Assembly (NCBI GenBank): GCA_965206595.1
Contig: OZ242214.1
Location: 1,394,986 to 1,458,985, forward strand
DNA length: 64,000 nucleotides
From: Candidatus Latescibacterota bacterium
Lineage (GTDB): Bacteria; Latescibacterota; UBA2968; UBA8231
Direction of reading: 5' to 3'
Shown here: piece after piece, positions 1 to 64,000 of the stretch
Position numbering within the stretch: position 1 is the stretch's first letter
How the letters are laid out: every line of letters begins with the position of its first letter
Position numbers and translations under genes: made by a program
The notes under the pieces: model-generated
Database searches by the model: none
What the model saw: the letters and a program-made list of their open reading frames with translations, nothing else
What the model was told of the DNA's origin: nothing

Positions 1-1196
1 TCACCATCACGTTCTTCTTTTTCGGCTGGTGGATCTATTTCGCCTTCCCCAACGGACCCGGCTTTACCGGGGGCCTCGTCGAGGCGCCTCACGCAGTAGC
101 CTGGAGCCAGCTCATGGGCCCCCACATGGGGGGCGCCGGCGACCCTGACGGTTGGGCGCGCCTCAACGGCGTCTTCTGGGCGGCCTTTCTCCTGTTCTCG
201 TGGACGGCCGCCTCCATCGTCTCGGGTTCGGTCATCGAACGCATCCGCTCCTCGGCCTTCTGGATCCTGGCGATCCTGATCGGATCGGTGTTCTGGGTCA
301 TCGACGCGGCCTGGGGCTGGCACGCCGAAGGCTGGATGGTGCAGCTGCTCGGTTATCACGACGCCTATGCCTCCGGGGTGATCCACGCCATTGCCGGCGG
401 CTTCGCTCTCGGGGTCCTGGTGGTGCTCGGTCCGCGCATCGGCAAGTTCGCCCCCGACGGCACCCCGAGGAGCCTGAATCCCCGCAACCCCTGGCTGGTG
501 ACCATCGGACTGTTCCTGATCTACACTGGCTTCTGGGGGTTCTACGTGGCCTGCAACGTTCCGATGTGGGACGTGCAGAGCGGCGACGGAACTTTCTACT
601 CCGCCACCAACATCTACCTCGCTCCCACGACCTTGTCGGCGATCACCGTGAACTTCCTCATGGCCCTGTCCGGAGGACTTCTCGCGGGTTACGTCATCTC
701 CCGGGGGGACGCCTACTGGACCTATTCCTCCGGCCTCGCCGGGATCATCGCCGCCTCGGCAGGCAACGACCTGTACCATCCGATCCAGGCGATGATCATC
801 GCCGCCCTCGGCGTCCTGTTCATGTACAAGATGCACTACTGGGTCGAAAGGCGGTTCAAGGTCGACGACGCGGTGGGCGCGGTGGCAGTCCACGGCTACG
901 CCGGTTTTTTCGGCGTCGTCATCTGCGGATTCGTGCTCTGGGGCTATCCCTCTTCCCCCAACGGGGACTACGCGTCCATCAATCCGTTGGGTCAGATCGC
1001 CGGCGCCGTGATCATGTTCGCGGTGTTGGGCTTCATCCCGGGGTGGATCGCCGCCAGGATCATCAACGCCCTGGGCGGGCTCCGCATTCCGCGGGAAGTC
1101 GAGCTGGCAGGCCTCGACTTCAGCACCGCCCACGACCGCGCGCAGGAGGAGCAGGGCATCATCCACGCCGAGCGCGAGGAGCTCGGCAGGGTCTGA
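1..1196 (+). CDS. amt: Ammonium transporter (Amt/MEP family), 5'-partial (runs off window start)
   Basis: Frame of ORF 114..1196 stays open back to base 3 (TFFFFGWWIYFAFPNGPGF...). Multi-pass membrane protein with Amt-like segments VHAIAGGFALGVLVVLGPRIGKF and VHGYAGFFGVV. Stop at 1194-1196. Confidence 0.9.
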   Translation, partial: TITFFFFGWWIYFAFPNGPGFTGGLVEAPHAVAWSQLMGPHMGGAGDPDGWARLNGVFWAAFLLFSWTAASIVSGSVIERIRSSAFWILAILIGSVFWVIDAAWGWHAEGWMVQLLGYHDAYASGVIHAIAGGFALGVLVVLGPRIGKFAPDGTPRSLNPRNPWLVTIGLFLIYTGFWGFYVACNVPMWDVQSGDGTFYSATNIYLAPTTLSAITVNFLMALSGGLLAGYVISRGDAYWTYSSGLAGIIAASAGNDLYHPIQAMIIAALGVLFMYKMHYWVERRFKVDDAVGAVAVHGYAGFFGVVICGFVLWGYPSSPNGDYASINPLGQIAGAVIMFAVLGFIPGWIAARIINALGGLRIPREVELAGLDFSTAHDRAQEEQGIIHAEREELGRV

Positions 1197-1264
1197 TTCG
1201 CCTGACGTCCCCTCGAGGGGCGGAGATCGGAACATAGCAGCATACCGGAATACAGGAGAAAGTC

Positions 1265-1498
1265 ATGACTACGGGAAACGTCGAAAGCTGGGGGGGCAAC
1301 ATCTCGGAGATCGGCCCTATGTACCCCTTCGTCGGTTCGGAGGTTCTGCTGTTCGTTGTCGGAATGGCCCTGTGGGTCGTCTGGCACGTCCTGCAGATCC
1401 GCACCGAGACGAGGAGCTACGAGGACGAGATACAGCGTTTCGGCGACAAGGAGACGCTGCAGAAGATCCTAGATGCCGAGGATCCGTACGCTCCCTAA
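1265..1498 (+). CDS. Small hypothetical membrane protein (77 aa, one hydrophobic helix) directly downstream of amt
   Basis: ATG preceded by AGGAGAAAG; GC-rich third positions; hydrophobic stretch LLFVVGMALWVVW. No family recognised. Confidence 0.45.
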   Translation: MTTGNVESWGGNISEIGPMYPFVGSEVLLFVVGMALWVVWHVLQIRTETRSYEDEIQRFGDKETLQKILDAEDPYAP

Positions 1499-1628
1499 GA
1501 GACGGAGGAACAACAACCGACCAGCAGCAGCGCAGCCCGAAACCGGGAGGCCCTGAGCCTCATCCCATCGGCATAGGCCCCTTCGTGCGTGAGCACGTGC
1601 CCGTGTGGGGGGGGCCTTCCCCTCCGGC

Positions 1629-2744
1629 CTACCAGTCCACGACCGACCCGTCGTCCGGGTCGAAGTGAACTCGATAGGGACGCGGTTCGCCGACTTGATC
1701 CATCAGCTTGTCTTCGTCGATGGCGATGCCCCGTGGGCAGGGGTCGGTGGCCGTTGGCGACAGGCGGCAGAGGTTTTGCAAGCAGGTCCTCGTATTCGTT
1801 GCCTCCGCCCTCCTGGGTGAGAAAGTTGGGGATGGCAGCGGCGATCTGCAGACTCGCTGCGAGCGAACAGGGACCTTGGGGGTTGTGCGGGGCCAGCGGC
1901 GAGTAGTAGGCCTCGGCCATGCCGGCGATGATCTTCAATTCCGTGATGCCTCCGGCATAGCAGACATCCGGCTGCAGGATGTGGGCGGCGCGCTTTTCGA
2001 GGATTTCCTTGAATCCCCACTTGGTAAAGATGCGCTCGCCGGTGGCAATGGGGATGTGGGTCTTTTCGGCGAGCTCGGCCATGACATCGACGTTGAGGGC
2101 CTGCACGATTTCCTCGTAGAACCTAGGGATGATACGGTTCGAGCGCCTTGATGAGCAGCGAGGCGGTAGGAGGCTGTACTGCGCCGTGAAAGTCAACGGC
2201 GATATCGACGCCGGAGCCGTGTTGTTCGCGGAGCGCCTTGAAACGCTCGACGATCTCATCGACGAATTTCTGGCCCTCGATGTATTTGAAGGGGGAACGC
2301 GACGTGCCCGGACCCACCTTCATGGCGTTGACGCCGGTCTTTTCGCTCACTTCGCCATATACCCGAATCCGATCGCGCGTTGGGCCGCCGAGCAGCTTGT
2401 ACACGGGCACGTCATAGCATTTTCCGGTGATGTCCCAAAGGGCCATGTCAATGCCGGAGGAGATGGCGGTTTTGATCGGGCCCCCGCGATAGAAGGCGCC
2501 GCGGTGGATGGCCTGCCAGTGATGGGTGACCGGGCGGGGATCCTTTCCTACCAAGATAATCGGCGACTTCGAGGGCGCCGGCGGCACATGCCTTGGCGTC
2601 GTTCTTGAGCATTTCGCCCCAACCGGCGATACCCGCGTCCGTCGAGATCTTGACGAAGACCCAGGAGTTTTTGAGAACGAACGCCTCGATCCTGGTGACC
2701 TTGATCGCATCGTTGGGCCCGATCGGGGCTTGAGCGCTCGACAT
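1629..2744 (-). pseudogene. Enolase-superfamily dehydratase (mandelate racemase/muconate-lactonizing family, D-galactonate dehydratase-like) broken by three 1-nt frameshifts
   Basis: N-terminus in frame of ORF 2448..2744 (VFVKISTDAGIAGWGE), middle in ORF 2123..2752 (AFYRGGPIKTAISSGIDMALWDITGK...DIAVDFHG), C-terminal part in ORF 1495..2259 (HIPIATGERIF...ILQPDVCYAGGITE), last 35 codons back in the first frame (GIAIDEDKLMDQVGEPRPYRVHFDPDDGSVVDW, stop 1629-1631). Shifts near 2550, 2125 and 1740. Start has GAGGA RBS. Confidence 0.7.
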
Positions 2745-2932
2745 GGCAACAATCCTCTGGTTTCTGGGTGATGCTCCGGCCGCCGGCGAATGCTTCTGCG
2801 GCAGCTTCGAGTTTCCTGGAGTACCGGCTCCTGCGGTACCGGAATGGAGCGGCTGGATTTTCCCCCTGGTGCCGAAGGCTACCTCGAGCTTCGGTCAGGT
2901 GCCGTTCCCCGGAGGAATTGGCGTCCGCGGGC

Positions 2933-4048
2933 TCAGCCGCGGTCCGGCCCCGAGGGCAGGGGCGGCAGCTCCCCCAGGCGCCCCCCGTAGAGCTTGTTCA
3001 GCAGGCCGGCGCGCAGGACCTCGGCGTCATCTTCCGGGAACCGGTCCGGGTGGCACCAGCGCGCGACGAGATCGACGGTGAAGATGTACTTCAGGGTCCA
3101 GAAGTCGCAGGAGAACGGATCGGGAAGCTCGTGCACCCTCCCGTTGCGTACCGCCTTGACCGTGCGCCATCCTGACATCTCTCCCAGGTCCCCGGTGTCG
3201 AGCCGGTCGTTGCACCACATGACGATCAGCTCCGGGTTCCAGACGAGGACGTTCTCGAGGTTGACCACCAGCGACTCGAGGTCGCTGCCGGCCGCCACGT
3301 TGGTCCCGCCGGCCAGCTCGATCAGCTCCTGCACGGTGCTGTTGCGGCCGGCGGTCCCCAGCGGCCCCTGGGCCCACATGAAGTAGACGCGCGGCAGGGC
3401 GGATGGCCCTTCTCCTTCGAGGGGGGCGACCCTGCGCCGCACCGCCTCCAGCTCCTCACGGGCGATGGCGAGGAGTTCGTCCGCCCGCTCCCGGGTGCCG
3501 GTCAGCTCGCCGAGGGCGGCGATCTCCCGGTGGATGTCCTCGAAGCGCTCGATGAAGACCCCGAAGACGGGGATCCCCTTCTCCTCGAGGGCGGCTATCG
3601 ACTCCTCCTGGCCGGACCAGACGATCACTAGGTCAGGCTGCAGCGCCACCATGCTCTCGATATTGACGAAGTCCCAGTTGCCCGGCGTCGCCAGGGTGCG
3701 CTCGCGCATGCGCTCGTCCATGGCAGCGTAGTACGGGAAGACGCTCCCTTGGTAGACGTTGGTCGAGATGCCGACGAGGCGGTCCTCGGCCCCGAGCATG
3801 TAGAGTCCGCTGAGGGCGCTTTCGAGCAGGCAGACGATGCGCTCCGCCGGCTTCTCAAGCTCGATGCGCTTGCCGCGGAAATCGGTGACCCTCACCCCTT
3901 CGGTGGCCGCCACCCCTTCCGCGGCCGCAGGATCGCCGGGGAGGAGGAGGGAAAGGGGAAGAAGAAGGAGGAGGTGAAAAAGCAGGGGCCCCGCGGCGGC
4001 CGCTCCCGGTAGGGGGGGCGCCGCGGGGCCGCAAGCTGCAACGGTCAT
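2933..4048 (-). CDS. Periplasmic substrate-binding protein of an iron-siderophore/cobalamin-type ABC transporter (TroA/BtuF/FhuD-like)
   Basis: N-terminal signal-like hydrophobic region (LLFHLLLLLPLSLLL); PBP-type layout (RIVCLLESALSGLYMLGAEDRLVGIS ... LQPDLVIVWSG); 25 bp downstream of the TonB receptor on the same strand. Confidence 0.8.
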   Translation of the reverse strand: MTVAACGPAAPPLPGAAAAGPLLFHLLLLLPLSLLLPGDPAAAEGVAATEGVRVTDFRGKRIELEKPAERIVCLLESALSGLYMLGAEDRLVGISTNVYQGSVFPYYAAMDERMRERTLATPGNWDFVNIESMVALQPDLVIVWSGQEESIAALEEKGIPVFGVFIERFEDIHREIAALGELTGTRERADELLAIAREELEAVRRRVAPLEGEGPSALPRVYFMWAQGPLGTAGRNSTVQELIELAGGTNVAAGSDLESLVVNLENVLVWNPELIVMWCNDRLDTGDLGEMSGWRTVKAVRNGRVHELPDPFSCDFWTLKYIFTVDLVARWCHPDRFPEDDAEVLRAGLLNKLYGGRLGELPPLPSGPDRG

Positions 4049-4073
4049 CGGCTAGTGCCTTCGCGTGCAGGCA

Positions 4074-6137
4074 CTAGAAGCTGACCATCAGACCGCCGTT
4101 GGTCGAGAAGCCGGGATCCTGGAATCCCCAGGGCATCTCGAAGGTCTGGTTGGTGAGGTTGTAGGGCTCGAGGAAGAGGGTCAGATCGTACCCGTCCCGG
4201 GTGCTGACTCCGTACTGGACCCGGGCGTTCACCAGGAAGTACCCGGGGAGGGGGTCGTCAGCGTCCGTGTTTGGATCATCCTTCCTGATGTCCGAGTAGA
4301 TGCCGCTGTAGGATTGGGCCGTGACCGTCGCCCGCAGGCCCTGGGCAAGGGTCAGGTGGACGCCGAGGCCGATGACGCTCTCAGGAACGAAGTTGATCTT
4401 GGCGCCGATCAGATCCTCATTCTCGTGCTCTTTCACCTCGGCGTTGGTGTAGGTGTAGTTGGCGAACCACTCCACCATGTCGCTAAGGCGGTGGGTGACC
4501 TCCAGTTCGGCGCCGTTGGTCGCGGTGTTGCCGGCGTTGATGTCCTGCGACTGGGGCGCGCCTTCTACCTCCACCTGCACGATCTGGTCCTCGAGGGCGA
4601 TGTTGAAGCCCCGCAGGCCGACCTGCAGACCCGCCATGGGCCGGTAGTTCACGCCCAGGTCGATGCTGGTGCCCGCCTCCGGCTTGATGTCCGGATTGGG
4701 CAGGTGGCCGCTGTCCGTGCTACCCAGGGGGACGGTGCCGCCCACCGACTTTTGGGAAGGGGCCTTGAAGCTGGTGCCGAAATTGGTGTACACGGCCAGC
4801 TCGTCGCTGTGGTTGTAGCGGGCCCCGGCGCTGTAGAGGAGCTTGTTCCAGGAGTTGCTCTCTTCTCCCGGAGGAGCGCCGCTCAACAGCTCGATGTCGT
4901 GGGCGATGCTCGTGAAGCGTGCCCCGGCCCGCAGGGTGAGGTTGTTCAGGCGGAACTCCTCCTGGGCGTAGAGGCCCAGGCCGGTGGCGGTGCCCTCGTT
5001 GTTGGTGTTCAGAACGCCCGACTCCGAGGTGTTCTTGTAAGAGGCGAGCTGGTAGTCGGCGCCCACGGTGAGCACGTCTGACTCGCGGGTGATGACGGAG
5101 ACGGAGAAATCGGCCGGCATCACCGACTGGTCGACGCCGTCCTCCGAGCGCAGGGCGAGGCTCTCGGGGATGACCACCCCAAGGGAATCGCGAGCGAAGT
5201 TGTCTTCCTCCCAGCGGCGCACGTAGTCGCGGTAGCCGACCTTTGCGCGGGCGGTGATCTTGTCGGAGACCGGGTGGATGTATCCGGCGTTCAGGGTGGT
5301 GTAGGTGTGGCCGAAGTCCCGGTTCGGGCGGCCGCCATCGCCGGTGTGCCAGGTGCGGTGGGCATAGAGGGAGACCCGCTGGCCGCTGTCGTTGAGGTAG
5401 TAGGTTCCCCGCATGTACATCTTGGTCTTCTCGTAGTTCGGGGAATCGTCCTCGAGCATGTTCAGCCAGGAGTTTCTATTGCCGTCCTCGTCGAAGGTGC
5501 CGTAATAGGTGTAGTCGGAGTCCTCGTGGTGCCCGCCGAAGAAGAGGTGCAGGTTGCCGGCTGCCCTCTGGTGGAAGAAACGGCCGCCGATCGTCTTGTA
5601 GGAACCGCCGTACACCGAGGCGCTGGTGCGGGTGTTCCTGACCCTCTCCCGGAGGATGAAGTTGGCCGTGCCCGCCAGGGGCGACTGGTTGCCGGCGAAG
5701 TCCATGGCGAGGTAGGTCGGATAGAGCACCGAAGCCGAACCGCGCTGGTCCTCTACCCGTTCGAATGCCCAGGGGTCGAGGCTCTGCAGATCGACGAAGG
5801 CGTCGATCGGCAGGCCGTCGAGCATGTAGCCCTTGTAGGTGTGCGCGAGGCCGCCGGAGGACCCCCAGTTGGCGTCGTTGCGGGACAGCACGTTGGCGAA
5901 GTTGCCCGGGCTGTAGGAGAGGATTTCGGCGAGGTTGCCGTTGCCCTGGACCAGGGAGCCGATCTCGTCGGAGGTGATGATGGAGATCTTCTGGGTCACG
6001 TTGCCCGGCGTCTGCGGCAGCTTGGAGCCGGTGACGATGACCTCCTCCATTTCGGTGATATCTTCCTCATGGCTGTCGGCAAAGGCCAGGCCGGCGCCGA
6101 GGCAGAGGAACAGCGGGATGTGAAGAAGTCGCTTCAT
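4074..6137 (-). CDS. TonB-dependent outer-membrane receptor
   Basis: 687 aa; signal peptide MKRLLHIPLFLCLGAGLAFA; plug-like N-terminal region (EEVIVTGSK...), long beta-barrel-like body, C-terminal aromatic residue (...GGLMVSF); GGGAGG RBS. Confidence 0.9.
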   Translation of the reverse strand: MKRLLHIPLFLCLGAGLAFADSHEEDITEMEEVIVTGSKLPQTPGNVTQKISIITSDEIGSLVQGNGNLAEILSYSPGNFANVLSRNDANWGSSGGLAHTYKGYMLDGLPIDAFVDLQSLDPWAFERVEDQRGSASVLYPTYLAMDFAGNQSPLAGTANFILRERVRNTRTSASVYGGSYKTIGGRFFHQRAAGNLHLFFGGHHEDSDYTYYGTFDEDGNRNSWLNMLEDDSPNYEKTKMYMRGTYYLNDSGQRVSLYAHRTWHTGDGGRPNRDFGHTYTTLNAGYIHPVSDKITARAKVGYRDYVRRWEEDNFARDSLGVVIPESLALRSEDGVDQSVMPADFSVSVITRESDVLTVGADYQLASYKNTSESGVLNTNNEGTATGLGLYAQEEFRLNNLTLRAGARFTSIAHDIELLSGAPPGEESNSWNKLLYSAGARYNHSDELAVYTNFGTSFKAPSQKSVGGTVPLGSTDSGHLPNPDIKPEAGTSIDLGVNYRPMAGLQVGLRGFNIALEDQIVQVEVEGAPQSQDINAGNTATNGAELEVTHRLSDMVEWFANYTYTNAEVKEHENEDLIGAKINFVPESVIGLGVHLTLAQGLRATVTAQSYSGIYSDIRKDDPNTDADDPLPGYFLVNARVQYGVSTRDGYDLTLFLEPYNLTNQTFEMPWGFQDPGFSTNGGLMVSF

Positions 6138-6316
6138 TGAGTATGCCTCCCGTGTGTGAAGCGGTGCGAACTACGAACTACGCAGGGTGAGTATATTCCC
6201 GTGACCGGCCCGAAAGCCGGTGTCGAACAAATAATAACTAAAAGGGATTCCCACTTCATCCACAGGCCATTCACTGGCCGGATGAGGATGCGAATCGCAG
6301 CAGAAGGAAAGTGGAT

Positions 6317-7126
6317 ATGAGGTTGCTGGCCATTTTTGCTCACCCGGACGACGAGTCGTTCATCTGCGGCGGGACCTTGGCAAAGGCAGCGTCCGAAGGG
6401 CACGACGTCCACCTGGTCTGCGCCACCCGCGGGGAGGAGGGAGAGATCGTCCACCCCGGGATCGACCCGGACCGCTACCCCAAGGGGGAGGAACGGGGAA
6501 GGCTGCGGTCCGAGGAGCTGGAAAGCGCCGGCGCGATCATGGGAGTCGCCCCGCCGGTCTGGCTCGGCCACTGCGATTCAGGCTTCCCTGTCGAGGTCGG
6601 GCGCGGCAACCCGCGGGCGCTGATGAACCAGGAATCGGTTGCCCTGGAGCGGCAGCTTCTGCCGATCATCGCGGAACTGCGGCCGCAGGTGATGATCACC
6701 TTCGACCCCCACGGGCTTTACCCCCACGCCGACCACGTCGCCATTCACCGCGCCGCGGCCGCGGCGTTCTGGTCGGCCGGCAGCGTCGCGCAGCCGGCGC
6801 CGAGGCGCCTGTACTATCCGGTCTATCCCCTGGAGTTGTTGCGCGAGACGCAGGAAAAGCATTCCGCTGCCCCGATGGCCGACGTCGAGGCGGACCTGTG
6901 CGGGGTGTCGGACGACTCGATCGCGGCCGCAATCGACATTCGCGGCCATGAAGAGCAGAAACTGGCCGCGATCTGCGCCCATGCCTCGCAGTTCGGCACC
7001 GAGGAGCAGGCGCGCGCCCAGATCGAGCAAAGGCCTCAGATGATGGCAGTGGAGCATTACGCTCTCGGTGGCCTGAGGGGAAGCTTCCCGCCGATGCCGG
7101 TCGACTGCCTGTTTTCGGGCTTCTAA
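6317..7126 (+). CDS. PIG-L/LmbE-family N-acetylglucosaminyl deacetylase
   Basis: N-terminal AIFAHPDDESFICGGTLA motif, later HPHADH; ATG at 6317 is 7 nt after GAAGGAAAG (ORF track opens at GTG 6311). Confidence 0.85.
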   Translation: MRLLAIFAHPDDESFICGGTLAKAASEGHDVHLVCATRGEEGEIVHPGIDPDRYPKGEERGRLRSEELESAGAIMGVAPPVWLGHCDSGFPVEVGRGNPRALMNQESVALERQLLPIIAELRPQVMITFDPHGLYPHADHVAIHRAAAAAFWSAGSVAQPAPRRLYYPVYPLELLRETQEKHSAAPMADVEADLCGVSDDSIAAAIDIRGHEEQKLAAICAHASQFGTEEQARAQIEQRPQMMAVEHYALGGLRGSFPPMPVDCLFSGF

Positions 7127-7230
7127 GACTGAGGCGAGTCCCGAAACAACCGCTACCGGGCTGGGCAAGCCCCTGCATGGCGCCCGCTTCGCCGTTCCGT
7201 CCCGAGAAACCCGGGAAGCCCGGGACCCGA

Positions 7231-7693
7231 TCACTCGAAGTCGGACGAACTCTGGTTGAACTGCGTCGGCCAGCCGTTCCCGCATCGGCGTCGAAAACCG
7301 CGAGCCAGACGGTGACGGTCTCCCGCGGTTCGAGGGGCCAGTACCTGGCATCCTGGTGCCAGGGAACCGTCGATTCGTCGTGGGGGAACTTGATGAAGAA
7401 GGCCCCTCCCCACTGGTAGAAGTCGGGGCCGAGAAGGTCCTCGACGTAGTCGAGAACGGCGGGGATGCGGCCCAGCTCATGGACCAGCGGTTCGCCTTGT
7501 GCCAGTTGTTGACGCGGTAGATGTCGACGCTGTCCGGCACGCTGTCGACGAGCTCCGTGAACTCCCGCTGCAGCGTCGCGACCCCCTCCTCGTCGAGCAG
7601 GCGCAGGTTCTTCAGGTAACCGGTCTCGTGGAACTGTTCGATCCGGGCCGGGGTCAGGCGCAGGCCCCTGGCCGCGGCGGCGATTTCAGACAT
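7231..7693 (-). pseudogene. PhyH-family dioxygenase remnant (frameshifted, C-terminally truncated)
   Basis: Starts MSEIAAAARGLRLTPARIEQFHETGYL; after a shift near 7485 the alternate frame continues LVHELGRIPAVLDYVEDLLGPDFYQWGGAFFIKFPHDESTVPWHQDARYWPLEP (H-x-D iron motif); a second shift leads to a stop at 7231, so the distal His and Arg are missing. Confidence 0.6.
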
Positions 7694-7887
7694 GGGAGGT
7701 CTCCTCGTCGGGCTGGTGAAAGGGCCATGGCGAACCGACGCAAGGCCTAAGAGCGGACCCTGATTCTGCGTGCCTCGCGAACCTCACGGAGCCCCGCGCC
7801 GTCAACTCCAGGGATTGCGGACGTCAATTTCCGTTCTCCTGGCGAATCGGACCGCTGACCGGCCGGTCCCTCCGGCAGCGGCTCCGC

Positions 7888-8820
7888 CTACAGAGGGCTG
7901 GTGGTCGCCGCGGCCCCTGCCCGCTCTTCGGCCCACGCCTTGAGCGGGACGTCGTCCCAGTTCGAAGTGATCCAGTACTGGGAGGAGGGGTGGAACTCCG
8001 GCGTCTCCCCGAGGGGAGGCGACCCGGTGGCCAGCGCTCCCAGCAGCTGGCGGCGTATCGGAGAGCTGCGCGCGATCAGCTCGGGGTCCTGCTCGATGTA
8101 GTCGGTGGGCCGCAGCCAGCGGTAGTGGTAGCCGACGTGCATGATCTGGCGCGTCCTCGCCGACAGGTTGGGGCCGACGCAGTGCCAGGTCGCGGTGCGC
8201 CAGAGCACCGCGGTGCCGGGGGGAATCCTCAGCTCGACCGCGTCGTCGGGATCGACCGCGGAACCGTTCCGCAGCTCCTGCGGCCGCCGCAGGTGGCTGC
8301 CGGGCACCACCCAAAGGTTGCCGGAGTTCGACTCGCCGAGGTCGGAGAAGGCATAGAAGATCTTGACCTCCATGAACGGCAGGCGCCCGTCGAGGGAGGG
8401 GGCCTCGAACAGGTAGCTGCCGGCGAGATCGGGGTGCCAGTTGACGTTGCGGTACCCGGCCCGATGATCCTCCCCGTCGCCAAGGCCGACCCCTCCGGTT
8501 CGCATCCGGCGGGGGTAGGGCGGCCGGTAGTCGAGGTGGGAGGTGCGGATCTGGATGTTCCAGCCGATGGCGTCGACGACCAGGGGAAGGGCCTTCGGGT
8601 GATCGATCAGGTCGAGGAAAGCGTCGTGCTGGGCGAGGGCGTTGCGGACGGCAAAAGGCTCTTCGGGACCGAGGCCGGTCGATTCCCGGAGACGGGCGGC
8701 CACCTCGTCGACCGCTTCGAGCAGGCGGCCGACTTCGTACGGCTCGAGGAAGTCGTCGAGGATGACGTACCCCTTCTCCTCGAAGTCCCGCTGCTGCTCT
8801 GCGGTCATGGCGATGGCCAT
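7888..8820 (-). CDS. Phytanoyl-CoA dioxygenase (PhyH) family Fe(II)/2-oxoglutarate-dependent oxygenase
   Basis: 310 aa; N-terminal TAEQQRDFEEKGYVILDDFL, H-x-D (NWHPD), distal His (TWHCVGPN) and Arg. Confidence 0.85.
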   Translation of the reverse strand: MAIAMTAEQQRDFEEKGYVILDDFLEPYEVGRLLEAVDEVAARLRESTGLGPEEPFAVRNALAQHDAFLDLIDHPKALPLVVDAIGWNIQIRTSHLDYRPPYPRRMRTGGVGLGDGEDHRAGYRNVNWHPDLAGSYLFEAPSLDGRLPFMEVKIFYAFSDLGESNSGNLWVVPGSHLRRPQELRNGSAVDPDDAVELRIPPGTAVLWRTATWHCVGPNLSARTRQIMHVGYHYRWLRPTDYIEQDPELIARSSPIRRQLLGALATGSPPLGETPEFHPSSQYWITSNWDDVPLKAWAEERAGAAATTSPL

Positions 8821-8848
8821 CGTTCGGCTCTCGTCGCGCCTTGGGGGG

Positions 8849-9493
8849 TCAGTTCGACCCGGCCCAGCGCACCCCCTGGGTCATCAGCGCCTGCATGGCC
8901 GGACGCTGGAAGGTGCCGGCGGTGTGCCCGAGGGCGGTGTAGAAGACCCGCCCCGCCTTGTACGGCTTGACCCAGGCCATCGGATGCGGCTTGTCGCTCC
9001 ACTCCGCCGTGGCGAGGATGCGGATGGCGGGATCCCAGGCCGACATGTAGATCTCGTCCTCGACCTCGAAGTCGGAGATGCCCCGGGTCACCGGGTGGGT
9101 GCCGTCCTCGATGTTCACGGTGAAAGTCAGGCCGGGAGGATGCCAGTTGGCGTGCCCGCCGAGGAGATCGACAGCGCGCGCCCCGACCCACCAGCCGGTG
9201 CCGTGGACTCCGACCAGGCCCTTGCCGCCGGCGACGAAATCGAACAGCCCGTCCTCCTGTTCCTGGGTGAGGTCGGGCTCCCGCAGCACGCCCCCGTCCG
9301 GCCCCTGGAAGGCGCGGGTGAACCCGGTTCCGAACACGCAGGCGTCGAACTCGCGCAGCGCCGCGGAAGCGAGGATGTCCTTGTCGCCGTCCAGTTGCGC
9401 TTCGAGGTCGCCGGCCGTATTAAGGAATCCGCAGATCACCTCGGCGCTCTGCCCGAAGCCGTGATTTTCGCCCGACAAAACCAGAACCTTCAT
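8849..9493 (-). CDS. ThuA-domain protein (class I glutamine amidotransferase-like fold)
   Basis: 214 aa; MKVLVLSGENHGF ... FYTALGHTAGTF; GGAGGG RBS 9 nt upstream of ATG. Confidence 0.8.
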   Translation of the reverse strand: MKVLVLSGENHGFGQSAEVICGFLNTAGDLEAQLDGDKDILASAALREFDACVFGTGFTRAFQGPDGGVLREPDLTQEQEDGLFDFVAGGKGLVGVHGTGWWVGARAVDLLGGHANWHPPGLTFTVNIEDGTHPVTRGISDFEVEDEIYMSAWDPAIRILATAEWSDKPHPMAWVKPYKAGRVFYTALGHTAGTFQRPAMQALMTQGVRWAGSN

Positions 9494-9608
9494 TCGCAGT
9501 CCCTCCGTTGTGGTGGAATAGCATCCCGATATGGTTGCTCAGCAGGCCAAGGCCTGCCGCAGCCCAGATGGACTTCAGCAACGGGCTGATAACCCGGGGA
9601 AGATAGAT

Positions 9609-10550
9609 ATGGAGCTCGTGAGATATCCAGACAGCCGCATCGAAGTGCTCGACGACCGCTTCGCCCGCTACAAGCTAGCCAACGCCGCCCTCGAGATGCT
9701 GTGGACCGGGGGACGCTGGCTCGAGGGGCCGGTCTGGTTCGGCGACGGTCGCTACCTGCTGTTCAGCGACATCCCCAACGACCGCATCCTCAAGTGGGAG
9801 GAGGAGACCGGGGAGGTGTCCGTTTTCCGCAAGCCCTCCAACAACAGCAACGGCAACACCCGGGACCGTCAGGGCCGCCTGGTCAGCTGCGAGCACCGCA
9901 CCCGCCGGGTCACCCGCACCGGGCACGACGGCACGATCACCGTGCTCATGGACCGCTTCGAGGGGCGGCGGCTGAACGCACCGAACGATATCGTGGTCAA
10001 GTCGGATGGATCGATCTGGTTCACCGACCCGGGGTACGGCATCCTGATGGATTACGAGGGAGGCCGGGCCCCCTTCGAGAACGCCGCCAACGTCTACCGC
10101 CTCGACCAGGAAACCGGAGAGGCGACGGTGGCTGCAGGGGACTTCCGCCGCCCGAACGGCATCTGCTTCAGCCCCGACGAGTCGCTGCTCTACATCGTCG
10201 ACACCGGGCGCTCCGACGGCCCCGAGCACCCGACCCACATCCGCGTCTTCGACGTCGAGGGGGAGCGCCTTGCCAACGGCCGCGTCTTCGCCGACATGGA
10301 GCCGGGCGCCTCGGACGGCATCCGCACGGACCTGGACGGCAACCTGTGGTCGGGGGCCTGTTGGGGGGGAGAGGGGTACGACGGCGTCCACTGCTTCGCC
10401 CCCGACGGCGCCCTGATCGGCAAGGTCCACCTGCCGGCTCCCTGCTCAAACCTCTGCTTCGGCGGCCGCAGGAAGAACCGGCTGTTCATGACCTGCTCGC
10501 AGTCGCTGTTCTCCGTCTACCTCGAGACGAACGGAGCGCAGACTCCGTAG
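9609..10550 (+). CDS. SMP-30/gluconolactonase/LRE-like lactonase
   Basis: Beta-propeller lactonase features (EGPVWFGDGRYLLFSDIPNDRI, NAPNDIVVKSDGSIWFTDP, RPNGICFSPDE). Start set at ATG 9609 (MELVRYPDS), because the ORF track start 9531 would overlap the divergent ThuA gene. Confidence 0.85.
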   Translation: MELVRYPDSRIEVLDDRFARYKLANAALEMLWTGGRWLEGPVWFGDGRYLLFSDIPNDRILKWEEETGEVSVFRKPSNNSNGNTRDRQGRLVSCEHRTRRVTRTGHDGTITVLMDRFEGRRLNAPNDIVVKSDGSIWFTDPGYGILMDYEGGRAPFENAANVYRLDQETGEATVAAGDFRRPNGICFSPDESLLYIVDTGRSDGPEHPTHIRVFDVEGERLANGRVFADMEPGASDGIRTDLDGNLWSGACWGGEGYDGVHCFAPDGALIGKVHLPAPCSNLCFGGRRKNRLFMTCSQSLFSVYLETNGAQTP

Positions 10551-10609
10551 CTCTCCGCCCGGATCCGGGCTCCCCGGTCAACCTGGGACAGCCGCCGGGC
10601 GAGGAGGGC

Positions 10610-12043
10610 TCACTCGATCCAGAAGGAATACAGGCTCGCCCGGTGCAGGTAGAACTTCAGCTGCACCGGTTTTTCGAACACGAGGTCGTGCGGATTCTTC
10701 CAGGCGACCCTGGCGCGGGTCGAGTCGCCGGTGAACGGAGGCGGGCGCTCGGCCGGCACCCAGAAACCGGGGATCGGCCGCCCCGACTCGGCGTCGAGGA
10801 TCTCGGTGTAGATCTCCCCCCAACGCGCGTCGGCGTTGATGTAGACCTCCTCCCCCTTGAGCTCGAACGGCCGCGTCGTGACGACGCCGTTGTCGCTGCC
10901 CTCGAGCGACACGAAGCCGTCGGGCCGCAGCCTGGCCAGCGACAGGGCCCCGCTGTCGGTGAAGTGGCGGGGATCGACCCCCATGCGATGCAGCTCGTCC
11001 AGCTTGTCGCGGCGCTCGTAGTTCTCCAGGGACGTACCCCACCTGAGGCCGTTGTAGTAGCACCAGATCTCGCCGTCGTCGCGGACGACCGGCTGTCCGG
11101 CCATCAGCAGCTGCCCGGTATCGTAGGTTTCCCCGTCGTATGGCTCGACCCCGAGGAAGACGGCGCGGTCGGCGACCCGCTCCCAGTGATGGAGGTCGCG
11201 GGAGACGCTGAGCTCCACCTGGTTGATGCGGTCGAAGTTGGTTGCCGGCGGAGGGTTGGCTCCGAAGGGGTTGAACAGCACCGGGAAGCCGACGTAGAGC
11301 CCCTGGTAGGGGAAGACGGCCATGTTGTAGACCTCGGCGATGTAGTCCTCGCCGTCGACCCCGGCAGGGGTCACGTAGGCCGGATCCTCGACGATTTTGC
11401 GCACCCGCTGCCGGCAGTTCTCGTGGTCGATTTCGTCGGAGTGGAAGATCAGCTTCGGCTCGCTGAACTCCTGAAAGTCGGGGCCGCTCGTCGAAAGGAA
11501 GATCGAGCGCCCCCATTCCGTTCCCTGCTTGACCATCGCCAGGTACTGGCCGCTGTAGGGGTCCCGGGTAAACTGCGACTCGTCGCTGCTGGGGATCGCC
11601 GGGGCGCCGGTCGGCGTCCACCGGAAGCCGTCGGGCGACAGCGCCGGCTGCCGGCCCCAGGCCGCAAGCAGACCCTTGTAGCGCCGCTGCGGATCGGGAT
11701 CTGCGTCGTCCCGCAGGAGGTGGTAGGCCCGCTCGCTGCGGTCGCCGCCCGGGTCAGCGGCGAGGTTGTTCTGCCGCGACCCTTCCCACTCGAACAGGCC
11801 GAGGTCGGGCAAGTCCCAGTGCTCGCCGTCCGCGGAGGTCGCGTAGCGGAGGTGGTCGCCGAAGTACCACCACTCCCATACCTGTTTGCCGGGGTTCCAC
11901 TGCGGCGAGTTGCGGCTCTGCACCCCGCCCGGTATCAGCGGGCCGCACTTCTTCGGCTGGTGCAGGCGCCGGGTTATGCGCTCGCTCGAATGGATGGCGC
12001 CGTCGTCGAGAAAGAGCTGGTGGAACCGCTTCGCCTGGAGCAT
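10610..12043 (-). CDS. Hypothetical cytoplasmic beta-propeller-like protein with Asp-box (BNR-like) motifs; possible glycoside hydrolase
   Basis: 477 aa, no signal peptide; S-x-D-x-G-x-x-W-like motifs (SADGEHWDL, SRDLHHWE); GAGGAG RBS 8 nt upstream of ATG. Confidence 0.6.
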   Translation of the reverse strand: MLQAKRFHQLFLDDGAIHSSERITRRLHQPKKCGPLIPGGVQSRNSPQWNPGKQVWEWWYFGDHLRYATSADGEHWDLPDLGLFEWEGSRQNNLAADPGGDRSERAYHLLRDDADPDPQRRYKGLLAAWGRQPALSPDGFRWTPTGAPAIPSSDESQFTRDPYSGQYLAMVKQGTEWGRSIFLSTSGPDFQEFSEPKLIFHSDEIDHENCRQRVRKIVEDPAYVTPAGVDGEDYIAEVYNMAVFPYQGLYVGFPVLFNPFGANPPPATNFDRINQVELSVSRDLHHWERVADRAVFLGVEPYDGETYDTGQLLMAGQPVVRDDGEIWCYYNGLRWGTSLENYERRDKLDELHRMGVDPRHFTDSGALSLARLRPDGFVSLEGSDNGVVTTRPFELKGEEVYINADARWGEIYTEILDAESGRPIPGFWVPAERPPPFTGDSTRARVAWKNPHDLVFEKPVQLKFYLHRASLYSFWIE

Positions 12044-12283
12044 GGCATTCTCCTCAATGAAGGGGAGGCGGCCGTCTGGTTCACGCGGCCGCCTTGCAGG
12101 GAGCGCGGCAGGTTGTGCGCAGGTCGACGGGAGATCTTCTCAAGGCGATACCAAAGGCTGGTGTCACGGGAACGACCGGGTTCGGGAAGGGTCGAGGCCT
12201 CCCTTGACGATTCGCTTTCCGCAGCGGGAGATCGGGGCAGGAACGGAAGCCTCGAGCTCCGGGGCGGGAAATGGGCCTCCTCC

Positions 12284-12709
12284 TCAATGCGGCTCCGAAC
12301 CGGTGGTCCTCTCCGGCGATGTGCAGCTCTCCGCCTTGGCCAGGGCCTCGAGCCGGGCGGCGATGCCTGCGGCCAGCCCTCCCGGTTTCACGCCGACGAC
12401 CGACAGGTCGCCGCGCCCTGCTGCCGCGGTGAGACTGGAGAGATCCGCCACCCGGAAGAGCCGCGTTCCCGTCCGCCGCCGCCGTCCGAGTTCTCTCCAG
12501 GTGCCGGCGGCCAGGTCCGTAGAAGCGAACAGGCAGGCGAGCTGACGGACGCGCCGCACCGCGGACAGGCCCATCACCGTGTCCCCGGACTGGCAGCCGA
12601 TGCCTATCAGGCGGGATATCGCCGCGACCGCAGCTTCGTCGAGCAACTCGGCCTCGACGGAGGGGGCTGGCCTTTCCTTGTCCCGCTGATTTCGTTTTGA
12701 GGACCCCAC
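12284..12709 (-). CDS. Possible L7Ae/YlxQ-like RNA-binding protein (start uncertain)
   Basis: Core LIGIGCQSGDTVMGLSAVRR ... LACLFASTDLAAGT ... GVKPGGLAAGI resembles the L7Ae/YlxQ fold pattern; first codon is GTG without a clear RBS; an internal TTG (~12649) has GAGG upstream. Confidence 0.3.
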   Translation of the reverse strand: MGSSKRNQRDKERPAPSVEAELLDEAAVAAISRLIGIGCQSGDTVMGLSAVRRVRQLACLFASTDLAAGTWRELGRRRRTGTRLFRVADLSSLTAAAGRGDLSVVGVKPGGLAAGIAARLEALAKAESCTSPERTTGSEPH

Positions 12710-12869
12710 GGCCCGAACCTATCATCCACGCAAGCGCACCGCCAGGGGTGCCCCCCGCGGGTTCGAGCAGGCAAGCGGGTTCAAACTGGGACTCCACTTT
12801 CTCCCGGTAAAACGGATCCGGACTATTCACGAAAGGGCTCTCCATGTCCGTCGATAGACCCAGCCGCCC

Positions 12870-13884
12870 TAGTGTCCTGTCGTATAATTAACTGTACAAA
12901 CAATTGAAGGTGCCGTAGGTTTCTCTTATCCCCCTTCTGAAAGGAGAGACCTATGGTGACGGGGCGTCCATTACCGCCGTTAGAGCTGAGTCCGTCGGAC
13001 CGGGAACGATTGGAATCGATGGCCAAATCCCGGAGCCTTTCCCACGGGTTGGTGCGGCGAGCCGAGATTAGTCTGCTGGCCGCAGAAGGCGGGCCCAATG
13101 AAGCCGTCGCCGCCGCCGTGGGTGTGACGCGTGCTACGGCTTTCTCGAAAACGGGCAAGTGGCGCCGGCGCTTTCTCGAAAACGGGCTCCAGGGCTTGCA
13201 TATGGTTTGCAGCCCCATCGACACAAGCACTTCACGCTTTCCACCGATCCTTTCTTTGTCGACAAAGTACGGGATATCGTCGGCTTATACCTGAATCCCC
13301 CCGAGCACGCCCTGGTGCTGTGCGTCGACGAGAAGAGCCGGATCCAGGCGTTGGAACGAAGTCAGCCCATGCTGCCCCTGGGACTGGGATACGTGGAAGG
13401 GATTACGCACGATTACAAGCGCCATGGCACCACCACCCTGTTTGCCGCCTTGGACGTAGCCACCGGGGAAGTGATGACCCAGTGCAAGCCCCGTCATCGT
13501 CACCAGGAGTTCCTTCAGTTCCTGCGCCACATCGAGGCCCACGTCCCCGCTGACCTCGATATTCATCTCGTCGTCGACAACTACGCCACGCATAAGCATG
13601 CCAAGGTCAAGCGATGGTTGGCACGGCGTCCCCGATTTCACGTTCACTACACCCCCACCTATGCTTCGTGGCTCAATCAGGTGGAGATCTGGTTCAATAT
13701 CCTTACCCGCCAGGCGGTTCGCCGGGACTCGTTCCGCAAGGTGTCGGAGCTCATCGAGCGCATCGAACGCTACACGGCCAAATGGAACGCCAACGCACAC
13801 CCTTTCGTGTGGACGGCTACGGCCGATTCCATCCTCGCGAAAATCAAGAGACTTTGCGAACGAATCTCTGCGACACAACACTAG
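12870..13884 (+). mobile_element. IS630/Tc1-mariner-family insertion sequence, copy 1 (degenerate)
   Basis: Ends shared with copy 2 begin right after a TA on each side (TA|GTGTCCTGTCG ... CGACACAACAC|TA); imperfect 11-bp terminal inverted repeats; about 157 bp shorter than copy 2. Confidence 0.8.
12953..13884 (+). pseudogene. IS630-family DDE transposase, copy 1, inactivated by ~170-bp internal deletion plus a 12-15-bp duplication
   Basis: Split into ORFs 12953..13294 and 13159..13884; relative to copy 2 the segment encoding [16 protein letters not shown]...HRIWRTYGL is missing and CTTTCTCGAAAACGG is duplicated; otherwise near-identical at DNA level. Confidence 0.8.
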
Positions 13885-15768
13885 CCTGTCGAGTCTCCGC
13901 AGGGAGGCGAAATCCCTGCTCGACCGGGCGCGGCGCAAAGAGCATGAAGCGTTGGCCCTCATTGGCGAGCACCACCCGGACCCGGGAGAGTTCAGCACCT
14001 ATCGCGACGCCTTGCTGGTGGTCGCCCGCAAACAGGGGCATGCCGGGTGGGGGGAGTTGCAGCGGGCTTTCGAGGAGGAGGCCGGAGCCTCGGGAAAGCT
14101 CGAAGAACGGGCCGATCTGTTCGCCGAGCTCGCCTGCCTTTCGTATCGCGGCGACGACCACGTCAGCCGCCGAGAGCGCGCCGCCCGCATGCTGGGCGAA
14201 ACTCCTGGGATTTCCAGGGTGAGCCCCTGGGCAGCCGCGGCCGCTTCCGATGTCGAAGCTCTTGGGCAGCTGATCGGGGATGGGGAAAGCGCGGTCGTCC
14301 CCGGCGGGCGGCGCGACTGGCCGCCCCTCCTCTACCTCTGCTTCAGCCGGGTTCCGGATGCCCGGCCGGGGGGCGACGCCCTGGCCGCGGCGGAATTTCT
14401 GCTCGCCGCCGGCGCCCCCGGCGACACCAGCGTCGGCCCGGAGGAACGGGGGGGCTGGAGCTGGTCGGCCCTGACAGGGGTCATGGGGGAAGGGGAGCAT
14501 GGCCTCCTGCAGCAGCCCCCCCACCCGCGGGCCCGCGAGCTGGCGGAGGTGCTGCTCGACGCCGGGGCCGACCCCAACGACTCCCAGGGGCTCTACAACA
14601 CCATGTTCACCCCGGACAACGAGTGGCTCGATCTGCTCCTGTCACGCGGTCTGCAGGCCTCCGCAGTGGTCTATCCCTCCCACGACCCGCCGCTGAGAAC
14701 CCTCGACTACCAATTGTGCTCGGCGGTGAAGAGGGGGGTGGCCGAACGGGTGTCCCTGCTGCTGGGGCACGGCGCCGACGTGGCGGCACCCGATATGTAC
14801 AACGGCCGCTCGAACTACGAGAACGCCGTTCTCGGAGGCTTCCCGGAGATCGCGGAAATGCTGGCCCAGCACGGCGCCGAGGTTGTCGAGCTGTCCCTGG
14901 AGGACCGCTTCACCGCGGCGGTGATGAGCGGCGACGAGAGCAGGGCGAGACAGCTGCTTGAAGAAGCTCCCCGCATGATCGAGAACCCCGAGCTGCTCCA
15001 GGAAGCGGTCACCAATACCGCGGCGACGCGCCTGCTTCTCGACCTCGGGGCCGATCCCGACGCCCCGAACGAGAGGGGACGCGTCCCCCTGCACTGGGCC
15101 GCCTGGGAGAACAGCGGCGAGGTCGTCCGCCTGCTGCTGGCTCGCGGGGCGAACGGCGAGATCCGGGAGCGGGACCACGACGCCACCCCGGTCGGCTTCG
15201 CCAATCACGCCGGCCACTTCGAGCTTCGCGGCCTGCTGCTCGATCACAGCAGGGACGTGTTCGACCTGACCGCCTACGGAAGGGCGGGGCAGCTCGCCGC
15301 GGTCCTGGAATCCGACCCGGACCTGGCGAATGCCCGCCTCGTGGGAGGGCACACCCCGGTTCACGGCGTTGCGGCAGGCCCCGAAGGGGAACAGGTGCTC
15401 GACCTCCTGCTCGCCCACGGCGCCGACATCGACGCCCCTGCAGCCGACGGCACGACTCCGCTGTCCGCGGCGCTCGAGCGCGGGGACGAGGAGCTGGCAG
15501 CCCTTCTGAGGGCGCGCGGCGCCAGGGAACCCGAGGGGGACTGAGGCTCCCGGCGTTCCGGTTCGCCGCCGCAAAACCGACCATCCTGCCGGTTCCTCCA
15601 CTGACCCACCCGGGAGATCGGGTGCATTCGGCCGGGGCAACGAGGTGCCCCCCGGCGGTGAAGCAGCTGTCCGCCGCTTGTTCCGGGTCACCTGTTTGCC
15701 TATTAACGTGTCCGGCAGGCCTCGCCGCGGCGGGGCCGGGAGACCCAGGAGACACGCGGAGAATAGCG

Positions 15769-16644
15769 ATGGCCAAACGCGACCTGAACTTCGATCCCGA
15801 AGAGGGGATCGGCTTCATGAACATCGACGAGACCGACTACGGCGCCATGACCCTGGGGGAGAAGATGCGCCACCTCGAGGTCGAGGGGTACGTCGTCCTT
15901 CCCGGCGTTCTCGACGCCGATCGCATGGACCGCATCAAGCAGGAGATGGCGGACGCGCCGATGGGGACCAAGGACTACAGCGACTGCCAGACCTACCACC
16001 GCGAGCCGCAGTGGTACAGCCCGGCCCTGGCGGAAGCGATCGCCAATCCGCCCGTGGTCGAGTTCCTCGAGGCCCTCTGCGGCGAGGAGATCGTCTTCAC
16101 CCGCGGGCTGTTCACGCGCACCCTGTCCGGGTCCCCACCGATCTCCCTGCACACCGACGGGCAGCCGTTCGGCTCCTCGATCTTCGGGTACGAGGGCAGC
16201 TCGCCGAAGCTGCTGCGGGTGCTCTACTACCTCGACGACCTCACCCCCGAGCGGGCCCCCCTGCGCGTGCTGCCGCGATCCCACCTCTCCTTTCACGCCG
16301 ATGCCAACCCGTACGTGCGTTACAAGTCGCACCCGGGAGAGGTGACCCTTTGCGCAAAGGCGGGGACCGCGGTCGTATTTCCGGTCAACATCTTCCACGG
16401 CACCCACCCCAACCGGTCGGATGCGCTGCGCACCCTGGTGCAGCTGGGGTACCGTCCGGCCTGGGCGGGCCCGATTCAGCCGATGGAGGATTGGGACCCC
16501 GAGCTGGTCGCCGCCGCCCCGGCCGTGGCGCGCCGCTTCCTGCAGAGCCTCAACACCTCCGGGGTCGACTGGGAGCAGCCGCACAAGCCGGCGGGGATGA
16601 GGGCGGACGCGCCGGCGATCGCCCCGGAACGCTGGGAACAATGA
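15769..16644 (+). CDS. PhyH-family Fe(II)/2OG dioxygenase
   Basis: H-x-D (SLHTDGQ), distal His (FHGTHPNRSD), Arg. Start at ATG 15769 (MAKRDLNFDPEE) with GGAG RBS; the ORF track extension from 15622 is not credited. Confidence 0.85.
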   Translation: MAKRDLNFDPEEGIGFMNIDETDYGAMTLGEKMRHLEVEGYVVLPGVLDADRMDRIKQEMADAPMGTKDYSDCQTYHREPQWYSPALAEAIANPPVVEFLEALCGEEIVFTRGLFTRTLSGSPPISLHTDGQPFGSSIFGYEGSSPKLLRVLYYLDDLTPERAPLRVLPRSHLSFHADANPYVRYKSHPGEVTLCAKAGTAVVFPVNIFHGTHPNRSDALRTLVQLGYRPAWAGPIQPMEDWDPELVAAAPAVARRFLQSLNTSGVDWEQPHKPAGMRADAPAIAPERWEQ

Positions 16645-17693
16645 GCCGTCCGAGCCTGCTGCTGGCTTGCAGCAGGGAGGTGCGCGCGGGATGCCTCGCC
16701 CCTGCCGACATCGAGCGGCTCCAACGGTTCGCCGACTGGTCCTGGTTCGAGTGCGAAGGGGGAGGCATCGAGTCGACCAACGAGGACCCCGCCACCGCCG
16801 ACGAACTGATAGCGCAGGTCGGGGACAAGGACGGCCTGATCGTCTGCCACGGATCTCCGACCGTCGACGGCCGCGTCCTCGACGCCGCTCCGAAGCTGCG
16901 CATCGTCGGCGAGCTCGAGGGAGACCGCTTCGCCAGCCGTCTCGATCTCGAGGCCCTGTGGAGGCGCGGGGTGCGTACCGTCGACACCAACAACGCCGCC
17001 TCCTACCCGGTGGCGGACTGGGCCCTTGCCCTGATGCTGATAGCGGTCCGCAACGGCAGCCACCATTACCGCCGCATGATCTCCGGAGAGACAGTAGCCG
17101 ACGCCGCGGTCCTGGAGACCGGGGCCGGCACCCTGATCAACAGGGAGATCGGCCTGATCGGGTGCGGCCACATGGGCCGCCGGCTGATCAGGCTGCTGCA
17201 GCCGTTCGAGCCGGCGCGGATCTGGGTGCACGACCCCTACCTGCCGCGCGAAATGGCCGAGGCCGTGGGGTTCGTGCAGACGTCGCTCGAGCACGTTCTC
17301 GGCCACTGCGACGTCATCGTCTGCCTGGCGCCGCTCACTCCGAGGACGCGGCGCATGGTCGGCCGTGCCGAGCTCGACCTGATCCGGCCGGGGTGCACCT
17401 TCGTCAACGTGTCGCGCGGGCCGATCGTCGATCCGCAGGCCCTGATCGAGCGGCTGAAGAGAGGGGACATCACCGCGGGGCTCGACGTCTTCGATCCGGA
17501 GCCGGTCCCCCCCGACAACGAGATCCTCGAGCTGCCGAACGTGTTCCTGAGCCCGCACATCGGCTGGTACGGTCCCGCGGTGAAGCAGCAGTATTTCACC
17601 CTGATGGTCGATGAGCTCAAGCGCTTCTTCGGCGGCCACGAGACCTGGTTCGACCTGACGCCGCGCTCCCGCGACAACCGCCGGGGCGCCTGA
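16641..17693 (+). CDS. D-isomer-specific 2-hydroxyacid dehydrogenase family (NAD-binding)
   Basis: ATG 16641 overlaps the PhyH stop (ATGA); Rossmann motif GLIGCGHMGRRL; family-typical segments (CLAPLTPRTRRMV, TFVNVSRGPIVD); lies inside long ORF 15645..17693, whose upstream part is not credited. Confidence 0.85.
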   Translation: MSRPSLLLACSREVRAGCLAPADIERLQRFADWSWFECEGGGIESTNEDPATADELIAQVGDKDGLIVCHGSPTVDGRVLDAAPKLRIVGELEGDRFASRLDLEALWRRGVRTVDTNNAASYPVADWALALMLIAVRNGSHHYRRMISGETVADAAVLETGAGTLINREIGLIGCGHMGRRLIRLLQPFEPARIWVHDPYLPREMAEAVGFVQTSLEHVLGHCDVIVCLAPLTPRTRRMVGRAELDLIRPGCTFVNVSRGPIVDPQALIERLKRGDITAGLDVFDPEPVPPDNEILELPNVFLSPHIGWYGPAVKQQYFTLMVDELKRFFGGHETWFDLTPRSRDNRRGA

Positions 17694-17796
17694 TGGGGAT
17701 GGGGATTCTGTTGAAGCTACGTGCAGCAGCCGGGATGCCCGGCCATCGACCGGGGCGACAGCCCGCCTGCGGGGCAGCTCTCCGGGGAGGCCGGCC

Positions 17797-18594
17797 ATGA
17801 GGGGGCCGCGGCTGCCGTACCGGTACGACCACTACACCTGGCCGGAGCTGCGCGACCTCGTGGCGCGGCAGCCGGCGGTGGTGCTGCCGGTCGGCTCGAC
17901 CGAGGACCACGGCCACCACCTGCCGCTCGACGTCGACACCTTCGTCGTCAGCGAGGTCTGCGAGGCCGCGGCGAAACGCATCCCAGACGAAGTGCTGCTG
18001 CTGCCGGCCCTGCCGTACGGCTTCGAGGACCACCACATGGATTTCCCCGGCACCATCACCGTGACGGACGAGCACCTGCTGCATTTCGTCCTCGACATCA
18101 CCCGCAGCGTCGCCCACCACGGCTTCCGCAAGATCCTGATCGTCAACGGCCATGGCTCCAACAGCCCGATCCTCGAGCTGGCGGCGCGGCGCACGGTGAT
18201 AGAGACCGAGGCGCACTGCGGGCTGCTGATGGGGGGCTCGGCCGAGGCCGAGAAGGTGCGCGAGTCCGAGGTGCTGTCGCACGCCGACGAGATCGAAACC
18301 TCGGTGTACCTGCATCTCAACGAGGAGGCGGTGCAGATGGACAAGGCGGCCCGCGACGAGAAGATGCCGGTGGGGCGCTACTACTGGCGCGGCTCCCTGA
18401 AGGGGAAGGGGGCCTCGCCGCTGAAGATGATGGACCACTGGTCGCGGGTCTCCGAAACCGGGGTGATCGGGGACGCCACCCTGGCGACGCGGCAAAAGGG
18501 GGAGCGCGTGTTCGCGGCGGCCGCGGCGCAGCTGGCCGAAATCATCCGGGAGTTCCGCGGTCTCCCGATCGCTGAACGCGTCGACCACCACTGA
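17797..18594 (+). CDS. Creatininase-family (creatinine amidohydrolase-like) metal-dependent amidohydrolase
   Basis: VVLPVGSTEDHGHHLPLDVDT motif and later HGSNSP; GGGGAGG RBS 8 nt upstream of ATG. Confidence 0.85.
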   Translation: MRGPRLPYRYDHYTWPELRDLVARQPAVVLPVGSTEDHGHHLPLDVDTFVVSEVCEAAAKRIPDEVLLLPALPYGFEDHHMDFPGTITVTDEHLLHFVLDITRSVAHHGFRKILIVNGHGSNSPILELAARRTVIETEAHCGLLMGGSAEAEKVRESEVLSHADEIETSVYLHLNEEAVQMDKAARDEKMPVGRYYWRGSLKGKGASPLKMMDHWSRVSETGVIGDATLATRQKGERVFAAAAAQLAEIIREFRGLPIAERVDHH

Positions 18595-18599
18595 TTCCG

Positions 18600-19424
18600 A
18601 TGACGGCTGCTTCACAATGGGAGCCGGTGGAAGCCGGCCGCGGAGAGATTCTCAAGGCCCACGAGCGCCCGCTGGAGCTGCTGGGGCGCGGCGAGGTCCC
18701 TGCCCTGGTTATGCGCCGGGCTTTTGATCCCGCCCACTGCGCCGCCCTCGTCGAGCGCTTCTACGAGCGCCGCCTTTTCTACGACCCGCGGGGCGAGGGG
18801 GAGGCGGTCTCCCGCGTCGACGTCGGGACCAGCCTCGGGCGCCACCGCGGCGACCCCGAGGGGTTCTTCGCCCACGCCCGTCAGACCCAGGACCTCTTCG
18901 AGACCCTTTTCGAGGGGTACGACGATCCGGTCGCCTTCATCTACGAGACCCTGTCGGCGCTCGCCCCCGGAAAGCGGGTCATGGTCGCCCGCGAGCCGGA
19001 CGGCCGTCAGTACGGCCCGGCGATCTTCCGCACCTACTACGAGGGGGTGGGGCACACCCCGCACTTCGACTCCGCCCGCAAGCGGTCGAAGCTGTTCGAC
19101 CTGCAGGTGTCGCGGTTCGAGAAGCAGTTCGCCGCGGTGTTGTGCTTCCAGAACGCCCTCGATGACGAGGAGGGTGGCCACGCCTTCCTCTACCGGCGCC
19201 AGTGGTCGGAGGAACTGACCGAGGAGCTGCCCCGTTTCCGGGAGTACGCGGCCGGGCACGGGATCGAGCGGGTTCGGATCGATCTGCAGCCGGGGGACTT
19301 CTACATCTTCTGCTCCGAGACGATCCACGAGGTGCCGCCGCCGAAAGGGGATCGGCCCCGCATCGTCCTGGCCAGCTTCTTCGCGATGTCCCCGGAGGAC
19401 GACGAGATCTACGTCTGGTCCTGA
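18600..19424 (+). CDS. Putative Fe(II)/2-oxoglutarate oxygenase-like protein (family unassigned)
   Basis: 274 aa; candidate facial triad GVGHTPHFDS (H-x-D), distal His in IFCSETIHEV, Arg in RPRIVLASFF; ATG only 5 nt after the creatininase stop. Confidence 0.55.
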   Translation: MTAASQWEPVEAGRGEILKAHERPLELLGRGEVPALVMRRAFDPAHCAALVERFYERRLFYDPRGEGEAVSRVDVGTSLGRHRGDPEGFFAHARQTQDLFETLFEGYDDPVAFIYETLSALAPGKRVMVAREPDGRQYGPAIFRTYYEGVGHTPHFDSARKRSKLFDLQVSRFEKQFAAVLCFQNALDDEEGGHAFLYRRQWSEELTEELPRFREYAAGHGIERVRIDLQPGDFYIFCSETIHEVPPPKGDRPRIVLASFFAMSPEDDEIYVWS

Positions 19425-19447
19425 GCTTTTCCGGAAAACCGCCGGGC

Positions 19448-20356
19448 TCAGCCCCCGTCCGCGAGCTTCTCCGCCTCGGCGGCGACGTCGATTCCGACCA
19501 TTTCGGTCCAGGCGTCGAGGAGCCGGCCGGTCACCTCGCCCGGCCTGCCGTCGGCGATCGCTTGCCTGTCGACGTGGGTGACCGGCAGGATCGACCAGGG
19601 GGTGCTGGCGAAGAAGGCTTCGTCCGCGGTGTGGATGTCGTACGGCTGAAGGTCTTCCTCGCTTGCGGGAATCCCGGTCTGCGCGGCGAGGTCGAGAACC
19701 GTCTGCCTGGAAACCCCGGCGAGGATGGCGCGGTCGTCCGGGGTGCGGAGGACGCCCCCGGAGACGATGAAGACGTTGTACCCCGACCCCTCGGTGAGGT
19801 TGCCCGCGGCATCGGTCAGGATCGGCCACGCTCCGGGGTCGAGGTCGTTGGCCTCGATTTCCGCCATGGCCATGTTCATGCGGCTGAGGTGCTTGATCTT
19901 GGGGTCGAGGGCGAGGGGATCGTAGCTGCGGGTTTTCGTGACCACCGCGTGCATGCCCTCCCTGTAGTAGCGGGCGACCCATTCGTTGGCGACCGGGGCG
20001 TACTTGATGTAGAGGTTCGGCGGCCCCGCCATCCACGCCCGAGGGCCGCCGGATCCCCGCGTCACCAGCTGCGTTATGATGAAATCGATGCCGGGAGCCC
20101 GCTCGCGATTGCGCCGGATCCCCTCCTCGGTCAGGGAGAGCATTTCCGCGGGGGACAGCTCGAGGTCGATGCGCACGTACTTGAGCGACTTGTACAGCCG
20201 CTCGATATGCTCTTCCAGCCGGAACCCCTTGCCGCCGAAGGTCCGCTCGACGTCGAGCACCTGGTCGCCCAGAAGGGTGCCGCGATCGTTCGGGTCGGGG
20301 AGCATCCGGCTCATCGGCAGCCATTCCCCGTTCTTGCAGCCTACCAGCTCAGGCAT
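19448..20356 (-). CDS. Class IV (branched-chain/D-amino-acid) PLP-dependent aminotransferase family
   Basis: Fold-type IV pattern (FRLEEHIERLYKS, TEGSGYNVFIV, RQTVLDL); start 3 nt after the stop of the upstream PhyH gene. Confidence 0.85.
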   Translation of the reverse strand: MPELVGCKNGEWLPMSRMLPDPNDRGTLLGDQVLDVERTFGGKGFRLEEHIERLYKSLKYVRIDLELSPAEMLSLTEEGIRRNRERAPGIDFIITQLVTRGSGGPRAWMAGPPNLYIKYAPVANEWVARYYREGMHAVVTKTRSYDPLALDPKIKHLSRMNMAMAEIEANDLDPGAWPILTDAAGNLTEGSGYNVFIVSGGVLRTPDDRAILAGVSRQTVLDLAAQTGIPASEEDLQPYDIHTADEAFFASTPWSILPVTHVDRQAIADGRPGEVTGRLLDAWTEMVGIDVAAEAEKLADGG

Positions 20357-20359
20357 TGC

Positions 20360-21226
20360 TCAGGCGACCACTATCGGGCGGTGGAGCAGGGTCTGGCTCT
20401 CGTAGATGGAGCCGCTGCGTCCCGGGCGGATGACAGCCGGCTCGGGCACCGCGGGAACGTCGGTGTGTCGCGGCTTGGCGATCGGCTTCCCCCTGATGAT
20501 GCAGGCGTCGAACGCGGCCATGTCCTCCGGCGGGTTCTTGATGGGCCAGGCATCGGCGGCGCAGTACTGCAGCAGGTAGAGACGGCGCGACCGGGTCTGG
20601 GAAGTGTTGGGTGCCGAGGCGTGCAGCATGGTGCCGTGGTGGATGGTGATCCCGCCCGCCTTCACCTCGACCGGGACCGCGTTCTCCGCGCCGAATTCGT
20701 TATCGGTGACGGCCCCGACGAAGAACTCCTCCTGGTAGTGGTTGTAGATCGGCCCCCGGTGCGATCCGGGGACGACCAGCAGGCAGCCGTTCTCCAGGTT
20801 CATGTCGTCGATGGCCACTCCCACGGCCAGGATGTCTTCGTTGGTGCGCGCGCAGAAGGCGTAGTCCTGGTGCCATTCGACCGGGCTGCCGAACCCGGCC
20901 GACTTCATGTTGAGCTTGCCGCTGAAGTGGCGGATGTCCGGGCCGACCAGCTGCGCGACCTTGTCGAGAATGCGGCTGTCGCGGAAGATGCGGTCGTACG
21001 CCGGGTGCAGCTCCTCGGGATGCTTGAGGCGCCGCAGGCGCGGGGAAGCGGGGCTGTGCCCGGGCTCGAGGTCGAAGTCCTCGTCGTTCTCCGTCACCTG
21101 CCGGGAGCGCTCGACGAACTCGTCGGTTACCCGCCTGAGCTCCTCGATCTCCGGGCCTGAGAAAACCCCTTCCACGCTGGTGTAACCCCGGGCGTGGTAG
21201 GCTTCGACCTGTTCCTGTGTCAGCAT
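20360..21226 (-). CDS. PhyH-family Fe(II)/2OG dioxygenase
   Basis: Canonical N-terminus MLTQEQVEAYHARGY; H-x-D (EWHQDYAF), distal His/Arg (TIHHGTMLHASAPNTSQTRSR). Confidence 0.9.
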   Translation of the reverse strand: MLTQEQVEAYHARGYTSVEGVFSGPEIEELRRVTDEFVERSRQVTENDEDFDLEPGHSPASPRLRRLKHPEELHPAYDRIFRDSRILDKVAQLVGPDIRHFSGKLNMKSAGFGSPVEWHQDYAFCARTNEDILAVGVAIDDMNLENGCLLVVPGSHRGPIYNHYQEEFFVGAVTDNEFGAENAVPVEVKAGGITIHHGTMLHASAPNTSQTRSRRLYLLQYCAADAWPIKNPPEDMAAFDACIIRGKPIAKPRHTDVPAVPEPAVIRPGRSGSIYESQTLLHRPIVVA

Positions 21227-21323
21227 GGATGCTCCTTTTGCTCAAGGTCTGGGGGGTGACGCGATGGAAACAAATACGGGGTCCCGCGGTGGAAAAACAA
21301 CGAGTGCCATGCGCCGGGGCCAA

Positions 21324-22406
21324 TCACTCCAGGGGCGGTATCCCCTGACCCGCGGCGGCGCGCCGATTCCAGGAGACCCTGCCGGCGGCGACGTCTTCGA
21401 GGCTCAACTTCTCGCCGCCCCGCTCGGCCGAGCAGTTCGCTCCCAGCACCGCGACGAGGCTGTTGACGCTCGCCGGGTAGGGCGACCGCGTCGCCGTCGG
21501 ATCTTCGGCCCTGACCGCGGCGATGAAGGCGCGCGCCTGCAGCGCCTGGCAGTTCCGGCCGCCCCTGGCCGCCTCCTCGTCCTCGAAGACCGCGGTTCCG
21601 TTCTCGACCACCCTGTCGCTGCTCCATTCGACAATCGAGTCGTCGCCGACGACGGTCAGGGCGCGGCGTCCGGGGCCGGAGTCGCCGTCGTACAGGACCC
21701 TCGCCGTCGAGGCGTTGGCGAGCAGGCCGGAGGCGAAGCGGAAGTTGGCGGTGTACACGTGCGGCAGGTTCATCGGCTCGGGCCCCTCGCCGGGCCGGCG
21801 CCACTGGTAGAAGGCGGAGACGTCGGCGATGTCGCCGAGCAGGTAGCGCAGCAGGTCGACCATGTGGATGGTGTTCTCGACGAAAGAGCCGCCGCACTCC
21901 TCGTAGCGGCTCGTCCACCAGCGCAGCGGCTTTCCGGAGTAGAACATCTGGATCGAGGCGTGCCGGGGGGTTCGCTGACGCAGGAGCTGCCGGGCGGCCT
22001 TCGCCGAGGGGTGGTAGCGGAACTGGAAGCCGACCTGGCTGACGATGCCGGCGCGCTCGATGACCGCGGCGGTCTCGACCGCCTCGGCGGCGTCGAAGCT
22101 GACCGGTTTCTCGACGAACAGGTGGATCCCCCTTTCGGCGACCTCCCTCACTTCGCCGGTGTGCCAGGTAGGGGGCAGGCAGACGTAGACAGCGTCGAGC
22201 TCCTCGCTGTCGAGCATCTGCCGGTAGTCCCCGTAGGTCGCCGCGGGCCCGTACTCTGCGGCGCGTTCCTTCAGGGCCTCGGGGTCGACGTCGCAGAACG
22301 CCTGCAGAACGACCTCCCCGCTCCCGACCAGGGGGGCGAGCGCCGGAAGGTGCGCCCGCGAGGCGATGTGCCCGGTGCCGATGACTCCCACCCTGACAGC
22401 TCTCAT
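21324..22406 (-). CDS. Gfo/Idh/MocA-family NAD(P)-dependent oxidoreductase
   Basis: Rossmann N-terminus MRAVRVGVIGTGHIA, EKP motif (HLFVEKPVS); start at the internal ATG preceded by AGGAGA (ORF track starts 30 nt upstream at 22436). Confidence 0.85.
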   Translation of the reverse strand: MRAVRVGVIGTGHIASRAHLPALAPLVGSGEVVLQAFCDVDPEALKERAAEYGPAATYGDYRQMLDSEELDAVYVCLPPTWHTGEVREVAERGIHLFVEKPVSFDAAEAVETAAVIERAGIVSQVGFQFRYHPSAKAARQLLRQRTPRHASIQMFYSGKPLRWWTSRYEECGGSFVENTIHMVDLLRYLLGDIADVSAFYQWRRPGEGPEPMNLPHVYTANFRFASGLLANASTARVLYDGDSGPGRRALTVVGDDSIVEWSSDRVVENGTAVFEDEEAARGGRNCQALQARAFIAAVRAEDPTATRSPYPASVNSLVAVLGANCSAERGGEKLSLEDVAAGRVSWNRRAAAGQGIPPLE

Positions 22407-22569
22407 GCTTTCGGTCTCCTGGTCATGCAAAGGCAACCATCCGCCGGCAGGCTCGGAGGCGGTGCCACGGGTTTTCCGGCGCGGCTATGCCGGGGTTGAT
22501 CGCAGCGAGCCGTGCCGTACAATGCAGCCGCGAGGATAAGCAGTTCGACCTGAGACGGGAAGAAGCGAC

Positions 22570-23679
22570 ATGGAAGCGAAGAAGTACCGCGTCGCCGTGG
22601 TCGGCGGCGCCGGCACCTGGGGCCGCTACTACACCCGGGCCTGCGCCGAGCATCCGCAGTGCGAGATCGTCGCCCTCGTCGACAGGGCCCGGGAGAGGCG
22701 GCAGCGGTTCGCCGAGCATTACGGAATCCCCCGCACCTGCGACTCCATCGAGGAGCTGCTGGCCGACGAGGTGCCCGACATCGTCACCGCCAGCATCCCG
22801 GTCGCCTGGATACACGACACCGTCGTCGCCTGCGCCGAGGCCGGGGTCAGGGCGGTGTCGTGCGAGAAGCCGATCGACTACCAGCTGTCCCGCGCCGACG
22901 AGACCGTTAGGATCTGCCGCGAGCGCGGCACCGCCTTCGGCTGCGGCACCGCCCACTGGGGAGAGCCGTTCCTCCCCGAGACCGTCGCCTGGCTGCGGGA
23001 GGGCCACCTCGGAAAGGTGACCGCCGCGGCCATCCCAGGCGGGCTCCCCACCGAGGTCTCGGGAGGCGGCTGCCACATCCTGGCCATGATGCGCTTCGTA
23101 ACAGGTCTCGAGGTGGAGTGGGTCGAGGGAGTCACCCATCCCCCGGAACCGACCTTTGCCGCCGCCGAGGCCGAGAGCGACACCGAGATCGATCGGCCCG
23201 CGTACGGCAGGCTCGGGCTTGCCGGCGGCGCCGTCTGCGCGGCGCTCGATCCGCAGCTCGGGCACCGCGGCTGCATCCTCTCGGTCAGCGGCGAGAACGG
23301 CCGCGTCTGGATCTCGCGGCCGCGGCCGGTGATCGTGCTGGGAACCGGGGCCGAAGCGACCCCGGTCTTTCCCGAGTTTCTCGAAGGGCCGCCGCCGTCT
23401 CCCGGGGCCATGCACATGATCCGCCACGCCATCGACCGGCTCGTCGCAGCCTGCGAGACCGGGAGCAGCGAGGTCTCCTGCAGCGGCGCCGACTACCTGC
23501 GCGCCCTGGAGACCGCCATCGCCCTGAACCACTCGGCCGCCCGCGGCGGGGAGCGCATCGAGCTGCCCCTCGAGGACCGCTCGCTCAAGCTCTACCCGCA
23601 TCCCTACCGGCTCTACGGCGGCGATCAGGCCGGCTGGGAGAGCATCGGCTACAGCGGCCCCCCGGACATCGCGGCGTAG
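22570..23679 (+). CDS. Gfo/Idh/MocA-family oxidoreductase (divergent from 21324..22406)
   Basis: N-terminal YRVAVVGGAGTWGRYY nucleotide-binding motif, CEKP motif. Confidence 0.8.
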   Translation: MEAKKYRVAVVGGAGTWGRYYTRACAEHPQCEIVALVDRARERRQRFAEHYGIPRTCDSIEELLADEVPDIVTASIPVAWIHDTVVACAEAGVRAVSCEKPIDYQLSRADETVRICRERGTAFGCGTAHWGEPFLPETVAWLREGHLGKVTAAAIPGGLPTEVSGGGCHILAMMRFVTGLEVEWVEGVTHPPEPTFAAAEAESDTEIDRPAYGRLGLAGGAVCAALDPQLGHRGCILSVSGENGRVWISRPRPVIVLGTGAEATPVFPEFLEGPPPSPGAMHMIRHAIDRLVAACETGSSEVSCSGADYLRALETAIALNHSAARGGERIELPLEDRSLKLYPHPYRLYGGDQAGWESIGYSGPPDIAA

Positions 23680-23758
23680 CTGACCCCTCGGTTTCCTTCC
23701 CGCCTTTCTCCGGCTCCGGGCACCTTGATCGATCCGCTTCCGAGAAAGGAATAGCCAG

Positions 23759-24808
23759 GTGGATTCGCTGACCCAGGCGGCCCTCGGCGCCGCGGTCGGG
23801 TACGGGGTCCTGGGGCGGCAGGCCGGCCGCAAGGCCCTGGTATGGGGCGCGGTTCTCGGCACCCTTCCCGACCTCGACGTGTTCGTGCCGCTCGGGGACG
23901 ACGTCGCCGACTTCACCCACCATCGCGGCCCCACCCACTCGCTGCTCCTGCACGCCGCCGCAACACCAGTTATCGCCTGGGTAATGGGACGGGTGCAGCC
24001 GTCGATCCTGCCGTTCCGCCTCCGCCGCTGGCTGCTGACCTTTCTCTGCCTGACGACGCACGCCCTGCTCGACGGCTTCACCGCGTACAGCACGCAGCTG
24101 CTCTGGCCCCTGCCGGTGGCGCCGACCGCCTGGTCTACCCTGTTCATCATCGATCCCCTCTACAGCCTGCCGCTGTTCGCAGGGGTGATCGCTGCGATTG
24201 TGTCGACGGGAGAGAGAGCGGCGCGCTGGAACCGCCTGGGTCTGCTGCTGAGCACCGCCTACCTCCTCCTCAGCATAGCGGCCAAACTGCACGTCGACGG
24301 GGCCGTGCGCGAAACCCTGCGGGGGGATCCCGGGGCGGGATCCTTCATCTCGGGTGCCACACCGTTCAACATCCTGCTGTGGCGCGTCGTGGCGATGGAC
24401 AGCGACGGTTATCGGATCGGCTACTACTCTCTCCTCGACGACGCGGACCGCGTCCGCTTCACCCGCTACCCGGACGACCGGGAACTTCTCGAAGCCATCG
24501 CCGAGGAGGAGCCGGTAGCCGACCTGAAGCGGGTGACCAAGGGATTCTACGGGGTGCGCCTCGTCGGCAGCGAAATCCAGGTCGCCGACCTGCGCATGGG
24601 GTTCGAGCCGGCGTACGTGTTCCGCTTCGTGGTCGGGGAGCTACGGGAGGGTCAGGTAAGGCCGGTGCCGAACCGCCGCGCCGGGGGCGGCCCCGACGTC
24701 ATGACCCTGGGCTGGATCTGGCGGCGGATATGGGACGAGTCCCTGTCGCCTCCCCATCCGGGGGAGGGGCGGTCATCCAGCCTCTTCACTACGGGACGCA
24801 AAGGGTAA
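23759..24808 (+). CDS. Membrane-bound metal-dependent hydrolase (YdjM/DUF457-like)
   Basis: N-terminus MDSLTQAALGAAVGYG, PDLD and HRGPTHSLL motifs, several hydrophobic helices. Confidence 0.7.
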   Translation: MDSLTQAALGAAVGYGVLGRQAGRKALVWGAVLGTLPDLDVFVPLGDDVADFTHHRGPTHSLLLHAAATPVIAWVMGRVQPSILPFRLRRWLLTFLCLTTHALLDGFTAYSTQLLWPLPVAPTAWSTLFIIDPLYSLPLFAGVIAAIVSTGERAARWNRLGLLLSTAYLLLSIAAKLHVDGAVRETLRGDPGAGSFISGATPFNILLWRVVAMDSDGYRIGYYSLLDDADRVRFTRYPDDRELLEAIAEEEPVADLKRVTKGFYGVRLVGSEIQVADLRMGFEPAYVFRFVVGELREGQVRPVPNRRAGGGPDVMTLGWIWRRIWDESLSPPHPGEGRSSSLFTTGRKG

Positions 24809-24892
24809 GGATGCGGCGCCAAGCCGTGGCGGGGCGTACCTGGCGTGGGCGAAAATCTTCACACTCCCGTGCGCTGACCAACCCAGTCATAG

Positions 24893-25985
24893 AGCAAGTC
24901 CCCGGAATACAACGGACGCGAGCACGGGTGGTCCGCCCATTACGACGGCGAGTGGGTCTCGGCCGTACTGGCGGTGTTTCTGCGCGTGGTGGGCGGCTGG
25001 TATCGACGTCAGGCGCAGGCCATGGGCCATGACCGCGCGCGGTGGGGCTCGGTGACCTTCGTCCAGCGGTTCGGTTCCTCCCTGAACCTCAATCCCCACA
25101 TGCACGTGCTCATGCTCGACGGGGTCTACGTCGATGGGGAGGACGCTCCGGTTTTCGTAGCGGCCCCGCCGTTGTCGGACCAAGCCGTGCAGCAGATCGT
25201 GGAGACGAGTGCGCGCCGCATCATCCGCTTGTGCACGAAACGCGGCCTGTTGGACGACACCGCCGCCGATCCGCTCGCCGACGAGGAGCCGGTGCTGGCG
25301 GCTCTCACCGCGGCTTCGGTGCGAGGGCTCACCGCCACACCGGGGCCCGCGCCGGCCAACGCCTGCGCCGGGTCCTGAAAGATCCGGCCACCGGGGTGCG
25401 TACGGCGCCCTTGTGCTTTGCTTCGCGCGGCTTTTCGCTGCATGCGGCAACGCGGATCGCAGGCCCTGACCGGCGCGGGCTCGAACGCTTGTGCCGCTAC
25501 GTGGCCCGGCCGCCCTGGCGGGAGGGCGTCTGCGCTTTGTCGATGCCGACCCTCTTTCCTTCGCGCTCAAAACGCCGTGGTCGGATGGGACCCGCCATCT
25601 CCTGCTGTCTCCGATGGACCTGCTGGAGAAGCTGGCGGCTCTGGTTCCCCCGCCCCGGTTTCATCTCCTGCGCTACCACGGGGTCCTGGCGCCCCGGGCC
25701 CGGGCCCGCGAGCGCATCGTGCCGGCCAAGCCGGTTGCCGAGTCGTCGTCGGCGGACGGCTCGGCGAGCGTTGCGTCCTGCGGCCATCGACTGCGGTGGG
25801 CGACCCTGCTGGCGCGGGTGTTTTCCTCCGACCTCAGCGAATGCGCGGCATGCGGCGGTGGCCTGAGAATCATCGCCGCCCTGACCGATCCGGCCTCGAT
25901 CCGGACCTATCCGGAGGGGGTAGGGCTGCCGGCGATGCCCCCGCCGAGGGCCCCGCCTGAGCCGCTGTTCGAGTTCGCCGCCTGA
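24893..25985 (+). pseudogene. IS91-family (HUH, rolling-circle) transposase remnant: 5'-truncated and frameshifted
   Basis: Pieces in three frames: HUH-like NLNPHMHVLMLDGVY (ORF 24974..25378), LCRYVARPPW region (frame of 25042..25866), C-terminal FHLLRYHGVLAP plus Cys-rich CGHRLRW...CAACGG (ORF 25491..25985). Open frame begins only at 24893, directly after the ydjM-like gene, so the N-terminal ~100 aa are missing. Confidence 0.65.
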
Positions 25986-26289
25986 CCTGCCTTCTCGACC
26001 CGTCGCCGTCGCCGGGCGTACGGCGGGGGGTGCCCTCAACGGTCCCTCAGGCCCCGGATTTTGATCCGGATACGGGCCTACAGGCAACCAAACTGTACTG
26101 CGAGCTCGGCCGAAGGACTGGCAAACGATCCTCAGGGAGCTGCCTGACCCTAGCGGTGCGCTCAGCGCCTTGACCCGAGAGTCCAAAAAAGGTGCCTCAT
26201 TTTACCTATACTCAACGACGATGATGGCGCTCATAGCTCACCTCCATCTTTAAGAGACTGTTTCTGCATCGACCTTCTAATCCATTCGA

Positions 26290-26315
26290 CAACCTTGATT
26301 CTCTCGTAAAAACCC
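26290..26315. repeat. IS1182 terminal inverted repeat, outer left copy
   Basis: CAACCTTGATTCTCTCGTAAAAACCC; 20-nt core identical to the reverse complement of 28460-28479. Confidence 0.7.
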
Positions 26316-26445
26316 TACGTCCCCAGAATGCCCGGTTTTTTATACAACATATAGTGTATGCCTTGTCTTAGTTGGCCAATATATAGTGGCGCTCTAGTGT
26401 GCTGAATCGCTGAACATCCTGAAAATGGGGTTAATACGAAGGAGT

Positions 26446-26472
26446 CAACCTTGACTCCCTCGTAACAACCCC
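26446..26472. repeat. IS1182 IR-like repeat, inner left copy (imperfect)
   Basis: CAACCTTGACTCCCTCGTAACAACCCC; 3 mismatches to the core; 165 bp from the transposase stop. Confidence 0.6.
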
Positions 26473-26636
26473 GTTTTCAAGGCAGAGAATTTTTCTTGAA
26501 ACTTTAGTTTCACCAACATGAAAAGAATCGGGAATGCGCCGCTATTCAAGCAGCTTCAGCGCTCTATCGTCCGATGGCCTCGAATCGGGCTTATAAGGCC
26601 TTTTTGCGGCACCGAAAAGGACCTCCGTTCCCTTTT

Positions 26637-28382
26637 TCAGCCCATCGCCGGAGCTATGGCTTCGGGTTTGGGCGTAAGCGCCCGCAGCATTCTCTTGAAA
26701 TTGCAGGCCAGGGCTTTCAGGTAGACGGCCAGCTCCACGCGCCAGCGTCCGCGCACACGCAGGGCGCCCAGCCCGTGTCTTCGTTTCAGTTCCGAGACCG
26801 TGGCCTCGATGCCGGCGCGAATGCGATAGCGCTCCTTGAAGGCGCCGCTGGCGATGGCGCGGCGGCGGCGTTCGAGGTTGACGGCTTTCAGGTCCACGGT
26901 TACGGCGTAGCCGTCCCCGTCCTGGTTCGGCCGCACCGGGCAGAGGGGAAACAGGGCGCAGGTCTGGCAGCTTCGGCGCTCGAAGGTCAGCACCACGTGG
27001 TGCTTCTTCTTCTCATACGACGTTTGCTCTCTAGCCAGGTATCCGGCCGGGCAGATGGCCGGATCCCGGAGACGGGCCTCGACGAGGAAGTCGGCTTCGG
27101 TCACCGTATCGGGGCGCTCCTCGACGTCGACCTGCGGGCCTTTGACCGGGCTGACCAACTCGGTGCCCAGGCGCTCGGCGTTGACGGCGTTGTCGCCGGA
27201 GCCGAAGGCGGTGTCGGCGACCAGCTCGTCGGGTCGTTGCCCGCGCTCTTCGAGGGCCTCCAGCACCGGCATCGTCGCGTGCTCGTCACTGGCGCAGGCA
27301 TCGGTCACCGCTACGTGGGTGATCCTGTTCACGGTGTCGGTCTGGTCGTCGTCGGTCTGGTCGTCGTCGGTCTGGTCGTCGTCAGTCTGGTCGTCGTCAG
27401 TCTCGACGCAGGTCTCGGCGATCTGCACCTCATACCCCTTGCCCTTGCGGCCGTGGTAGGTGGCCTCGGCATCATAGGGGCTTTGCAGCGAGTCGCTGCC
27501 GACCTTCTCAGGCGCCTTCAGCACCACCGGCACGCCGCCTTCGCCGGCGTCGTCGTCCTCGGTCGAGGGGCGCTGCTTGTCCACGATCACCTCACACTGC
27601 TCCCACAGCAGGCGCTGCAGCAGCGCGTAGGATGCCAGGCCCTCCGCCGCCGTGCCCGCAAACAGCTGATGGAGACGGTAGAGGTCGCGGGCGCACACCG
27701 GCAGCCGCCTCTTGCCCGTGCCGGAGGGCGCGTCCTGGTAGGCCGTGGCGCTGCCGTCCTCCTTCAGGTAGCGCTCGCGCAGGCGCTTCGACACCCGCCC
27801 GTACAGGCGCGGATGCTCCGCCGCCAGGGTTTTCAGAAAGTGACGGAGGGTCTCACACAACAGCCCCAGACGCGACAACACCGCGATGTTGCTGAGCACG
27901 TGGGTGGAGTCCAGACGCTGCCGGGTGACCTTCGTACCCAACGCTTGGAGAATGCCATCCGTGGTCGCCTCGAACGCCTGCCGGCCGCGGTCATGGGCCA
28001 GCAAGCGAGCGCGGAAGTTGTGCAGCGTCAGGACGTTGTTAGTCCTCGTCTTCTGCGCCAGGTGGGCCTCCTCCGGGGTCAGCTCCAGGGCGTGCTGCCA
28101 CAGCAGGCTGAACTCCAGCTGCTCCAGCGCCTCGGCGTCGGTCAGAGCGAACATCTCCTTGAGCAGAAGCACGCCCAAGACCGTCGCCACCGGCTGGTTG
28201 GGACGACCGTTGTCGTCGCAATACAAGAGCGCGAACTGTTCTTCGTCGATCAGCGGCAAGGCGTGCGCGCGAAAGCTCTCGGCCCAGCTCGCCTGCAGGC
28301 GCCGCTGCTTGGACGGAGGCACCAGGTTGCGGCTCTCGAACAGGGTGCGTTGCGAATCCTTCGTACGAAACATCAGCCCCAT
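26637..28382 (-). CDS. IS1182-family DDE transposase
   Basis: 581 aa; N-terminal MGLMFRTKDSQRTLFESRNLVPP, C-terminal Cys-rich region (CQTCALFPLCP), acidic linker with (DDDQT)x4. Confidence 0.8.
   Translation of the reverse strand: MGLMFRTKDSQRTLFESRNLVPPSKQRRLQASWAESFRAHALPLIDEEQFALLYCDDNGRPNQPVATVLGVLLLKEMFALTDAEALEQLEFSLLWQHALELTPEEAHLAQKTRTNNVLTLHNFRARLLAHDRGRQAFEATTDGILQALGTKVTRQRLDSTHVLSNIAVLSRLGLLCETLRHFLKTLAAEHPRLYGRVSKRLRERYLKEDGSATAYQDAPSGTGKRRLPVCARDLYRLHQLFAGTAAEGLASYALLQRLLWEQCEVIVDKQRPSTEDDDAGEGGVPVVLKAPEKVGSDSLQSPYDAEATYHGRKGKGYEVQIAETCVETDDDQTDDDQTDDDQTDDDQTDTVNRITHVAVTDACASDEHATMPVLEALEERGQRPDELVADTAFGSGDNAVNAERLGTELVSPVKGPQVDVEERPDTVTEADFLVEARLRDPAICPAGYLAREQTSYEKKKHHVVLTFERRSCQTCALFPLCPVRPNQDGDGYAVTVDLKAVNLERRRRAIASGAFKERYRIRAGIEATVSELKRRHGLGALRVRGRWRVELAVYLKALACNFKRMLRALTPKPEAIAPAMG
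27336..27404. repeat. 15-bp tandem repeat (about 4.5 units, GTCGGTCTGGTCGTC) inside the IS1182 transposase gene
   Basis: Three perfect units at 27336-27380, then a G->A variant and a partial unit; encodes the DDDQT repeat on the minus strand. Confidence 0.85.
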
Positions 28383-28459
28383 CCAGTAAAGAGGAAGTGT
28401 GTGACGGATTGGTATACACCAATATACCAGGAACCCTTGATTATCAGGGCTGTGAGAGA

Positions 28460-28486
28460 GGGGTTTTTACGAGAGAATCACTCTTG
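28460..28486. repeat. IS1182 terminal inverted repeat, right (transposase-proximal) end
   Basis: GGGGTTTTTACGAGAGAATCACTCTTG. Confidence 0.7.
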
Positions 28487-28560
28487 TTAAAAAGTGCGTA
28501 AAGTGGAGGCTACACCCTTTCCTGCTGTGGGGATGTTGGCAGGTACCCGAAGACCCCAAT

Positions 28561-30142
28561 TTGCTCGCGCAAGTCGGTGATGTTCGCATAACTGTCGAGG
28601 TTTTGCAGACCTATGCTGCAAAGGCGCCTACCAACATGGAAGAATTCCAGGTTGAATACCGGGATCTGCTGCAAACTTTAGTGGATCGGGAGGTGCTGCT
28701 GCTGGAAGCCCAAATCCGGGGAATGGCTGAAGACTCCTTGGCCCAGTCACGACTCCGTGAGGATGAAACAGAGCGCCTCGTGCAAGAGATGCTTTCGCCA
28801 AGTTACCGCCAGGCTTTCGGTTACTCCTGAAGAGGTGAGAAGGGAATTCGAAACTGGTGGCTGGGATGACCAGGTCCAGTGCCTCCAGATCTTCGTGTCC
28901 GATTCGGCCAGAGTAGGAATGCTGTTGGACAAGTTGCAGGAGGGGGCCGACTTCGAGGAATTGGGCAGGCGCTGGGCGGAAGACCGCCTTTTCAAAATCC
29001 CGACCGGTTCGGTGCAGAGGTTTTCTTACTCTGCCAAGGACGGACCCCGAAAAGTCGTGGAGGCGGTTTTCGATTTGTCCGCTGGAGAGGTGACTGGGGC
29101 CATCGAGATCGACGGCGGATGGGTCATTGTCAAGGTTTTGGAAAGGCGTCGGGTTCCGTTCGAGGAGGTGAGGGAGAAGGTTCAAAACTGGTTGACCCGT
29201 AGAAAAAAGGAGGCTTTGCGAGACGTCTATTTCATTTCGCTGCGAGAGAGCTTCGAATTGGCTTTGAACCAGGAAGGAATTGACCTGGTACTGCGGATGC
29301 TGAAAGAGGGGGTCCGCGGCCATGGGCTGGCCGCGGAAGAGCGCATGGTGCCGGTGTACACCTACAGGGGAGGAGCGCTAACGGTAGAAGCGGCCCTTTC
29401 GGCGATAAAACAAGGACCTCGAAGTTCGGCCGACCTTTCCGAAGGCCTTGTGATAGAGAAGTTGAGAGAGGTTCTCAAGCGCAGGCTGGTACTGGCTGAC
29501 GCCCGGTCGCGAGGTCTGGATGAGACCGAGGAATTCAGGAAGTGGAGACGGGGGAAGAAGGCGGACCTGATGATCGGCATGTTGCGCTCCCGGGTCCTCG
29601 ATGAAGAACTAACGGTCTCGGAAGAAGAAATCCGGGCCCGTTACGAGGAGCGCAAGGAGCATTTTCGTCAGCCTGCAAGTGCTCGGGTTCTCGACCTCCT
29701 CGTCAAGGATCCCGGAGAAGCGAGAGCATTACGGCGGGAGATCGAAGCCGGCGGGGACATGCGCAGTCTCATACGTCGCCACAGCATCCGGGAAAATTCC
29801 GAGGAGGGGGTCCTGGAGGTTTACGAAGTACAGTCCATGATTTTTGGAGAAGAATGGCTCAACGCGGTCATGAATGCCCCGGTGAACGAACTACGGGGAC
29901 CTGTCGAGAGCAAAGGGGGATTCTCCCTGTTCAAGGTGCTCGAGAGAAGACCCCGCGACTACTTCCAGCTCGAAAACGAACGCGTGCGCATGACCCTGAT
30001 CAGGGAGATCAGGGAAATCAAGGAGCGGGTACTGTTCAATGAGTTCCTGGAGAGCTTGCTGCGCAAGCATTCCGACCTGATCCATGTTTCAGAGGAGAAT
30101 CTCGAGCGCATGGAGGCTGAGAGCAGAACTGAACTACAATAG
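28561..30142 (+). pseudogene. Parvulin-type peptidyl-prolyl isomerase (SurA/PrsA-like), frameshifted and apparently 5'-truncated by the IS1182 insertion
   Basis: ORF 28561..28830 (SurA-N-like ITVEVLQTYAAKAPTNMEEFQVEYRDLLQTLVDREVL) continues in ORF 28757..30142 after a shift near 28800 (parvulin-like VQCLQIFVSD...GADFEELGRRWAED...GAIEIDGGWVIVKV). No signal peptide; the reading frame stays open back into the IS right end. Confidence 0.6.
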
Positions 30143-30565
30143 GTTGATTGGGCAACCACCTAGAGGGAGGATCTGTCCTGACCTCCGGCCCTCAAAAGGC
30201 GGAGATCGAAGCGTTCTTCCGCAGCTTCTACTCTCGCCCGACTCGCCGAGGCCCCGGTTCTGCTGAAGGTTCGCGAGCCGCTCGAAGGGGAGGTAGCCCT
30301 TACCGGCCCCCCGCCGGATCGATGGCGATCAAGGCTGTCGAGCACCTGGCATCGGCCCGGTCCCAACAGGACCGACCGCGCCCGTCGCCCCCGTGCCCTG
30401 CTACTTCTCACGCTCTTGGATAAAGGGGTGGTCGGACTTCCGGCGGACGGTCACCCAGGAAAAGGCGAAAAAGCTGTTTCCGGCCCTCAGGTACCTGCTC
30501 GGCTTCTCGTCCAATCCCAATCGTCAGGGGCTGATCCTGCCCGCGGCGGATTCGGCGCCGATTTT

Positions 30566-32770
30566 TCAGAAATACAGTTTGTGCAGCACCCGCAGGTTGC
30601 TGCCCGGCTCGGGCAGGATCTCCTTGACCCGGTTGAGGTGCCTGCGATAGACCGCGTCGGTGGCGTTTTCCAGGCTGGCCGAAAAGGCGTGCAGACGCCC
30701 GCGCCAATGGGCGAGGTATTGCCCGGACAGATCAAGCACGGCGTAGCCGTCGGTCGGTTCCTCGAACTCGCCGGGACGGCCCTGGGCCGCGGCGAGGCGA
30801 AGCGCGACAGTGCCGCTCAGGGATTCCCGCCCGCCGGTCAGGCTGAAACGGCCCTGCAGTGGAGGCATCCGGGGCAGCGGCTCGTCGTCCCGGTCGCTCA
30901 ACACCCCTCGCACATGGCTCGCGGTGACCGCGGTTTCCCAGCTACGCGACAGCTCCCAGTCGACGGCGACCTCGGCACCGCGCATGCGGGCACGTTCCCC
31001 GACGGTCCGATACAGGAACAGGTCGGCGCGCCGCCGACTCTCCTCGCCGGTGTTCCTGGGAAAGATGAAGCCGTCGATGTCGTTGCGGAAAATGGCGAGG
31101 TGGAGATGTCCCCCGGGGTGGTGGTAGTCGGCGAACAGCTCGAGCCCCCGCCCGCGTTCGCTGTCCAGGGCGCCGTTGCCGACTTCGTAGGAGTACGCAG
31201 CCAGGTGCGGCCCCTCCGAGAACAGCTCTTCGATTCCGGGAGCCCGGAAGGTGCGCATCAGGGTCGCGCCCAGGGTCAACGCTTCGGTGGGGCGATAGTG
31301 AGCGGACAGGCCGCCTGACAATCCCGCGAAGTCCCGCCGCTGTATGCGGCCGACCATCCGGGAATCCCGCTCCTCCCGTGGTCGGACGCTGCGAGCGTCT
31401 AACCGCACGGCCCCGTTAGCGGCCCAGGAACCGCGTTCCCACTCCTGGTAGGTGAAGCAAGCCGCGGCGTACTCGGTTGCCGGAGGGGTGAAGCTGAGGC
31501 CTGCGGCGGCGTAGTTGCGGTATTCGTACCAGACCCCGGCGGCGCCGTTCTCGAAGGGACCGACGGGATTCAGGCGGGCGAGACTGGCGAGGTGGTGGGT
31601 CAGTACCCCGAACTCTATGCCCTTTGATCCGCTGGCCTCGAACTCGCCGTGCTGGTAGCGGGAGAAGGTGTGGTGCAGCTCGAGCTGCCTGATCCGGTCG
31701 GAAACCGCAAGAAGCTCGGCGCGCGTTTCCAGGTGCTGGCGTTCGAGCAGGATCGACACCCCAGACGGGTGGGAGCCGATCGGGTCCGGAGGTATGCCGT
31801 ACTCGGAATCGTAAAGGCTTCCGGAGAAGCCGAAGTGGCCCCAAGGCTTCACCAGACTGACTCCCAGCGATCCGTTGCCGGTGCGGATGTCGGTGTTGGC
31901 AAGGGTGCCTCGCGGAGTCGAGACATCCCCTGCATGACGCAGGCTGCTGTCGAAGCGCAGAGCGAGCGGTCCCAGCGGCTGTTCGAATGCGAGCCCCGCG
32001 GAAAGGCCGCCGGTGACGCTTTCCCCCTGCCAGACGAAGGAACCGTTGCGCTGCTGCGGCTGTTCGGAAGGAACGTACCCGCGGACGACGTTGACCACCC
32101 CTCCCAAAGCATTGGAACCGTAGAGGATGGTCTCCGGGCCCCGGATCACCTCGATGCGTTCCGTGGTCATCGGTTCGATCGCCACGGCGTGGTCCGACGA
32201 TGACGCGGACAGGTCCCCGGTGCGTTCCCCATCTTCGAGCACGAGCAGGCGGTCGCCGCTCAGTCCGCGCAATACGGGGCGGGAGGGCGCCGGGCCCATG
32301 GTTCGCTGCGCCACTCCTGGTTCAAAGTCAATGGTCTCGGCTATGGTGCGGCTGAGATTCTGACGGAGTTTGCTGCCGCTGAAAACGACTTCGGGTTCGT
32401 GAAGCGGGGAGACAGGCCGCTCGTGCTCATCCTCGACAACGGTCTCCTCCATGTGCAGGGCATCATGTCCGATCTGGAGATCGACGTGGGTTGTGTCTCC
32501 CTGCTCGACCCGCACCTCGAATCGCGCATCGCGGTATCCGAGGTGCAGCGTCTGCAGGATGTACATCCCCGGGGTCAGGGCGGGAAAAAGGAAATGCCCT
32601 TCGCTGTCGCTGACGCGGCCGTGGTTGATCCCCTCGATGACCACGGTTGCCCAGGGCACCGGGTCGCCGCTGTCGGCGTCGACGACGTGCCCGGCGAGCG
32701 CCCCTGTTGCAGCGGCGTACAGGGGCGCTGCCGACAGGTATGCAGCAAGAGCAAACGTTCGGAAGATCAA
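30566..32770 (-). CDS. TonB-dependent receptor with N-terminal carboxypeptidase-regulatory-like domain
   Basis: 734 aa; signal peptide, CarbopepD_reg-like segment (GHVVDADSGDPVPWATVVIEGINHGRVSDSEGHFLFPALTPGMYIL), plug and barrel-like body, C-terminal ...VLHKLYF. Start codon appears to be TTG, 4 nt after the lipoprotein stop. Confidence 0.85.
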   Translation of the reverse strand: MIFRTFALAAYLSAAPLYAAATGALAGHVVDADSGDPVPWATVVIEGINHGRVSDSEGHFLFPALTPGMYILQTLHLGYRDARFEVRVEQGDTTHVDLQIGHDALHMEETVVEDEHERPVSPLHEPEVVFSGSKLRQNLSRTIAETIDFEPGVAQRTMGPAPSRPVLRGLSGDRLLVLEDGERTGDLSASSSDHAVAIEPMTTERIEVIRGPETILYGSNALGGVVNVVRGYVPSEQPQQRNGSFVWQGESVTGGLSAGLAFEQPLGPLALRFDSSLRHAGDVSTPRGTLANTDIRTGNGSLGVSLVKPWGHFGFSGSLYDSEYGIPPDPIGSHPSGVSILLERQHLETRAELLAVSDRIRQLELHHTFSRYQHGEFEASGSKGIEFGVLTHHLASLARLNPVGPFENGAAGVWYEYRNYAAAGLSFTPPATEYAAACFTYQEWERGSWAANGAVRLDARSVRPREERDSRMVGRIQRRDFAGLSGGLSAHYRPTEALTLGATLMRTFRAPGIEELFSEGPHLAAYSYEVGNGALDSERGRGLELFADYHHPGGHLHLAIFRNDIDGFIFPRNTGEESRRRADLFLYRTVGERARMRGAEVAVDWELSRSWETAVTASHVRGVLSDRDDEPLPRMPPLQGRFSLTGGRESLSGTVALRLAAAQGRPGEFEEPTDGYAVLDLSGQYLAHWRGRLHAFSASLENATDAVYRRHLNRVKEILPEPGSNLRVLHKLYF

Positions 32771-32776
32771 TCCTTT

Positions 32777-33292
32777 TTAGCCTTCCTCATCGTGATCCTC
32801 GTCGGCGTGGGAGTCCTCAAAGCCCGGACCTCCTTCTTCGACGTGGACTTCAATATCCTTGGAAACGAAGTCGGCGTGGTCGTTGTGGTTGAGCTTGATC
32901 ACCATGGTGGTCTGCCCCTCTTCCAGGCCGGAAATGTGGAATGCCCAGGGGCCGTCTTCCTCGTGCTGTTCGATTTCGGCGATGCTTTCGTCGGCGATTT
33001 CCCAGTCAAGGGCATAGCCGTCGTCCGCGTCCGGGGTGAACAGGTCGCCGTCCTCGGCAATGAAACGCACCGACAGCAGGGGGGTTTCCAGGCCGTGGCC
33101 CACTTTGATGTCACCTTCTGTCTCGCCGTTCTCGTAGCGGACGAGCTCCTCGCCGCTGCCGAAGATGATCAAGCCGAAGGCTTCGGCGTGCTCTTCCCCC
33201 TCATGGGGGTCTACGGGATTGTCGTCGTCGCCACAGCCGGCAAGGAGCAGTGACATGAGAATCGGTGCTGCTGTCGAGATAATCCTGAGCAT
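32777..33292 (-). CDS. His/Asp/Glu-rich lipoprotein; putative metal-binding accessory of the downstream TonB receptor
   Basis: Start at internal ATG 33292 (MLRIISTAAPILMSLLLAGC, lipobox LLAGC) with GGAGAA RBS; very acidic mature protein with His clusters (DPHEGEEHAE, HNDHADF, DSHADEDHDEEG). Confidence 0.65.
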   Translation of the reverse strand: MLRIISTAAPILMSLLLAGCGDDDNPVDPHEGEEHAEAFGLIIFGSGEELVRYENGETEGDIKVGHGLETPLLSVRFIAEDGDLFTPDADDGYALDWEIADESIAEIEQHEEDGPWAFHISGLEEGQTTMVIKLNHNDHADFVSKDIEVHVEEGGPGFEDSHADEDHDEEG

Positions 33293-33513
33293 GGTATGGT
33301 TCTCCAGGTTGATGTCCCTGTGACCCGAAGGTCCCGGGGTTGTGATCAATGTGATACCGGTCGGAACAGGCAGGAGACATGGGCCTACCGCCTGTATCCA
33401 CGCGGGTCGGGTAAGGAGAACGCATCCGCACCCCGCCGATCCAGATGGCGCGGAAGCGTCGGGCGGTGGCGCCAGGATGGCGGAAAGGGACTACGTGAGG
33501 CGAGTGCGGATGC

Positions 33514-33825
33514 TCAGGTGCGGGGTGGGGCGCGATTCCCGAAAGAATAGCCGCGGAAGAAAAGCGGCGGCGGGACGGACCAGATGACCTGGTGGCGGGT
33601 GCGGGGTCCGGCGAGCAGGAGGGCGAGTGCAAGGATGACGCCGACGAGCAGCACCAAGCTGCTCTCGAGCATGCGGGCCGGGCAGTTTTCCGGTTCGGTC
33701 GATCCTGCGTGGAATAGCTGATGACCAAACGGGAGTGTAAGGAAAAGTCCGATCAGCAGGGCGGCAAAGCAGAGCACCGCGAGATTCGCGAGCCCTCGAC
33801 AGCCTCTGTGGTATCCGGTAAGCAA
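33514..33825 (-). CDS. Possible small membrane protein (two hydrophobic segments); weak call
   Basis: 103-aa ORF with hydrophobic stretches LAVLCFAALLIGLFLTL and LVLLVGVILALALLLA; no clear RBS. Confidence 0.25.
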   Translation of the reverse strand: MLTGYHRGCRGLANLAVLCFAALLIGLFLTLPFGHQLFHAGSTEPENCPARMLESSLVLLVGVILALALLLAGPRTRHQVIWSVPPPLFFRGYSFGNRAPPRT

Positions 33826-34474
33826 TGGTCGTCAACCTTGCTGTCAATGTACTCCTGCTGACGGTGAACCGTCAAAGTCGGGCAGGAGGGTCCTCAGTGG
33901 CATCCAGTCGGGCGCGGCCTTACTTCCAACCGGCATCCACCAGGCAGCTCCGTTCGCTCCCGACGCCATTTGGCCAGGGCAGGCTTTGGCAATGCGTAGT
34001 TCGGAAAACCATGGTGCTCGGGGGTGAGAGTCGCTTTGGAGGCGAGAGCGGCCAGCAGACCAAAAGGGGCCACTTAATCTGCTCTGCCAGCGGCGGACAA
34101 AGGGCCGGTCCAGCTGTATGGGAATCCTGCCGGGGACCAACAGCCCCCGGCAATAGTGTTCGTGACCGACGGCATCTACCACACCCTGTCGAGGTTCGCA
34201 CCTGCTGTTGGGGAAATGACCGAGGAGGAGCTGGAGGTTGCCCTGGATGCCATAATGCCTTGCTGAGGGGATTCGATGAAATTCATCAGCGACCGCGCCT
34301 GCTCGGATTTGGCAGCAACAGAGGGAGGCGTTCGTCCCCGCTGTGCCGGCTGCCCTCCCATTGGGCCAGGGCGGCTTTACGGCTGCCTTGTCGTCGCGCT
34401 CAATATCAGTCTGCTACACTATCGGCGATCGGATTTCGAACGGAAAAGAAACGAAACGACTGGAATGGTTTCTC

Positions 34475-35040
34475 ATGCGAAAAGAAACGGAATACTCCTG
34501 GAAGGAGCATCGCGTCCTTCGGGGTGACGGCCGGGGCGGATACGTCGTTCATCCGGCGCAGTACCGGTTCGTGCCCCGCTACCGGGGGGTGAAGGTCCTC
34601 CCCTTCGGGCTGGCCGCCACGGACAACGGGGAGATTCTGCTAACGGGGGCGGCGAGAACCGGCCGCGGTCCGTCGGTGTACGGAGAGACCGTGGCTTCCA
34701 TTAGCGCCGACCTCGGGGTTACCTGGAGCGAGTACGAAACCGCGGGGTTCGGTCCGGCCGTGCGCCTGACCTTGCTCGGCCGCGGCAGGCCTCTTATCGA
34801 GACTGGCTGCGCCCCTTGCTCGCCGAGCTTCCAGGGGCGCGCTTGGCTATCGTCGGGGGATGCCCGTCCCGGGAGGACCTCGAGCGGTTCTTTGCGGGCA
34901 CGCCCACGGTGTTCGTCGGATACCTGCAAGGGGAGGAGCTCGCCCACGCCTACGCCAGCGCCGACCTCTTCGCCTTTCCCTCGGCCAGCGAGACCTTCGG
35001 CAACGTCGTCCTCGAAGCCGCGACCTTCCGGCAGTGGCAG
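34475..35040 (+). pseudogene. Juxtaposed gene remnants: Asp-box (BNR-like) protein N-terminal fragment fused out of frame to a family-1 glycosyltransferase C-terminal fragment
   Basis: ORF 34343..35326 from ATG 34475 (MRKETEYSW ... [12 protein letters not shown] Asp-box); a second frame from ~34780 gives a GT-B C-terminal signature ([25 protein letters not shown]...[37 protein letters not shown]) that stops making sense at ~35030, where the convergent GT39-like gene ends. Confidence 0.4.
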
Positions 35041-35044
35041 GCAT

Positions 35045-37537
35045 TCAATCTGCTTTCGTTTCCTCCGATGCCTCGATCCACGGCGCCAGTTCCGTCCCCA
35101 GTCCGGGATCCAACTCAACGGCTCTTTGGAGGTGGAACAAAGCCTGGTCCCGATGATCCGGGATGGGGGCAAGGATCTGCCCCAGGCCTCCATGGACACG
35201 CGCTTGTTTGTCGTCCAGCTTCAAGGACAGCTCGAGAAACTTAGCAGCATTCTCGTGGCTGTTCTCGCGAAGTGCGATATGCGACAGGAAATTGTACGCC
35301 TTGGGAAGTGGATGAATCCGGATTGACAACGACAGTAGTTCGGCCGCGGTTACCTTTGCTCCGCGGTCGTATAGATTCAGGGATAGAATTGAATATTGAT
35401 TCGCCAGCCAGGATGTATCACTAGTGGGCTGGGAGGCTTGGCGAGCCCCTTCCTCAAGTACGGAAAAGGACAAGCCGGGCAAACCAAGTTCAACCAGACT
35501 CATCCCACTTGCCCAGAAATACAGATACTGAAAGCGATCCACGGTCCCGGTCAGGTACAGTTCCATTGCCTCTTTGTCTGACTGCCCCATCCGCTTCAGA
35601 ACCTCCGCTTCGACGAGATGGGCAACCTTCGACTGGGGCAACTGCCTTTTCGCTTCTGAGATCGCCCGCAGGCTCGCGTTGAGGTCCCCTTCCCGAAGGG
35701 CGGAAGCCGCGGTTTCCAGTAAAGGATCGGCACAATACGGGCTTGTCGGCATCCGCTCCTGAAAATGCGTCCAGGCTGCTTGCCACTCTGTTTCATCCTT
35801 TCTGAAGACCATGACAGCCGGGTGGTCGAAGCCGGTGAACGACGGTTCGCTCCCATCGTCCCGGAATTCCAGGCCGCCGATGGAAGGGTAGTTTTTGAAA
35901 CGGCGGACCAAGTCAAAACCCAGATCGCCCTCCACCAGCGCCTCGTATAATGCCGCCCCGCCCGGAATCAGCTCCGGGACTGCGGTGAAATGCTGATAGC
36001 GGTTGACGTCGGTGATGACGATATAGTCCAGAGCGTCCAACTGCCTCTTCAGCCAATAGAGCTCTCCTTTGCAGGTCGCGAATCCGCGGAATTGGAAGAG
36101 CATCAACGTTTGGAAAGCACCGATTTGGAATTTTGCGGGATCGATCATACCCCGCATGGAGAAGGCGCCCCGTTCGACTCCGATACTGCTGTTGGCCGGG
36201 ACATGGTCGTTTATCCACCGGGCAGTCTGGACGCGGCTGTCCTCACGGGTATAGAGGCTGGCAAAGGCAACGCCGTACAGTGCGCTGTACGCGAACACCG
36301 CGGCGCAGATGCCGACGGCGAGCATGCGCACCCGGACGAAGCGGGGAGAGCGGACGAACCAGACGCAGAAGTCGGCTGCCAATAGGGCGAGGAAAGGGAG
36401 CAGGGGCAGGAGATACCGTATGTGCTTGGTATGCAGGCCGCCGATCAGGAAAAAGTAGATCCCCGCCCAGAGCAGGATAAGTCCATTTCGATGGTTCCTT
36501 TTCCAAAGGCCGCGGGATATCCCGAGAAGGAAGAGGAGGGTAAGAGGCCAGCCCACTCCCAGGGGCCACAGGTGGGTCCAATAATGCAGGTATGGGACGG
36601 TGTGAACATCCACCAGGCTCCAGGGAACGAGACGCTCTCCCCGAGCCACTATCATCGAATATCCCAGGTCGTCGGAGGAATGGGCCCGGAAAATCAGGTC
36701 CCAGTCCGTAACGAGAAACGGCTGGAGCGCCAGCAGGGCCAGCACCGCGGCGAGACCTGCCATCCAAATCCGGGGTGCCAGGACTGCCTTCAGGTGTCGC
36801 TGGCGAACCAGATGGCCGGCCAGCAGCACGAGCCCCACCGACAGGCCGATCAGGCGGACGGCCCCACTGAGCCCTATCAGAAAACCGGACCATATGAACC
36901 ACCGCCTGTCATCCTTTTCTAGTGCATTCAAAAGGGCGTGAACCGCGGCCAGGACAAGCAGAGCGAACAGCCCGTCGACGGTGTAGAAATGGGCGAGCTG
37001 GATCGCCAGCGGGGCTACGGCAACGATGAAGACAGCTAGCAGCCCGGTCAGCTCACCGAACCAGCGAACCCCGGCCAGCCAGACCAGGTACAGCGTCAGG
37101 CAGGAGACCAGCACCGCAAGGGTGCGGGCAGTGAGATATACATACCGGACATCATCGGGCGATTCCTGAGATTTGAAGTCGCGGCCGAGAACGATCCGGT
37201 TGAGCTCCAGGAAGCCCCGCAAGAGATAGACAGGGAGCGTGCCGTAGCTGGTCAGCTCTGGGGCGAACGGGTCGATGGGACCCAGGGCAGCCTGGACGAG
37301 AGTGGTTTCATCCGGATGGAAATGGTAGAATGCTCTGTCGCCTGTGGACTGGTTTGGTCCAGGCAGCACGAAGGAGCTGTCCCCCCGGGTCAACCCTGCG
37401 AAGCGCAGCGAGCAGCCCAGTACGAGGCATATAGCCAGAAAGAGGGAAGGGACTCGGGTTTTCTTTCTATGTCCACTCATGGGTGGTTTTTTACGAACAG
37501 CATGACCGGGGCATGATGGCTGCCGGTTCAGTCCCAT
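35045..37537 (-). CDS. Polytopic membrane glycosyltransferase (GT39/GT83-like, PMT/ArnT fold) with C-terminal TPR-like repeats
   Basis: 830 aa; many hydrophobic helices; DE motif in the first loop ([10 protein letters not shown]); C-terminal helical repeats. Start ambiguous between 37537 and the ATG at 37480. Confidence 0.6.
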
Positions 37538-37769
37538 CGATACGTGGAAAGTCCGCCATCAGTTGCAGTTCTTGTCGGCATTTTTAGCAAGGGTGGCAGG
37601 GCAGCGAACCTCTGGAGGAAGCAGGGCGGATGATGACTGCGGGACATCGGGGGTGGGAGGGACTGAGGGAAAGGGGGGGGACAGCTGCCCGGCGGCAGCC
37701 CTGTCGGGCACAGCTTCGTTTCCGCCCGAGACAGTTAGTGGCGGACCTCGGCGGCAATAGCGATTCCCG

Positions 37770-38522
37770 CTACGCCACCCGCTGGCCGCCCCGCAGCACC
37801 GGCAGCCGATCCCCCCAGGGCTCGCCGGTGCGCACCAGGACCGGGTCGGGCACGTGGTACTGGGGCACATAAGCCCGCCGCGGCCGGTCCCTGGAGGTAT
37901 TGGGACCGCTGCGATGCAACAGCAGCGATGAGAACACCGCCACCTGCCCGGCGCGCATCTCCACCGGAATGGCCCCGTCGTCATCCACCTGGGCGTTCTT
38001 GCCCCCGTAGCGTTGCTCGTCCTCCTCTTCCGTTACGTGCTCGAGCACGCCGCGCCTGTGGGATCCGGGAATGATCCATATGCAGCCGTTCTCGAGGTCG
38101 GAGTCGGAGATCGCCGTCCAGCAGGTGATGTACTCCAGCGGCTCCGTCTTCGTATAGCCTGAATCCTGGTGCCAGTCGAAAACCTTGCCGAGGCCTCCGG
38201 GCATTTTCGTCGTCGCCTGGTTGTAGTAGAGATCCACATCCTCCCCGATTAGGAGGCGGCAGGCTTCCAGGTAAACCGGCTTCCTGAGGAAATCGAGCGC
38301 CACCGGGCTCAGGGTGTGAAACTGGGAGAACGAGCGGCGTCCGCGAGCGCTTTCCACCGCCGGGGCATCCCCAAGGGCCTCCGCCTCGCGCACGTGCTCG
38401 GCGTATACCCGGTCCATCTCCGCCGCCATCGGTTCGAGCTCCCCAGGAGAAAAAACCACGCCGGTAACGAAGTAGCCCAGCTCGCGAAACTGCTGCACTT
38501 CTTCAGTGCTGATCAGGGTCAT
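37770..38522 (-). CDS. PhyH-family Fe(II)/2OG dioxygenase
   Basis: H-x-D (DWHQDSGY), distal His/Arg (LLLHRSGPNTSRDRPR). Start at ATG 38522 (MTLISTEEVQQFRELGYF); ORF track opens at GTG 38561. Confidence 0.8.
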   Translation of the reverse strand: MTLISTEEVQQFRELGYFVTGVVFSPGELEPMAAEMDRVYAEHVREAEALGDAPAVESARGRRSFSQFHTLSPVALDFLRKPVYLEACRLLIGEDVDLYYNQATTKMPGGLGKVFDWHQDSGYTKTEPLEYITCWTAISDSDLENGCIWIIPGSHRRGVLEHVTEEEDEQRYGGKNAQVDDDGAIPVEMRAGQVAVFSSLLLHRSGPNTSRDRPRRAYVPQYHVPDPVLVRTGEPWGDRLPVLRGGQRVA

Positions 38523-38583
38523 GGGGCACCGCTTTTTGAGAGGTTGCTTCCGGTTGGCCACCCGGGCCCGGAGGAGAAAGAGG

Positions 38584-39105
38584 TCAGTCGCGGGCGTCCG
38601 GGGGCGATGAGAAAAATCCCTTCAGGGCGACGGCCAGCACCCACAGCAGGCCGAGGATGCACAGACCTGCCGAAGGCACCGCCAGCCATTGCAGCGAAGC
38701 CTTGGCCACGCCGGTGCCCCCCATACCGGGAGCTCTGAGCCCGGCCCACATCCAGAACAGCGGATACAGGACGGCCCCTGCGCCGAGGGCGAGGGCGGCC
38801 AACCTTCGGGTCCCGGGGGAGGCCGGAAGGCAGGATAGCAGGAGAATGAGGGCGAGGGCGGCGGTGCCCAGGCCGTTGGCATGCAGGTGGGCGCGCTTGA
38901 AGTAGACCCAGGCCTTGTCGATGACTTTCTGCATTTTCGCCGCGTCCCCGCCGTAGGCCTGCGGCAGGACCGCTTCCCCTTCGGCCTTGAGATGGGCCTT
39001 GATGTCCTCTTCGAAGGCGCCGAACACAGCCCCCAATCCGAAGCCGTAGCAGAGGGCCAGGAGGGCAAGGAGCGTCCCGAACTTCATCGGCGTGATTTTT
39101 CCCAT
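38584..39105 (-). CDS. Hypothetical integral membrane protein (about 4 TM helices)
   Basis: Hydrophobic segments FGTLLALLALCYGFGLGAVFGAF, GTAALALILLLSCL, LAALALGAGAVLYPLFWMWA, LCILGLLWVLAVAL. Start at ATG 39105 or 39087; ORF track opens at TTG 39141. Confidence 0.5.
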   Translation of the reverse strand: MGKITPMKFGTLLALLALCYGFGLGAVFGAFEEDIKAHLKAEGEAVLPQAYGGDAAKMQKVIDKAWVYFKRAHLHANGLGTAALALILLLSCLPASPGTRRLAALALGAGAVLYPLFWMWAGLRAPGMGGTGVAKASLQWLAVPSAGLCILGLLWVLAVALKGFFSSPPDARD

Positions 39106-39314
39106 GTCGATCAGATTGGTATCCAGTCGCGCAGGTGTCAAGACGTCGGCGTGACCGATGCTCGTTCCAGCGAGACCCCCTCAACGACAAGGAGCGGCGC
39201 CGGTGCATGAAAAGGGCCGGCCCCGGGAATGAAATCCAGGACCGGCTCTTCTCGCTTCCTCCTTGTAGAGCGGAGGACCCTCCGGGGAGAGAGAGGGAAA
39301 TCGCGAACCGTTAC

Positions 39315-40398
39315 TTACTTGAGCAGTGTCATGCTGCGGGTCTCGATGCCGGCAGGAGACTGCAGACGGTAGAAGTAGGTGCCGCTGGAGAGGCCGTCGC
39401 CGCTGAGCTCGACCCGGTAGGTTCCCGCCTGGCGAAAGTCGCTGACAAGGGTGCCGATGTGCTGGCCGAGGGCATTGTAGAGATTGAGCCGGACCTCTCC
39501 CGGCTGCGGGAGCGAGTACCTGATGGTAGTGGACGGGTTCCAGGGATTGGGATAGTTCTGAACCAGGTAGAAATCGGATGGCGCCCGGAGATCGCGCTTT
39601 CGGAAGCGACTACCGTCTCCACGCCCTGAACGAGGATTCCGAGGTGGTCGAGAAAGGTCCAGCCGGCCATCCAGAGATTGTCGGCGTCGAAGGCCCCGCG
39701 ATATGCGACTGCCTGGAAGAAACCGTCATCCGGGGGCGGCACGGCGCCTGACAGGGCCGGGCTGCCGGACATCGGGCGGGGGTCGAGGGCGCCGTCGTTG
39801 GTGCGGGAGATGCCGGTCAGCTGCACGGTACTGTAGCGATCGCCGAGCCCGCGGATGTAGACGTACTTCCCTTCCATTACAGTTGCGCCGGAAACGTGAG
39901 ACATGGCTTCGGCGGCATTGCCGCTGCCGGCGCGGGAGATGTCCTCGGAGCTGATCGCATCGCTTACCGCTGGCGCCTTCTGCCGTTCCTTGAGCAGCGA
40001 TGCCTCGGTGTTTCGCAGGGCGCGAACCTCGACTACCACCTCGTCGACGGCGATCGCTTCCGAGGTCAGGACGAGATCGAGGCGCAGAACCTCGCCGGCT
40101 GCGACCACTGCCTCGGTTACGGTCACGGTGTTGTAGCCGATCATCGAGCTTTCGATCTCGTAGGTGCCGGCCGGGACGTCGGGGATCCTGAAGTCCCCCT
40201 CGATTCCGGTCACCGTGCCGAACCCGGTCTCCTTGAGGTAGACGTACGCACCGACGAGGGGTCTCCCGTTTCCCCGTCGATGATGTCGCCTGCTACAATA
40301 CCGGTTTGTGCGCCCGCTTCCGAGGGCCCGGCGATGGGAAGCAGGGCGCCGAGAAGCAGTGCGCCGAATACCTGGGTCGATCTGTGATTCTGCCGCAT
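39315..40398 (-). pseudogene. Secreted CarbopepD_reg-domain protein with T9SS (Por) C-terminal sorting domain, interrupted by two frameshifts
   Basis: Signal peptide MRQNHRSTQVFGALLLGALLPIAG (GGGAGAAAA RBS) in ORF 40210..40437; CarbopepD_reg/plug-like region in ORF 39329..40213 (GIEGDFRIPDVPAGTYEI...GKYVYIRGLGDRYSTVQLTGI); a third frame ends with a type-A T9SS CTD (FYLVQNYPNPWNPSTTIRYSLPQPGEVRLNLYNALGQ...GTYFYRLQSPAGIETRSMTLLK, stop 39315-39317). Shifts near 40240 and 39580. Confidence 0.55.
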
Positions 40399-40592
40399 GA
40401 CGGGTGATTTTCTCCCAGGAGGTGAAGTGGATCCCACAGCTTGAGAATTGTAACCGGCAGCGATGGAGGGAGAGTTACGGAATTGTGACGATTGCGTGTC
40501 GCCAAAGCGGCTGGGTGGTTACCACAAGGACGGGCCCCGGCGATCGTAACCGGATCGCTATGAAGAGCCGGGCGCTCCCGCGGTTCAGCGAT

Positions 40593-42602
40593 TCAGTAGG
40601 TAAGCGGAAAGGAGGCTACCGCGGTATCGGTTCCGGAGTCCGCCCTCACGGTAAGGCGCAGCAGGTAAATGCCCGGGGGCAGGAGTCCGCCCGTTTTACG
40701 TCCGCGGCCGTCCCATGAAGCCCAAAAGCGGCCGCTGCCCCTGCCCGAGGTCTCCAGGTCTGCCACCCGCCTGCCCCTCAGGTCCAGGACCTCCAGGCTC
40801 ATGGGCACGTTTCCGGCAAGATTGACCAGCTCGTATTGGATTTCGAGGGCCTCGTTGACCCCGTCCCCGTCGGGAGTGAGGGCCGTGAGGGACAGTTTCT
40901 GGATCGAGCGCTTACGGGGGTTCCGGGCTCTGACGGTCAGCCCCTGCCCATCTGTCCGCGGGTCGACGTCTCCCGGGGCAATCCGATGGCGGACTTCTCT
41001 CGGCCTGGTGCTGTCGAACACCCTGCCGGAGAACAGGGTAGACGCCTGAAAGACCTCGGCGCGAAAGTCGATCTCGATCGGTTCACCGGTGAGCTGAATA
41101 TCGATGAAGGGCAGGCGCACCACGGTGTATCGGCCGTTCCAGGGTTCCACCTCGTACTCGTCGCTGCCGAGGGTTCTCGCTCCGATCCGCACCTCGTCGA
41201 CGGACGGGGCGACCGGCACGTCGAACTGAATGCTGTCAAACCCGGAGTCCTCCTCGGAGACGACGGCAAACAGTTTGTAGGTGAAGGAAGTCACCTCCCC
41301 GAAGCGGGTCTCCGGTGGGACGATTTCAGCGGTGATGAGCGAGGCTACCGGGGGTTGGGTGATTTCGAATTGGAGATAGTCCATTCTGCCGCCGGTGTTG
41401 CTGGTCGAGCGGAAATCGATGGCGAACTGCGCGAACCGGTGCGGCAGGGTGGTGGCGAGATCCAGCCGGCCTGACGCAAACTCCGCGGGAGCAGTCCAGA
41501 ATTTCCAGTTCTGGCTGTCGGGGGTGATGCCGGCCGCTTCCCCTCCTTCGAGACGTCCGTAGGCTTGACGGGTCAATTCCACCCCGCCGGCGTCGAAACG
41601 CGACCTTCGATCTCCCCGGAAAGTATTGCGCCAGTATTGGTGCGGGTCTTCGTCGGTGCCGCTGCGGGCGCTGATCCTTACACTGGCTCCGGGGGATGCT
41701 TCTCCGTTCCAGTACACGGCGTCGAGGCTTGCCCGGCCGCCCAGGTCGATTATGCCCGAGATGTAACCGGCTTCCGGGACGTACCCGTCGCCGTAGATCT
41801 CGAACTCGGCGATCTCCCACAGGTCCAACGGGGCGGTTAGCACGACCGCCTGAACCGCGCGGCCGATTTCAAGTTCGAACTCGGCACTAGTGTTCTCGAA
41901 GTCCTCGAACAGGACGTCGAATTCGAGGTGCCCGACCTGAAGCGGAAGCTCGCGCGTCGGGCCGCCGAACTTGAACCGATTCAGCAGTCCCGGCACTTCT
42001 CCCGGGCGAATGGGACTGCCCTCGGCGACACCTAGTGTCAGCTCGGGTATGAAGCGGTCGTGGGCGTGATCGGGACGGGTTCCGAAGCGGATGCGGCTGA
42101 TGTTGTAGGGATTGCCGAGATTGAAGACGAGGATCTTGTAGTCGACAACGCAGTCGCAGCCGGGATCGTACAGGGCCATGGCGTTGTAGCTGCCCGATTG
42201 CCCCTCCGAAGACCTCTTTCCCGCGGAGCCTTCGTACACGCTCGCGGGATTGCCGTCGAACAGATTGTCGATCTGGGGTTCGTTCTGCAGCCGTCCCGCG
42301 GTGGTGGAAACGCGGACGGAGCCGCCTTTGTCCCGTATCGAGGGGGTCAGGTTTTCGTCGGGAGAAACAAACACCGGGGCGATGGCGCCGTTCTCGAAAG
42401 CGATCAGTCGAGTGGAGCCGAACTCACTGGCGGCGGCCTCCTCCCATGTGATCTGGACCAGATCGACCCCTTCCGGGGCAGGAAGGTCCTGCCCGCCGAC
42501 GCGGACAATCGTCAGTGCCCCAGGGTCCCGGGATGACCACAGGAAAACCGAGAGTGCGACAATGAGTGCAGTTGCCGGGTGTTTCAACCCAACCCCGCGC
42601 AT
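40593..42602 (-). CDS. Secreted protein with discoidin-like N-terminal region and T9SS type-B/FlgD-Ig-like C-terminal domain
   Basis: Start at internal ATG 42602 (MRGVGLKHPATALIVALSVFLWSS signal peptide); DNLFDGNPASVYEG resembles F5/8 type C; C-terminus LTPDGDGVNEALEIQYEL...RFWASWDGRGRKTGGLLPPGIYLLRLTV matches gliding-motility/T9SS type-B-like domains. Confidence 0.55.
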   Translation of the reverse strand: MRGVGLKHPATALIVALSVFLWSSRDPGALTIVRVGGQDLPAPEGVDLVQITWEEAAASEFGSTRLIAFENGAIAPVFVSPDENLTPSIRDKGGSVRVSTTAGRLQNEPQIDNLFDGNPASVYEGSAGKRSSEGQSGSYNAMALYDPGCDCVVDYKILVFNLGNPYNISRIRFGTRPDHAHDRFIPELTLGVAEGSPIRPGEVPGLLNRFKFGGPTRELPLQVGHLEFDVLFEDFENTSAEFELEIGRAVQAVVLTAPLDLWEIAEFEIYGDGYVPEAGYISGIIDLGGRASLDAVYWNGEASPGASVRISARSGTDEDPHQYWRNTFRGDRRSRFDAGGVELTRQAYGRLEGGEAAGITPDSQNWKFWTAPAEFASGRLDLATTLPHRFAQFAIDFRSTSNTGGRMDYLQFEITQPPVASLITAEIVPPETRFGEVTSFTYKLFAVVSEEDSGFDSIQFDVPVAPSVDEVRIGARTLGSDEYEVEPWNGRYTVVRLPFIDIQLTGEPIEIDFRAEVFQASTLFSGRVFDSTRPREVRHRIAPGDVDPRTDGQGLTVRARNPRKRSIQKLSLTALTPDGDGVNEALEIQYELVNLAGNVPMSLEVLDLRGRRVADLETSGRGSGRFWASWDGRGRKTGGLLPPGIYLLRLTVRADSGTDTAVASFPLTY

Positions 42603-42696
42603 CTTTGCATAAAGACCCCGGAAACCGCAAGCCGTGCACTGTTGCATTGGAGCGGGACGGGGGGGTTGCAAACCATTGGGCTGGCCGGCGAAGGTG

Positions 42697-44439
42697 TCAT
42701 TCGTACAGCTCGACCGCCGTTTCCCCGCGGGCAAAGCGCTGCGCCGTCTGCGCGGCCGACTGGGAGCCGATGCTGCGGCGGGCGTCCGTCGCCCAGCGGG
42801 CCAGGCCGACCAGAAGCTGGCCCCGGGCCGGATGCCCTGCGCAGTGCTCCCACTCGTCGAACACGGTGCGCAGCGTGTGCAGCAGCGACCAGCCGTTGTC
42901 GTCCTTGAGAATCGTCAGGCCGAGCTCGGACAGCAGCCGGTTCCCGGAGTGACCGCTGTTGAGGTAGTCTCGGGTCATGCGGCCGATGTCGCGGATCCGG
43001 ATCGACTCGACGGCCTCCAGGATAGCCTGCAGGGCCCCGTCGGCGGCGGGGTTCTCTCCCTGTTCCGGTTCGGAGCCTCGCCCCGGACGCTCGGTAAGTT
43101 TCCTGGTCGAGATGTTGAGCCAGCGGTTGTCGAAGAAGCGCCAGGCCGCGTGATAGCAGGCGCGCGCGGCAATGGCGAAACCGGCCTGTTTCTCAATTGA
43201 CCTGAGGCTCGAACCCAGAGCCATTTCCCATGCCAGGTCGTGCCAGCCAGGGCTCATGCCGACCGGCGTGCGCGCCATGCGGTCGGCCGCCAGCAGCACC
43301 ATGGTCGTGGCGATCCGGTCTATCGAGGCCCCCTGTCTCAAGACCTCGGAAACGGCCCCGAAGGTCGTGGCGATATCCCCGCTCACCAGGGCATCGGAAA
43401 ATGCGTTCTCGTCGAAATCCCCGCCTCCGCCCTGCTTCGATGCCTCTTCGATCACTGCATCGGCGGCGGTGAACAGATCCATGGCCTCGCGCAGCACGTC
43501 CATCGGAACGGGCCGGCCGCGGCCGAGCATCTTTCCGGCGAGGTTGCAGACCAGCTCCTCGCTCAGATCCCATCCGAACTCGTCGAGCAGCTCGGCGAGA
43601 TGGGTGAGGTTCCTCAGGTTGTCCTGTTGCCCCAGGAAGTGGGGCAGCACCGCGCACTCCAGCAGCAGGGGAACGATGGCGCCGTCGTGACCCCGCAGGC
43701 GGCGCGCGGTTATCAGGCACTTCTCGATCCCCTCAGGCATCTTGTCGGAAGCGAAGAAGCGAACCCATCCGGCGAGCTTCGGCCAGTCGACCGGCGGCGG
43801 CAGAGGTTCCACCTGAGGGCGGTCCCCCGCCGTTCCCGCGGCGGCCGAGGCTGCCATCATCAGGGGGATCAGGCGGTCCTCCGGCTCGTAGCGCCGCGCC
43901 ACGTTCAACCCGTTGACGAACTGGGCGACGTCGTGGCCCCCGTTCTCGTGCCGGTGGGTGGTGATGTGCCCGCCCATGTGGCGCACGATCAGCTCCAGGG
44001 TTTCCCGCTCAGACACACCCTTGGCCAGCAGGATGGCGATCGCCTTCGACAGCGTCCAGCTGTCGCCGTTGTTGAGACCCTCCTGCAGCAGCAGGAAGTG
44101 GGCGTCGGGGCGCTTCGAGCCGCCACTGGCCACGTCGACGAAGACAGCCCCGTCCCGCACCTGCACCGGGAAGGTGTCGAGATCGTCGCAGCCCCCCGTA
44201 AAGCAGCCACCGCCCGCCATGTCGTAGCTGTACCCGTGCCAGTCGCAGGTGAGGACGCCTCCGCGGGCGATCCCCCTGGTGAGGGGGTAGCCCATGTGGG
44301 GACATTGGTTGTCGGTCGCATACAGCTCGCCGTCGTGAAGGAACAGGGCGACGCTGTGCCCATCCACCCGCACCGCTTTCGGCTTTCCCTCCTCGACCTC
44401 GGCGAGGTCGGCAACCCTCGCGAAGCTGTCCTTCATCAT
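42697..44439 (-). CDS. Rieske [2Fe-2S]-domain fusion protein, paralog 1 (N-terminal Rieske + ~450-aa domain of unknown function)
   Basis: Rieske ligand boxes CPHMGYPLTRG and CDWHGYSYDM about 17 residues apart; no family recognised for the C-terminal domain; conserved blocks shared with paralog 2 (e.g. LLAADRMARTPV). Confidence 0.8.
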   Translation of the reverse strand: MMKDSFARVADLAEVEEGKPKAVRVDGHSVALFLHDGELYATDNQCPHMGYPLTRGIARGGVLTCDWHGYSYDMAGGGCFTGGCDDLDTFPVQVRDGAVFVDVASGGSKRPDAHFLLLQEGLNNGDSWTLSKAIAILLAKGVSERETLELIVRHMGGHITTHRHENGGHDVAQFVNGLNVARRYEPEDRLIPLMMAASAAAGTAGDRPQVEPLPPPVDWPKLAGWVRFFASDKMPEGIEKCLITARRLRGHDGAIVPLLLECAVLPHFLGQQDNLRNLTHLAELLDEFGWDLSEELVCNLAGKMLGRGRPVPMDVLREAMDLFTAADAVIEEASKQGGGGDFDENAFSDALVSGDIATTFGAVSEVLRQGASIDRIATTMVLLAADRMARTPVGMSPGWHDLAWEMALGSSLRSIEKQAGFAIAARACYHAAWRFFDNRWLNISTRKLTERPGRGSEPEQGENPAADGALQAILEAVESIRIRDIGRMTRDYLNSGHSGNRLLSELGLTILKDDNGWSLLHTLRTVFDEWEHCAGHPARGQLLVGLARWATDARRSIGSQSAAQTAQRFARGETAVELYE

Positions 44440-44449
44440 GATCTCCTCT

Positions 44450-46216
44450 TCAATCGTCGAAGACGCCTACGGTGGTGCGGCCCTCGGCGAACCGCATCGC
44501 CGTGGTCGTGGCCGATCCGCTCTCCGCGTTGGTGCGGATGTCGGTGGCGTAGCGGGCGAGGGCGACCAGCAGCTGGGGCCTCGAGGGATGTCCGCACCCG
44601 GCCGCAGGGTCACCGGAGCCGCCCGCCTCCCACTCCTCCGAGATGGTGCGCAGCGTGGGCAGCAGCTGCGGCCCTGTGTCGTTCCAGAGAATCAGTCGCC
44701 CTAGCTCATGGAGAAGCCGACTGCCGTCGAAACCGGCATGCAGATAGGCGTGGACCTGGTCGCCGACTTGGGCGACCTGCAGGGTTTCCACCGAGCCGGT
44801 GATGGCGGCGATGCCGGCCTCCTCGGTTGCCCAGGCGTGCTCCCGCGCCGGCTCCGGGGTTGCGCTCAGGGGGTGCCTTGAGATGTTGAGCCAGCGATCG
44901 TCGAACAGCTGCCAGGCGAGGTGAAACAGACCCATGACGGCGACGCGATCTCCAGCTTCGGCCTGAGCGGTTCGCAGCGACCGGGCGAGATTCAGTTCCT
45001 GGGTCAGACACCCCCAGCCGGCATCGACGTTGACGGGAGTTCGGGCCATGCGGTCGGCGGCGAGCAGGACAAAGGTGGTGATCAGGCGTTCCAGGCGGAC
45101 CCCGGAGGCCAGGGCCGTGGCGACCCCGTCGAAAGAGCGATCGATGTCGACGCTCAACAGCGCTTCAACCAGGGCATCTTCGTCGTATTCGATCCGGGTG
45201 CGATCGCTTTCCGCGGCGCTGTCGATCGCCTGTCTGAGGGAGATCATCTTGTCGATGGCGTCCCGCTTGAACAGCTGCGGCTCGCCCCGCCGCTGGCCGA
45301 CGGTCTTGGAGCCGAGATTCAGGGTGAGCTCGGAGGCCGCTTCCCAGCCGAAGGATTGGGTCAGCTCGGTCAGGTACCCCAGGGTCTGGAGATTGTCGCT
45401 GAATCCGAGAAAGCCGGGCTGCGCGGCGCATTCGTACAGCAGCGGAAGGATGCGGCCCTCGTCCCCCTTGAGCCGCGCGGTGAAAAGGCACCTCTCGATG
45501 CGGTTATCCTGGCCGTTGCGGGAGAAGAGCCGCACCCAACTGGCGATGCGGTCCCAGGTGACCGGCTCCGGCAGGACGACCACCTCGAGGCGCTCCGACG
45601 CTTCCCCGGCGACGCAGGTGGCCGCGGTGGCCAGCGCCATCAGGCGGTCCTCGCCGTCGTAGCGGCGGCCGATGGCTATCCCGTTGACGAAGCGGGCGAG
45701 ATCGACGCCGGCGCCGGCGCCCCGCGAGCTGGCAACGTGTCTGCCGAAATGCCTGAGGATGACGGCGACGATGTCGCTTTCCGGTACCCGTCCGCGCAGC
45801 ATCAGGGCCATGGCCTTGGAGATCGTCCAGCGGTCCTCGTGCAGTAGTCCTTCACGCAGCAGCCGCAGGTGCTGCTCCCTGCGGCGGTAGGCCCCATCTC
45901 CCGGGCGAATCCAGACCTCCTCGCCGCGAACCTCTACGGGAAACACCTCGAGGTCGTCGCACATGTTGTTGAAACAGCCGCCCCCCTCGAGGTCGAAGCG
46001 GCGTCCGTGCCAGTCGCAGGTGAGAACGCCGTTGCGGATCGCCCCGCGCGTCAGCGGGTATCCCATGTGGGGACACTGGTTGTCGGTGGCGTAAATGCGG
46101 CCCTCGACGTTGAATAGGGCGATGCTGCGCCCTTGGCCGACCCGGACGGCCTTGGCGCCTCCCGGTTCTATCTCTTTCAAAGCCGCTACTCTGGTCCAAC
46201 CGTTTGCCGTTGCCAT
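44450..46216 (-). CDS. Rieske [2Fe-2S]-domain fusion protein, paralog 2 (tandem duplicate)
   Basis: Same architecture: CPHMGYPLTRG ... CDWHGRRFDLEGGGCF, collinear C-terminal domain (TTFVLLAADRMARTPV); 10 bp upstream of paralog 1 on the same strand. Confidence 0.8.
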   Translation of the reverse strand: MATANGWTRVAALKEIEPGGAKAVRVGQGRSIALFNVEGRIYATDNQCPHMGYPLTRGAIRNGVLTCDWHGRRFDLEGGGCFNNMCDDLEVFPVEVRGEEVWIRPGDGAYRRREQHLRLLREGLLHEDRWTISKAMALMLRGRVPESDIVAVILRHFGRHVASSRGAGAGVDLARFVNGIAIGRRYDGEDRLMALATAATCVAGEASERLEVVVLPEPVTWDRIASWVRLFSRNGQDNRIERCLFTARLKGDEGRILPLLYECAAQPGFLGFSDNLQTLGYLTELTQSFGWEAASELTLNLGSKTVGQRRGEPQLFKRDAIDKMISLRQAIDSAAESDRTRIEYDEDALVEALLSVDIDRSFDGVATALASGVRLERLITTFVLLAADRMARTPVNVDAGWGCLTQELNLARSLRTAQAEAGDRVAVMGLFHLAWQLFDDRWLNISRHPLSATPEPAREHAWATEEAGIAAITGSVETLQVAQVGDQVHAYLHAGFDGSRLLHELGRLILWNDTGPQLLPTLRTISEEWEAGGSGDPAAGCGHPSRPQLLVALARYATDIRTNAESGSATTTAMRFAEGRTTVGVFDD

Positions 46217-46263
46217 TTCCTATTTCGATTTGTCGAGGCAGTGCCGGGATTGCCCGCCGGGGA

Positions 46264-47172
46264 TCACCGGGCCGCCTTGACCCCGGGCATGGCCGGGACG
46301 TAGGACTGCCGGCGCCGATTTCCCGATGTCCATGCGGCGTCGGCGGGGTGGTGCTCCTCAAGCCATTCCCGCAGCGGGGCTTCGCCCTTTTCTGGCGCGT
46401 ACGCGCTGTTGTTGCTCGGGTTGTCGCGGAGCAGCTGCCGCCGGATCGAGTCGAGCCCTGGGTAGAGGTGTTGGACGGTCATGTCGTCCTTGGGCAGCAG
46501 CCAGCGGTAGCTGTAGCCCATCATCAGCATCTTGCGCGTCTCGTGCCAGCTGTTGACGCTGCGGCTGTGCCAGATGCGGCGGTCGATGATGACGGAGGTG
46601 CCGGGCGGCACGCACAGGGGAATCGCCCCCTCCGGGCTGGAGCGGCCGTCTTCGGGAACGTCGATTTCGTCGTGCAGGTGCGATCCCGGGACGATAAGTG
46701 TGTTGCCGCGGCCGGTCCCGGACATGTCGCTGACGAAGAAGAAGACTTTGATGGAAAGCCGTGGGCGCGGCGTCGCCTCGATTTCGTCGTTAACCCGCAT
46801 GCTGTCCTGGTGCCAGGCCACGGTGGGGCCCGATCGCCGCCGGTCCGGGTCGCCCGGGGGGGTCACCAACAGGCCGGAGTGGTAGATGCAGATGTTCCAG
46901 CCGAGTATTCCCCAGACCTTGGGGAAGGTGGTCTCCCAGTCGATCAGGTCGAGAAACAGGGGGTTCTGGCCGATGATGTCGGGAATGTCGATGGGGTCGT
47001 GCGGCCCGAATCCATAGGCGCGCTGCTTTGCGGCGACCAGGCGGTCACAGGCATGCCGGAGGGCCTCGGTGCGGTCGGACGGCAGGGCGTCCGGAACGAC
47101 GAGGTAGCCCTGTTCCTCGAACTCGGCGCGCTCCGAATCGGTCAGGCAATGGGCCAGGCAGGAGGGAGTCAT
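46264..47172 (-). CDS. PhyH-family Fe(II)/2OG dioxygenase
   Basis: N-terminal LTDSERAEFEEQGYLVVPD, H-x-D (AWHQDSMR), distal His/Arg (IWHSRSVNSWHETRK); 47 bp upstream of Rieske paralog 2. Confidence 0.85.
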   Translation of the reverse strand: MTPSCLAHCLTDSERAEFEEQGYLVVPDALPSDRTEALRHACDRLVAAKQRAYGFGPHDPIDIPDIIGQNPLFLDLIDWETTFPKVWGILGWNICIYHSGLLVTPPGDPDRRRSGPTVAWHQDSMRVNDEIEATPRPRLSIKVFFFVSDMSGTGRGNTLIVPGSHLHDEIDVPEDGRSSPEGAIPLCVPPGTSVIIDRRIWHSRSVNSWHETRKMLMMGYSYRWLLPKDDMTVQHLYPGLDSIRRQLLRDNPSNNSAYAPEKGEAPLREWLEEHHPADAAWTSGNRRRQSYVPAMPGVKAAR

Positions 47173-47409
47173 GAGCAGAAAGATAGAACCGGGGACGGCC
47201 TATCCAAATAGTGTCAGGGGCAGGGATGCGAGGGCAAGCAGGGCGATGGCCAGGACCCGGAGGTAGCATCCCTTCGCGACTGTCGGCGTGCCATCAGGCG
47301 GTCGACACCTTACCATGATCGCCGCCGGTCCATGCCGCTACAGGCTAGTCCAAAACAGGGCAGGAATGAAACAACTTGGAATGCGGGGGAAACAGTGGTA
47401 CCGTTATGC

Positions 47410-48581
47410 TAGTGTCCTGTCGTATAATTAACTGTACAAACAATTGAAGGTGCCGTAGGTTTCTCTTATCCCCTTTCTGAAAGGAGAGACCTATGGTGAC
47501 GGGGCGTCCATTACCGCCGTTAGAGCTGAGTCCGTCGGACCGGGAACGATTGGAATCGATGGCCAAATCCCGGAGCCTTTCCCACGGGTTGGTGCGGCGA
47601 GCCGAGATTAGTCTGCTGGCCGCAGAAGGCTGGCCCAATGAAGCCGTCGCCGCCGCCGTGGGTGTGACGCGTGCTACGGTCGGCAAGTGGCGCCGGCGCT
47701 TTCTCGAAAACGGGCTCCCGGGCTTGCATGATGAGCTGCGCTCAGGGGCGCCACGATCGAGTACGGATGAACAGGTAGCCGAGGTGGTATACAAGACCCT
47801 GAAGACCAAGCCCAAAGACGAAACACAGTGGTCGGTGCGCTCCATGGGCGAAGAAACCGGCTTGACCAAGGACGCGGTTCATCGCATTTGGCGCACGTAT
47901 GGTTTGCAGCCCCATCGACACAAGCACTTCACGCTTTCCACCGATCCTTTCTTTGTCGACAAAGTACGGGATATCGTCGGCTTGTACCTGAATCCCCCCG
48001 AGCACGCCCTGGTGCTGTGCGTCGACGAGAAGAGCCGGATCCAGGCGTTGGAACGAAGTCAGCCCATGCTGCCCCTGGGACTGGGATACGTGGAAGGGAT
48101 TACGCACGATTACAAGCGCCATGGCACCACCACCCTGTTTGCCGCCTTGGACGTAGCCACCGGGGAAGTGATGACCCAGTGCAAGCCCCGTCATCGTCAC
48201 CAGGAGTTCCTTCAGTTCCTGCGCCACATCGAGGCCCACGTCCCCGCTGACCTCGATATTCATCTCGTCGTCGACAACTACGCCACGCATAAGCATGCCA
48301 AGGTCAAGCGATGGTTGGCACGGCGTCCCCGATTTCACGTTCACTACACCCCCACCTATGCTTCGTGGCTCAATCAGGTGGAGATCTGGTTCAATATCCT
48401 TACCCGCCAGGCGGTTCGCCGGGACTCGTTCCGCAAGGTGTCGGAGCTCATCGAGCGCATCGAACGCTACACGGCCAAATGGAACGCCAACGCACACCCT
48501 TTCGTGTGGACGGCTACGGCCGATTCCATCCTCGCGAAAATCAAGAGACTTTGCGAACGAATCTCTGCGACACAACACTAG
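47410..48581 (+). mobile_element. IS630/Tc1-mariner-family insertion sequence, copy 2 (intact)
   Basis: About 1.17 kb; TA at both junctions; same imperfect 11-bp terminal inverted repeats as copy 1; single intact transposase ORF. Confidence 0.85.
47493..48581 (+). CDS. IS630-family DDE transposase (intact, 362 aa)
   Basis: N-terminal helix-turn-helix-like region, DDE-type core ([15 protein letters not shown] ... [19 protein letters not shown] ... [12 protein letters not shown]); RBS GAAAGGAGAG. Confidence 0.9.
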
Positions 48582-48611
48582 ATGGTATCCTCTCTTCAAG
48601 GAGGTAAACTC

Positions 48612-49097
48612 ATGGAGAAGCGGATGCTGATGGCAGGCGTCGCTCTCGCCTTCGCGAGCGCGGCCTGGGGGCAGTGCCCGAGTTCCGACGTTCTGGCGCC
48701 ATCCCAGGCCACCGTCCAACCCTACGGAAGCCACCAGGATCAGTTCATGCTGGTTTCGTGGGAGTCGGTCGAAGACGCAACGCGTTACACGATTTACTGG
48801 GAGATTTTCGTCGACTACCAGGTCGGTCCCAGTGGAGAGGTCGTCGAGCTCGACGAGCCACGGGTTTCCTTCGTGCCGCTGGGGACGGTGGATGCCCTGC
48901 TCGACAGCGAGATGCAGCGCGCGGTCTTTGGGACCGGGGATTCCGAGCCCACGGGCTGGGGCGTCACCGCCGACATGGATGTCCACGGCGAGTGGGTTTC
49001 GTCGCCGATGACGACTGCAAGCCTGGTCGTTCCCGAGACCACCACCGCTGTCGAAGCGGTGAGTTGGGCGGAGGTCAAGGCGACGGCCGCCGAGTAG
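48612..49097 (+). CDS. Small secreted hypothetical protein
   Basis: ATG 48612 with AAGGAGG RBS; signal peptide MEKRMLMAGVALAFASAAWG; followed by an intrinsic terminator. The IS630 copy 2 right end lies ~30 bp upstream. Confidence 0.6.
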   Translation: MEKRMLMAGVALAFASAAWGQCPSSDVLAPSQATVQPYGSHQDQFMLVSWESVEDATRYTIYWEIFVDYQVGPSGEVVELDEPRVSFVPLGTVDALLDSEMQRAVFGTGDSEPTGWGVTADMDVHGEWVSSPMTTASLVVPETTTAVEAVSWAEVKATAAE

Positions 49098-49122
49098 GCA
49101 CCTGCCACATCAGAAGTTCCGA

Positions 49123-49156
49123 CCCCGTCGAGCCATGCTCGGCGGGGTTTTTTTTA
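49123..49156 (+). terminator. Rho-independent terminator (GC-rich hairpin + T8)
   Basis: CCCCGTCGAGC-CAT-GCTCGGCGGGG followed by TTTTTTTT, 26 nt after the stop of 48612..49097. Confidence 0.65.
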
Positions 49157-49597
49157 CATGCCGAGTGCCCTGGCCCCGGTCCGGGTCAGGCGAGCCGAGG
49201 TCCACTCCGGCTCCCAGGTAAAGTCGACGATGCACTGGCGTACCCCGTCCACGGCGAGCACGCGGTCGCGGATCGGGTTGCCGATGAATTGGTACTTCGG
49301 GCGGCCGCGGTGCGGCATCGTCATCAGGATCCTGGCCACTCCGTCGTCGACCCGCAGATCGTAGATGTACCCCATGTCGACCACGTTGCTGTCGATCGCC
49401 ATCAGCTGATCGTCTTCGACCTGGCGCAGGGCCTCCCATACAGAGCGTTTGAGCGCATGGTCGGCGGCGCCGGCATGGGTCAGGCCGGTCTCGCCCGGGC
49501 GCCCCAACCTTCCGTTGGCGGTTGCCTTCACCTCAGGTAGCTCTCCTTCCGAAACCGAAAGCGGGTTCAGCAGACGACGGCGCAGGTCCTGTACCAT
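49154..49597 (-). CDS. DUF59/MIP18-like (metal-sulfur cluster assembly-type) domain protein
   Basis: C-terminal 147 aa of ORF 49154..50158 from the ATG preceded by GGAGGAGA; domain pattern VWEALRQVEDDQLMAIDSNVVDMGYIYDLRVDDGVARILMTM...VDFTWEPEWT. Confidence 0.55.
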   Translation of the reverse strand: MVQDLRRRLLNPLSVSEGELPEVKATANGRLGRPGETGLTHAGAADHALKRSVWEALRQVEDDQLMAIDSNVVDMGYIYDLRVDDGVARILMTMPHRGRPKYQFIGNPIRDRVLAVDGVRQCIVDFTWEPEWTSARLTRTGARALGM

Positions 49598-50958
49598 TTC
49601 GCGGCCGTTCTCCTCCGGGTAGTGCGAGGCGAAGTATGCGTTCTTTGAAAGAGCGCCGACCCCTCCTGCAAATCCGTCCTGCCGTGGATGGGGGCGCGGC
49701 ACCAGATCTGGCCGCGGCCGAAATAGCTGAGGTTGGGAGGACCGCTGTGGTTCAGGGGGCCGCAGTTTTTCGACCGATGCTCCAGCCAAAGGGCTATGAA
49801 AGCGTCGCGGCTTTCGCGGCGGAAGAACCCGACGCCCCATTGGTCGTTCTCGTGGGAAACTGGCACTTCCCCTTCGTGCAGAATCCCCTCGCGGTCGATC
49901 CAGACGGAGTCGCTGAACGGCATCCCGTAGAACAGCCACTCGTCGTCGCGCACCACGTTGGTCTCGAAGCGCGCCAGCGCATCCATGCGGCTCTCCTTGA
50001 GGAACCAGGGGAGCCCGGCGTAGAAGGTGTAGGTCAGGTCCATGTGCAGCCGGCTCGGCGTAAACACCGGGTGCAGGGAAGAGCGAGGAAACCCCCAGCG
50101 GCGCACCTGCACGCACAAGGGGCCGCGAATCACCTCGTAGTTCGGGCAGCGGGACCACCCGGTTACGCGAAATTTTTGGTAGTTGCCGGAGCCCATGTAG
50201 TCGTGGCCCCAGTCGATTCCCGGAGGTTCGCCGTGCCCTTCTCCCCCGGTGTACAGCTCCAAGGGGGCGCCGTAGGGCACGATCCCGAAGCCGCGTCTGA
50301 ACTGCAGCCGCTGCAGCTGGCCGTTCTGGGCGGAAAGGTGGGCGGTGAAGTGGTTGCTGGCGATGCTGAGGCCGAACTCCTCGCCGCTGACCGCCAAGTC
50401 GGTAGGGTACTCCGGCAACTCGGCGTCGCGGTTGCCGTACAGAATCAGGTACCGGCCGCGGCTGTTGGCCGGCAGATCGACCTGGAGCAGCAGCCGGCAG
50501 CTTCGCACCTCGCCGTCGAACACCTCCCGACAGACCTGGCTCGGCACCTCGCGCAGGGTCCCGCTTTCGTCATCGATCCTGGCGACGCGAAGCTCGCGTC
50601 GCAGATCGGTTACCTGGTCGGCAGCAAATTCGACGACGCTCTCGACAGGCTCCCTCGATCTTTCCAGGCCGGCGCTCTCGGCGATCTCCAGGACCTTGTA
50701 GAAGGCCCATCCCCGCGCCCAGTCCTCCCACGGGTCCGGCAGCCCCGCCACGCGCCCGAAGCTCGAAGCCGGGGAGGGGGCCGCTTCGCCGCTGCCATGG
50801 CCGGACAGGTGCCGCTGGCGTTCGAAGGTCAGCGTCTCCTTGATCGACTCGGCCAGCGACATGGCGACATCGATGTTGCCCTCCCGGTGTGCAGTCTCCA
50901 GGAGGCGCAATTTCACCTCGACGCTGTCGGTACGGTGCCGGTATTCGGTCTCTGGCAT
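49567..50958 (-). CDS. Hypothetical cytoplasmic protein (463 aa, no family recognised)
   Basis: Start at internal ATG 50958 (MPETEYRHRTDSVEV) with AGGAGAAAG RBS; the upstream 216 codons of ORF 49567..51606 are not credited; C-terminal ~25 aa look low-complexity. Confidence 0.5.
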   Translation of the reverse strand: MPETEYRHRTDSVEVKLRLLETAHREGNIDVAMSLAESIKETLTFERQRHLSGHGSGEAAPSPASSFGRVAGLPDPWEDWARGWAFYKVLEIAESAGLERSREPVESVVEFAADQVTDLRRELRVARIDDESGTLREVPSQVCREVFDGEVRSCRLLLQVDLPANSRGRYLILYGNRDAELPEYPTDLAVSGEEFGLSIASNHFTAHLSAQNGQLQRLQFRRGFGIVPYGAPLELYTGGEGHGEPPGIDWGHDYMGSGNYQKFRVTGWSRCPNYEVIRGPLCVQVRRWGFPRSSLHPVFTPSRLHMDLTYTFYAGLPWFLKESRMDALARFETNVVRDDEWLFYGMPFSDSVWIDREGILHEGEVPVSHENDQWGVGFFRRESRDAFIALWLEHRSKNCGPLNHSGPPNLSYFGRGQIWCRAPIHGRTDLQEGSALFQRTHTSPRTTRRRTAAKWYRTCAVVC

Positions 50959-51080
50959 TCTTCTTTCTCCTGTTCGGATCTCCGGCCGGCCGGCTGTCCG
51001 GCCTGGCACCTGGGCCGATCGCTTCAACGCAGTGGCAGGAAATGTCGGCAGAATCGAACCAGTCCCGGTCTCGGGGCTGG

Positions 51081-52112
51081 CTACGACTGCATGCAGGCCT
51101 CTGCTTCGGCTACGTCGTCGGCGCTGCCGATTATCAGGGGAGTGCGTTGGTGGAGGCTGTCCGGCACCAGGTCGAGTATGCGCGTGGTTCCGGTCGAGGC
51201 GCATCCGCCGGCCTGCTCGACGACGAAAGCCAGCGGTGCCGCCTCGTACAGCAGCCGCAGCTTGCCGCTTTCCGATTCGCGATCGCCCGGGTAGAGAAAG
51301 ATCCCCCCCTTGAGCAGGTTGCGATGGAAATCGGACACCAGGGAACCGATGTAGCGCCCCGAGTAGGGGCGGCCCCTGGGCTTGTCGTTGGCCTTCAGGC
51401 TGCTGATGTAGTTTCGGACTCCGGGAAACCACTTGTCGGCGTTTCCCTCGTTGACGCTGTAGATCTTGCCTCGAGAGGGGATGCGGATTTTCTGGTGGGA
51501 GAGCAGGAACTCGCCGAGGGTCGGGTCGAGGGTGAATCCGTGGGTTCCCCTCCCGGTTGTGTAAACGAGCATCGTGCTCGAACCGTAGATGATGTAGCCG
51601 GCGCACACCTGGTCGGTACCCCGCATGAGGAAGTCCCTTTCGGTGGGGCGCCGCCTTCTCCCTTTGCGCCTGTGGCGGTAGATGGAGAATATCGTGCCGA
51701 TGCTGACGTTGACGTCGATGTTGGAAGAGCCGTCCACGGGATCGAAGACGAGGAGGTAATCGCCGCTTGGATGCCTGGCGGGGATGGTGTAGACGTCGTC
51801 CATCTCCTCGGACGCCATGCCGGCCAGGTGGCCCGTGTGGTCGGTGGCATGGATTATCGTGGAATTGGCGAACTCGTCCATGTGCTTGACTTCCTCGCCG
51901 TGGACGTTGACGCGTCCGGTCAGGCCCATCACCTGCGCCAACCCCGCCTTGTTGACTTCGCGGGCGATCAGTTTTCCGGCAATGGCCAGGGCCAGCAACA
52001 GCTCGGAGAATCCTCCCCTGGCCTCGGGGAACCGGCGCTGCTCTTCCGTAATGAACCGGTGGAGGGTGGTCCCTCTTTCCATGCCGGGGAGTGGATCGGA
52101 TGAAGTCGTCAT
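51081..52112 (-). CDS. fbp: Fructose-1,6-bisphosphatase, class 1
   Basis: N-terminal TLHRFITEEQRRFPEARGGFSELL, later LVFDPVDGSSNIDVNVSIGTIFSIY and GKLRLLYEAAPLAFVVEQAGG; start at internal ATG 52112. Confidence 0.85.
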   Translation of the reverse strand: MTTSSDPLPGMERGTTLHRFITEEQRRFPEARGGFSELLLALAIAGKLIAREVNKAGLAQVMGLTGRVNVHGEEVKHMDEFANSTIIHATDHTGHLAGMASEEMDDVYTIPARHPSGDYLLVFDPVDGSSNIDVNVSIGTIFSIYRHRRKGRRRRPTERDFLMRGTDQVCAGYIIYGSSTMLVYTTGRGTHGFTLDPTLGEFLLSHQKIRIPSRGKIYSVNEGNADKWFPGVRNYISSLKANDKPRGRPYSGRYIGSLVSDFHRNLLKGGIFLYPGDRESESGKLRLLYEAAPLAFVVEQAGGCASTGTTRILDLVPDSLHQRTPLIIGSADDVAEAEACMQS

Positions 52113-52220
52113 CTGTGGGGTGCCCTTCTTGCCGAACATAAAGGGGTTGCCGCAGGTGCGGTCAAGGCGGATCCGCCTGGAGTGGGCATTCCTCAATCTT
52201 CAGGAATTCGCGTCCCCAGG

Positions 52221-53234
52221 CTACAGCTCCGCGGCAAGAACCCACATCGGATTCTCTCCCACCTCGTAGCTGTCGAGGAAAGCGAGCTCCCCCGAACCGC
52301 GGTCGATTCCATACGCCGACATCCTGCCGCTGTCGACGCCGGCTGCGAAGACGAACTTCCCTAGCGGGTCGATGTCGAACCCGCGCACGTGGGGTTCGGT
52401 CGGGACGCGACAGATGAGGGTGAGTTCCCCGGAAACCGGATCGATGGCGAAGCAGGCAACCGAATCGTGGCCGCGGTTGGGAGCGTAGAGGAACTTCCCC
52501 GAAGGGTGAACTCGCAGCTGCGAGGTGGTGTTCCCGCCCCGGTCGAAATCGGCGGGCAAGGTCGAGATCGTCTGAAAGGGTGGCGACAGGCGGCCGTCCT
52601 CCGCAACGCGGTATGCCGAAATGCTGCTCCCCTGCTCATCGGTCGTGTACATCACCTCGAGACGGGGATGGAAGCGGATGTGCCGCGGGCCGGTCCTCGC
52701 AGGGGGGACGAGGACGCCGAGATCCTGCAGCGCGATCTCGCCGGTCTCGCCGTCGTAGGTGTACTGGAAGATGGCGTTCTGGGTAATGCAGTGGGGAACG
52801 TACACGTACCGGTTGTTGGGGTGTACCTGGACCGAATGCGCTCCCCGAATCGAATGGACCGTACAGGCCGCGGGGGCGATCAGGGCCCCGTCTTCTCCGA
52901 CGCGATAGCTGCTCGCACGGGCGCCACCGTTGCTCGAGGTGAGCATGAACCTGCCGGTGGCGTCGGAAGTCGCGTACACGGAATCCGACTCTTCGGCGAT
53001 GGTTCCGAGAAGATCCAGGGATCCGTCGCGCGGGTCGATGGCAAAGCTCGCGAACCGGCTGGCCCTGCGCTGGACCACGTAGAGGACCCGTTTTCCCGGC
53101 TCGATGGCGATGGCAGCAGGTCCACCTCCAAGGGGGGTCTGGTGAGCCAGGTCGAGGGCGCCGGTTTCACCATCCATGGAGTAGGCGGCGACCCTGTCCT
53201 CATCCATGATCGAGACGTATATGTAGCAGGCCAT
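52221..53234 (-). CDS. 7-bladed beta-propeller lactonase (6-phosphogluconolactonase/YbhE-like)
   Basis: Repeated propeller blades (HPNNRYVYV, HPRLEVMYT, HPSGKFLYAPNRGHDSV); start at internal ATG 53234 (MACYIYVSIMDED). Confidence 0.7.
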   Translation of the reverse strand: MACYIYVSIMDEDRVAAYSMDGETGALDLAHQTPLGGGPAAIAIEPGKRVLYVVQRRASRFASFAIDPRDGSLDLLGTIAEESDSVYATSDATGRFMLTSSNGGARASSYRVGEDGALIAPAACTVHSIRGAHSVQVHPNNRYVYVPHCITQNAIFQYTYDGETGEIALQDLGVLVPPARTGPRHIRFHPRLEVMYTTDEQGSSISAYRVAEDGRLSPPFQTISTLPADFDRGGNTTSQLRVHPSGKFLYAPNRGHDSVACFAIDPVSGELTLICRVPTEPHVRGFDIDPLGKFVFAAGVDSGRMSAYGIDRGSGELAFLDSYEVGENPMWVLAAEL

Positions 53235-53905
53235 CCTGTCTCCTCTGGTTTGGGTATGGGTTGTCCAGGGCAACCTACGGGAATCCTTCTCCTGCGACCA
53301 ACGCCGCGGGTGGAGCCTCGCGACCCCGTCCCTGGGGATCGGCTCGCATGCGGTAGAAATCCCTTATATCCGGATGCCAGGTACAGGATGGGTTGCGACC
53401 ACGGGCGCTCCCTTTCCCTCGATGCCCACAAACACGGGCCTGGAGGGAAAGGGAGCGGAACGCGCTCTACCTGCCGACACCGTACTACACTCCCGGCGGC
53501 CGTGAATGGGAGGAACTCGACCCCGTGCTGCCTGCCGGCTTCGACCCGGAGGGGCCGGCGGAGTTCGAGGATTTCTGATTTGGGGAAGAGTACGTGTCAG
53601 CTCCCGACGAGGGGGCGGGACCACGAATGCAGCGGTGGCGAAGGACTGCACGTGTTGAAGATCATCATGGGGCTGTTCGAGTCTGCCGCATACGGCCGTC
53701 GAATGGAAATGCCGCAGAAACCGGAGTCATCCCCTGCTGCGCTGGCGCCGGGAACACGGCCTCGGCGATCCAGGACCGTGCCGAGAGACTACGGGGAGTG
53801 GCTGGCGGTCGAGGATGAACGACTTGCCGGGAAGAGCCCGAACGCGTAAGTCCGGGTTCGTACCGAGGGGGCGGATGCCCCCGTAGCCACTGACAGCTGG
53901 GGGGA

Positions 53906-54772
53906 TCAGGCTGCTTCGGACAGGTTCTCCGGCATGTTCTCGAGCCTCGTCATCCAATAGTGGGCGTCGAAATTCCCGTCGCCGGTCAGAAATCGCCACA
54001 GCTTGATCCTGTTGACGATCTCGAGACGCCCGTCGGCCGCCTCGAACCAGGGCTCCTGCCGGTTGAGGATCGTCGGGATGCTGTCCTCTCTGTGGCTCGA
54101 ACCGCCGTAGATGATTTCCGGCCCTCCCCCTTCATCGAGGTCATCGGTGTTCCACAGTCGCAGCTGCCGCACCGTGGGGTTCAGGCGGATCTTGAACATG
54201 TAACGGACCCGGTCGGTCTTGTTCTGCCGGCCGCAGTGCCAGATGCCGTGGTGGACGACCGCCAGGGTGCCCGCTTTGCACACCATCGGCAGCTGTCCGA
54301 GGAAGTTCTGGTAGCGGCCGACGTCGAGCTCGTTGACGCGGCGGAAATGGCTTCCCGGAAGCAGCATGGTGCCGCCCATTTCCAACGGCACGTCGTGGGG
54401 GAAGTACATCAACTGGATGTCGAAGTGCATGCGCATGTCGATGATCGAGTCGCCGTGCAGCCCCTGGGCATGGCCTTCGTTCGGCTGGCGGACGTGAACG
54501 GCCTGATGGTCGAACAGGGGGTCTTCTCCGACCAGGCTCTGGATGATCCCGTGTATTTCCGGCATCCTCAGCATCTTTCCGACAGGAGAGGGGTCGGGGT
54601 AGCATTTCGACAACGGGGTGCCGGCGGGTTGGCTGTCGATGCCGCCGCCGTCGATCTCGGCGATCACCGCCCGATTGATCTCCCCGGGTACGATCTCGTC
54701 CAACTGAAGCACGCCGCGGGCCACGAATTCAGCCATCTGACTCGAGTTGAGCAGGTACTTTTTTTCGACCAT
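53906..54772 (-). CDS. PhyH-family Fe(II)/2OG dioxygenase
   Basis: Start at internal ATG 54772 (MVEKKYLLNSSQMAEFVARG) with GGAGGAGA RBS; H-x-D (LHGDSIID), distal His/Arg (IWHCGRQNKTDRVRY). Confidence 0.85.
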   Translation of the reverse strand: MVEKKYLLNSSQMAEFVARGVLQLDEIVPGEINRAVIAEIDGGGIDSQPAGTPLSKCYPDPSPVGKMLRMPEIHGIIQSLVGEDPLFDHQAVHVRQPNEGHAQGLHGDSIIDMRMHFDIQLMYFPHDVPLEMGGTMLLPGSHFRRVNELDVGRYQNFLGQLPMVCKAGTLAVVHHGIWHCGRQNKTDRVRYMFKIRLNPTVRQLRLWNTDDLDEGGGPEIIYGGSSHREDSIPTILNRQEPWFEAADGRLEIVNRIKLWRFLTGDGNFDAHYWMTRLENMPENLSEAA

Positions 54773-55050
54773 CAGTCGATCTCCTCCAGTTTCTCGAAGA
54801 TGAACTCGTTCTTTTGAAACGAAGTGGTGTACTCGGTGTCGGGGTAGGGAGGGATCAACTGCGGGAACTGGATCACCCTCCACCCGTCGAGCAGGGCGTC
54901 GAGGCCGGTTTCGTACGGCGGTTCGCTGCTGTCGCCGGTGGTGTGGTGCTCTTTTCCGGTGCCGTCGTAGAAGGTCCATCCCTTGACCGGGCTGTCTAGC
55001 GCCGAGTAGGACAAGTAAAGAATCATCACCTTCTGTCTGCGCTCCGGCAT
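54772..55050 (-). CDS. Small hypothetical protein (~90 aa) translationally coupled to the downstream PhyH gene
   Basis: Stop TGA overlaps the PhyH ATG (TGATG); candidate starts at ATG 55062 or 55050 (GGAG 8 nt upstream); sequence MPERRQKVMILYLSYSALDSPVKGWTFYDGTG...; no family recognised. Confidence 0.45.
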   Translation of the reverse strand: MPERRQKVMILYLSYSALDSPVKGWTFYDGTGKEHHTTGDSSEPPYETGLDALLDGWRVIQFPQLIPPYPDTEYTTSFQKNEFIFEKLEEID

Positions 55051-55135
55051 CTCCTTCTCCATCCCCAGAAGTGCTGGGTGTCGGGCAGTCACTCTTCCTG
55101 TTTCACCAAATGATAAGCACTTCCGGGCCCTGCCG

Positions 55136-56341
55136 TCAGGCGGATGCAGGCGCCGCCGGCAGGCTGACCAGGGCCCGGTCCCTGATCGGCAGGTGGACGA
55201 TCGCGGCCGCGACCCCGAGAACGATGGCCCCGACCCAGACAGCATCGTACGATCCGGTGGCATCGTAGATGCGGCCTCCGAGCCAGACCCCGAGGAATCC
55301 ACCGACCTGGTGGCTGAAGAAGACGATCCCATAGAGCGACGAGAGCCTGGCGGGTCCGAAGATCTGGGCGACGGTACCGCTGGTCAGCGGCACTGTCGCC
55401 AGCCAGAGAAACCCGATGGCGCAGGCGAAGATCAGGGCGGTCGCCGTGGTGACGGGCACCACCAGGAAGCCGCTGATGACCAGGGCCCGGGCGAAGTAGA
55501 GGAAGCTGAGAAGGTATTTTTTGCGGTAGCGATCCCCGAGCCGGCCGAAGAGATAGGATCCCCCCATGTTGAACAGCCCGATCAGGGCGAGGGCGGCGGC
55601 AGCGGCCATCTCGGGTAGCCCGTGATCGCCGAGGTAGGCCGGCAGGTGGGTGGCAATGAAAGCGACATGGAATCCGCAGACGAAGAAACCGGCGTTCAGC
55701 AGCAGGTAGCCCGAATGCTTGCCCGCCTGTGACAGGAGGCGGGAAAAGTTGTCCTCGAGGTCGGAGGTGCGGGTACCCTCCCGGGCATGCGATGCCGGAG
55801 GGAATCCGAGTGCGAAGAAGGCGATGGCAGCGACCACGGCGGCGCCGTACAGCAGGGTGGCCTGCCACGATACGGTGTCGATCAGCCACTGGATCAGCGG
55901 GACGAGGGCGAAGGTGCCGAAGGAACCGGCAGCGGTTACGATGCCGAAGGAGGTGACCCTCTTTTCGGCCGGGACCACCCGGCTGACGGCGCCGAGAAGG
56001 ACGACGTAGGACGTGGCGCTGAGAGCCAAACCGACGAGGACCCCGAGGGAGAGGAAGGTGAGCCAGGGACCGGTAGCGACGGCGAGGAGGACGAAGCCGG
56101 CGGTGTACAGCAGAGCCCCGGAGGCCACTACCCGGCGCGGGCCGATGCGGTCGGCGAGCATGCCGGCGATCGGCAGCCCGAACAGGATGTTCTGCAGGGC
56201 CATGGCGAGGCTGAAGGTCTCCCTGCCCGTCGACAGGGATTCCGTCACAGGTTGCAGGAACAGGCCGAAGGACTGCCTGGCTCCCATGGAGATGGCGACC
56301 GTGACCGCGCTGATCAGGATGACGAGGGTGGATTTCTTCAC
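55136..56341 (-). CDS. MFS-family transporter
   Basis: 401 aa; about 12 hydrophobic helices; typical cytoplasmic-loop motifs (GMLADRIGPRRV, GRLGDRYRKK). Confidence 0.85.
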   Translation of the reverse strand: MKKSTLVILISAVTVAISMGARQSFGLFLQPVTESLSTGRETFSLAMALQNILFGLPIAGMLADRIGPRRVVASGALLYTAGFVLLAVATGPWLTFLSLGVLVGLALSATSYVVLLGAVSRVVPAEKRVTSFGIVTAAGSFGTFALVPLIQWLIDTVSWQATLLYGAAVVAAIAFFALGFPPASHAREGTRTSDLEDNFSRLLSQAGKHSGYLLLNAGFFVCGFHVAFIATHLPAYLGDHGLPEMAAAAALALIGLFNMGGSYLFGRLGDRYRKKYLLSFLYFARALVISGFLVVPVTTATALIFACAIGFLWLATVPLTSGTVAQIFGPARLSSLYGIVFFSHQVGGFLGVWLGGRIYDATGSYDAVWVGAIVLGVAAAIVHLPIRDRALVSLPAAPASA

Positions 56342-56580
56342 GACGAGGCGATCCGCAGGGATTCAGGACATCTGCCGCGGCTTGTGGCCGGGGATCGGCG
56401 ATGGCTACAATCCGCATCCGGCCGATTGCGGAAGGAACCCGGAAACCGCGCCAGCCTTCGTAAATTCAGGGAGAAAGGGGACCGGGAGGCGGGGTGGTCG
56501 GGCGGGGCAAGGGAAGATCAGGGCAATCCGCTTTCAGGCAGGCCGCCGGGGAGGTAACCGTCCGCATGAGTTCTCTACCG

Positions 56581-57450
56581 CTAAGCGAAATACATCTCCC
56601 CGGAAAAAGGCAGGGGTTGCGAAGGCCGTTCGTAGTGGATCTGTTTCGGAGTCCTTTCGAGGGCCGCTGCCCACTGGTCGCGCCAGTCCTCGTAGCGGGT
56701 TTCCGACCCCGGGTCGCGACGGCTGCGAACCACGCTGCTGGGCCACTCCGGCCGCGGTGAGGGCTCCCCGGCCTTCTGGTAGCGCAGATCCATGCTCCAG
56801 CGCACGCCGTCGGTGTTGTTGGGGCCGGAGCCGTGCGGGGTCAGCTTGTGCACGAACAGCACGTCCCCCTTCTTCATCGGCAGCGTCACCTTCTCGACAT
56901 CGGGCAGGTCGTGGTGGTAGGTCCAGTAGACCATGCGGTTGCGGTGCACGCGGGGCAGAACCTGGAGGCAGCCGTTCTCCTCGGTGGCGTTGACGAGGGG
57001 CACCCAGACCGTCACCTGCAGGATCCCGGCAGCTTCCTGGGTGGTGAATACGGCGTCCTGATGGAAGATGACGTCCGTCGACGGCATCTTCGGGCGCACG
57101 TGAGAAACCGCGTTGCAGCTGATTTCGGGACCGATAAAGGGCTCGATGAGATCGACGAGGTTCTCGTTGCGCAGGAACTCGAAGGTGGCGCGGCGGCGAG
57201 TGACGCCGATATCGGGACAGCCGTCGACTTTCTTGGAGTCCTCGCCAAGCCGGGCAAGTCGGGTTTCGAATGGCTCCTCTGCGTGGAGATCGTCGATCTC
57301 CCCGCGGGCGTGAAGGTCCCTGGCGATCCCGTCGACGATGGCGATGTGGTCCTGGATGAGGGGTTCGAAATCGGCGTCGGTAAGTCCCCCTTCGACAACG
57401 ACGTACCCTTCTTCCTTGAAGAACTCGAGATGTTCGTCGGTGGTTTTCAT
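56581..57450 (-). CDS. PhyH-family Fe(II)/2OG dioxygenase
   Basis: Start at internal ATG 57450 (MKTTDEHLEFFKEEGYVVVEG); H-x-D (IFHQDAVF), distal His/Arg (KLTPHGSGPNNTDGVRWS). Confidence 0.85.
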   Translation of the reverse strand: MKTTDEHLEFFKEEGYVVVEGGLTDADFEPLIQDHIAIVDGIARDLHARGEIDDLHAEEPFETRLARLGEDSKKVDGCPDIGVTRRRATFEFLRNENLVDLIEPFIGPEISCNAVSHVRPKMPSTDVIFHQDAVFTTQEAAGILQVTVWVPLVNATEENGCLQVLPRVHRNRMVYWTYHHDLPDVEKVTLPMKKGDVLFVHKLTPHGSGPNNTDGVRWSMDLRYQKAGEPSPRPEWPSSVVRSRRDPGSETRYEDWRDQWAAALERTPKQIHYERPSQPLPFSGEMYFA

Positions 57451-57563
57451 GTCGGCTCCGGCGTTTCTGTGAACTCGAGAATTGTCAGGCTTGGATTGTT
57501 GGCAAACCATCATCTGAAAATAGCGAAATTGCGTTCTGCGCCACCAAACCGAAGGAGCATACG

Positions 57564-58349
57564 ATGCCAGATCCACATTCCCTGGAAGGAAAGAAAGCAC
57601 TCGTGACCGGCGGCCGGCGCCGCATCGGCAGGGGGATCGCCCTGTCGCTGGCGGAGGCGGGCTGCGATGTCGGAATCAACGACCTCGAAGAAGACGCCGA
57701 CGCCCTGGAGACCCTGCGCCTGATCGACGAGCGGGGCCGCAAAGCCGCGTTCTTTGCCGGCGACATCTCCAACAGCGCCCGGGTCGAGAGCATGTTCGCC
57801 GCATTCCTCGAACGCTTCGGCCGCATCGACATACTGGTGAACAACCCCTACGGCGGCACCGGACAGCCGTTTCTCGAGCTCACCGAGGAGAACTGGGATG
57901 CCAATCTCGATATCGGCCTGAAGGGATTCTTCCTGTGCAGCCAGCAGGCTGCCCGGGCAATGGTGGAACAGGGGGACGGGGGCTGCATCGTCAGCACCTC
58001 CTCCGTTCACGGGGTGCGCGCCTGGAAGGAAGACACCCCCTACGGCGCTGCCAAGGCCGGCGTCCTGCGCCTCACCGAGAGCATGGCCGTCGACCTCGGC
58101 GAGCACGGTATCCGCTGCAACGCCATCATGCCCGGCCACATGGACACGACCCACACGATCGGCACGCCCCCGCCGGAACGGGGAAGCATCGAGGAGGATC
58201 TGTACGCTTCGGTGCCTCTGCGCCGGCGCGGCACCCCGGAGGATATCGGCCGCGCTGTCGCCTTTCTCTGCTCTCCTGCCGCAGCCTGCATAACCGGGGT
58301 ATCGCTGGCGGTCGACGGCGGCCTGCTGGCAACTGCACCGGGAGACTAG
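57564..58349 (+). CDS. Short-chain dehydrogenase/reductase (SDR) family oxidoreductase
   Basis: KKALVTGGRRRIGRGIA (TGxxxGxG), NNPYGG, catalytic YGAAK; RBS GAAGGAG. Confidence 0.9.
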   Translation: MPDPHSLEGKKALVTGGRRRIGRGIALSLAEAGCDVGINDLEEDADALETLRLIDERGRKAAFFAGDISNSARVESMFAAFLERFGRIDILVNNPYGGTGQPFLELTEENWDANLDIGLKGFFLCSQQAARAMVEQGDGGCIVSTSSVHGVRAWKEDTPYGAAKAGVLRLTESMAVDLGEHGIRCNAIMPGHMDTTHTIGTPPPERGSIEEDLYASVPLRRRGTPEDIGRAVAFLCSPAAACITGVSLAVDGGLLATAPGD

Positions 58350-58351
58350 CC

Positions 58352-60535
58352 ATGGGGAAGGCGGTGATCGCGGACAACTCCTGGATGCAGTTGCGCAGCA
58401 GGGACAAGGAGTACGGGGCCACATTCGAAAAACCGTTTCCCGTCGGCACCGAGTACTACCGCCCGCCGACCCCGACCCAGGAATTCTGGGACGCCGACTT
58501 TCGCCGCATAAGCGCCGCGGGCATGAGCATCGTGCGTGTCTGGTACAGCTGGAACTGGGTCGAGACGCTCCCGAACCGGTACGAGTTCGACGACCTCGAC
58601 CTGCTGTTCGAAACGGCCGCGAAATACCGGCTCAAGGTGTGGCTCGACACTCCTCTGGGCACCCACATGGCCGCCCCTGCCTGGATGTTGCGCGAACACC
58701 CCGACATGCGCGCTGTCTGGCGGGACGGCAGCGTGCAGCAGGACGTGGCCGGGGACTTTTCTCCCCATGGCAGCATGACCCACAACTTCGACCACCCGAT
58801 GTGGCGGGTGTACGTCGAACGCTACCTGCGCCAGCTGGTGCCGCGTTACAGGGACCACGAGGCGATGGGTATCTGGGGCACCTGGGACGGGATCGGCTAT
58901 GCCGCGGCCTGGACGGCGCCCGAGCCGTACCCGCCGTACAACGACTACACAATCGCCAAGTACAAGGACTGGCTGTACCGGCGCTATACCCTCGACGAGC
59001 TCAACGAGAAGTTGCTGCGTCGCTACCGCTCCTGGGAAGACGTGCAACCGCCGCGCAGCAACGCCGCCATCGTCGAGATGCTGTTGTACAGGCAGTTCCA
59101 CTGCGAGAACATGGCCGACCACCTCGGTTGGATGGCCGCCCTCGTCGACGAGCTCGACGGCCGCCACGAGCAGCGCTCGCACGGCGGCTCCTACCCGATG
59201 CCCCACCACGAAACAGTGAGTCCGGCGATCGACAGCTGGGGGCTGTCCCACCACTCGGCGGACCGCCTGACCAGCGGCGATCCGTACAGCCTGGCCTGCG
59301 AGGCCTACGGCTTTCACTGGTGCCGCCCCATGGGGCGGGACGGCCGCTGGTGGAACGAGGAGATCTACGGCAGCTTCGTCGGCGGCCTCATGCCGCGCGA
59401 GAAGATGACGATCGGTGAAGAGTCGGCCATGCACATCTGGCTGACCCTAATCGAAGGGGGTGCCGGCGCCATGTTCTGGCAGTACCGGCCCGAGTACATG
59501 ACCTTCGAGGCTCCCGGGCTCAGCATCATGGCACTCGACGGCGGCCCGACCGTCCGCTTCGCCGCCGCGGAGCGGACGATCGCGCAGATCGATGCGATCT
59601 CCGACCACTTGCCGCTGTCGATCCCGCGCTCCGACATGGCCATCGCCTACAGCGGCAGCAGCCACCAGGTTTTCGACTTCAACGACGCCGGCTTCAAGTT
59701 CCTCCAGCACCACCGGGGCATGTACCGGGCGCTGTGGCCTCACAGCGTCGCCGTCGATCTCGTCACCGCGAAGACGGACTGGTCCGGGTACGGGCTGGTG
59801 TACCTTCCCAACTTTGCGGTCATGGAGGAGGAGGCCCTGGCGCGGCTGCGGGGAGTGCTCGAGGACGAGCAGGGGCCGCGCCTCCTGGCCGACGGGTACT
59901 TCGCCACCTTCGCCGGCAAGGGACACTGGAGCTTCAGTCCTCCCGATGGGCTCGGCGACCTGATCGACTGCCGCATCGCCGACCTCGACATGGTCAACGA
60001 GCAGGATGTCGCAGCGGCAAGAAACCTCCTTGCAACCCCATACGGAGAATTCCGGCTGCCCGCGGGTACCTCGTACTGCATCATCGAGCCGGGCAGCGGC
60101 ATGGAGGCCGTCGGCACTATCGGAGGCCGGGTCGTCGGGGTGCAGTCGGCAGGCCAACGGATGACCTGGTACGGCGTCTCCCTGGCGGCGACCGGCTCCT
60201 CCACCGTGACCGGGCAGCCGGGCGGGCCCTCGCCGGTCCCGGTGGTCGATGAGAGCGTGGCCCTGGCCATCGCCAGGGAGGCCGGGGTCGAGTCCCGGTT
60301 CGATATCGGCGGGGACCGCGTGGTCGCGTACCGGCGCCAGTCCAGACGCGGCGGGTCGCTGGTGTTTCTGTTGAACCTCGAAGAGCGGACCGCGAGGACG
60401 ACGGTGGGGTTGCGCTGGAAGGTAGACGAGGCCCGGGATCTGCTCGCCGGACGGCCACTTGCCCTGGTCAACGGCACCTTCCAGTTGGAACTCGCTTTCG
60501 GCGAAGTGGCAGTGATTCACTGCACTGACGCCTGA
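58352..60535 (+). CDS. Glycoside hydrolase family 42-like protein (beta-galactosidase-like fold; catalytic competence unverified)
   Basis: Start ATG 58352, 2 nt after the SDR stop; N-terminal region collinear with GH42 TIM-barrel proteins (EYYRPPTPTQEFWDADFRRISAAGMSIVRVWYSWNWVETLPNRYEF...KVWLDTP...AAPAWM); the N-terminal 139 codons of ORF 57935..60535 overlap the SDR gene and are not credited. Confidence 0.5.
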   Translation: MGKAVIADNSWMQLRSRDKEYGATFEKPFPVGTEYYRPPTPTQEFWDADFRRISAAGMSIVRVWYSWNWVETLPNRYEFDDLDLLFETAAKYRLKVWLDTPLGTHMAAPAWMLREHPDMRAVWRDGSVQQDVAGDFSPHGSMTHNFDHPMWRVYVERYLRQLVPRYRDHEAMGIWGTWDGIGYAAAWTAPEPYPPYNDYTIAKYKDWLYRRYTLDELNEKLLRRYRSWEDVQPPRSNAAIVEMLLYRQFHCENMADHLGWMAALVDELDGRHEQRSHGGSYPMPHHETVSPAIDSWGLSHHSADRLTSGDPYSLACEAYGFHWCRPMGRDGRWWNEEIYGSFVGGLMPREKMTIGEESAMHIWLTLIEGGAGAMFWQYRPEYMTFEAPGLSIMALDGGPTVRFAAAERTIAQIDAISDHLPLSIPRSDMAIAYSGSSHQVFDFNDAGFKFLQHHRGMYRALWPHSVAVDLVTAKTDWSGYGLVYLPNFAVMEEEALARLRGVLEDEQGPRLLADGYFATFAGKGHWSFSPPDGLGDLIDCRIADLDMVNEQDVAAARNLLATPYGEFRLPAGTSYCIIEPGSGMEAVGTIGGRVVGVQSAGQRMTWYGVSLAATGSSTVTGQPGGPSPVPVVDESVALAIAREAGVESRFDIGGDRVVAYRRQSRRGGSLVFLLNLEERTARTTVGLRWKVDEARDLLAGRPLALVNGTFQLELAFGEVAVIHCTDA

Positions 60536-60573
60536 ATCGTTGCGTAGGGGGCACACACGGTCCGGGGCAGCAT

Positions 60574-60606
60574 CCGGCAGGGAACATCCTGCCGGATCTG
60601 TTTGCT
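60574..60606 (+). terminator. Candidate intrinsic terminator downstream of the GH42-like gene
   Basis: Perfect 8-bp stem CCGGCAGG-GAACAT-CCTGCCGG followed by ATCTGTTTGCT (weak T tract), ~40 nt after the stop. Confidence 0.35.
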
Positions 60607-60980
60607 GAAATCGATATTGCCGTTCCGGGCCCCCATCCTCGCGCCGACCGGGGCCAGTGGCTTCCCGCCTAGATCGAGCGGACAACACCCGTCAGCACCC
60701 CGACTATCCCGCATGAGGGAAGGGGACGGCGGCAAGGGTGATCCCCGCGTCCGGAAGCGGATCAGCGACCAACCGGCCGCTATGGAACGTCACGTCCCGA
60801 AGGAATGGGTCGGCTCTCCGCGAGGGAGGAGCGAGCCCGTTCCCCGGCTACGTACCCTCCCGCGAAGTCGGTCCAGATACCGGGGTACTGCGAAGGTCAT
60901 GGAGACGCGGTCGATCGGTGTTCTTTCGTCCCGTACTCTTCGCCGGAAGTGCTGAAACCGGGAGCCGGGAAAGGAGAATC

Positions 60981-61940
60981 ATGAGGCGTGTAGCCAAACC
61001 GGAGGGCCTGCACAACATCGTCGTCGAGGAAGTGGAGACTCCTCGGATTTCTCCCACGGAGGTCCGCGTAAAGACGCAGCGCACTCTGATCAGCCGTGGC
61101 TCGGAGATCGGCGCCCGCTACACCCGGGAGGGCCCTGTCGACCCGGCCATCATGGGGTACTCGCAGGCCGGCGTCGTCGTCGAGGTGGGCGCCGAGGTCG
61201 ACGGGTACTCCGCGGGGGACCGCATCGCTTCGGTGCGGCCGCATGCCGAATACGTCGTCGTCGACGTCGAGCGCCACAGCGGCGACATCATCCCGCTTCC
61301 CGACGGGGTCAGCTTCGAGACCGCTACCTTCTGGCCGCTGACGACCAGCTCGGTCCGGTGGATGCAGGAGGCGGGTATCGCCCGGGGGGAGACCCTCGTG
61401 ATCCTGGGACAGGGGCTGGTGGGGAGCCTGTGCATGCAGGTCGCGAGGAAGCTGTACGCTCCCCGGATCATCGCCGTCGACGCGCTGCCGCTGCGCTGCG
61501 ACCTGGCGCGGGCCCTGGGTGCCGACGAGGTGGTCGCCGCCGCCGCGGAGGATCCGGTCGAGGCGATCCGCGGTCTCACCGGAGAAGGGGCCGACGTCGT
61601 CGTCGAAGCGGTTGGCGGACCGGGCGGCGTCCGGGCTTTCGAGCAGGCCCAGGAGATGCTGAAACGGGGTGGCCTTCTGCACGTTTTGGGTCTGTACGAA
61701 AACGAGCCGCTTCCCCTCTATTCCAACCGGATCCAGGGCCGGCGGCTGCTGGGAGGGTACATCGACCTCGATGCCAGGAAGGCGAGCTCGGTGGAGGCGA
61801 TGTCCCTGCTGGAGAGCGGGGCCATCGCCACGGAACGGATGATCACCCACCGCTTCCCGTTCACCGAGGCCAAGGAGGCGTTCGACCTGCTTTACGGCCG
61901 GCCCGGAGAAACGATGGCCGTCATCCTGACTTGGGGCTAG
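60981..61940 (+). CDS. Medium-chain dehydrogenase/reductase (MDR, alcohol-dehydrogenase-like) family oxidoreductase
   Basis: ATG 60981 with AAAGGAGAA RBS; GroES-like N-terminal part and Rossmann motif LVILGQGLVGSLCMQVA; upstream part of ORF 60738..61940 not credited. Confidence 0.75.
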   Translation: MRRVAKPEGLHNIVVEEVETPRISPTEVRVKTQRTLISRGSEIGARYTREGPVDPAIMGYSQAGVVVEVGAEVDGYSAGDRIASVRPHAEYVVVDVERHSGDIIPLPDGVSFETATFWPLTTSSVRWMQEAGIARGETLVILGQGLVGSLCMQVARKLYAPRIIAVDALPLRCDLARALGADEVVAAAAEDPVEAIRGLTGEGADVVVEAVGGPGGVRAFEQAQEMLKRGGLLHVLGLYENEPLPLYSNRIQGRRLLGGYIDLDARKASSVEAMSLLESGAIATERMITHRFPFTEAKEAFDLLYGRPGETMAVILTWG

Positions 61941-62034
61941 CCGGTTTGGAGCCCCCGGACAGATCGGCACCGGTTCATTTTTTCCAGGGGAGCCAGGCGC
62001 GGGAATCCCGTTTGACAGCCTCGGGAACGGGGCC

Positions 62035-63102
62035 TTGTTTCCAAGCGATTACCCTGCCTCTGGACCGCCCACAGTGAATATCCCGACCCCAGCCATTTTC
62101 CGAGTCGCACTCCTTTTCCTCATTTCCTGCGCACCGCTCACGAAACCGGTGCCCGAACCCGATTCCGCTGCCACCGAGCCGGAGGAGGCGCAGGAAACCC
62201 CCCTTGAGCGTTACCTGCAAAGCAGGCCGGCGGAGGAGACCGAGACCAAAAGCAAAAAGCCCTGGATCGCCGTCCTGCCGATGAAAGACGAGTCTGGATT
62301 TCGCGAAGGTGTGTGGGATATAGAAAACGAGCTTCCAGCCCTGCTGACCGAGGAACTGGGCTCGCAGGATGTCTGGCGCTCCGTTCCGTACGACGCAGTG
62401 CGGCAGGTCGCAGGCGGTGCGCGCGATCACTGGCCCGACGAGGAGCTTATACGCGTCGCCGTTCTGTTGCGCGCCGACATCCTTCTGAAGGGAACGGTTC
62501 TCGACTACAACATGGAACGGTTCCATGTCGGAGATCCGCTCCTCGCCGGGTACAAATCCTTCAGCGGCATCGCCGAACTGGAGCTTAGCGCAATGCGGGG
62601 AGGGGACCTGTCGACGCTCGGAAGGCTGTATTCGAAGAAGGAGACGACCGACCGCGACCTCGGACTCGACCTGTTCGGCAAGCCGCGCGAGCAGGACTTC
62701 CAGTACGTCAATCTCGACAAGATGGCGTTCGGCTCCGACGAATTCCGCGCCACTCCCATAGGTGAGGCAACCGTGCAGGCGCTCGTCGAGGTGGGGGACA
62801 AGCTCTCCGAGCTGATTCGCCCGGGGAACATTCGCCTGGGAAGCGAACCGGCGAAGATCCTGTCGGTGTACGGCGACGAGATATTCATCAACCTCGGGAG
62901 CGAGAACGCCGTGCACAGGGGGTACCGCTTCGAAATCTACCCCGGGCCGGAGCGGGCAATCGAGAAAGAGCTGGACACCTTGGTGAGCGTGGGCTTGGTC
63001 GAGGTTGCCGACGTCGTCGGGGCGCGCGTATCTCGAGTCGTGATGATCGGCAACGGGGAAATCGCCTCCGGTGACCGCCTGAAATTCGTACAACCCCAGT
63101 AG
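62035..63102 (+). CDS. Putative lipoprotein (CsgG/LpoB-like motif IAVLPMKDESG); start uncertain
   Basis: Lipobox-like LLFLISCAP; ORF track opens at TTG 62035, an in-frame GTG at 62074 gives a shorter signal peptide (MNIPTPAIFRVALLFLISC); no family assigned confidently. Confidence 0.5.
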   Translation: MFPSDYPASGPPTVNIPTPAIFRVALLFLISCAPLTKPVPEPDSAATEPEEAQETPLERYLQSRPAEETETKSKKPWIAVLPMKDESGFREGVWDIENELPALLTEELGSQDVWRSVPYDAVRQVAGGARDHWPDEELIRVAVLLRADILLKGTVLDYNMERFHVGDPLLAGYKSFSGIAELELSAMRGGDLSTLGRLYSKKETTDRDLGLDLFGKPREQDFQYVNLDKMAFGSDEFRATPIGEATVQALVEVGDKLSELIRPGNIRLGSEPAKILSVYGDEIFINLGSENAVHRGYRFEIYPGPERAIEKELDTLVSVGLVEVADVVGARVSRVVMIGNGEIASGDRLKFVQPQ

Positions 63103-63123
63103 TCGAGAGAGGAAAGCCGGAAG

Positions 63124-64000
63124 GTGGAGGGAGTTGTCAAATACCAGCGGGGCCGCGGGTTCGTGGAGCTTCGCGACGTCGAGGAGCAGCCTCCCGGGCC
63201 CTCGCAGGTGAAGATCGAAGTGAAGGCGAGCGGGATCTGCGGATCCGATCTGCACATCCTGCACGACACGATCAACTACAACATCCGCACCCCGGTGGTC
63301 ATGGGCCACGAGTTCAGCGGCGTCGTGATCGAAAAAGGGGCCGGGGTCGGCGAGGGGGTGGCAATCGGCGATCGCGTCACGGGTGAACCGAGCATCGAGA
63401 TCTGCGGCAGCTGTTCCTACTGCCTGAGCGAACACTACAACCTCTGTCCTGGCCGCAGGGTGATGGGCTACTACCACAACGGCTGCTTCGCCCCGTACGT
63501 CAACGCCCGTTTTGTCCATCGCCTGCCGGACAACGTCAGCTTCAAGGCGGGGGCGGTAACCGAGCTCCTGGCGTGCTGCGTTCACTCCGTAATCGAACAG
63601 GCGGGGGTGGCTGCCGGTGACTTCGTCGCCGTCATCGGACCAGGGCCGGTCGGTTTGTTCTCGGCGCTGGTAGCGAAGGCGGAGGGTGGAACGGTGATGG
63701 TTTGCGGCACTTCCAGGGATCGCGAACGTCTCCGATTTGCCGAAGAGCTGGGGATCGATGAGACCGCGGTCGTCGACGGGACCGACGTCGCAGGGCGGGC
63801 GCGCGAGTTGACCGGGGGCTACGGCGCAGATGTCGTTGTCGAATGCGCCGGGGTGGCACCGGCCATCGACCTCGCTCTCGACATGGTGCGCAAACGGGGC
63901 AAGGTGTCGCAGATGGGGCTGCCCGGGAAGCCGGTGCAGGTCGACTTCGAGAAGGTGGCCTACAAGGAACTGCAGGTGAGCGGGGGGATCGGACAGAGGC
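63124..64000 (+). CDS. Zinc-dependent alcohol/polyol dehydrogenase (MDR family, sorbitol/threonine dehydrogenase-like), 3'-partial
   Basis: GTG start 63124 with GAGAGGAAAG RBS; catalytic-zinc motifs GICGSDLH and GHEFSGVV, structural-zinc Cys cluster CGSCSYCLSEHYNLC, Rossmann GPGPVGL; runs off the window end. Confidence 0.85.
   Translation, partial: MEGVVKYQRGRGFVELRDVEEQPPGPSQVKIEVKASGICGSDLHILHDTINYNIRTPVVMGHEFSGVVIEKGAGVGEGVAIGDRVTGEPSIEICGSCSYCLSEHYNLCPGRRVMGYYHNGCFAPYVNARFVHRLPDNVSFKAGAVTELLACCVHSVIEQAGVAAGDFVAVIGPGPVGLFSALVAKAEGGTVMVCGTSRDRERLRFAEELGIDETAVVDGTDVAGRARELTGGYGADVVVECAGVAPAIDLALDMVRKRGKVSQMGLPGKPVQVDFEKVAYKELQVSGGIGQR

Follow-up and report, generated by a model that had tools for sequence, protein, structure and literature searches.

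Strain comparison points to genuine pseudogenes at several stages of decay in a 64-kb stretch of a Candidatus Latescibacterota chromosome

The broken genes in the stretch of DNA analyzed here (64 kb in full, hereafter the window) are very probably genuine pseudogenes and gene remnants at varied stages of decay, made by insertion sequence (IS) insertion, small indels, and erosion after gene death. The window lies in a chromosome-scale contig of 7,053,161 bp from the GC-rich genome of an uncultured Candidatus Latescibacterota bacterium, and the record names of its relatives suggest a sponge-associated lineage. An earlier note on this DNA had listed seven loci as broken, and each is disrupted where the note placed it. 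Four further disrupted loci were found, namely a 601-aa DUF59-domain gene, a Gfo/Idh/MocA remnant, an ankyrin gene, and a PMT_2/TPR trace. Altogether, about 10 disrupted loci occupy ~9 kb (14% of the window), and our recount gives about 41-42 intact genes rather than the more than 45 of the earlier note. The main comparison for shared lesions was strain B, a separately assembled strain that is 99% identical to the window. The disrupted loci have homologues encoded by single full-length ORFs (374 aa for the enolase-family gene, 553-555 aa for the PPIase, 601 aa for the DUF59-domain gene, and 394 aa for Gfo/Idh/MocA), relative to which disabling lesions were found, and partial Pfam domains support homology at the PhyH, Y2_Tnp, GT1, and Plug remnants. 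The lesions exist, either inherited or polymorphic among strains, and frame-breaking indels accumulate about 10 times faster in dead loci than in live genes.

The galactonate dehydratase family pseudogene (enolase superfamily; 1629..2744, minus strand; Pfam MR_MLE_N and MR_MLE_C) is read by tblastn as four frame segments, and DNA alignment with an intact 374-aa homologue resolves the breaks as +1, +1, and -11 bp. Intact 374-aa homologues occur at 83-93% identity, with P0001 at 93%. The first frameshift (FS1), an additional G within 2542-2561, is common to strain B. The second (FS2), a +1 at 2124 that creates CCC TAG G, and the third (FS3), an 11-bp deletion at 1730/1731, are not in strain B; decay of this gene thus appears to be progressive, with the window adding FS2 and FS3 to the shared lesion. 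FS3 recurs in an independent Illumina (SPAdes) contig, L009, and L007 and L008 hold the undeleted allele. Codon changes number 71 synonymous versus 23 non-synonymous, and repairing the indels leaves the gene free of stop codons. Substitutions separating the window from strain B are too few overall for dN/dS; this gene has 0, along with 2 indels. The three small indels in this 1.1-kb gene are clustered more tightly than chance predicts (P = 6e-4 under a uniform spread, or 0.03 allowing for 52 genes).

At the parvulin-type PPIase, a SurA/PpiD-like lipoprotein gene (28488..30142, plus strand, of which 28561-30142 had been flagged; identified from homologues and tblastn), an IS insertion and a small deletion are combined. 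An IS1182/IS5-like element with 27-nt terminal inverted repeats (26289..28487, minus strand) adjoins codon 2 of the PPIase with its right end. The start codon is lost at this junction, with none upstream of the lipobox, and the beginning of the signal peptide is also gone. The transposase gene of the element is intact (581 aa, 26637-28382), and its orthologue in strain B, with DDE_Tnp_1_6 and DUF772 domains, is split by an additional T. A 2-bp deletion at about 28795 turns a His codon, CAT, into T, so that tblastn finds two frames meeting at EML|RQV. The repaired PPIase is covered 100% by its intact homologues, and there are zero indel differences from strain B across the gene.

Other flagged loci are more heavily reduced. 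The PhyH (phytanoyl-CoA dioxygenase family) remnant (7231..7693, minus strand) retains Pfam PhyH positions 1-135 of 213. In a three-way alignment with strain B and L012, TT is reduced to T near 7489, a loss of 1 bp, and ~380 bp are missing between AACGGCTG repeats near 7271-7281; both deletions are common to strain B. In L012 the orthologue bears a separate 37-bp deletion, and L016 lacks the gene. Another PhyH gene, intact in the window, is split in strain B by a 23-bp tandem duplication. The IS91-family (Y2 transposase) remnant (24893..25985, plus strand) matches Pfam Y2_Tnp in two stretches. It is truncated at the 5' end, with the N-terminal ~100 aa gone, and a three-frame reading reveals two or more frameshifts, located near 25340 and 25500; over its span it has zero indel differences from strain B, with one substitution in the compared codons. 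Pfam and tblastn with strain B proteins further resolve a scrap heap of three gene fragments on mixed strands (34325..35031). It consists of a 22-aa PMT_2/TPR paralogue trace (34325-34390, minus strand), a 107-aa BNR/Asp-box fragment (34475-34795, plus strand), both located by tblastn, and a GT1 fragment (34794-35027, plus strand, in a frame different from that of BNR) that covers Pfam Glyco_trans_1_4 positions 21-98 of 142. The scramble is common to strain B, which has 2.4 kb and 512 bp beyond the window's sequence in this region. Against strain B, the BNR/GT1 remnant has 96.5% identity and four 1-bp indels in 630 bp, whereas most other aligned blocks are about 99% identical.

Large deletions also shaped two remnants compared with L049, a 93%-identical relative. 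The locus at 39315..40398 (minus strand; Pfam CarbopepD_reg_2, Plug positions 3-70 of 107, and Por_Secre_tail) is a chimera in which the N-terminus of a TonB-dependent receptor (TBDR; CarboxypepD_reg and part of Plug) is joined by deletion to the C-terminus (CTD) of a T9SS-secreted protein. Its frame is broken near 40259 and at 39579-39585. L049 has 426 bp extra here and is itself fragmented, with 9 indels between the lineages. Substitutions relative to L049 favor third codon positions, whereas in an old shared pseudogene they would be spread evenly; the bias fits late, independent inactivation or GC-biased mutation. The Gfo/Idh/MocA oxidoreductase remnant (53441..53914, plus strand), found by tblastn with the intact 394-aa L049 protein, comprises the last ~135 codons. 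Relative to L049 it has a ~790-bp deletion and 5 further out-of-frame indels; 5 relatives retain an intact gene, and the deletion is common to strain B.

Two copies of an IS630-family element carry a DDE_3 transposase domain, terminal inverted repeats, and a TA target duplication; the family's N-terminal HTH is present in the intact transposase. Copy 1 (12869..13884, plus strand; delimited by self-BLAST and alignment to copy 2) splits an ankyrin-repeat gene at CTAG in codon 9. Comparison with the L012 orthologue, which starts MSVDRSSRPSLSSLRREAKS, identifies a 5' stub of the start codon and about 8 codons (12844..12870, plus strand); the window reads ATGTCCGTCGATAGACCCAGCCGCC and continues directly into the IS end CTAGTGTCC. 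L012 and L016 have no copy 1 at this site. The gene body (13885..15544, plus strand; Pfam Ank_2/Ank/Ank_4) is 88.5% identical to that of L012 with one gap, and reads open for 552 codons in the frame of an ATG at 13598 inside the IS (ORF 13598-15544). Compared with copy 2, copy 1 has a 169-bp internal deletion and a 12-bp tandem duplication, which leave both terminal repeats; its transposase is destroyed, and DDE_3 is the sole remaining Pfam domain. Copy 2 (47409..48581, plus strand; Pfam HTH_23/HTH_32/DDE_3) encodes an intact 362-aa transposase. It is missing from 6 of 6 relatives, with the empty site GCTAGATGG found in strain B, and is a recent insertion at CTAG with TA duplication. As is typical of IS630/Tc1-mariner elements, both copies have CTAGTGT... 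inverted ends, lie at CTAG with TA duplication, and are matched by empty sites in strain B and L012. Copy 1 departs from that behavior in being a non-autonomous deletion derivative; with its two ends retained, it could in principle be mobilized by copy 2.

The earlier note held that damage confined to specific genes argues for genuine decay, and strain comparison bears this out for the seven flagged loci. It also left consensus error open and proposed checking whether the frameshift sites are homopolymeric. Polishing errors in a long-read metagenome assembly, with the genes intact in the organism, are now a very improbable source of most of the frameshifts, and for each of the seven flagged loci the comparison largely closes this option. 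At several megabases, the contig resembles a long-read assembly, and frameshifts that split ORFs are what homopolymer artefacts of such assemblies look like. However, the resolved flagged lesions lie outside runs of 3 or more bases (their contexts are G to GG, T|G, -11, -2 (CA), TT to T, and large deletions), and many are multi-base, with resolved deletions of 11, 2, 169, ~380, ~426, and ~790 bp in addition to IS insertions. Truncations and IS insertions are impossible as polishing artefacts. Lesions are common to strain B in 5 of the 7 flagged loci (enolase FS1, PhyH, IS91, PPIase, and BNR/GT1) and in the Gfo deletion, and the 11-bp enolase deletion is reproduced across sequencing technologies. 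Indels between the window and strain B with a length other than a multiple of three number 7 within the shared pseudogenes, which span 5.4 kb, against 5 across 38.8 kb of coding sequence that is intact (odds ratio 10, p = 2e-4), and intact genes differ from L049 by 3-bp indels only. Sequencing error is blind to dead versus intact loci, so this ~10-fold contrast indicates that the lesions are genuine; it also shows the relaxed constraint expected of pseudogenes. Artefacts would likewise be commoner in longer runs, but the intact genes contain 157 homopolymer runs (115, 32, and 10 of 5, 6, and 7 bases) with 0 frame breaks, and a G8 run near 1600 reads the same in strain B and in the three spanning Illumina contigs as it does in the window. 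Three differences of 1 bp separate the window from strain B in 48.6-64 kb, and all sit in short homopolymer runs. The sole disabling site in a run of three or more bases, 49644-49646, is in a gene that the earlier note did not list, the 601-aa gene with a C-terminal DUF59/FeS_assembly_P domain (49154..50958, minus strand; defined from homologues and a multi-strain alignment). One base is lost there (A4 to A3, an A4/T4 run) in this assembly only; strain B has an intact 601-aa protein (P0390), the Illumina contig L050 reads TTTT there, and the source contig yields a 463-aa product (P0279), whose repaired form is covered 100% by intact 601-aa homologues. This lesion could be a consensus error, and it is the only one for which we see that option. 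The gene is broken at another site in the L053 lineage.

A different objection would accept the lesions and hold that some interrupted genes still function, through a programmed +1 frameshift at the CUU_U of the PPIase, expression as split polypeptides, or use of the ATG inside IS630 to translate the ankyrin body. We consider this highly unlikely. As in prfB-type CUU_UGA frameshifting, a +1 slip at GAG ATG CUU U|CGC would restore the frame (...EML-RQVTARL...) and give a PPIase lacking only one His, and the PPIase body is open for 461 codons, as the ankyrin body is for 552. The PPIase and ankyrin bodies might still be expressed. However, reading of the PPIase site reveals no adjacent in-frame stop, rare codon, or upstream Shine-Dalgarno-like stimulator, the start codon and beginning of the signal peptide are lost to the IS, and the intact homologues are unshifted single ORFs, so that the slippery site, stimulator, and conserved architecture of a programmed frameshift were not found together. 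The enolase-family gene would need three separate recoding events, one across an 11-bp gap, and IS630 copy 2 is a single intact ORF, so programmed frameshifting is not used by copy 1. The products of the broken genes are probably non-functional. It is more plausible, yet still not our favored view, that the window represents a variable island of atypical character, in which turnover of mobile elements and paralogues is concentrated and whose pseudogene density is little guide to the genome. The window holds four IS-related elements in 64 kb, relatives differ in gene content in several places (at the enolase slot, in the 33.3-35 kb region, at a DeoC slot, and at the 713-aa gene), and recombination tracts of 91-97% identity lie inside a 99.7% background. 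Such an island is compatible with real lesions and would limit only genome-wide extrapolation, but the window also contains neighbors of housekeeping type (FBPase and AmtB) and long syntenic blocks common to many relatives, which suggest ordinary chromosome with no discrete island.

Three processes very probably underlie the broken loci. Insertion sequences land in or beside genes, as with IS630 in codon 9 of the ankyrin gene and the IS1182-like element at the start of the PPIase. Small indels inactivate genes that are probably dispensable or redundant, such as members of the expanded PhyH, Gfo/Idh/MocA, and PMT_2 families and a displaced enolase-family copy. Dead genes then gain more indels, and slippage or recombination between short direct repeats trims the remnants, at times fusing neighbors. 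Relaxed selection on redundant paralogues and mobile elements, arising from redundancy, a host-associated lifestyle, or a small effective population, is presumably the cause. Decay also appears to proceed in parallel across lineages, judging from the 37-bp PhyH deletion in L012, the break in the 601-aa gene in L053, and the 23-bp PhyH duplication in strain B.

Pseudogenization under relaxed selection is already well-known biology. Pseudogenes and IS accumulate under relaxed selection or recent host restriction in Mycobacterium leprae, Sodalis, and Shigella. The same has been described for the luminous symbionts of anglerfish (PMC6020299). The window resembles these systems in having frameshifted, truncated, and IS-interrupted genes next to intact ones, in the piling up of lesions in dead genes and the erosion of remnants by deletion, and in the coexistence of an active element (IS630 copy 2) with decaying ones (IS630 copy 1 and IS91). 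It differs in that the GC-rich Latescibacterota genome, at about 7 Mb, is large and shows no sign of reduction, the load here being that of 64 kb, and in that many of the victims are expanded families (PhyH, Gfo/Idh/MocA, and PMT_2) or mobile elements rather than unique core functions. We speculate, tentatively and with more doubt than confidence, that these large-genome, apparently sponge-associated Latescibacterota are in an early stage of IS-driven erosion, with ~15-20% of loci dead and single-strain lesions still segregating within and between host samples. The single-strain lesions cited for this reading are the 11-bp deletion, the 23-bp duplication, and fresh IS630 insertions.

For annotation, these loci should be called pseudogenes, neither repaired by polishing nor counted as functional capacity; counting them as functional overstates the galactonate dehydratase, PPIase, PhyH, and TonB-receptor repertoire. 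Even without reads, comparing strains among public long-read metagenome assemblies can tell real decay from assembly error. A 7-Mb symbiont-type genome can hold dead genes and IS in substantial numbers, with active turnover. If the early-erosion reading is true, the many chromosome-scale assemblies of this group would constitute a natural time series from which to measure how fast pseudogenes arise, decay, and are deleted before the genome shrinks.

About ten loci in the window are disrupted, compared to about 41 intact genes, and dead sequence makes up about 14% of the window (roughly 9 kb). Raw ORF lists were swamped by shadow ORFs because of the 65% GC content. Codon log-odds were trained on long, high-GC3 ORFs and used in a Viterbi segmentation into six coding frames plus non-coding sequence; gapless frame switches on the same strand were taken as candidate frameshifts and checked individually against Pfam and intact homologues. 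Frame switches at 15763/16588, 37776/38587, 53915/54776 and 57582/58329 were rejected because they mark adjacent, separate genes. The key step was alignment of the window with syntenic DNA of related strains from public assemblies. With the TonB-dependent receptor (TBDR) gene at 4074-6137 as query against species-representative genomes, we obtained 37 loci, mostly from Candidatus Latescibacterota MAGs, many of them chromosome-scale. Judging from isolate and bin names among them, these relatives may be sponge-derived. PAUC34f, a sister clade of Latescibacteria with genomes of 5-8 Mb, was first found in sponges (PMC7081726).

Our closest comparison was a near-identical, separately assembled strain, referred to here as strain B (contig ctg820168_11x_l, 2.3 Mb; loci L006, L011 and L055). 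Between strain B and the window, most of the aligned sequence is ~99-99.7% identical, and some tracts drop to 91-97%. This divergence is patchy: 45 of 72 substitutions fall in positions 1-1000, in amtB, almost all of them synonymous, and divergence is ~3% in an IS (26.4-28.4 kb), 9% in the PMT_2/TPR gene (35.0-37.5 kb) and roughly 0.1-0.3% elsewhere, which looks like recombination tracts between strains. The other comparison loci came from a 93%-identical relative (L049/L051), four more relatives (L052-L054 and L056), sister species (L012 and L016), and short Illumina/SPAdes contigs from other samples (L007-L010 and L050).

The earlier note had flagged seven loci as broken, namely an enolase-family gene, a PhyH remnant, two transposases (IS630 copy 1 and IS91), a PPIase, a BNR/glycosyltransferase remnant (here BNR/GT1) and a T9SS-CTD protein (here the TBDR/T9SS remnant), and all are disrupted. 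Whether such lesions reflect decay or assembly error can be judged from four independent lines of evidence, their type, their reproducibility, the signature of selection and a homopolymer control, all of which point to real lesions. Many of the resolved lesions are deletions of 2-790 bp or IS insertions. Most lesions are common to strain B, and one is also found in an Illumina contig. Frame-breaking (non-3n) indels between the window and strain B total 7 across 5.4 kb of already-dead loci and 4 across 4.3 kb of non-coding DNA outside them; the 38.8 kb of intact coding sequence has 5, which gives an odds ratio of 10 for dead loci versus intact coding (p = 2e-4). Between the window and L049, out-of-frame indels are all intergenic or in pseudogenes, and intact genes contain 3-bp indels only. 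Sequencing error would be blind to whether a gene is live or dead. The argument that gene-specific damage indicates genuine decay was borne out by the sharing with strain B and the depletion of indels in intact genes. The homopolymer check that had been proposed gave a consistent answer: no resolved lesion in the flagged loci lies in a homopolymer of at least three bases, 42 intact genes hold 509, 115, 32 and 10 runs of 4, 5, 6 and 7 bases, respectively, with no frame break, and a G8 run shows no difference between the window, strain B and the three Illumina contigs covering it. Substitutions between the window and strain B were too few for dN/dS in the pseudogenes (0 in the enolase gene and 1 in the PhyH remnant).

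Only one lesion is both in a homopolymer and limited to the window's assembly. It lies outside the flagged loci, in a gene with a C-terminal DUF59 domain (49154-50958, minus strand) that has lost one A in CAAAAG. When repaired, this gene encodes 601 aa, and intact homologues numbering in the hundreds (about 580-630 aa) align with it end to end; the product from the window's own contig is 463 aa. The gene is unbroken in strain B (P0390, 601 aa) and in Illumina contig L050. A separate frameshift (GGG -> GGGG) in the L053 lineage leaves a 277-aa product on three contigs, and the gene is therefore evidently dispensable. Given the homopolymer control and this repeated loss elsewhere, the lesion, the only ambiguous one, is probably a very recent mutation, with a consensus error as the less likely reading. 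Programmed frameshifting was considered and rejected for this gene, IS630 and the PPIase: intact homologues are unshifted single ORFs, IS630 copy 2 is one intact ORF, and the CUU_U at the PPIase junction has neither a stop codon nor a Shine-Dalgarno-like element beside it.

The histories of individual loci differ. The enolase-family gene (1629-2744, minus strand; Pfam MR_MLE_N and MR_MLE_C) belongs to a highly conserved family. Relative to the intact gene for P0001, a 374-aa homologue, it has a +1 insertion (G -> GG) within 2542-2561, a +1 insertion at 2124 that creates CCC TAG G, and an 11-bp deletion at 1730/1731. Strain B has the first lesion only, so the other two came later. The undeleted allele is present in strain B, L007 and L008, and the 11-bp deletion also occurs in SPAdes contig L009 from another sample; having been seen with a different technology, it is a real polymorphism. 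The repaired gene contains no stop codon and differs from its homologue at 71 synonymous versus 23 non-synonymous codons; its inactivation is recent. The slot itself is variable: L012 has unrelated DNA there, and in L016 it is almost empty.

The PhyH remnant (7231-7693, minus strand) carries a TT -> T change and a ~380-bp deletion between AACGGCTG repeats, both common to strain B, which has one further 1-bp loss. The L012 orthologue is full length with its own 37-bp deletion, and the gene is missing from L016. This is parallel loss of one paralogue in a much-expanded family. We counted about ten PhyH/2OG-Fe(II) oxygenase loci in the 64-kb window (7888-8820, 15763-16644, 20360-21226, 37770-38561, 46264-47172, 53906-54772, 56581-57450, a WelO5-like gene at 18600-19424 and the remnant), with Gfo/Idh/MocA, SDR, Rieske and ThuA genes interspersed among them. 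Such a density suggests that the lineage has a large, expanded family of catabolic genes. One Gfo/Idh/MocA gene, intact in five relatives, is itself an unflagged remnant (53441-53914), with a ~790-bp deletion common to strain B and five more out-of-frame indels. A DeoC remnant was sought in the 60.5-61.0 kb gap, where relatives carry a DeoC gene, and none was found.

Four IS-related elements are present in the window. IS630 copy 1 (12869-13884) retains both inverted ends and, compared to the intact copy 2 (47409-48581), has lost 169 bp internally and gained a 12-bp duplication. The earlier note had recognized the broken transposase but missed that the element splits an ankyrin gene: the insertion site is a CTAG in codon 9, and the start of the L012 orthologue is uninterrupted. 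At copy 2, all six relatives, including strain B, have an empty CTAG site, so this insertion is very recent. In L052, an IS630-like transposase gene (5622-6695, 357 aa) adjoins the GH42 gene, whose product is called there at 939 aa, which suggests independent IS630 activity across the lineage. The IS91 remnant (24893-25985) has lost its N-terminal ~100 aa and has at least two frameshifts; it is free of indels relative to strain B, and the compared codons contain a single substitution.

An IS1182-like element (26289-28487) abuts the PPIase gene, its right inverted repeat running up to codon 2. Its left inverted repeat is doubled (26290-26315 and 26446-26471, 156 bp apart) and is single in strain B; the extra copy may have arisen by local duplication or be the lone end of another insertion. 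Within the transposase gene, at 27321-27410, the window and strain B have different copy numbers of a 15-bp tandem repeat that encodes (DDDQT)n; the difference is two units, or 30 bp, and keeps the frame. Intact PPIase homologues of 553-555 aa cover 100% of the repaired PPIase sequence. The two frames join at EML|RQV; a 2-bp deletion there has left just one T of a His codon, and no start codon lies upstream of the lipobox; both lesions are common to strain B. GC content across this pseudogene (28000-30200) is 57%, versus ~65% elsewhere, compatible with foreign origin or AT-biased decay.

Further remnants lie at 33-42 kb. The block at 34325-35031 combines a BNR/Asp-box fragment with an out-of-frame GT1 fragment, and its strain B counterpart is equally scrambled and 512 bp longer. 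The two differ by four 1-bp indels and 3.5% substitutions, compared to at most ~1% in the majority of the other blocks aligned. Of an unflagged PMT_2/TPR paralogue that is 746 aa long in strain B, the window retains a 22-aa trace. At that position the window has ~1 kb with weak coding signal (33305-34325), which resembles nothing in the single strain B locus aligned there (L011); Pfam searches with two ORFs from the window-specific 33.3-34.6 kb and several small ORFs gave no match. The TBDR/T9SS remnant (39315-40398, minus strand) corresponds in L049 to an already fragmented locus, in which a TBDR N-terminus precedes the 3' portion of a T9SS cargo gene. In the window a further ~426 bp is gone, leaving an in-frame fusion (...DRYSTVQL|TGISRTNDG...), and nine more indels separate the two lineages. 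Substitutions still favour third codon positions, a pattern confounded by genome GC3 bias. A 713-aa gene (40593-42734), with a C-terminal CHU_C/FlgD_ig-like (T9SS-type) domain, is missing at the syntenic L049 site and was either gained in the window lineage or lost in L049.

Strain B also has lesions where the window is intact, namely a 23-bp tandem duplication in the PhyH gene at 20360-21226, an extra T in the IS1182-like transposase gene and a 1-bp change truncating the PMT_2/TPR gene, indicating that decay is ongoing in the population. A periplasmic binding protein gene in the window has an 18-bp in-frame tandem duplication in its signal-peptide region (3893-3910) that strain B lacks. In L004 (ena:ERZ21829562:ctg246951l), a relative of the L001-L003 loci, a PhyH gene (3028-3844; 116+166 aa), a PhyH-like gene (6011-6788; 55+165 aa) and a Gfo/Idh/MocA gene (13971-14977; 165+169 aa) are split in two. 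All three are intact in the other three assemblies, and the splits are either extra pseudogenes in that strain or the product of a lower-quality assembly.

The processes observed are IS insertion at specific targets, deletion between short direct repeats, tandem duplication (12, 18, 23 and 156 bp) and quicker accumulation of indels in dead loci. The victims appear to be dispensable, being members of expanded paralogous families, mobile elements or, for the enolase gene, a displaced copy, and relaxed selection in a host-associated population may allow the lesions to persist. Our literature search on pseudogene load in sponge Latescibacterota found no specific report. Pseudogenes are otherwise rare in prokaryote chromosomes (PMC11229322), and IS-driven pseudogene accumulation has been described in symbionts (PMC6020299). 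These results support and sharpen the earlier interpretation: the pattern is the familiar accumulation of pseudogenes and IS elements under relaxed selection, found here, in contrast to known cases, in a large, unreduced genome.

Follow-up and report, generated by a model that had tools for sequence, protein, structure and literature searches.

Seven diverged PhyH-family oxygenase genes in a Latescibacterota genome look like parts of several separate breakdown modules

The window analysed here is a 64 kb stretch of chromosomal DNA with 40 called genes from the metagenome-assembled genome (MAG) of an uncultured marine Candidatus Latescibacterota bacterium. Seven intact genes of the PhyH family of Fe(II)/2-oxoglutarate (2OG) oxygenases, one decayed copy and one WelO5-family gene lie inside ~50 kb of it, which raises the question of whether they serve one pathway or have merely come to lie together. 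The initial annotation proposed an exceptionally dense locus of oxygenases with diverged N-termini for the oxidative catabolism or tailoring of small molecules. As described below, its intact, divergent oxygenases and their catabolic company were borne out, whereas the single locus, the tailoring function, a divergence particular to the N-termini and the exceptional density were not.

Family membership, catalytic residues and divergence

All seven copies (designated A to G; Table 1) exceed the Pfam PF05721 (PhyH) gathering score of 22 bits, with scores of 35.3-121.7 bits, and a six-frame local HMM scan of the 64 kb returned these seven and the fragment and no further PhyH sequence. Curated NCBIfam cutoffs were reached by none of the seven. 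Alignment with MAFFT shows no variation in the columns of the HxD motif, the distal His and the Arg, confirming the H-x-D...H...R signature predicted for every intact copy, and a profile of the seven copies places the ligand columns on 'HQD' and 'HGSGQNKTQGFR' of human PhyH (2a1x). The best PDB sequence matches of the copies are weak (≤72.5 bits), and include EvdO2 for copy C (72.5 bits), human PhyH for copy G (42 bits) and TlxI for copy A (29.5 bits). Copy F, the most divergent, has by its AF2 model (pLDDT 80.6; Foldseek top matches all PhyH-class) a genuine PhyH fold.

Table 1. Annotated features of the 64 kb window, with the metal- and 2OG-binding residues (ligands) of the PhyH copies
Feature	Coordinates	Strand	Evidence and ligands
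PhyH pseudogene	7231..7693	-	tblastn and DNA reading
PhyH copy A, 310 aa	7888..8820	-	Pfam 56.5 bits; H129/D131/H213/R224 (alignment)
ThuA-family protein	8849..9493	-	PF06283, 123 bits
SMP-30/gluconolactonase-type lactonase	9531..10550	+	PF08450, 177.6 bits
IS630-family element	12869..13884	+	DDE_3, repeats
Ankyrin-repeat protein	13952..15544	+	Ank_2 and related Pfam families
PhyH copy B, 291 aa	15769..16644	+	Pfam 66.1 bits; H128/D130/H210/R221
D-isomer-specific 2-hydroxyacid dehydrogenase	16641..17693	+	PF02826, 148 bits
Creatininase-family amidohydrolase	17797..18594	+	PF02633, 242 bits
WelO5-family Fe/2OG oxygenase	18600..19424	+	PF22814, 76.7 bits
Class IV aminotransferase	19448..20356	-	PF01063, 143.8 bits
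PhyH copy C, 288 aa	20360..21226	-	Pfam 121 bits; H119/D121/H202/R214
GFO/IDH/MocA oxidoreductases, divergent pair	21324-22436 and 22570-23679	- and +	PF01408
Transposase cluster	24974..28382	.	Pfam, blastn
PhyH copy D, 250 aa	37770..38522	-	Pfam 121.7 bits; H118/D120/H203/R215
Tandem 580/588-aa proteins, N-terminal Rieske domain each	42697..46216	-	Pfam Rieske
PhyH copy E, 302 aa	46264..47172	-	Pfam 51 bits; H121/D123/H202/R213
IS630-family element, intact	47409..48581	+	Pfam DDE_3 and HTH, repeats
7-bladed beta-propeller lactonase	52221..53273	-	PF10282, 195 bits
GFO/IDH/MocA remnant	53441..53834	+	tblastn with L083 GFO protein, blastn
PhyH copy F, 288 aa	53906..54772	-	Pfam 35.3 bits; H106/D108/H179/R190
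92-aa ORF	54772..55050	-	TGATG overlap with copy F
MFS transporter	55136..56341	-	PF07690, 136 bits
PhyH copy G, 289 aa	56581..57450	-	Pfam 78.6 bits; H130/D132/H206/R217
SDR	57603-58349	+	Pfam
GH42 glycoside hydrolase	58352-60535	+	Pfam; without counterpart in relatives (blastn)
Zn-ADH	60738-61940	+	Pfam
Uncharacterised gene	62035-63102	+	
Second Zn-ADH	63124 onward (to 63999)	+	Pfam

Since the seven copies share only 20-32% pairwise identity over long alignments (32% between copy A and its nearest paralog, E), the all-against-all comparison that had been proposed as a check identifies them as old paralogs, and recent duplicates or a collapsed-repeat artefact are excluded. The divergence is spread across the whole protein; at the N-termini, where it had been placed, 'F-x-E-x-GY' is among the better conserved parts of the alignment. 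Given the deep divergence of genes that look catalytically competent, it is therefore likely that the copies act on different substrates, as had been suggested.

The decayed copy is likewise real, as a frameshifted and truncated remnant. A Pfam search with it gave no match; tblastn with copy C (E=1e-4) and copy D (E=4e-6) matched 7284-7508 on the minus strand, and reading of the DNA revealed an intact PhyH-type N-terminus that starts with the ATG at 7693 ('LTPARIEQFHETGY'), a frameshift close to position 7485 and a retained 'VPWHQDARYW'. Because similarity ends past ~7284, the remnant is without the distal His and Arg. The further 2OG-oxygenase-like gene that had been noted belongs to the WelO5 family. 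It carries H-F-D (H153/D155), a motif kept in four relatives, which aligns with 'HVG' of WelO5, the best match being the G166D variant 5iqu. Because Asp replaces Gly at the halogenase position, the gene product is, judged from its sequence, of the hydroxylase type, and a halogenase identity is ruled out.

Two conserved blocks joined by an IS-rich segment

Comparison of relatives' loci over ~20 kb around each index gene divides the supposed single locus into two blocks, B/W/C (where W is the WelO5-like gene) and E/F/G, each conserved on its own. The left block (about 11-25 kb) is kept in the relatives L001, L003 and L004, with B, W and C within ~6-9 kb, and the right block (40-64 kb) in L083 and L084, with E, F and G within ~11 kb; both have 86-94% nucleotide identity to Latescibacterota relatives (blastn). 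In a ~75-80% identical relative (sample ERZ26166995), copies C and F are found apart, on two separate contigs 2.4 and 3.6 Mb long. Single modules are found in other phyla, and no regulator common to the modules was found.

At the left end, copy A directly follows the ThuA gene, 28 nt downstream and with the same orientation. Copy B, whose orthologs in L001 and L004 are 94% identical and also have the ankyrin gene beside them, shares 4 nt with the start of the 2-hydroxyacid dehydrogenase gene, and the creatininase-family gene precedes the WelO5-like gene with a gap of 5 nt, a pair kept in L001-L004. The aminotransferase gene, 3 nt downstream of copy C, is adjacent to it also in L002 (the ~75-80% relative) and is separated from it by a 0.4-3.8 kb insertion in L001, L003 and L004; the GFO pair is syntenic in the latter three, and L002 retains the GFO2 ortholog only. 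Copy C belongs to a large orthologous group (3322 homologs), with members of at least 60% identity in Planctomycetes and Latescibacteria MAGs and more distant ones (40-43%) in genomes of the Roseobacter group and other Pseudomonadota. Orthologs of 93-94% identity in two Latescibacterota MAGs support the taxonomic assignment of the window.

In the right block, copies E and G have orthologs in both L083 and L084. The Rieske pair downstream of E is present in L084 and absent in L083 (blastn); its two proteins are 46% identical to each other, with an uncharacterised C-terminal region and no sequence relatives in the PDB. Copy G is divergent to the SDR-GH42-ADH genes, and the MFS gene sits between G and the 92-aa ORF/F pair. 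Orthologs of F (70-94% identical) occur in several phyla. The 92-aa ORF, in which no known domain or fold was found, is highly conserved, translationally coupled to F and always accompanies F-type PhyH. The GFO remnant comprises only the C-terminal ~130 residues and is frameshifted, and the whole gene is present in L083; the presence of the Rieske pair, of GH42 and of a GFO gene varies among relatives (blastn). The GFO remnant, the PhyH pseudogene and a frameshifted 601-aa gene are decaying genes of the region.

The two blocks are linked by an IS-rich, lower-GC segment of ~15 kb, and this variable segment has probably brought them close in this genome. Relative to L001, synteny is lost at 24.9 kb (blastn), at a transposase cluster made up of a broken Y2 transposase (24974-25985) and an IS that carries a DDE_Tnp_1 transposase (26637-28382), and GC falls to 0.61-0.63 across 28-40 kb. 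The segment carries copy D, for which a Poribacteria 2'-O-methyl-nucleoside demethylase, shown by experiment to be active, is the closest characterised relative (32% identity, 103 bits, full length by blastp); the neighbours of D are not conserved around its relatives. The two IS630 copies are simple recent insertions, with repeats (D1/D2/D6) of 99-100% identity. One, with an internal deletion of ~160 bp, sits between a 477-aa gene and the ankyrin gene, a position at which the relatives compared have no IS; the other, between copy E and a 171-aa gene, occupies a position that is empty in L083 and L084. Three features, namely an ankyrin protein, the load of IS elements and the taxonomic origin of the co-hits, hint at a candidate association with a sponge or other host.

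Gene company, density and alternative readings

The neighbours named in the initial annotation are real (oxidoreductases, two lactonases, a class IV aminotransferase and an MFS transporter), and TonB-dependent receptors and an FBPase add to the uptake and catabolic genes of the window. Of its proposal of a catabolic or tailoring function, the catabolic half agrees with the dehydrogenases, lactonases, aminotransferase, transporters and glycoside hydrolase; the tailoring half finds no support, as the window has no PKS, NRPS, terpene cyclase, RiPP machinery, sugar-nucleotide pathway or other scaffold-forming gene. Moreover, the catabolic company of C/F/G-type PhyH genes recurs in three independent lineages. 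F orthologs elsewhere adjoin MR_MLE dehydratases, an aldo-keto reductase, AP_endonuc_2 and two GFO genes; in Roseobacter insulae, C-like and G-like PhyH genes share a cluster with TRAP transporter, UxaA dehydratase, GFO and mannitol-DH-family genes; and in another Latescibacteria MAG, L088, a C ortholog has a sulfatase, a creatininase-family gene and AP_endonuc_2 as its neighbours. It is therefore very improbable that the window is a biosynthetic cluster for a natural product, with its PhyH and WelO5-type enzymes acting as tailoring oxygenases on a secondary metabolite, even though many characterised relatives of these genes are tailoring enzymes (EvdO2, SnoK/SnoN, SptF, TlxI, KanJ, WelO5): gene content already weakly refutes this reading, and the Asp of the WelO5-like gene also speaks against it.

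PhyH genes make up <0.049% of genes in typical genomes and >1.9% (PF05721) in Poribacteria, and their expansion in sponge Poribacteria has already been published (PMC3909097). The occurrence of 7 PhyH genes in 40 was tested by binomial at background frequencies quoted for other genomes or assumed, and gave P ~1e-16 at <0.049%, ~1e-5 per window or ~1e-3 per genome at the Poribacteria frequency of 1.9%, and ~3e-3 per window or ~0.4 per genome at 5%. The density is exceptional against a typical genome but apparently not for this kind of organism, as Poribacteria and the four PhyH genes within 17 kb in L088 illustrate, and as do the 41 of 89 loci with at least two PhyH genes within ~20 kb; Roseobacter sugar-acid clusters have two each. 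Should the lineage frequency be ~2% or less, seven PhyH genes among 40 would still be a real local excess, and there may be selection for co-location of PhyH genes.

Such an excess, which persists at a background of 2-3%, would fit one coordinated super-locus that degrades one complex substrate class and is held together by selection, as would the cofactor chemistry and similar partner families shared by the modules (GFO three times, lactonases twice) and the compactness of both blocks in relatives. We nevertheless regard it as unlikely, in view of the IS-rich join at which synteny breaks, the separation of C and F on multi-Mb contigs, the single occurrence of modules in other phyla, the lack of a shared regulator among them and the decay of several genes. 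Slightly less probable still is an adjacency without functional meaning, in which a PhyH-rich genome yields such a window by chance, helped by IS-mediated rearrangement. The per-genome probability at 5%, the L088 copies and the recent IS630 insertions and transposase cluster agree with chance, whereas the per-genome probability at 1.9%, and the tight couplings and conserved synteny, which show non-random clustering within blocks, do not. It overlaps with the explanation preferred below, and differs only in denying selective value to proximity. Least probable of all is an assembly or binning artefact, in which a chimeric contig or collapsed repeats inflate the PhyH count. The dip in GC, the several frameshifted genes and the metagenomic origin of the assembly (relatives' contig names suggest 3-13x coverage) could point that way; against it stand the low identity of the paralogs, the flanks of both IS630 copies, which are syntenic to relatives on both sides, the similar identity of both blocks to Latescibacterota relatives and an adjacency of YdjM and Y2 transposase found also in L003.

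Proposed roles of the modules

We consider it probable, at roughly 60%, that the seven copies, the pseudogene and the WelO5-type hydroxylase represent at least five separately inherited modules and not steps of one pathway. The lineage, like sponge-symbiont Poribacteria, would carry many anciently diverged PhyH-family oxygenases, here arranged in six putative modules: ThuA-A; B with the 2-hydroxyacid dehydrogenase, the creatininase-type amidohydrolase and the WelO5-like hydroxylase; C and the class IV aminotransferase with two GFO oxidoreductases; D alone; E with or without the Rieske pair; and G, MFS, the 92-aa ORF and F with an SDR, a lactonase and (in relatives) a GFO gene. Because none of these oxygenases has a signal peptide, each enzyme would be cytoplasmic and, with Fe(II), 2OG and O2, would hydroxylate an imported small molecule, presumably carbohydrate-derived or nitrogen-containing, at an unactivated carbon. 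If an O-methyl, amino or similar group is attached to that carbon, hydroxylation would give a product that collapses and releases the group by demethylation or deamination, a putative role in the removal of decorations, and the product would then serve as substrate for the NAD(P)-dependent dehydrogenases, the lactonases and the aminotransferase encoded nearby. Bacterial PF05721 enzymes have been shown to demethylate a sugar O-methyl group (PMC12709175). The combination of creatininase-type amidohydrolase, aminotransferase and 2-hydroxyacid dehydrogenase fits a compound resembling an amino acid or a lactam better than a sugar, and a carbohydrate-derived substrate class may fail for one or more modules. 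Overall, the cluster resembles gene-family expansions of a kind already known and does not look like a single special pathway, with PhyH genes that appear to be spread over several separate sugar or small-molecule breakdown modules in a generally PhyH-rich lineage.

PhyH-family genes and their predicted catalytic residues

The initial annotation of this stretch had listed seven intact PhyH-type genes with an H-x-D…H…R signature, one decayed copy and a further 2OG-oxygenase-like gene. The GC content of the window is 61–69%, which makes raw lists of open reading frames untrustworthy, and genes were called by third-position GC and with a codon-usage log-odds model; neighbours were annotated by Pfam. 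As shown in the table, all seven intact copies (A–G) scored above the PF05721 gathering threshold of 22 bits (range 35.3–121.7 bits), and an HMM derived from them, run against the six reading frames of the window, matched only these seven copies and one fragment. Pairwise identity among A–G was only 20–32% over long alignments (the closest pairs being A/E and C/D), which excludes recent duplication and collapsed repeats. In a MAFFT alignment the HxD motif, the distal His, the His of a PGSH motif, an Asn and an Arg were invariant, so that the iron triad (HxD…H) and the Arg for the 2OG C5 carboxylate occupy homologous positions in all seven, and the iron/2OG columns of the A–G profile matched the HQD and H…R of human PhyH (2a1x), SnoK and PHYHD1. 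In human PhyH, the iron and 2OG ligands are His175, Asp177, His264 and Arg275. Inspection of the seven protein sequences revealed no N-terminal signal-like hydrophobic stretch in any of them, and the enzymes are therefore probably cytoplasmic. Copy F, the weakest member and the sole copy modelled, yielded an AF2 model with pLDDT 80.6 and pTM 0.82, for which the top 50 Foldseek matches were all PhyH-class oxygenases (probability 1.00, TM ~0.5), consistent with a PhyH-class double-stranded beta-helix fold.

Features of the window from its left to its right edge, followed by two regions and a rejected fragment
Feature	Position	Strand	Remarks
Ammonium transporter			
Broken MR_MLE gene	1495–2587	−	split in two
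Periplasmic binding protein			
TonB-dependent receptor			
PIG-L deacetylase			
PhyH pseudogene (predicted)	7231–7693	−	
Copy A	7888–8820	−	PF05721, 56.5 bits
ThuA			
SMP-30-type lactonase			
477-aa gene			no assigned family
IS630, deleted copy	12869–13884	+	internal deletion of ~160 bp
Ankyrin-repeat gene	13952–15544	+	
Copy B	15769–16644	+	PF05721, 66.1 bits
2-hydroxyacid dehydrogenase			
Creatininase-family protein			
WelO5-like gene	18600–19424	+	PF22814, 76.7 bits; aligns to WelO5 over residues 82–274
Class IV aminotransferase			
Copy C	20360–21226	−	PF05721, 121 bits
Two GFO/IDH/MocA genes			
YdjM			
Broken Y2 transposase	24974–25985	+	split in two
DDE IS element			
PPIase			
TonB-dependent receptor			
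PMT_2/TPR protein			
Copy D	37770–38522	−	PF05721, 121.7 bits
185-aa gene			no assigned family
TonB-dependent receptor fragment	39329–40213	−	cut to N-terminal 294 aa
713-aa protein			weak CHU_C match
Rieske-domain protein	42697–44439	−	
Rieske-domain protein	44450–46216	−	
Copy E	46264–47172	−	PF05721, 51 bits
IS630, intact copy	47409–48581	+	
171-aa gene			no assigned family
601-aa DUF59 protein	49154–50958	−	one frameshift at ~49650
FBPase			
7-bladed lactonase			
GFO oxidoreductase	53441–53834	+	C-terminal remnant
Copy F	53906–54772	−	PF05721, 35.3 bits
92-aa ORF			
MFS transporter			
Copy G	56581–57450	−	PF05721, 78.6 bits
SDR			
GH42			
Zn-ADH			
Gene			no assigned family
Second Zn-ADH			
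Region	28400–40300		GC 0.61–0.63; no synteny to any fetched relative
Region	33350–35045		no confidently coding ORF
PhyH fragment, rejected	34026–34217	+	tblastn E = 0.007; noise: gapped, low-complexity alignment without catalytic motif

The decayed copy had no Pfam match and fell under the PF05721 threshold, and tblastn with C and D matched it at 7284–7508 (E = 1e-4 and 4e-6, respectively). Its DNA runs from a PhyH-type N-terminus starting at an ATG at 7693 through a frameshift at ~7485 to a retained ‘VPWHQDARYW’, after which similarity is lost; judged from its sequence, it is a PhyH pseudogene without the distal His and Arg. The 2OG-oxygenase-like gene matched the model of the WelO5 halogenase family. 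In WelO5-type halogenases Gly or Ala replaces the carboxylate ligand (HxG/A), which frees the halide site. The window gene carries Asp in this position: its H-F-D, which is kept in four relatives, aligned with the halogenase H-V-G, and its best PDB match was the G166D variant. A halogenase reading was thus ruled out, and the motif predicts an enzyme that hydroxylates and does not halogenate. The gene also differs from WelO5 in being paired with a creatininase-family amidohydrolase and in lying outside any indole-alkaloid cluster. Overall, the gene inventory of the initial annotation, including the catalytic signature of each intact copy, was confirmed.

Gene neighbourhood and conserved modules

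The same annotation had interpreted ~50 kb of the window as an ‘oxidative catabolic or tailoring locus’. Among the confidently called genes that were scanned, none is a PKS, NRPS, terpene or similar scaffold-forming core gene, the hallmark of a secondary-metabolite cluster, and the content of the window reads as uptake and catabolism rather than biosynthesis, which speaks against a tailoring role. Scanning the window for Rfam families and tRNAs returned nothing, hence no riboswitch hint at a ligand. The two Rieske proteins lie in tandem directly downstream of E and are 46% identical to each other; each carries a NirD-like Rieske [2Fe-2S] domain at its N-terminus, and a PDB sequence search with the C-terminal region of ~470 aa returned no relative. 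Genes that belong to one module are tightly linked: B and the 2-hydroxyacid dehydrogenase gene overlap by 4 nt, the 92-aa ORF overlaps F, and the gaps are 5 nt between the creatininase-family and WelO5-like genes, 3 nt between C and the aminotransferase gene and 28 nt between ThuA and A.

Comparison with related loci argues against a single locus. The left block, from the 477-aa gene to YdjM (~11.1–24.9 kb), was syntenic at 84–94% nucleotide identity in three relatives (loci L001, L003 and L004), and in L001 synteny stopped at transposases, at ~24.9 kb. The right block (~40.4–64 kb) was syntenic at 78–89% nucleotide identity in two other loci, L083 and L084, where G, MFS, the 92-aa ORF, F, GFO, lactonase, FBPase, the 601-aa gene, a 161-aa gene and E lie inside ~11 kb; L084 has the Rieske pair and L083 does not, GH42 is missing from both, and the GFO gene survives only as a remnant in the window. 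Between the blocks, the ~25–40 kb segment that carries D has lower GC, transposases and a truncated receptor gene, and none of the neighbours of D was conserved among 17 related metagenome loci (JGI metagenomes); the part from 28400 to 40300 may be horizontally acquired or decaying. In sample ERZ26166995, the ortholog of C (75% identity) lies on a 2.37-Mb contig and that of F (80%) on a separate 3.59-Mb contig. Relatives thus keep sub-blocks only, and the co-location of all members is not a conserved feature.

The two IS630 copies, which are 99–100% identical and in direct orientation, could have marked points of rearrangement or misassembly. Relatives lack the insertion at both sites, which indicates recent transposition, and in them the matching left and right flanks of each copy are contiguous; both copies are therefore simple recent insertions, and rearrangement or misassembly at them was ruled out. 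The broken genes of the window represent either real decay or indel errors of long-read assembly. In L003, the closest relative (94%), an extra weak PhyH-like ORF (12571–13350, −; HMM score 63), not in the window, separates the ortholog of C from that of the aminotransferase gene. The ankyrin-repeat gene adjoins copy B in L001 and L004 as well.

PhyH gene density and lineage background

The density of PhyH genes had been described as exceptional, which applies in comparison with ordinary genomes. In Poribacteria, PF05721 outnumbers every other Pfam family (>1.9% of genes; 305 sequences in 193 clusters at 60% identity), against <0.049% of genes in all other genomes then available (Kamke et al. 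2014, PMC3909097). Another Latescibacteria MAG (GCA_012103555.1, WLWO01000007.1; locus L088) contains four PhyH genes in 17 kb, and at least two PhyH genes within ~20 kb were found in 41 of the 89 fetched loci. For assumed PhyH frequencies of 1.9%, 3% and 5%, the binomial probability of at least seven in 40 genes is 1e-5, 2e-4 and 3e-3, respectively, and becomes 1e-3, 0.02 and 0.4 when multiplied by ~130 windows per genome. Against such a PhyH-rich baseline the density is probably not exceptional, and it is probably a lineage trait rather than the mark of a special locus. In L088 (2942–15350), the PhyH genes occur with a creatininase-family gene, AP_endonuc_2, a molybdopterin oxidoreductase, a beta-helix protein and a sulfatase.

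The window and the poribacterial expansion have in common many diverse paralogs, most without assignable function, in an uncultured marine heterotroph with eukaryote-like repeat proteins. They differ in phylum and in that our evidence is a 64-kb window and not a genome-wide count; synteny and the modular context (GFO, ThuA, lactonase, aminotransferase, MFS) are resolved here. Searches of the literature found no published PhyH expansion for Latescibacterota and nothing usable on expansions in Planctomycetes or SAR202. The window is a new Latescibacterota example of the known PhyH expansion in marine or sponge-associated heterotrophs.

The nearest genomes for copy C were two Candidatus Latescibacterota MAGs (94% and 93% identity). 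Homologs at least 60% identical occur in Planctomycetes and Latescibacteria MAGs, and further ones in Candidatus Moanabacter, Gemmatimonadetes, SAR202/Chloroflexota and many Roseobacter-group and other Pseudomonadota. Neither the TonB-dependent receptors with a CarboxypepD_reg domain nor the weak CHU_C match (22.8 bits, under the 27-bit gathering score) is diagnostic for the taxon. Eukaryote-like repeat proteins such as ankyrin are typical of host-associated bacteria, for example those of sponges, and the ankyrin-repeat protein, several IS elements and broken genes suggest a possible host-associated lifestyle.

Characterised relatives and proposed role

To our knowledge, almost no bacterial PF05721 member has a known substrate. 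The best PDB sequence matches were EvdO2 for C (72 bits) and D (64 bits), human PhyH for G (42 bits) and fungal meroterpenoid dioxygenases or DhiD for A, B and E (22–30 bits), and the same search with F returned no match. The solved structures of EvdO2/AviO1, EctD, GriE and human PhyH/PHYHD1 share the fold and the HxD…H…R ligands with the window copies, but all matches are far under ortholog level. None of A–G reached a curated NCBIfam cutoff: C and D scored 46 and 58 bits against 336.5 for EctD (TIGR02408), C, D and G scored 56, 54 and 40 bits against 500 for PhnY*-type methylphosphonate hydroxylases (NF052437), and the chlorinating-enzyme cutoff of 226 bits was missed by a wide margin. These three identities were rejected; the Pfam-annotated window also contains no phnZ-type HD phosphohydrolase neighbour.

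Bacterial PF05721 enzymes, one of them from Poribacteria, and human PHYHD1 strip the 2'-O-methyl group of nucleosides (2025, PMC12709175). These FJS/PHYHD1 demethylases remove a sugar O-methyl group via 2OG-dependent hydroxylation, and D resembles the active poribacterial enzyme in the motifs surrounding the HxD, the distal His and the C-terminus. Full-length alignments of D with three active bacterial demethylases give 31–32% identity (77–103 bits), the poribacterial enzyme scoring highest (32%, 103 bits). By these alignments the latter is the closest characterised relative of D, yet too distant for substrate transfer; moreover, D lacks nucleoside-catabolic neighbours, and the other six copies are more distant (at most 57 bits).

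Genomic context in three independent lineages points to carbohydrate-type catabolism. Orthologs of F occur together with MR_MLE dehydratases, an aldo-keto reductase, AP_endonuc_2, two GFO genes, an epimerase and an aminotransferase; in L088 a C ortholog has a sulfatase, a creatininase-family gene and AP_endonuc_2 as neighbours; and the cultured Roseobacter insulae (L043) carries C-like (40% identity) and G-like (~30%) PhyH genes a few kb apart inside a cluster of TRAP transporter, UxaA dehydratase, GFO and mannitol-DH-family genes. The TRAP transporter and UxaA-type dehydratase are not in the window, which shares GFO and dehydrogenases with that cluster, and the identities are too low to presume equal substrates. 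No characterisation of the two-PhyH Roseobacter cluster was found in the literature; its occurrence in cultivable bacteria makes this sugar-acid cluster experimentally tractable. In L043 (700–14750) the order is epimerase, TRAP transporter, G-like PhyH, UxaA-type dehydratase, GFO, C-like PhyH, 3-hydroxyisobutyrate-DH-like, EamA and mannitol-DH-family, and a similar cluster occurs in ~35 other Roseobacter-group loci. In L107 (11020–13009), from a different MAG, a GFO/IDH/MocA gene adjoins a class IV aminotransferase gene near an F-type cassette, an echo of the GFO, C, aminotransferase order at 19448–22436 of the window. Within the left block, the group of B, the WelO5-like gene, creatininase and 2-hydroxyacid dehydrogenase, with the adjacent C–aminotransferase pair, looks more like amino-acid-like or lactam-like catabolism.

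Overall, of the earlier interpretation, the catabolic role and the diversity of substrates remain plausible; neither a single locus nor a tailoring role does. Copies A–G would hydroxylate imported small molecules, and some may split off methyl, amino or similar groups before the adjacent dehydrogenases, lactonases and aminotransferase act; we infer every substrate assignment for A–G. Literature searches on PhyH in polysaccharide utilisation and on 2OG-dependent sugar demethylases yielded nothing usable. A broader and tentative proposal, to which we give roughly one chance in five, is that the expanded PhyH families of marine glycan degraders (Latescibacterota, Poribacteria, Planctomycetes and Roseobacters) form a cytoplasmic battery that strips O-methyl, amino or similar decorations from imported sugars and sugar acids, where these would block dehydrogenase, dehydratase and isomerase routes, with F and an obligate 92-aa partner as a new two-component member. 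If true, this would provide a biochemical role for a family whose abundance in sponge symbionts has lacked explanation since 2014.

The window reveals no new kind of system; it splits the PhyH problem into small, conserved and testable units, namely C with the class IV aminotransferase; B with the 2-hydroxyacid dehydrogenase, the creatininase-type amidohydrolase and the WelO5-like predicted hydroxylase; ThuA with A; and G with MFS and the 92-aa/F cassette. In different phyla, such units are found again beside genes of sugar and sugar-acid catabolism, and the modules, the 92-aa/F cassette above all, are reasonable targets for enzymology. Solving even one of them would help to explain how marine heterotrophs deal with modified or recalcitrant carbohydrates.

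Follow-up and report, generated by a model that had tools for sequence, protein, structure and literature searches.

How an ankyrin-repeat gene came to lie with nine codons on one side of an insertion sequence (IS) and its remaining codons on the other, and what has since become of gene and element, is the question raised by a stretch of 64,000 nucleotides from a 'Candidatus Latescibacterota' genome, hereafter called the window. A sequence-only reading of the window had described this arrangement as a recent gene disruption by an IS630-family element. The account favoured here, to which we assign a probability of about 0.93, is that an IS630-family IS inserted into a CTAG of a 562-codon ankyrin-repeat gene and later decayed.

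The interrupted gene and its reconstruction

The gene and the target site comprise the following parts:

12844..12871, plus strand: ankyrin-repeat gene, 5' fragment, from the ATG to the first base of codon 10, codons 1-9 encoding MSVDRPSRP
12870-12871, plus strand: left copy of the duplicated TA, the final two bases of the 5' fragment
13882..13883, plus strand: right copy of the duplicated TA, forming CTAG with C13881 and G13884
13884..15544, plus strand: ankyrin-repeat gene, 3' part, from the second base of codon 10 to the stop codon after codon 562

The ATG at 12844 opens nine codons, MSVDRPSRP (12844-12870), and the target TA straddles the boundary between codon 9 (CCT), of which it supplies the third base, and codon 10 (AGC), of which it supplies the first. 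In silico removal of the IS and one TA yields an in-frame ankyrin-repeat open reading frame (ORF) of 562 amino acids plus stop, to which the 5' side contributes nine codons and the 3' side 553 sense codons and the stop, the latter two together being the '554 codons' of the sequence-only reading; the IS-free junction reads ...CGCCCTAGCCTGTCG.... That reading had placed the IS at 12872-13881, the ATG at 12844 and a TA on either flank, all of which is exact to the base. The 3' part has no further lesions, as neither a stop nor a frameshift interrupts its 553 codons, and its ankyrin-repeat identity is well above the Pfam gathering score (Ank_2 83.6 bits with a cut-off of 27.3, Ank 75.8, Ank_4 70.8). 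It is 100% identical to protein P0001 and 81-88% identical to orthologues of 557-562 amino acids; a paralogue was not found within the window. A purine-rich GAAAGGG lies 8-14 nucleotides 5' of the ATG and is kept in three of four orthologous loci, the fourth (L004) having AAAAGG instead, and the sole sigma-70-like match of a consensus promoter scan is located upstream of the ATG at 12697-12725. An in-frame join by itself has a 1-in-3 chance; combined with the N-termini of the homologues and the equal length, however, the agreement argues for more than chance.

Homologues and empty sites

The nearest homologues (81-88% identical) begin with MS(A/V)D..SRPSLSSLRREAKSLL and are 557-562 amino acids long; because of these lengths and this N-terminus, they can be said to read straight across the insertion point. 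The conserved N-terminus, whose absence from homologues would have spoken against the sequence-only reading, is therefore present in the nearest ones. An N-terminal consensus, M...LP.RPSLSSLRKQAKSLL, bridges the junction and is common to 26 homologues with identities down to 37%, the motif RPSLSSLRREAKSLL spans the junction in the orthologues, and comparison of the homologues reveals four nearly invariant residues, A18, K19, L21 and L22. Uninterrupted alleles, which the sequence-only reading had suggested looking for in related genomes, are present at four syntenic empty sites (L002, L003, L004 and L007) in metagenome-assembled genomes (MAGs) of related 'Candidatus Latescibacterota', where the shared gene order is a 477-aa gene, a 141-aa gene, the ankyrin gene, PhyH, 2-Hacid_dh and creatininase. 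These four nearest orthologous loci encode proteins with 83-88% amino acid identity to the ankyrin protein of the window and share the ATG and the first residues of its 5' fragment, so that the exact restoration of the pre-insertion ORF is borne out by intact orthologues sharing its start and length. At codons 9 and 10 they have CCC AGC or CCC AGT, whereas the window has CCT AGC; given the CCC of the relatives, a synonymous change in the lineage of the window must have created the CTAG target.

The only recorded allele above 88% identity is a truncated call of 530 amino acids, present on three contigs, and the protein database holds no full-length ankyrin allele above this value. A degenerate 44-nucleotide pattern across the reconstructed junction, designed for an empty site of the same species, was unmatched in the JGI metagenome contigs. 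As no empty site is available at more than 88% protein identity, we infer the pre-insertion allele of the window's own species from these relatives.

The insertion sequence and its intact relative

The window contains two copies of the element, the first in the ankyrin gene and the second some distance downstream:

12872..13881, plus strand: defective IS630-family IS, copy 1, 1010 bp, both termini intact
12872..12890, plus strand: left terminal inverted repeat, GTGTCCTGTCG..., an end kept in 17 copies
12953..13294, plus strand: N-terminal remnant of the transposase, a helix-turn-helix (HTH) DNA-binding part, in frame over ~83 aa, and then a tail that is out of frame
13142..13153, plus strand: net 12-bp insertion, the 15-nt CTTTCTCGAAAACGG, templated from 31 nt downstream, standing in place of TCG
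13159..13884, plus strand: C-terminal remnant of the transposase, DDE_3, a 241-aa ORF whose TAG stop is completed by the right TA
13200..13201, plus strand: junction of a 169-bp internal deletion, which removes approximately transposase residues 80-135 and shifts the frame
13863..13881, plus strand: right terminal inverted repeat, ...CGACACAACAC
47412..48578, plus strand: intact IS copy 2, 1167 bp, with a single 362-aa transposase ORF (47493-48581)
47410-47411 and 48579-48580: TA flanks of copy 2 within CTAG, in DNA unrelated to the flanks of copy 1

The assignment to the IS630 family, made in the sequence-only reading, is supported by HTH_23, DDE_3 and the NCBIfam IS630 equivalog NF033545: the last, whose cut-off is 100 bits, scores 270.3 bits with copy 2 and 181.4 bits with the C-terminal part of copy 1, and the runner-up family, IS481, reaches 62.9 bits against a cut-off of 224. 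In copy 1, HTH_23 (E 7e-7) and DDE_3 (E 1.8e-24, profile positions 3-146 of 146) are recognized, and close transposase homologues carry HTH_23, HTH_28, HTH_29, HTH_32 and DDE_3. Candidate catalytic residues of copy 2, assigned by eye, are D178, D261 and E297 with spacings of 82 and 35; the DDE_3 match includes all three, in the motifs CVDEKS, VVDNYA and NQVEIW. Members of the IS630 family are ~1.0-1.4 kb long and have a single transposase gene (ISfinder family description), a size that fits copy 2 with its 1167 bp and one ORF; copy 1 is shorter through the loss of 169 bp and the gain of 12 bp. No sequence-level match of the transposase to solved structures was found, exact look-ups of the transposase ORFs of the window (362, 241 and 113 aa) returned no record in a collection that may omit the window's assembly, and the IS terminus, used as a DNA pattern, had no exact matches in GTDB representative genomes or JGI metagenome contigs; other copies of the IS were reached through transposase homologues. 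The insertion of the element is real and an ordinary gene disruption.

The sequence-only reading had overlooked that copy 1 is defective and, to judge from the comparison of the two copies, derived from the intact copy at 47412-48578. Both copies have identical ends, the identity between them starts and stops precisely at the terminal inverted repeats, and they are 99.3% identical outside indels. The terminal inverted repeats of copy 1 are imperfect, with 9 matches in the first 11 bases and 12 in the first 19; an inverted-repeat search pairs its left end with 13871-13884, and a TATAAT hexamer (12884-12889) lies inside the left repeat. The templated 12-bp gain is visible as a direct repeat and in alignments with copy 2 and with L001, a second assembly discussed below. 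Programmed frameshifting as the cause of the two transposase ORFs can be dismissed, since one uninterrupted 362-aa ORF is found in copy 2 and in over 100 homologues, and the ORF of copy 1 is broken at the very place of the 169-bp deletion. With both ends kept, the transposase inactivated and an intact relative available, copy 1 is a predicted non-autonomous derivative of the IS, and copy 2 is the likely source of transposase in trans.

Target site specificity

Cut-and-paste movement and insertion at a TA, which is duplicated in the process, characterise the IS630 family (PMC2170065). The TA duplication described in the sequence-only reading is present at copy 1, at copy 2 and at 15 related copies elsewhere, so that TA stands on both sides of 17 of 17 insertions of the IS and its close subfamilies, in flanks that are unrelated to each other. 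Among these, 14 further copies belong to close subfamilies with transposases that are 94-96% identical. The target is more specific than TA, a point that the reading had missed: 16 of the 17 insertions are in CTAG, although only ~2% of the TA dinucleotides in the window lie in this tetranucleotide, which occurs there 26 times compared to ~207 expected. One of the 17, L088 on a contig of 2x coverage, has an apparent TAA duplication. The references of PMC2170065 include a study by Tenzen & Ohtsubo from 1991 whose title names a preference for TA within 5'-CTAG-3'.

Proposed history of the locus

In the history that we propose, a 1167-bp IS would have entered a 5'-CTAG-3' at codons 9/10 and duplicated its TA, presumably through cut-and-paste transposition of the DDE type. 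The other 553 codons would thereby have been cut off from the promoter, the ribosome-binding site, the ATG and the rest of codons 1-9. As the insertion splits the gene, the full-length protein with the conserved N-terminal motif would no longer be made, and loss of ankyrin-protein function is the predicted outcome. Later, in the lineage of the window, the inserted copy probably lost 169 bp and gained the 12-bp templated duplication; with these indels, its transposase is broken up into separate HTH and DDE fragments. Copy 1 could then be moved only with transposase from an intact copy such as 47412-48578, and such mobilisation in trans may be expected from its preserved ends. The event can be called recent, as it had been, in a relative sense only: the insertion is absent from the four nearest loci; however, it is shared with L001, the truncated call is the sole recorded allele above 88% identity, and the copy has already undergone deletion and duplication.

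Alternative explanations

The ankyrin gene might be interrupted but not silenced, with a shortened protein made from the TTG at 13952 or an IS-ankyrin fusion from the ATG at 13598. Transcription would then read out of the IS, and the event would have altered the regulation or the N-terminus of the protein instead of knocking it out. The 553 open codons downstream of the IS agree with this possibility, as does the in-frame TTG at 13952, which is codon 33 and the point at which the public call P0001 starts. Furthermore, 135 codons inside the IS, beginning at 13478, are open in the ankyrin frame, in which the ORF from the ATG at 13598 to 15544 has 648 aa, and related MAGs encode homologues of ~490 amino acids (a subgroup of 487-491 amino acids, ~70% identical) that naturally lack the first ~75-85 residues. 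However, the lost segment holds the nearly invariant A18, K19, L21 and L22, and a consensus scan, although of little weight in a member of this phylum, detected no outward sigma-70-like promoter towards the right end of the IS. At 65% GC, a genome commonly has long alternative frames that are open, and this same frame also runs open out of the right end of copy 2. The flanks are identical between the two assemblies and hence permit no test of selection. We regard continued expression of such a protein as unlikely, and loss of function as the better reading.

A second alternative concerns the element itself and arises from L001, a long-read metagenome contig of 11x coverage, in which an IS is located at the same TA and in the same orientation as in the window. 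The flanks of the two assemblies differ by no substitution in ~6.4 kb, whereas 19 substitutions and additional indels are found inside the IS, a difference of ~2%, and three substitutions lie 3-7 nucleotides past its right end. At no fewer than five positions of the IS, L001 has the allele of outgroup subfamilies, while both copies in the window share a derived one. A single simple vertical history does not explain such a mismatch between a divergent IS and identical flanks. The IS at this site may not be one inherited insertion; it could stem from independent insertions of two IS variants at the same CTAG in a pair of near-identical strains, or the resident copy could have been overwritten from other copies by gene conversion or gap repair, and many variants of the IS exist in the lineage (transposase clusters at 90% identity have 70 and 132 members). 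Against this stands that the consensus of an 11x contig inside a multi-copy repeat may mix copies, and that two separate insertions are unlikely to share both site and orientation by chance, as CTAG occurs about once per 2.5 kb and hence at thousands of sites per genome. In addition, gene conversion would leave the three substitutions past the right end of the IS unaccounted for. More than one insertion or replacement therefore appears rather improbable. It is correspondingly doubtful, though tempting to speculate, that the IS at this CTAG turns over much faster than the surrounding chromosome, provided that the mismatch is not an assembly artefact. If true, this would point, in an uncultured bacterium, either to repeated excision and gap repair from ectopic copies or to a CTAG hot spot that is hit more than once, perhaps because selection favours loss of the ankyrin protein. 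In eukaryotes, excision followed by ectopic gap repair is a route to internally deleted elements of the Tc1 and P type.

An assembly chimera, in which a repeat-induced misjoin placed the IS into an intact gene, is conceivable for a multi-copy IS in what appears to be a long-read MAG. It is nevertheless highly improbable and was rejected: the TA/CTAG footprint and the restoration of the frame are exact, the same junctions occur in L001, a different assembly, flanking synteny is unbroken across the IS, and the only recorded allele of high identity is the truncated call on three contigs. That the gene naturally starts downstream of an intergenic IS and that the upstream ORF is fortuitous, as the public annotation of a 530-aa protein from TTG 13952 might suggest, deserves practically no credence and was likewise rejected, since the orthologues share the ATG and the residues that follow it, and their N-terminal consensus, including RPSLSSLRREAKSLL, spans the junction.

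Consequences for annotation

The insertion into a CTAG followed by decay of the element, which remains the preferred reading, has practical consequences. The public 530-aa ankyrin call from the TTG is the 3' remnant of an IS-split 562-aa gene and merits a flag as disrupted, and the annotation of copy 1 should read defective IS630-family element, bounded by 12872 and 13881. The CTAG signature of the 17 sites helps to recognize further insertions in related MAGs. Otherwise, the locus represents a routine case of IS-mediated disruption and IS decay, in which only the mismatch between IS and flanks of the two assemblies might lead further.

Comparison with known systems

The type element of the family, IS630 of Shigella sonnei, resembles the element described here in having a single ORF in ~1.15 kb, an HTH and DDE transposase, short imperfect terminal inverted repeats, TA duplication and a preference for CTAG. 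The present element is, however, a different one, found in an uncultured lineage labelled Latescibacterota, and the copy that interrupts the ankyrin gene is a non-autonomous derivative with an internal deletion. ISY100 of Synechocystis PCC 6803 matches in architecture, with two HTH motifs in the N-terminal domain and a DDE domain at the C-terminus, and likewise duplicates TA. It is a biochemically characterised member of the IS630/Tc1/mariner group, moves by cut-and-paste and requires its transposase as the only protein (PMC2170065). By analogy, this mechanism is assumed for the element in the window. In vitro, 34 of 39 ISY100 insertions were in TA, and no restriction to CTAG was reported (PMC2170065), in contrast to the CTAG target of the present element. 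Copy 1 finally resembles non-autonomous Tc1/mariner-type derivatives, the precursors of miniature elements (MITEs), in that both ends are kept and the transposase is lost through an internal deletion accompanied by a short templated filler, with an intact copy that could supply transposase. With 1010 bp, copy 1 is far larger than a MITE and is the only such copy seen.

Insertion into the ankyrin-repeat gene

The sequence-only reading had placed an IS630-family element at a TA within codons 9 and 10 of an ankyrin-repeat gene, and direct reading of the window gives the same layout. The start codon ATG at 12844 opens a stretch (12844-12870) encoding MSVDRPSRP, which is followed by the left TA (12870-71) and the left end of the defective element, copy 1, starting with GTGTCCTGTCGTATAATT. 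The right end of copy 1, GCGACACAACAC, lies at 13881; next come the second TA (13882-83) and GCCTGTCGAGTCTCC. Removal of 12872-13881 together with one TA exactly restores an in-frame ORF of 562 amino acids, as had been proposed, in which the T of the target TA ends codon 9 (CCT) and the A opens codon 10 (AGC). Several ankyrin-repeat models match the ORF downstream of copy 1.

Copy 1 has termini that form an imperfect inverted repeat and contains two ORFs matched by HTH_23 and DDE_3. Its C-terminal transposase ORF scores 181 bits with the NCBIfam IS630 equivalog (cut-off 100), which supports the family assignment. All defining family features open to in silico testing are present, save the catalytic triad, whose residues were picked by inspection only and are candidates. 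The element is probably an unnamed IS630-family member from an uncultured lineage.

An intact copy and the lesions of copy 1

A search of the window with copy 1 revealed a second copy at 47412-48578 (1167 bp), which contains one transposase ORF of 362 amino acids (47493-48581; IS630 model score, 270 bits). The copies start and stop matching each other at exactly the same bases, and both are TA-flanked in the context 5'-C TA G-3', the surrounding DNA being otherwise unrelated. Compared with copy 2, copy 1 carries two lesions: a net insertion of 12 bp (13142-13153), where TCG is replaced by a 15-nt string duplicated from 31 nt downstream, and the loss of 169 bp after 13200, which removes transposase residues ~80-135 and shifts the frame, thereby reducing the transposase to separate HTH and DDE fragments. 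These lesions show that the two-ORF layout is damage, and programmed frameshifting was rejected as its cause. Copy 1 is thus non-autonomous, with both termini retained.

Copy 2 occupies an intergenic CTAG and is followed, ~20 nt further on, by a strong Shine-Dalgarno sequence, AAGGAGGT (48598-48605). The ATG at 48612, ~30 nt downstream of copy 2, starts an ORF with a signal-peptide-like N-terminus, whose transcription may be affected by copy 2.

Homologs and uninterrupted loci

When the reconstructed 562-amino acid protein was searched against a large protein collection, the sole 100% match was P0001, a public 530-amino acid call that starts at TTG codon 33 and is recorded on three contigs; it is the 3' remnant of the split gene. 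The next matches (81-88% identity, 557-562 amino acids) have the N-terminus MS(A/V)D..SRPSLSSLRREAKSLL, so the homologs do share a start like that of the reconstructed protein. Across 27 aligned family members, the most distant at 37% identity, the N-terminal consensus M...LP.RPSLSSLRKQAKSLL is kept, and A18, K19, L21 and L22 are nearly invariant. Since this conserved motif spans the insertion point, a gene starting naturally after the IS is ruled out.

Uninterrupted alleles with the same ATG were found at all four related loci (L002, L003, L004 and L007), the records of the latter two being titled 'Candidatus Latescibacterota bacterium' MAGs. The common gene order is a 477-aa gene, a 141-aa gene, ankyrin, PhyH, 2-Hacid_dh and creatininase. 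The window's GAAAGGG upstream of the ankyrin ATG recurs in three of the four loci, and L004 has AAAAGG. Codons 9-10 of the empty sites read CCC AGC (CCC AGT in L004), and before insertion the window must have read CCT AGC; the CTAG target therefore arose in the window lineage through a synonymous C-to-T change.

Public gene calls upstream of the ankyrin gene differ between assemblies, L002 having a 141-aa ORF and L001, a locus of a second assembly with an IS at the same site, an overlapping ORF of 254 aa:

12284-12709 and 12081-12845, (-), publicly called ORFs upstream of the ankyrin gene

Neither ORF has an NCBIfam match and the 254-aa ORF also lacks a Pfam match; this call, which would overlap the ankyrin start codon, looks spurious.

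Age of the insertion

The protein collection holds no full-length ankyrin allele of >88% identity, and the empty-site pattern had no match in JGI metagenome contigs; the insertion thus arose after this lineage separated from the nearest sampled species. However, L001, on a 2.3-Mb contig of a different ENA assembly, carries an IS at the same TA and in the same orientation. The insertion is common to the available assemblies of the window's species and old enough for the window copy to have decayed, so that the earlier description of it as recent holds in a relative sense only.

The L001 copy is full length, without the 169-bp deletion and the 12-bp insertion and with one additional C. The flanks of the two assemblies show no substitutions over ~1.76 kb upstream and ~4.7 kb downstream. 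Between window 12872-13890 and L001 1763-2940, however, 19 substitutions and three indels lie inside the IS, and three further substitutions (13886, 13887 and 13890) lie 3-7 nt past its right end, beyond the right TA. The sole inter-assembly difference outside the IS region is 12 nt at 17757-17768, missing from L001. At several IS positions, L001 holds the outgroup-subfamily allele and both window copies share the derived one. A single vertically inherited insertion cannot give this pattern. Candidate causes are gene conversion between IS copies, two variants having inserted independently at one and the same CTAG, or a consensus sequence that blends several IS copies, the L001 contig being an 11x long-read metagenome contig. 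This divergence is the only lead toward anything less ordinary.

Consequence for the ankyrin-repeat gene

A gap of 1012 bp now separates the promoter region, the conserved purine-rich motif, the ATG and the first nine codons from the remaining gene, and the full-length protein cannot be made. Inactivation is the likelier outcome (probability roughly 0.8). A shortened or fused product is less likely: an in-frame TTG at 13952 (codon 33) is available, an in-frame ATG at 13598 inside the IS would give a 648-aa fusion ORF, and the first ~75-85 residues are naturally missing from some family members, but a search for an outward promoter-like site found none and the lost segment contains nearly invariant residues. 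The event follows the textbook course of IS insertion and target duplication, with later decay of the inserted copy, and its main value lies in the corrected annotation of the ankyrin gene and the IS copy.

Target site preference

Transposase homologs are abundant (>8000 proteins at E<=1e-30; modal length 362 aa). Fourteen copies were fetched with their flanks from the two subfamilies nearest in sequence (94-96% protein identity); with L001 and both window copies added, the set comprises 17 insertions with unrelated flanks. TA is present on both sides in 17/17, as expected from the TA duplication proposed earlier, and the context is CTAG in 16. The exception, L088 (ENA ERZ25072670 ctg212876_2x_l; IS ends ~520 and 1686), has an apparent TAA on both sides and the target CTAAG, which points to a 3-bp duplication or else to an error in the 2x coverage contig.

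CTAG is strongly depleted in the 64-kb window (26 observed versus ~207 expected from base composition), four of the 26 being made by the two IS copies, and only ~2% of the 1061 TA dinucleotides lie within CTAG. Given this rarity, 16 of 17 insertions in CTAG show that the preference is real, and few insertion sites are available. A related copy in L097 (ENA ERZ25069580 ctg98732_7x_l, 520-1686) lies between polyketide-synthase ORFs called at 2301 and 1154 aa; it probably interrupts a single large PKS gene and would then be another gene disruption by the same IS group.

IS630 itself reportedly prefers TA within CTAG, a finding that the paper on ISY100 ascribes to Tenzen and Ohtsubo in 1991. IS630-family elements insert at TA, duplicate it and move by cut-and-paste, and the transposase of ISY100 is the sole protein needed for transposition (PMC2170065). 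The CTAG/TA targeting of the window element agrees with this published behavior of the IS630 family.

Follow-up and report, generated by a model that had tools for sequence, protein, structure and literature searches.

Two copies of one insertion sequence of the IS630 family lie in direct orientation in the window, the 64,000-nucleotide stretch of Candidatus Latescibacterota DNA analysed here. We think it very probable that they result from two separate, simple cut-and-paste insertions of the same element into already contiguous chromosome. Copy 1 is the older one, since its site is occupied in the sister strain, too, whereas copy 2 is strain-specific and recent, since a conspecific strain with 99.7% identical flanks has no element at this site. 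The 33.5 kb enclosed by the two copies would be native chromosome, not cargo, and the bracket a by-product of the two insertions. This is ordinary mobile-element activity and not a special mobile unit.

Structure of the element and of its two copies

Pairwise alignment and a repeat scan confirmed what the original prediction had claimed, namely that the element is present twice in the same orientation around a segment of ~33.5 kb. Both copies are on the + strand, with a start-to-start distance of 34,540 bp and 33,525 bp of intervening DNA. Similarity between the two loci stops at the limits of 12870-13884 (1015 bp) and of 47410-48581 (1172 bp), and the flanks just beyond are unrelated. These ranges had been given before for the copies and do locate them, but the bodies proper are 12872-13881 and 47412-48578; the rest of each range is duplicated TA and the final G of CTAG. 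Copy 2 (+ strand, aligned to copy 1 and to relatives) is full length, with a 1167-bp body between the two TA of its target duplication (47410-47411 and 48579-48580), where relatives have a single CTAG. Copy 1 (+ strand) is degenerate, although it aligns to copy 2 from end to end with both terminal sequences exact. Its left TA (12870-12871) comes after a C at 12869, which makes the half-site C-TA, and its right TA (13882-13883) is followed by G at 13884. The terminal inverted repeats are short and imperfect (GTGTCCTGTCG / GTGTTGTGTCG), with arms of 14 nt, including CTAG, that are 86% complementary. Both end sequences occur exactly twice each in the window and never in shuffles; the idea that the window has additional copies or miniature derivatives was rejected, as each end is found only twice even at 3 mismatches. 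Segmental duplication can be dismissed as well, given that the sequences around the two copies are unrelated.

Indels aside, the copies are 99.4% identical over the aligned columns, with a longest perfect match of 597 bp, or 684 bp if one mismatch is allowed. Four point substitutions separate them (12934, 13091, 13191 and 13287), and comparison with outgroups attributes two private derived substitutions to each copy, so neither copy is the direct parent of the other. Copy 1 carries, moreover, two rearrangements of its own. The first is a complex insertion at 13140-13153 (+ strand; 2 nt replaced by 14 nt, net +12 bp), which duplicates the CTTTCTCGAAAACGGGC motif located 32 bp downstream; neither copy 2 nor the sister-strain element nor any outgroup has this insertion. 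The second is an internal deletion of 169 bp with its junction at 13200-13201 (+ strand), equivalent to 47729-47897 of copy 2; the missing 169 bp are present in the sister-strain element at the same site. The differences described earlier as a ~170-bp deletion, a short duplication and a few substitutions can thus be given exactly. The size of the deletion is not a multiple of 3, and after this frameshift the open reading frames (ORFs) of copy 1 are HTH-only (12953-13294) and DDE_3-only (13159-13884), against a 362-aa ORF in copy 2, in agreement with the earlier description of the first copy as degenerate and the second as intact. Having kept both ends but lost its transposase ORF to an internal deletion, copy 1 can be classed, from its sequence, as a degenerate, non-autonomous deletion derivative. 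Since it retains both ends, it could be moved in trans, though unable to make transposase.

Transposase and family membership

The transposase gene of copy 2 (47493-48581, + strand) is a single ORF of 362 aa with an N-terminal HTH region and a DDE_3 domain, and its stop codon, TAG, shares bases with the right TA duplication. The protein scores 270.3 bits with NCBIfam NF033545 'IS630 family transposase' (cut-off 100), while the next-best family, IS481, gives 62.9 bits against a cut-off of 224; the Pfam matches are DDE_3, with 85.6 bits, and HTH_23/HTH_32. Candidate catalytic residues, assigned from the sequence motif alone, are D178, D261 and E297, with 82 residues between the first and the second and 35 between the second and the third (DD35E; the motif is within the DDE_3 match). 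A 35-residue D-E spacing is classical for IS630 (PMC11544213). The flanks read C-TA...TA-G in 15 out of 15 copies (2 in the window and 13 in three related genomes), and CTAG accounts for 26 of the 1061 TA sites in the window; IS630 inserts at CTAG with a 2-bp duplication (PMC2577343, table 1). Profile match, DDE spacing, target, ends and size all place the predicted element in the IS630 family. It resembles IS630 of Shigella sonnei and the bacterial IS630 family of the IS630/Tc1/mariner superfamily in its length of ~1.15 kb, one transposase ORF, N-terminal HTH, DDE residues with 35-residue spacing, short inverted repeats, TA of CTAG as target and 2-bp TA duplication (PMC2577343; PMC11544213). 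It differs from the characterised members in its distant sequence and in its uncultured host phylum, and it is known here from sequence alone. Among annotated sequences of cultured bacteria, the transposase comes closest to members of the IS630 family on Burkholderia and Ralstonia replicons, with ~62% aa identity.

Closer relatives are found within the phylum, as the full 1172 bp of copy 2 aligns with 13 copies in related Latescibacterota genomes. The elements in three metagenome-assembled genomes of Ca. Latescibacterota (CBDETY010000003.1, OZ244619.1 and CBDCNM010000001.1) belong to the same length class (1173-1174 bp), agree with the window element in their ends and in the CTAG/TA target, and are 86-94% identical to it in nucleotides and 87-95% in amino acids; they are species-level variants of one element lineage. 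In contrast to these likenesses, their multiple copies occupy unrelated genomic sites, without synteny to the window. The 80 loci retrieved by the genome-contig scan show no synteny with the window outside the element, and they were used solely to define ends, target and outgroup states. An element in one relative (L086), considered as a third copy, was rejected, as it is a different IS630-family member with 67% nt identity.

We infer from the intact ORF that the transposase of copy 2 is active. It carries the change Q76P relative to the outgroups, which the sister-strain element has as well. The copy 2 site is polymorphic for the insertion between strains with 99.7% identical flanks. Exact-protein look-up returned no record for the transposase, the 302-aa and 263-aa PhyH proteins, both Rieske proteins and the PMT_2 protein, and the strain of the window therefore appears to be absent from the protein collection.

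Two insertions of different age

Copy 1 interrupts an ankyrin-repeat gene. The detached 5' end (12844-12871, + strand) encodes MSVDRPSRP plus the first base of codon 10, and the remainder (13884-15544, + strand; Pfam Ank_2/Ank/Ank_4) follows the element. Precise excision of copy 1 in silico joins both parts in frame and restores an ORF of 562 aa. This ORF begins with MSVDRPSRPS, and intact homologues have N-termini that agree with these 10 residues. P0001 (MSVHLPDRPSLSSLRKQAKSLL), for example, matches the restored N-terminus MSVDRPSRPSLSSLRREAKSLL, and the RPSL motif, conserved in homologues, spans the excision junction. In the full-length ankyrin homologues (556-567 aa), residues 10-13 align to the first codon after the element. 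As excision restores the ORF, and as the N-terminus left of the element is homologous to that of intact proteins, the comparison indicates that the left boundary was contiguous before copy 1 was inserted in codon 10. A scan of metagenome contigs with the restored ankyrin protein gave distant ankyrin proteins only (28-53% identity, partial matches) and no orthologous empty site for copy 1. The sister strain already has a full-length element at the ankyrin site, with a sequence that is identical in two independent assemblies.

At the site of copy 2 the empty state is found directly. In the sister-strain contig ctg820168, window position 47412 is joined to 48578 through a single CTAG, with no copy 2; around this site, 318 bp on the left and 213 bp on the right are free of differences, and the flanks of this conspecific strain are 99.7% identical. 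Seven loci of more distant relatives (L083-L088 and L090), with flanking DNA 91-96% identical, also have an empty CTAG exactly there and the same gene order. An empty single CTAG with the same genes on both sides, in the sister strain and in seven further loci, indicates that the right boundary was contiguous before copy 2 arrived. The predicted gene next to it (48612-49097, + strand) encodes a 161-aa protein with a signal-peptide-like N-terminus and starts 31 bp downstream of copy 2, which displaced everything upstream of its ribosome-binding site (AAGGAGG); in relatives this gene adjoins a PhyH gene with no element between. The 161-aa protein, when looked up, led to a single hit, an uninformative low-coverage contig of 1.1 kb beginning 16 bp away from the element, and a sigma-70 promoter scan around copy 2 found nothing.

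The following order of events would account for these observations. An element of ~1.17 kb, with a single gene for an HTH and DD35E transposase, targets the TA of CTAG and duplicates it. Copy 1 would have been inserted first, in codon 10 of the ankyrin gene, before the strain of the window and the sister strain split, and afterwards it would have lost 169 bp and gained 12 bp. Copy 2 would have been inserted once the strains had separated, just ahead of the small gene, with 31 bp between the element and the start codon. The earlier proposal that near-identity implies recent transposition is borne out for copy 2, with its empty site in a conspecific strain, but not for copy 1, which is older and shared with the sister strain.

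Excess divergence at the shared site

At the shared ankyrin site, copy 1 and the element of the sister strain differ by 17 substitutions in ~1003 bp (1.7%), whereas the unique flank of this site has 3 differences in ~6.9 kb (0.04%) between the window and the sister strain. The element is thus ~40 times more diverged than its flanks, and a single insertion followed by divergence in place is insufficient as an explanation. The excess needs gene conversion, re-insertion or a consensus artefact, and for the same reason part of the likeness between copy 1 and copy 2 may be due to gene conversion and not to a recent origin.

Ectopic gene conversion (concerted evolution) among dispersed copies, and not only recent transposition, would make the two copies alike, and we consider it a possible, still rather doubtful, explanation of their near-identity. 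Besides the excess of divergence in the element over its flanks, it draws on four derived states common to both window copies, against the state of the sister-strain element and the outgroups, and on site 47719, which groups copy 2 with the sister strain instead, as a mosaic would; the mosaic signal rests, however, on this single conflicting site. The IS1182-like element has the same excess divergence (94.9% versus 99.4%). The same pattern would nevertheless result if the copy of the sister strain was the overwritten one, from excision followed by re-insertion at the same CTAG, or from a mis-polished repeat consensus in the window assembly. If gene conversion did take place, the repeats would already be engaged in homologous recombination.

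Composite transposon or assembly artefact

A stronger version combines gene conversion with mobility: by its strain-specific insertion, copy 2, with its intact transposase gene, would have given 33.5 kb of native chromosome, rich in oxygenase genes, a proper pair of left and right ends and so made it a movable or deletable unit, a composite of Tn630 type at birth, with copies already exchanging sequence by ectopic gene conversion. We think this improbable, and even less credence is due to the idea that the whole 35.7 kb arrived, or moves, as a Tn630-type composite transposon, with copy 1 supplying the left end and copy 2 the right. Two copies, intact outer ends and at least one intact transposase ORF were found, and the direct orientation yields a normal pair of left and right ends; moreover, IS630-based composites transpose experimentally, to judge from the citation of Tenzen & Ohtsubo 1991 in PMC2577343, and one natural example is reported (PMC11544213). 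Movement as a whole was not found: sequence inside and outside was contiguous at each boundary before insertion, which excludes arrival as a unit, the sister strain has the copy 1 site occupied but lacks copy 2, the interior is syntenic with relatives lacking copy 2, and no second location of the unit was found in related genome contigs. The TA duplications are uninformative here, as every insertion makes TA. The sole natural Tn630 reported, Tn630-NC1 of Nitrosomonas communis (6,461 bp; PMC11544213), is ~5.5 times smaller than 35.7 kb; in it, two IS630-type copies, one or both degenerate, flank other genes, as two IS630-type copies do in the experimental composite of Tenzen & Ohtsubo 1991. Unlike in both of these, the interval in the window appears native and syntenic, between two insertions of different age.

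That one copy is an artefact, a repeat misplaced or duplicated by the assembler, is hardly credible: copy 2 is absent in the sister strain, and the related assemblies, and probably also the source of the window, are low-coverage long-read metagenomes (related contigs are labelled 6x-15x), but the flanks of each copy are unique, each is set in a CTAG target with its TA duplicated and has substitutions or indels of its own, the insertion of copy 2 is base-exact relative to the empty site, and a clean target duplication is not expected from misassembly.

The bracketed segment

Two separate insertions remain, in our opinion, the best account of the bracket, and its interior (13885-47409, 33,525 bp) is syntenic with relatives across both boundaries. 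It contains 2OG/PhyH oxygenases, dehydrogenases, an aminotransferase, TonB-type receptors, a Rieske pair and two older IS remnants. The contents first listed were all found: four PhyH genes (15622-16644, 20360-21226, 37770-38561 and 46264-47172), the Rieske pair (42697-44439 and 44450-46216), the IS91 remnant as IS91/ISCR-type fragments (24974-25985) and the IS1182-like transposase (26637-28382). PhyH and TonB-receptor genes are present both within and outside the bracket. The comparison of the interior with the sister strain covers the parts up to window 28756 and from 43604 on; between these positions the sister strain is ~2 kb longer.

Direct repeats longer than ~0.5 kb are generically able to support deletion or amplification, and chromosomal segments bracketed by IS copies, a general phenomenon, are prone to RecA-mediated events of this kind. 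The window resembles such segments in its direct repeats, perfect over 597 bp and 34.5 kb apart, but no deletion or amplification product occurs in any related contig, and no recombinant junction between the copies was seen in the few related contigs. With repeats of ~0.6-1 kb on both sides, the interval could now be deleted or duplicated by RecA-type recombination. Users of this assembly should note a direct repeat at 34.5-kb spacing, which can confuse assemblers and can generate deletion variants.

The value of the case is modest, as it reveals no new mechanism or system. It provides an example of an apparently active element of the IS630 family in Latescibacterota, to our knowledge a phylum without a cultured model, and it includes a base-exact insertion polymorphism between strains, the knockout of an ankyrin gene and an insertion in the promoter region upstream of the gene for the 161-aa protein.

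Two direct IS630-family copies and their differences

The 33.5-kb bracket is enclosed by a further member of a known insertion sequence family, represented by an old copy that has decayed and a recent one that is intact, and the genes lying between them are native. The two near-identical direct copies of the original prediction are real. Pairwise alignment of 12700-14100 with 47250-48750 gave an uninterrupted match that begins at 12869/47409 and stops at 13884/48581, with unrelated flanks on either side, and a repeat scan of the window recovered the same pair, whose starts are 34,540 bp apart, and no further long repeat involving either copy. The lengths are 1015 bp for copy 1 and 1172 bp for copy 2 on the coordinates first proposed; when bounded by the CTAG/TA target rule, the element bodies span 12872-13881 and 47412-48578, respectively. 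Searches with the 23-nt left end and the 26-nt right end gave exactly two hits apiece in the window, even with up to three mismatches, and none in shuffled sequences.

With respect to copy 2, copy 1 has a 169-bp deletion (junction 13200/13201), a complex change at 13140-13153, in which 14 nt stand in place of 2 nt and duplicate a 17-nt motif nearby, and four point substitutions. Identity is perfect over the 3' 597 bp, or 684 bp if one mismatch is allowed. The description of copy 1 as degenerate and copy 2 as intact also stands. Copy 2 encodes an uninterrupted transposase of 362 aa (47493-48581), while in copy 1 the 169-bp deletion shifts the frame, so that the HTH part (12953-13294) and the DDE part (13159-13884) fall in two separate ORFs between two intact ends. 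By its coding sequence, copy 1 is a non-autonomous derivative.

Family assignment and target site

The copy 2 transposase matches Pfam HTH_23/HTH_32 and DDE_3, and scores 270 bits on the NCBIfam IS630-family equivalog model (cut-off 100). The candidate catalytic residues D178, D261 and E297 fall inside the DDE_3 match, and the 35 residues from the second D to the E correspond to what is considered the classical IS630 spacing (PMC11544213). A short, imperfect inverted repeat is made up by the two ends of the element. In a scan of species-representative genomes, the nearest relatives were found in Candidatus Latescibacterota MAGs (95%, ~88% and 77% aa identity), which have several copies each. 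Among cultured bacteria, the closest annotated proteins are Burkholderia and Ralstonia transposases of the IS630 family, which share ~62% identity.

Each window copy has C-TA to its left and TA-G to its right. Thirteen copies from relatives align across the entire 1172 bp, and all of them carry the same C-TA…TA-G flanks, with unrelated sequence beyond. CTAG is 8-fold under-represented in the window (26 observed vs 207 expected from base composition, with 1061 TA dinucleotides), and four of the 26 are half-sites produced by the two insertions themselves. Since CTAG is so scarce, yet all 15 insertions (2 in the window and 13 in relatives) lie in it, we regard this as a real target rule. For IS630, CTAG with a 2-bp duplication is the listed target (PMC2577343, table 1, citing Tenzen & Ohtsubo 1991). 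Profile score, DD35E spacing, TA/CTAG target, short inverted repeats and size thus all point to the IS630 family, as far as the sequence can tell.

A different IS630-family element, with a 357-aa transposase and 67% nt identity, lies at 5622-6695 of L086, a locus of a more distant relative, beside a GH42 beta-galactosidase gene. This suggests that insertions in this genome group stem from at least two IS630-type lineages.

The two boundaries of the bracket

At the left boundary, removal of the copy 1 body together with one TA restores a single reading frame that runs from an ATG at 12844 through the ankyrin-repeat ORF to 15544. An exhaustive HMMER search with the part of the gene 3' of the element returned many full-length homologues of 556-567 aa, whose residues 10-13 align to the first codon past copy 1. 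The restored N-terminus, MSVDRPSRPSLSSLRREAKSLL, is matched by homologue N-termini such as MSVHLPDRPSLSSLRKQAKSLL and MSNLPVRPSLTSLRKQAKSVL, and the insertion point falls within a conserved RPSL motif. The restored ORF and the homologous N-termini imply that 12844-12871, outside the bracket, and the sequence from 13884 onwards, inside it, were once one gene, from which we infer that copy 1 strips the start codon and the first nine codons. On the contigs of the sister strain, a conspecific strain, the gene caller gives a truncated ankyrin product of 530 aa.

For the right boundary, several long-read metagenome contigs were obtained by looking up the 92-aa protein encoded at 54772-55050. One of them, the sister-strain contig ERZ25071132:ctg820168 (L089), shares 99.68% identity with window 48578-64000 and 98.8% with 43604-47412. 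In this contig, 47412 runs straight into 48578 via a single CTAG, and the 318 bp left of the site and the 213 bp right of it show zero differences from the window. An unoccupied CTAG is also present at the homologous position of seven loci of more distant relatives (L083-L088 and L090; flanks 91-96% identical, including contig ERZ25067264:ctg834021), in which the gene order is that of the window: the 161-aa gene, PhyH and the Rieske pair. The ATG (48612) of the 161-aa gene, which is conserved and encodes a protein with a signal-peptide-like N-terminus, lies 31 bp downstream of copy 2, and the element probably leaves the ribosome-binding site in place while replacing everything further upstream. 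Read-through transcription from the transposase gene is possible, as both genes have the same orientation; a consensus promoter scan at copy 2 found nothing.

The sequences at both boundaries show that the 33.5 kb did not arrive with the elements. PhyH-type oxygenases and TonB-type receptors occur on either side of each element, and the content of the interval is not distinctive. The arrangement is formally similar to a composite transposon, of which few natural IS630 examples have been described (PMC11544213), but the comparison with relatives did not bear out that the whole unit was inserted or has moved together.

Relative ages and strain-level divergence

The sister strain was found in two samples (ctg820168 and ctg565413), with 99.98% identity across 14.1 kb. 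It carries the element exactly at the ankyrin site, with the same sequence in both assemblies, and this insertion is therefore older than the split of the two strains. The sister-strain element has the 169 bp that copy 1 lacks, does not have the 12-bp insertion, and shows a +1 frameshift of its own. As the sister strain keeps the 169 bp and is empty at the copy 2 site, the loss of this stretch from copy 1 and the arrival of copy 2 are events of the window lineage only. Recent transposition, originally deduced from near-identity, thus holds for copy 2, whereas copy 1 predates the strain split. With related genomes as outgroups, two private derived substitutions were found in each copy, which means that neither, in its present form, gave rise directly to the other.

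The elements differ between strains more than the surrounding DNA. Unique DNA around copy 1 shows 3 differences in ~6.9 kb (0.04%) vs the sister strain, while the element at the ankyrin site (window 12872-13881 vs the sister-strain loci L081 8002-9175 and L095 4927-6100) shows 17 substitutions in ~1003 bp (1.7%). At four sites (13071, 13235, 13413 and 13618), copy 1 and copy 2 have a derived base in common with respect to the sister-strain element and the outgroup copies of related Latescibacterota genomes; at 47719, copy 2 instead groups with the sister strain. An IS1182-like element (26446-28756; transposase 26637-28382, minus strand; NCBIfam IS1182 score 176, below the cut-off of 270) behaves in a similar way, with 94.9% identity and 19 gaps vs 99.4% for its flanks in L095; its transposase is an intact 581-aa ORF in the window and is split into 410 + 176 aa in the sister strain. 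Biologically, the simplest reading that these data suggest is that dispersed IS copies underwent ectopic gene conversion in one of the lineages. The excess divergence could also come from excision and later re-insertion at the same CTAG, or from a mis-polished repeat consensus in the window assembly. In our opinion, what novelty remains is to be found in the strain-level polymorphism and in this hint of concerted evolution.

Recombination potential

A perfect homology of 597 bp suffices for a RecA-dependent crossover. Between these direct repeats, it would give a 34.5-kb deletion or duplication, the deletion junction being …GACCCAGCCGCCC-TA-[element]-TA-GATGGTATCC…. Neither product was seen among the handful of related contigs examined. 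From the Pfam assignments, no annotated gene of the interval looks essential.

Other features of the window and its relatives

The whole window is unusually dense in 2-oxoglutarate oxygenases, namely seven PhyH-family genes (7888-8820, 15622-16644, 20360-21226, 37770-38561, 46264-47172, 53906-54979 and 56581-57600) and a WelO5-like gene (18600-19424), interspersed with dehydrogenases, a class IV aminotransferase, a creatininase-family gene and TonB-type receptors. The PhyH gene at 20360-21226 is intact (288 aa) in the window and is called as two pieces (149 + 147 aa) in both sister-strain assemblies. The tandem paralogues at 42697-44439 and 44450-46216 (minus strand; ~45% aa identity) have an N-terminal Rieske domain and a C-terminal part of ~480 aa that gave no Pfam or NCBIfam match, and they adjoin a PhyH gene in all relatives. 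In one of these (L087, 17564-20278), window position 45972 is joined to 44361 at a 161-nt repeat, D3, and one paralogue was apparently lost via recombination between the tandem copies.

At 24974-25985, two ORF fragments match profiles for Y2_Tnp and for ISCR clade Ia / IS91 with scores far under the cut-offs, which points to a decayed remnant of a rolling-circle-type transposase. Pieces 25094-25219 and 25671-26039 are found again near IS630 copies of another Latescibacterota genome (L007 and L008). The G+C content dips to 0.57-0.59 at 28000-30000 and 35000-37000 (vs ~0.65-0.70), where a double PPIase-domain gene (28757-30142) and an 830-aa PMT_2/TPR glycosyltransferase-like gene (35045-37537) are located. 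The sister strain is ~2 kb longer than the window somewhere within 28756-43604.

A remnant of a 394-aa GFO_IDH_MocA oxidoreductase gene lies at 53429-53846; the gene is present in more distant relatives and missing in the sister strain too. Finally, a conserved 601-aa gene with a FeS_assembly_P domain in its C-terminal part (49157-50958, minus strand) is frameshifted by a 1-nt deletion at 49643 vs the sister strain, which reflects either a sequencing error or a pseudogene peculiar to this strain.
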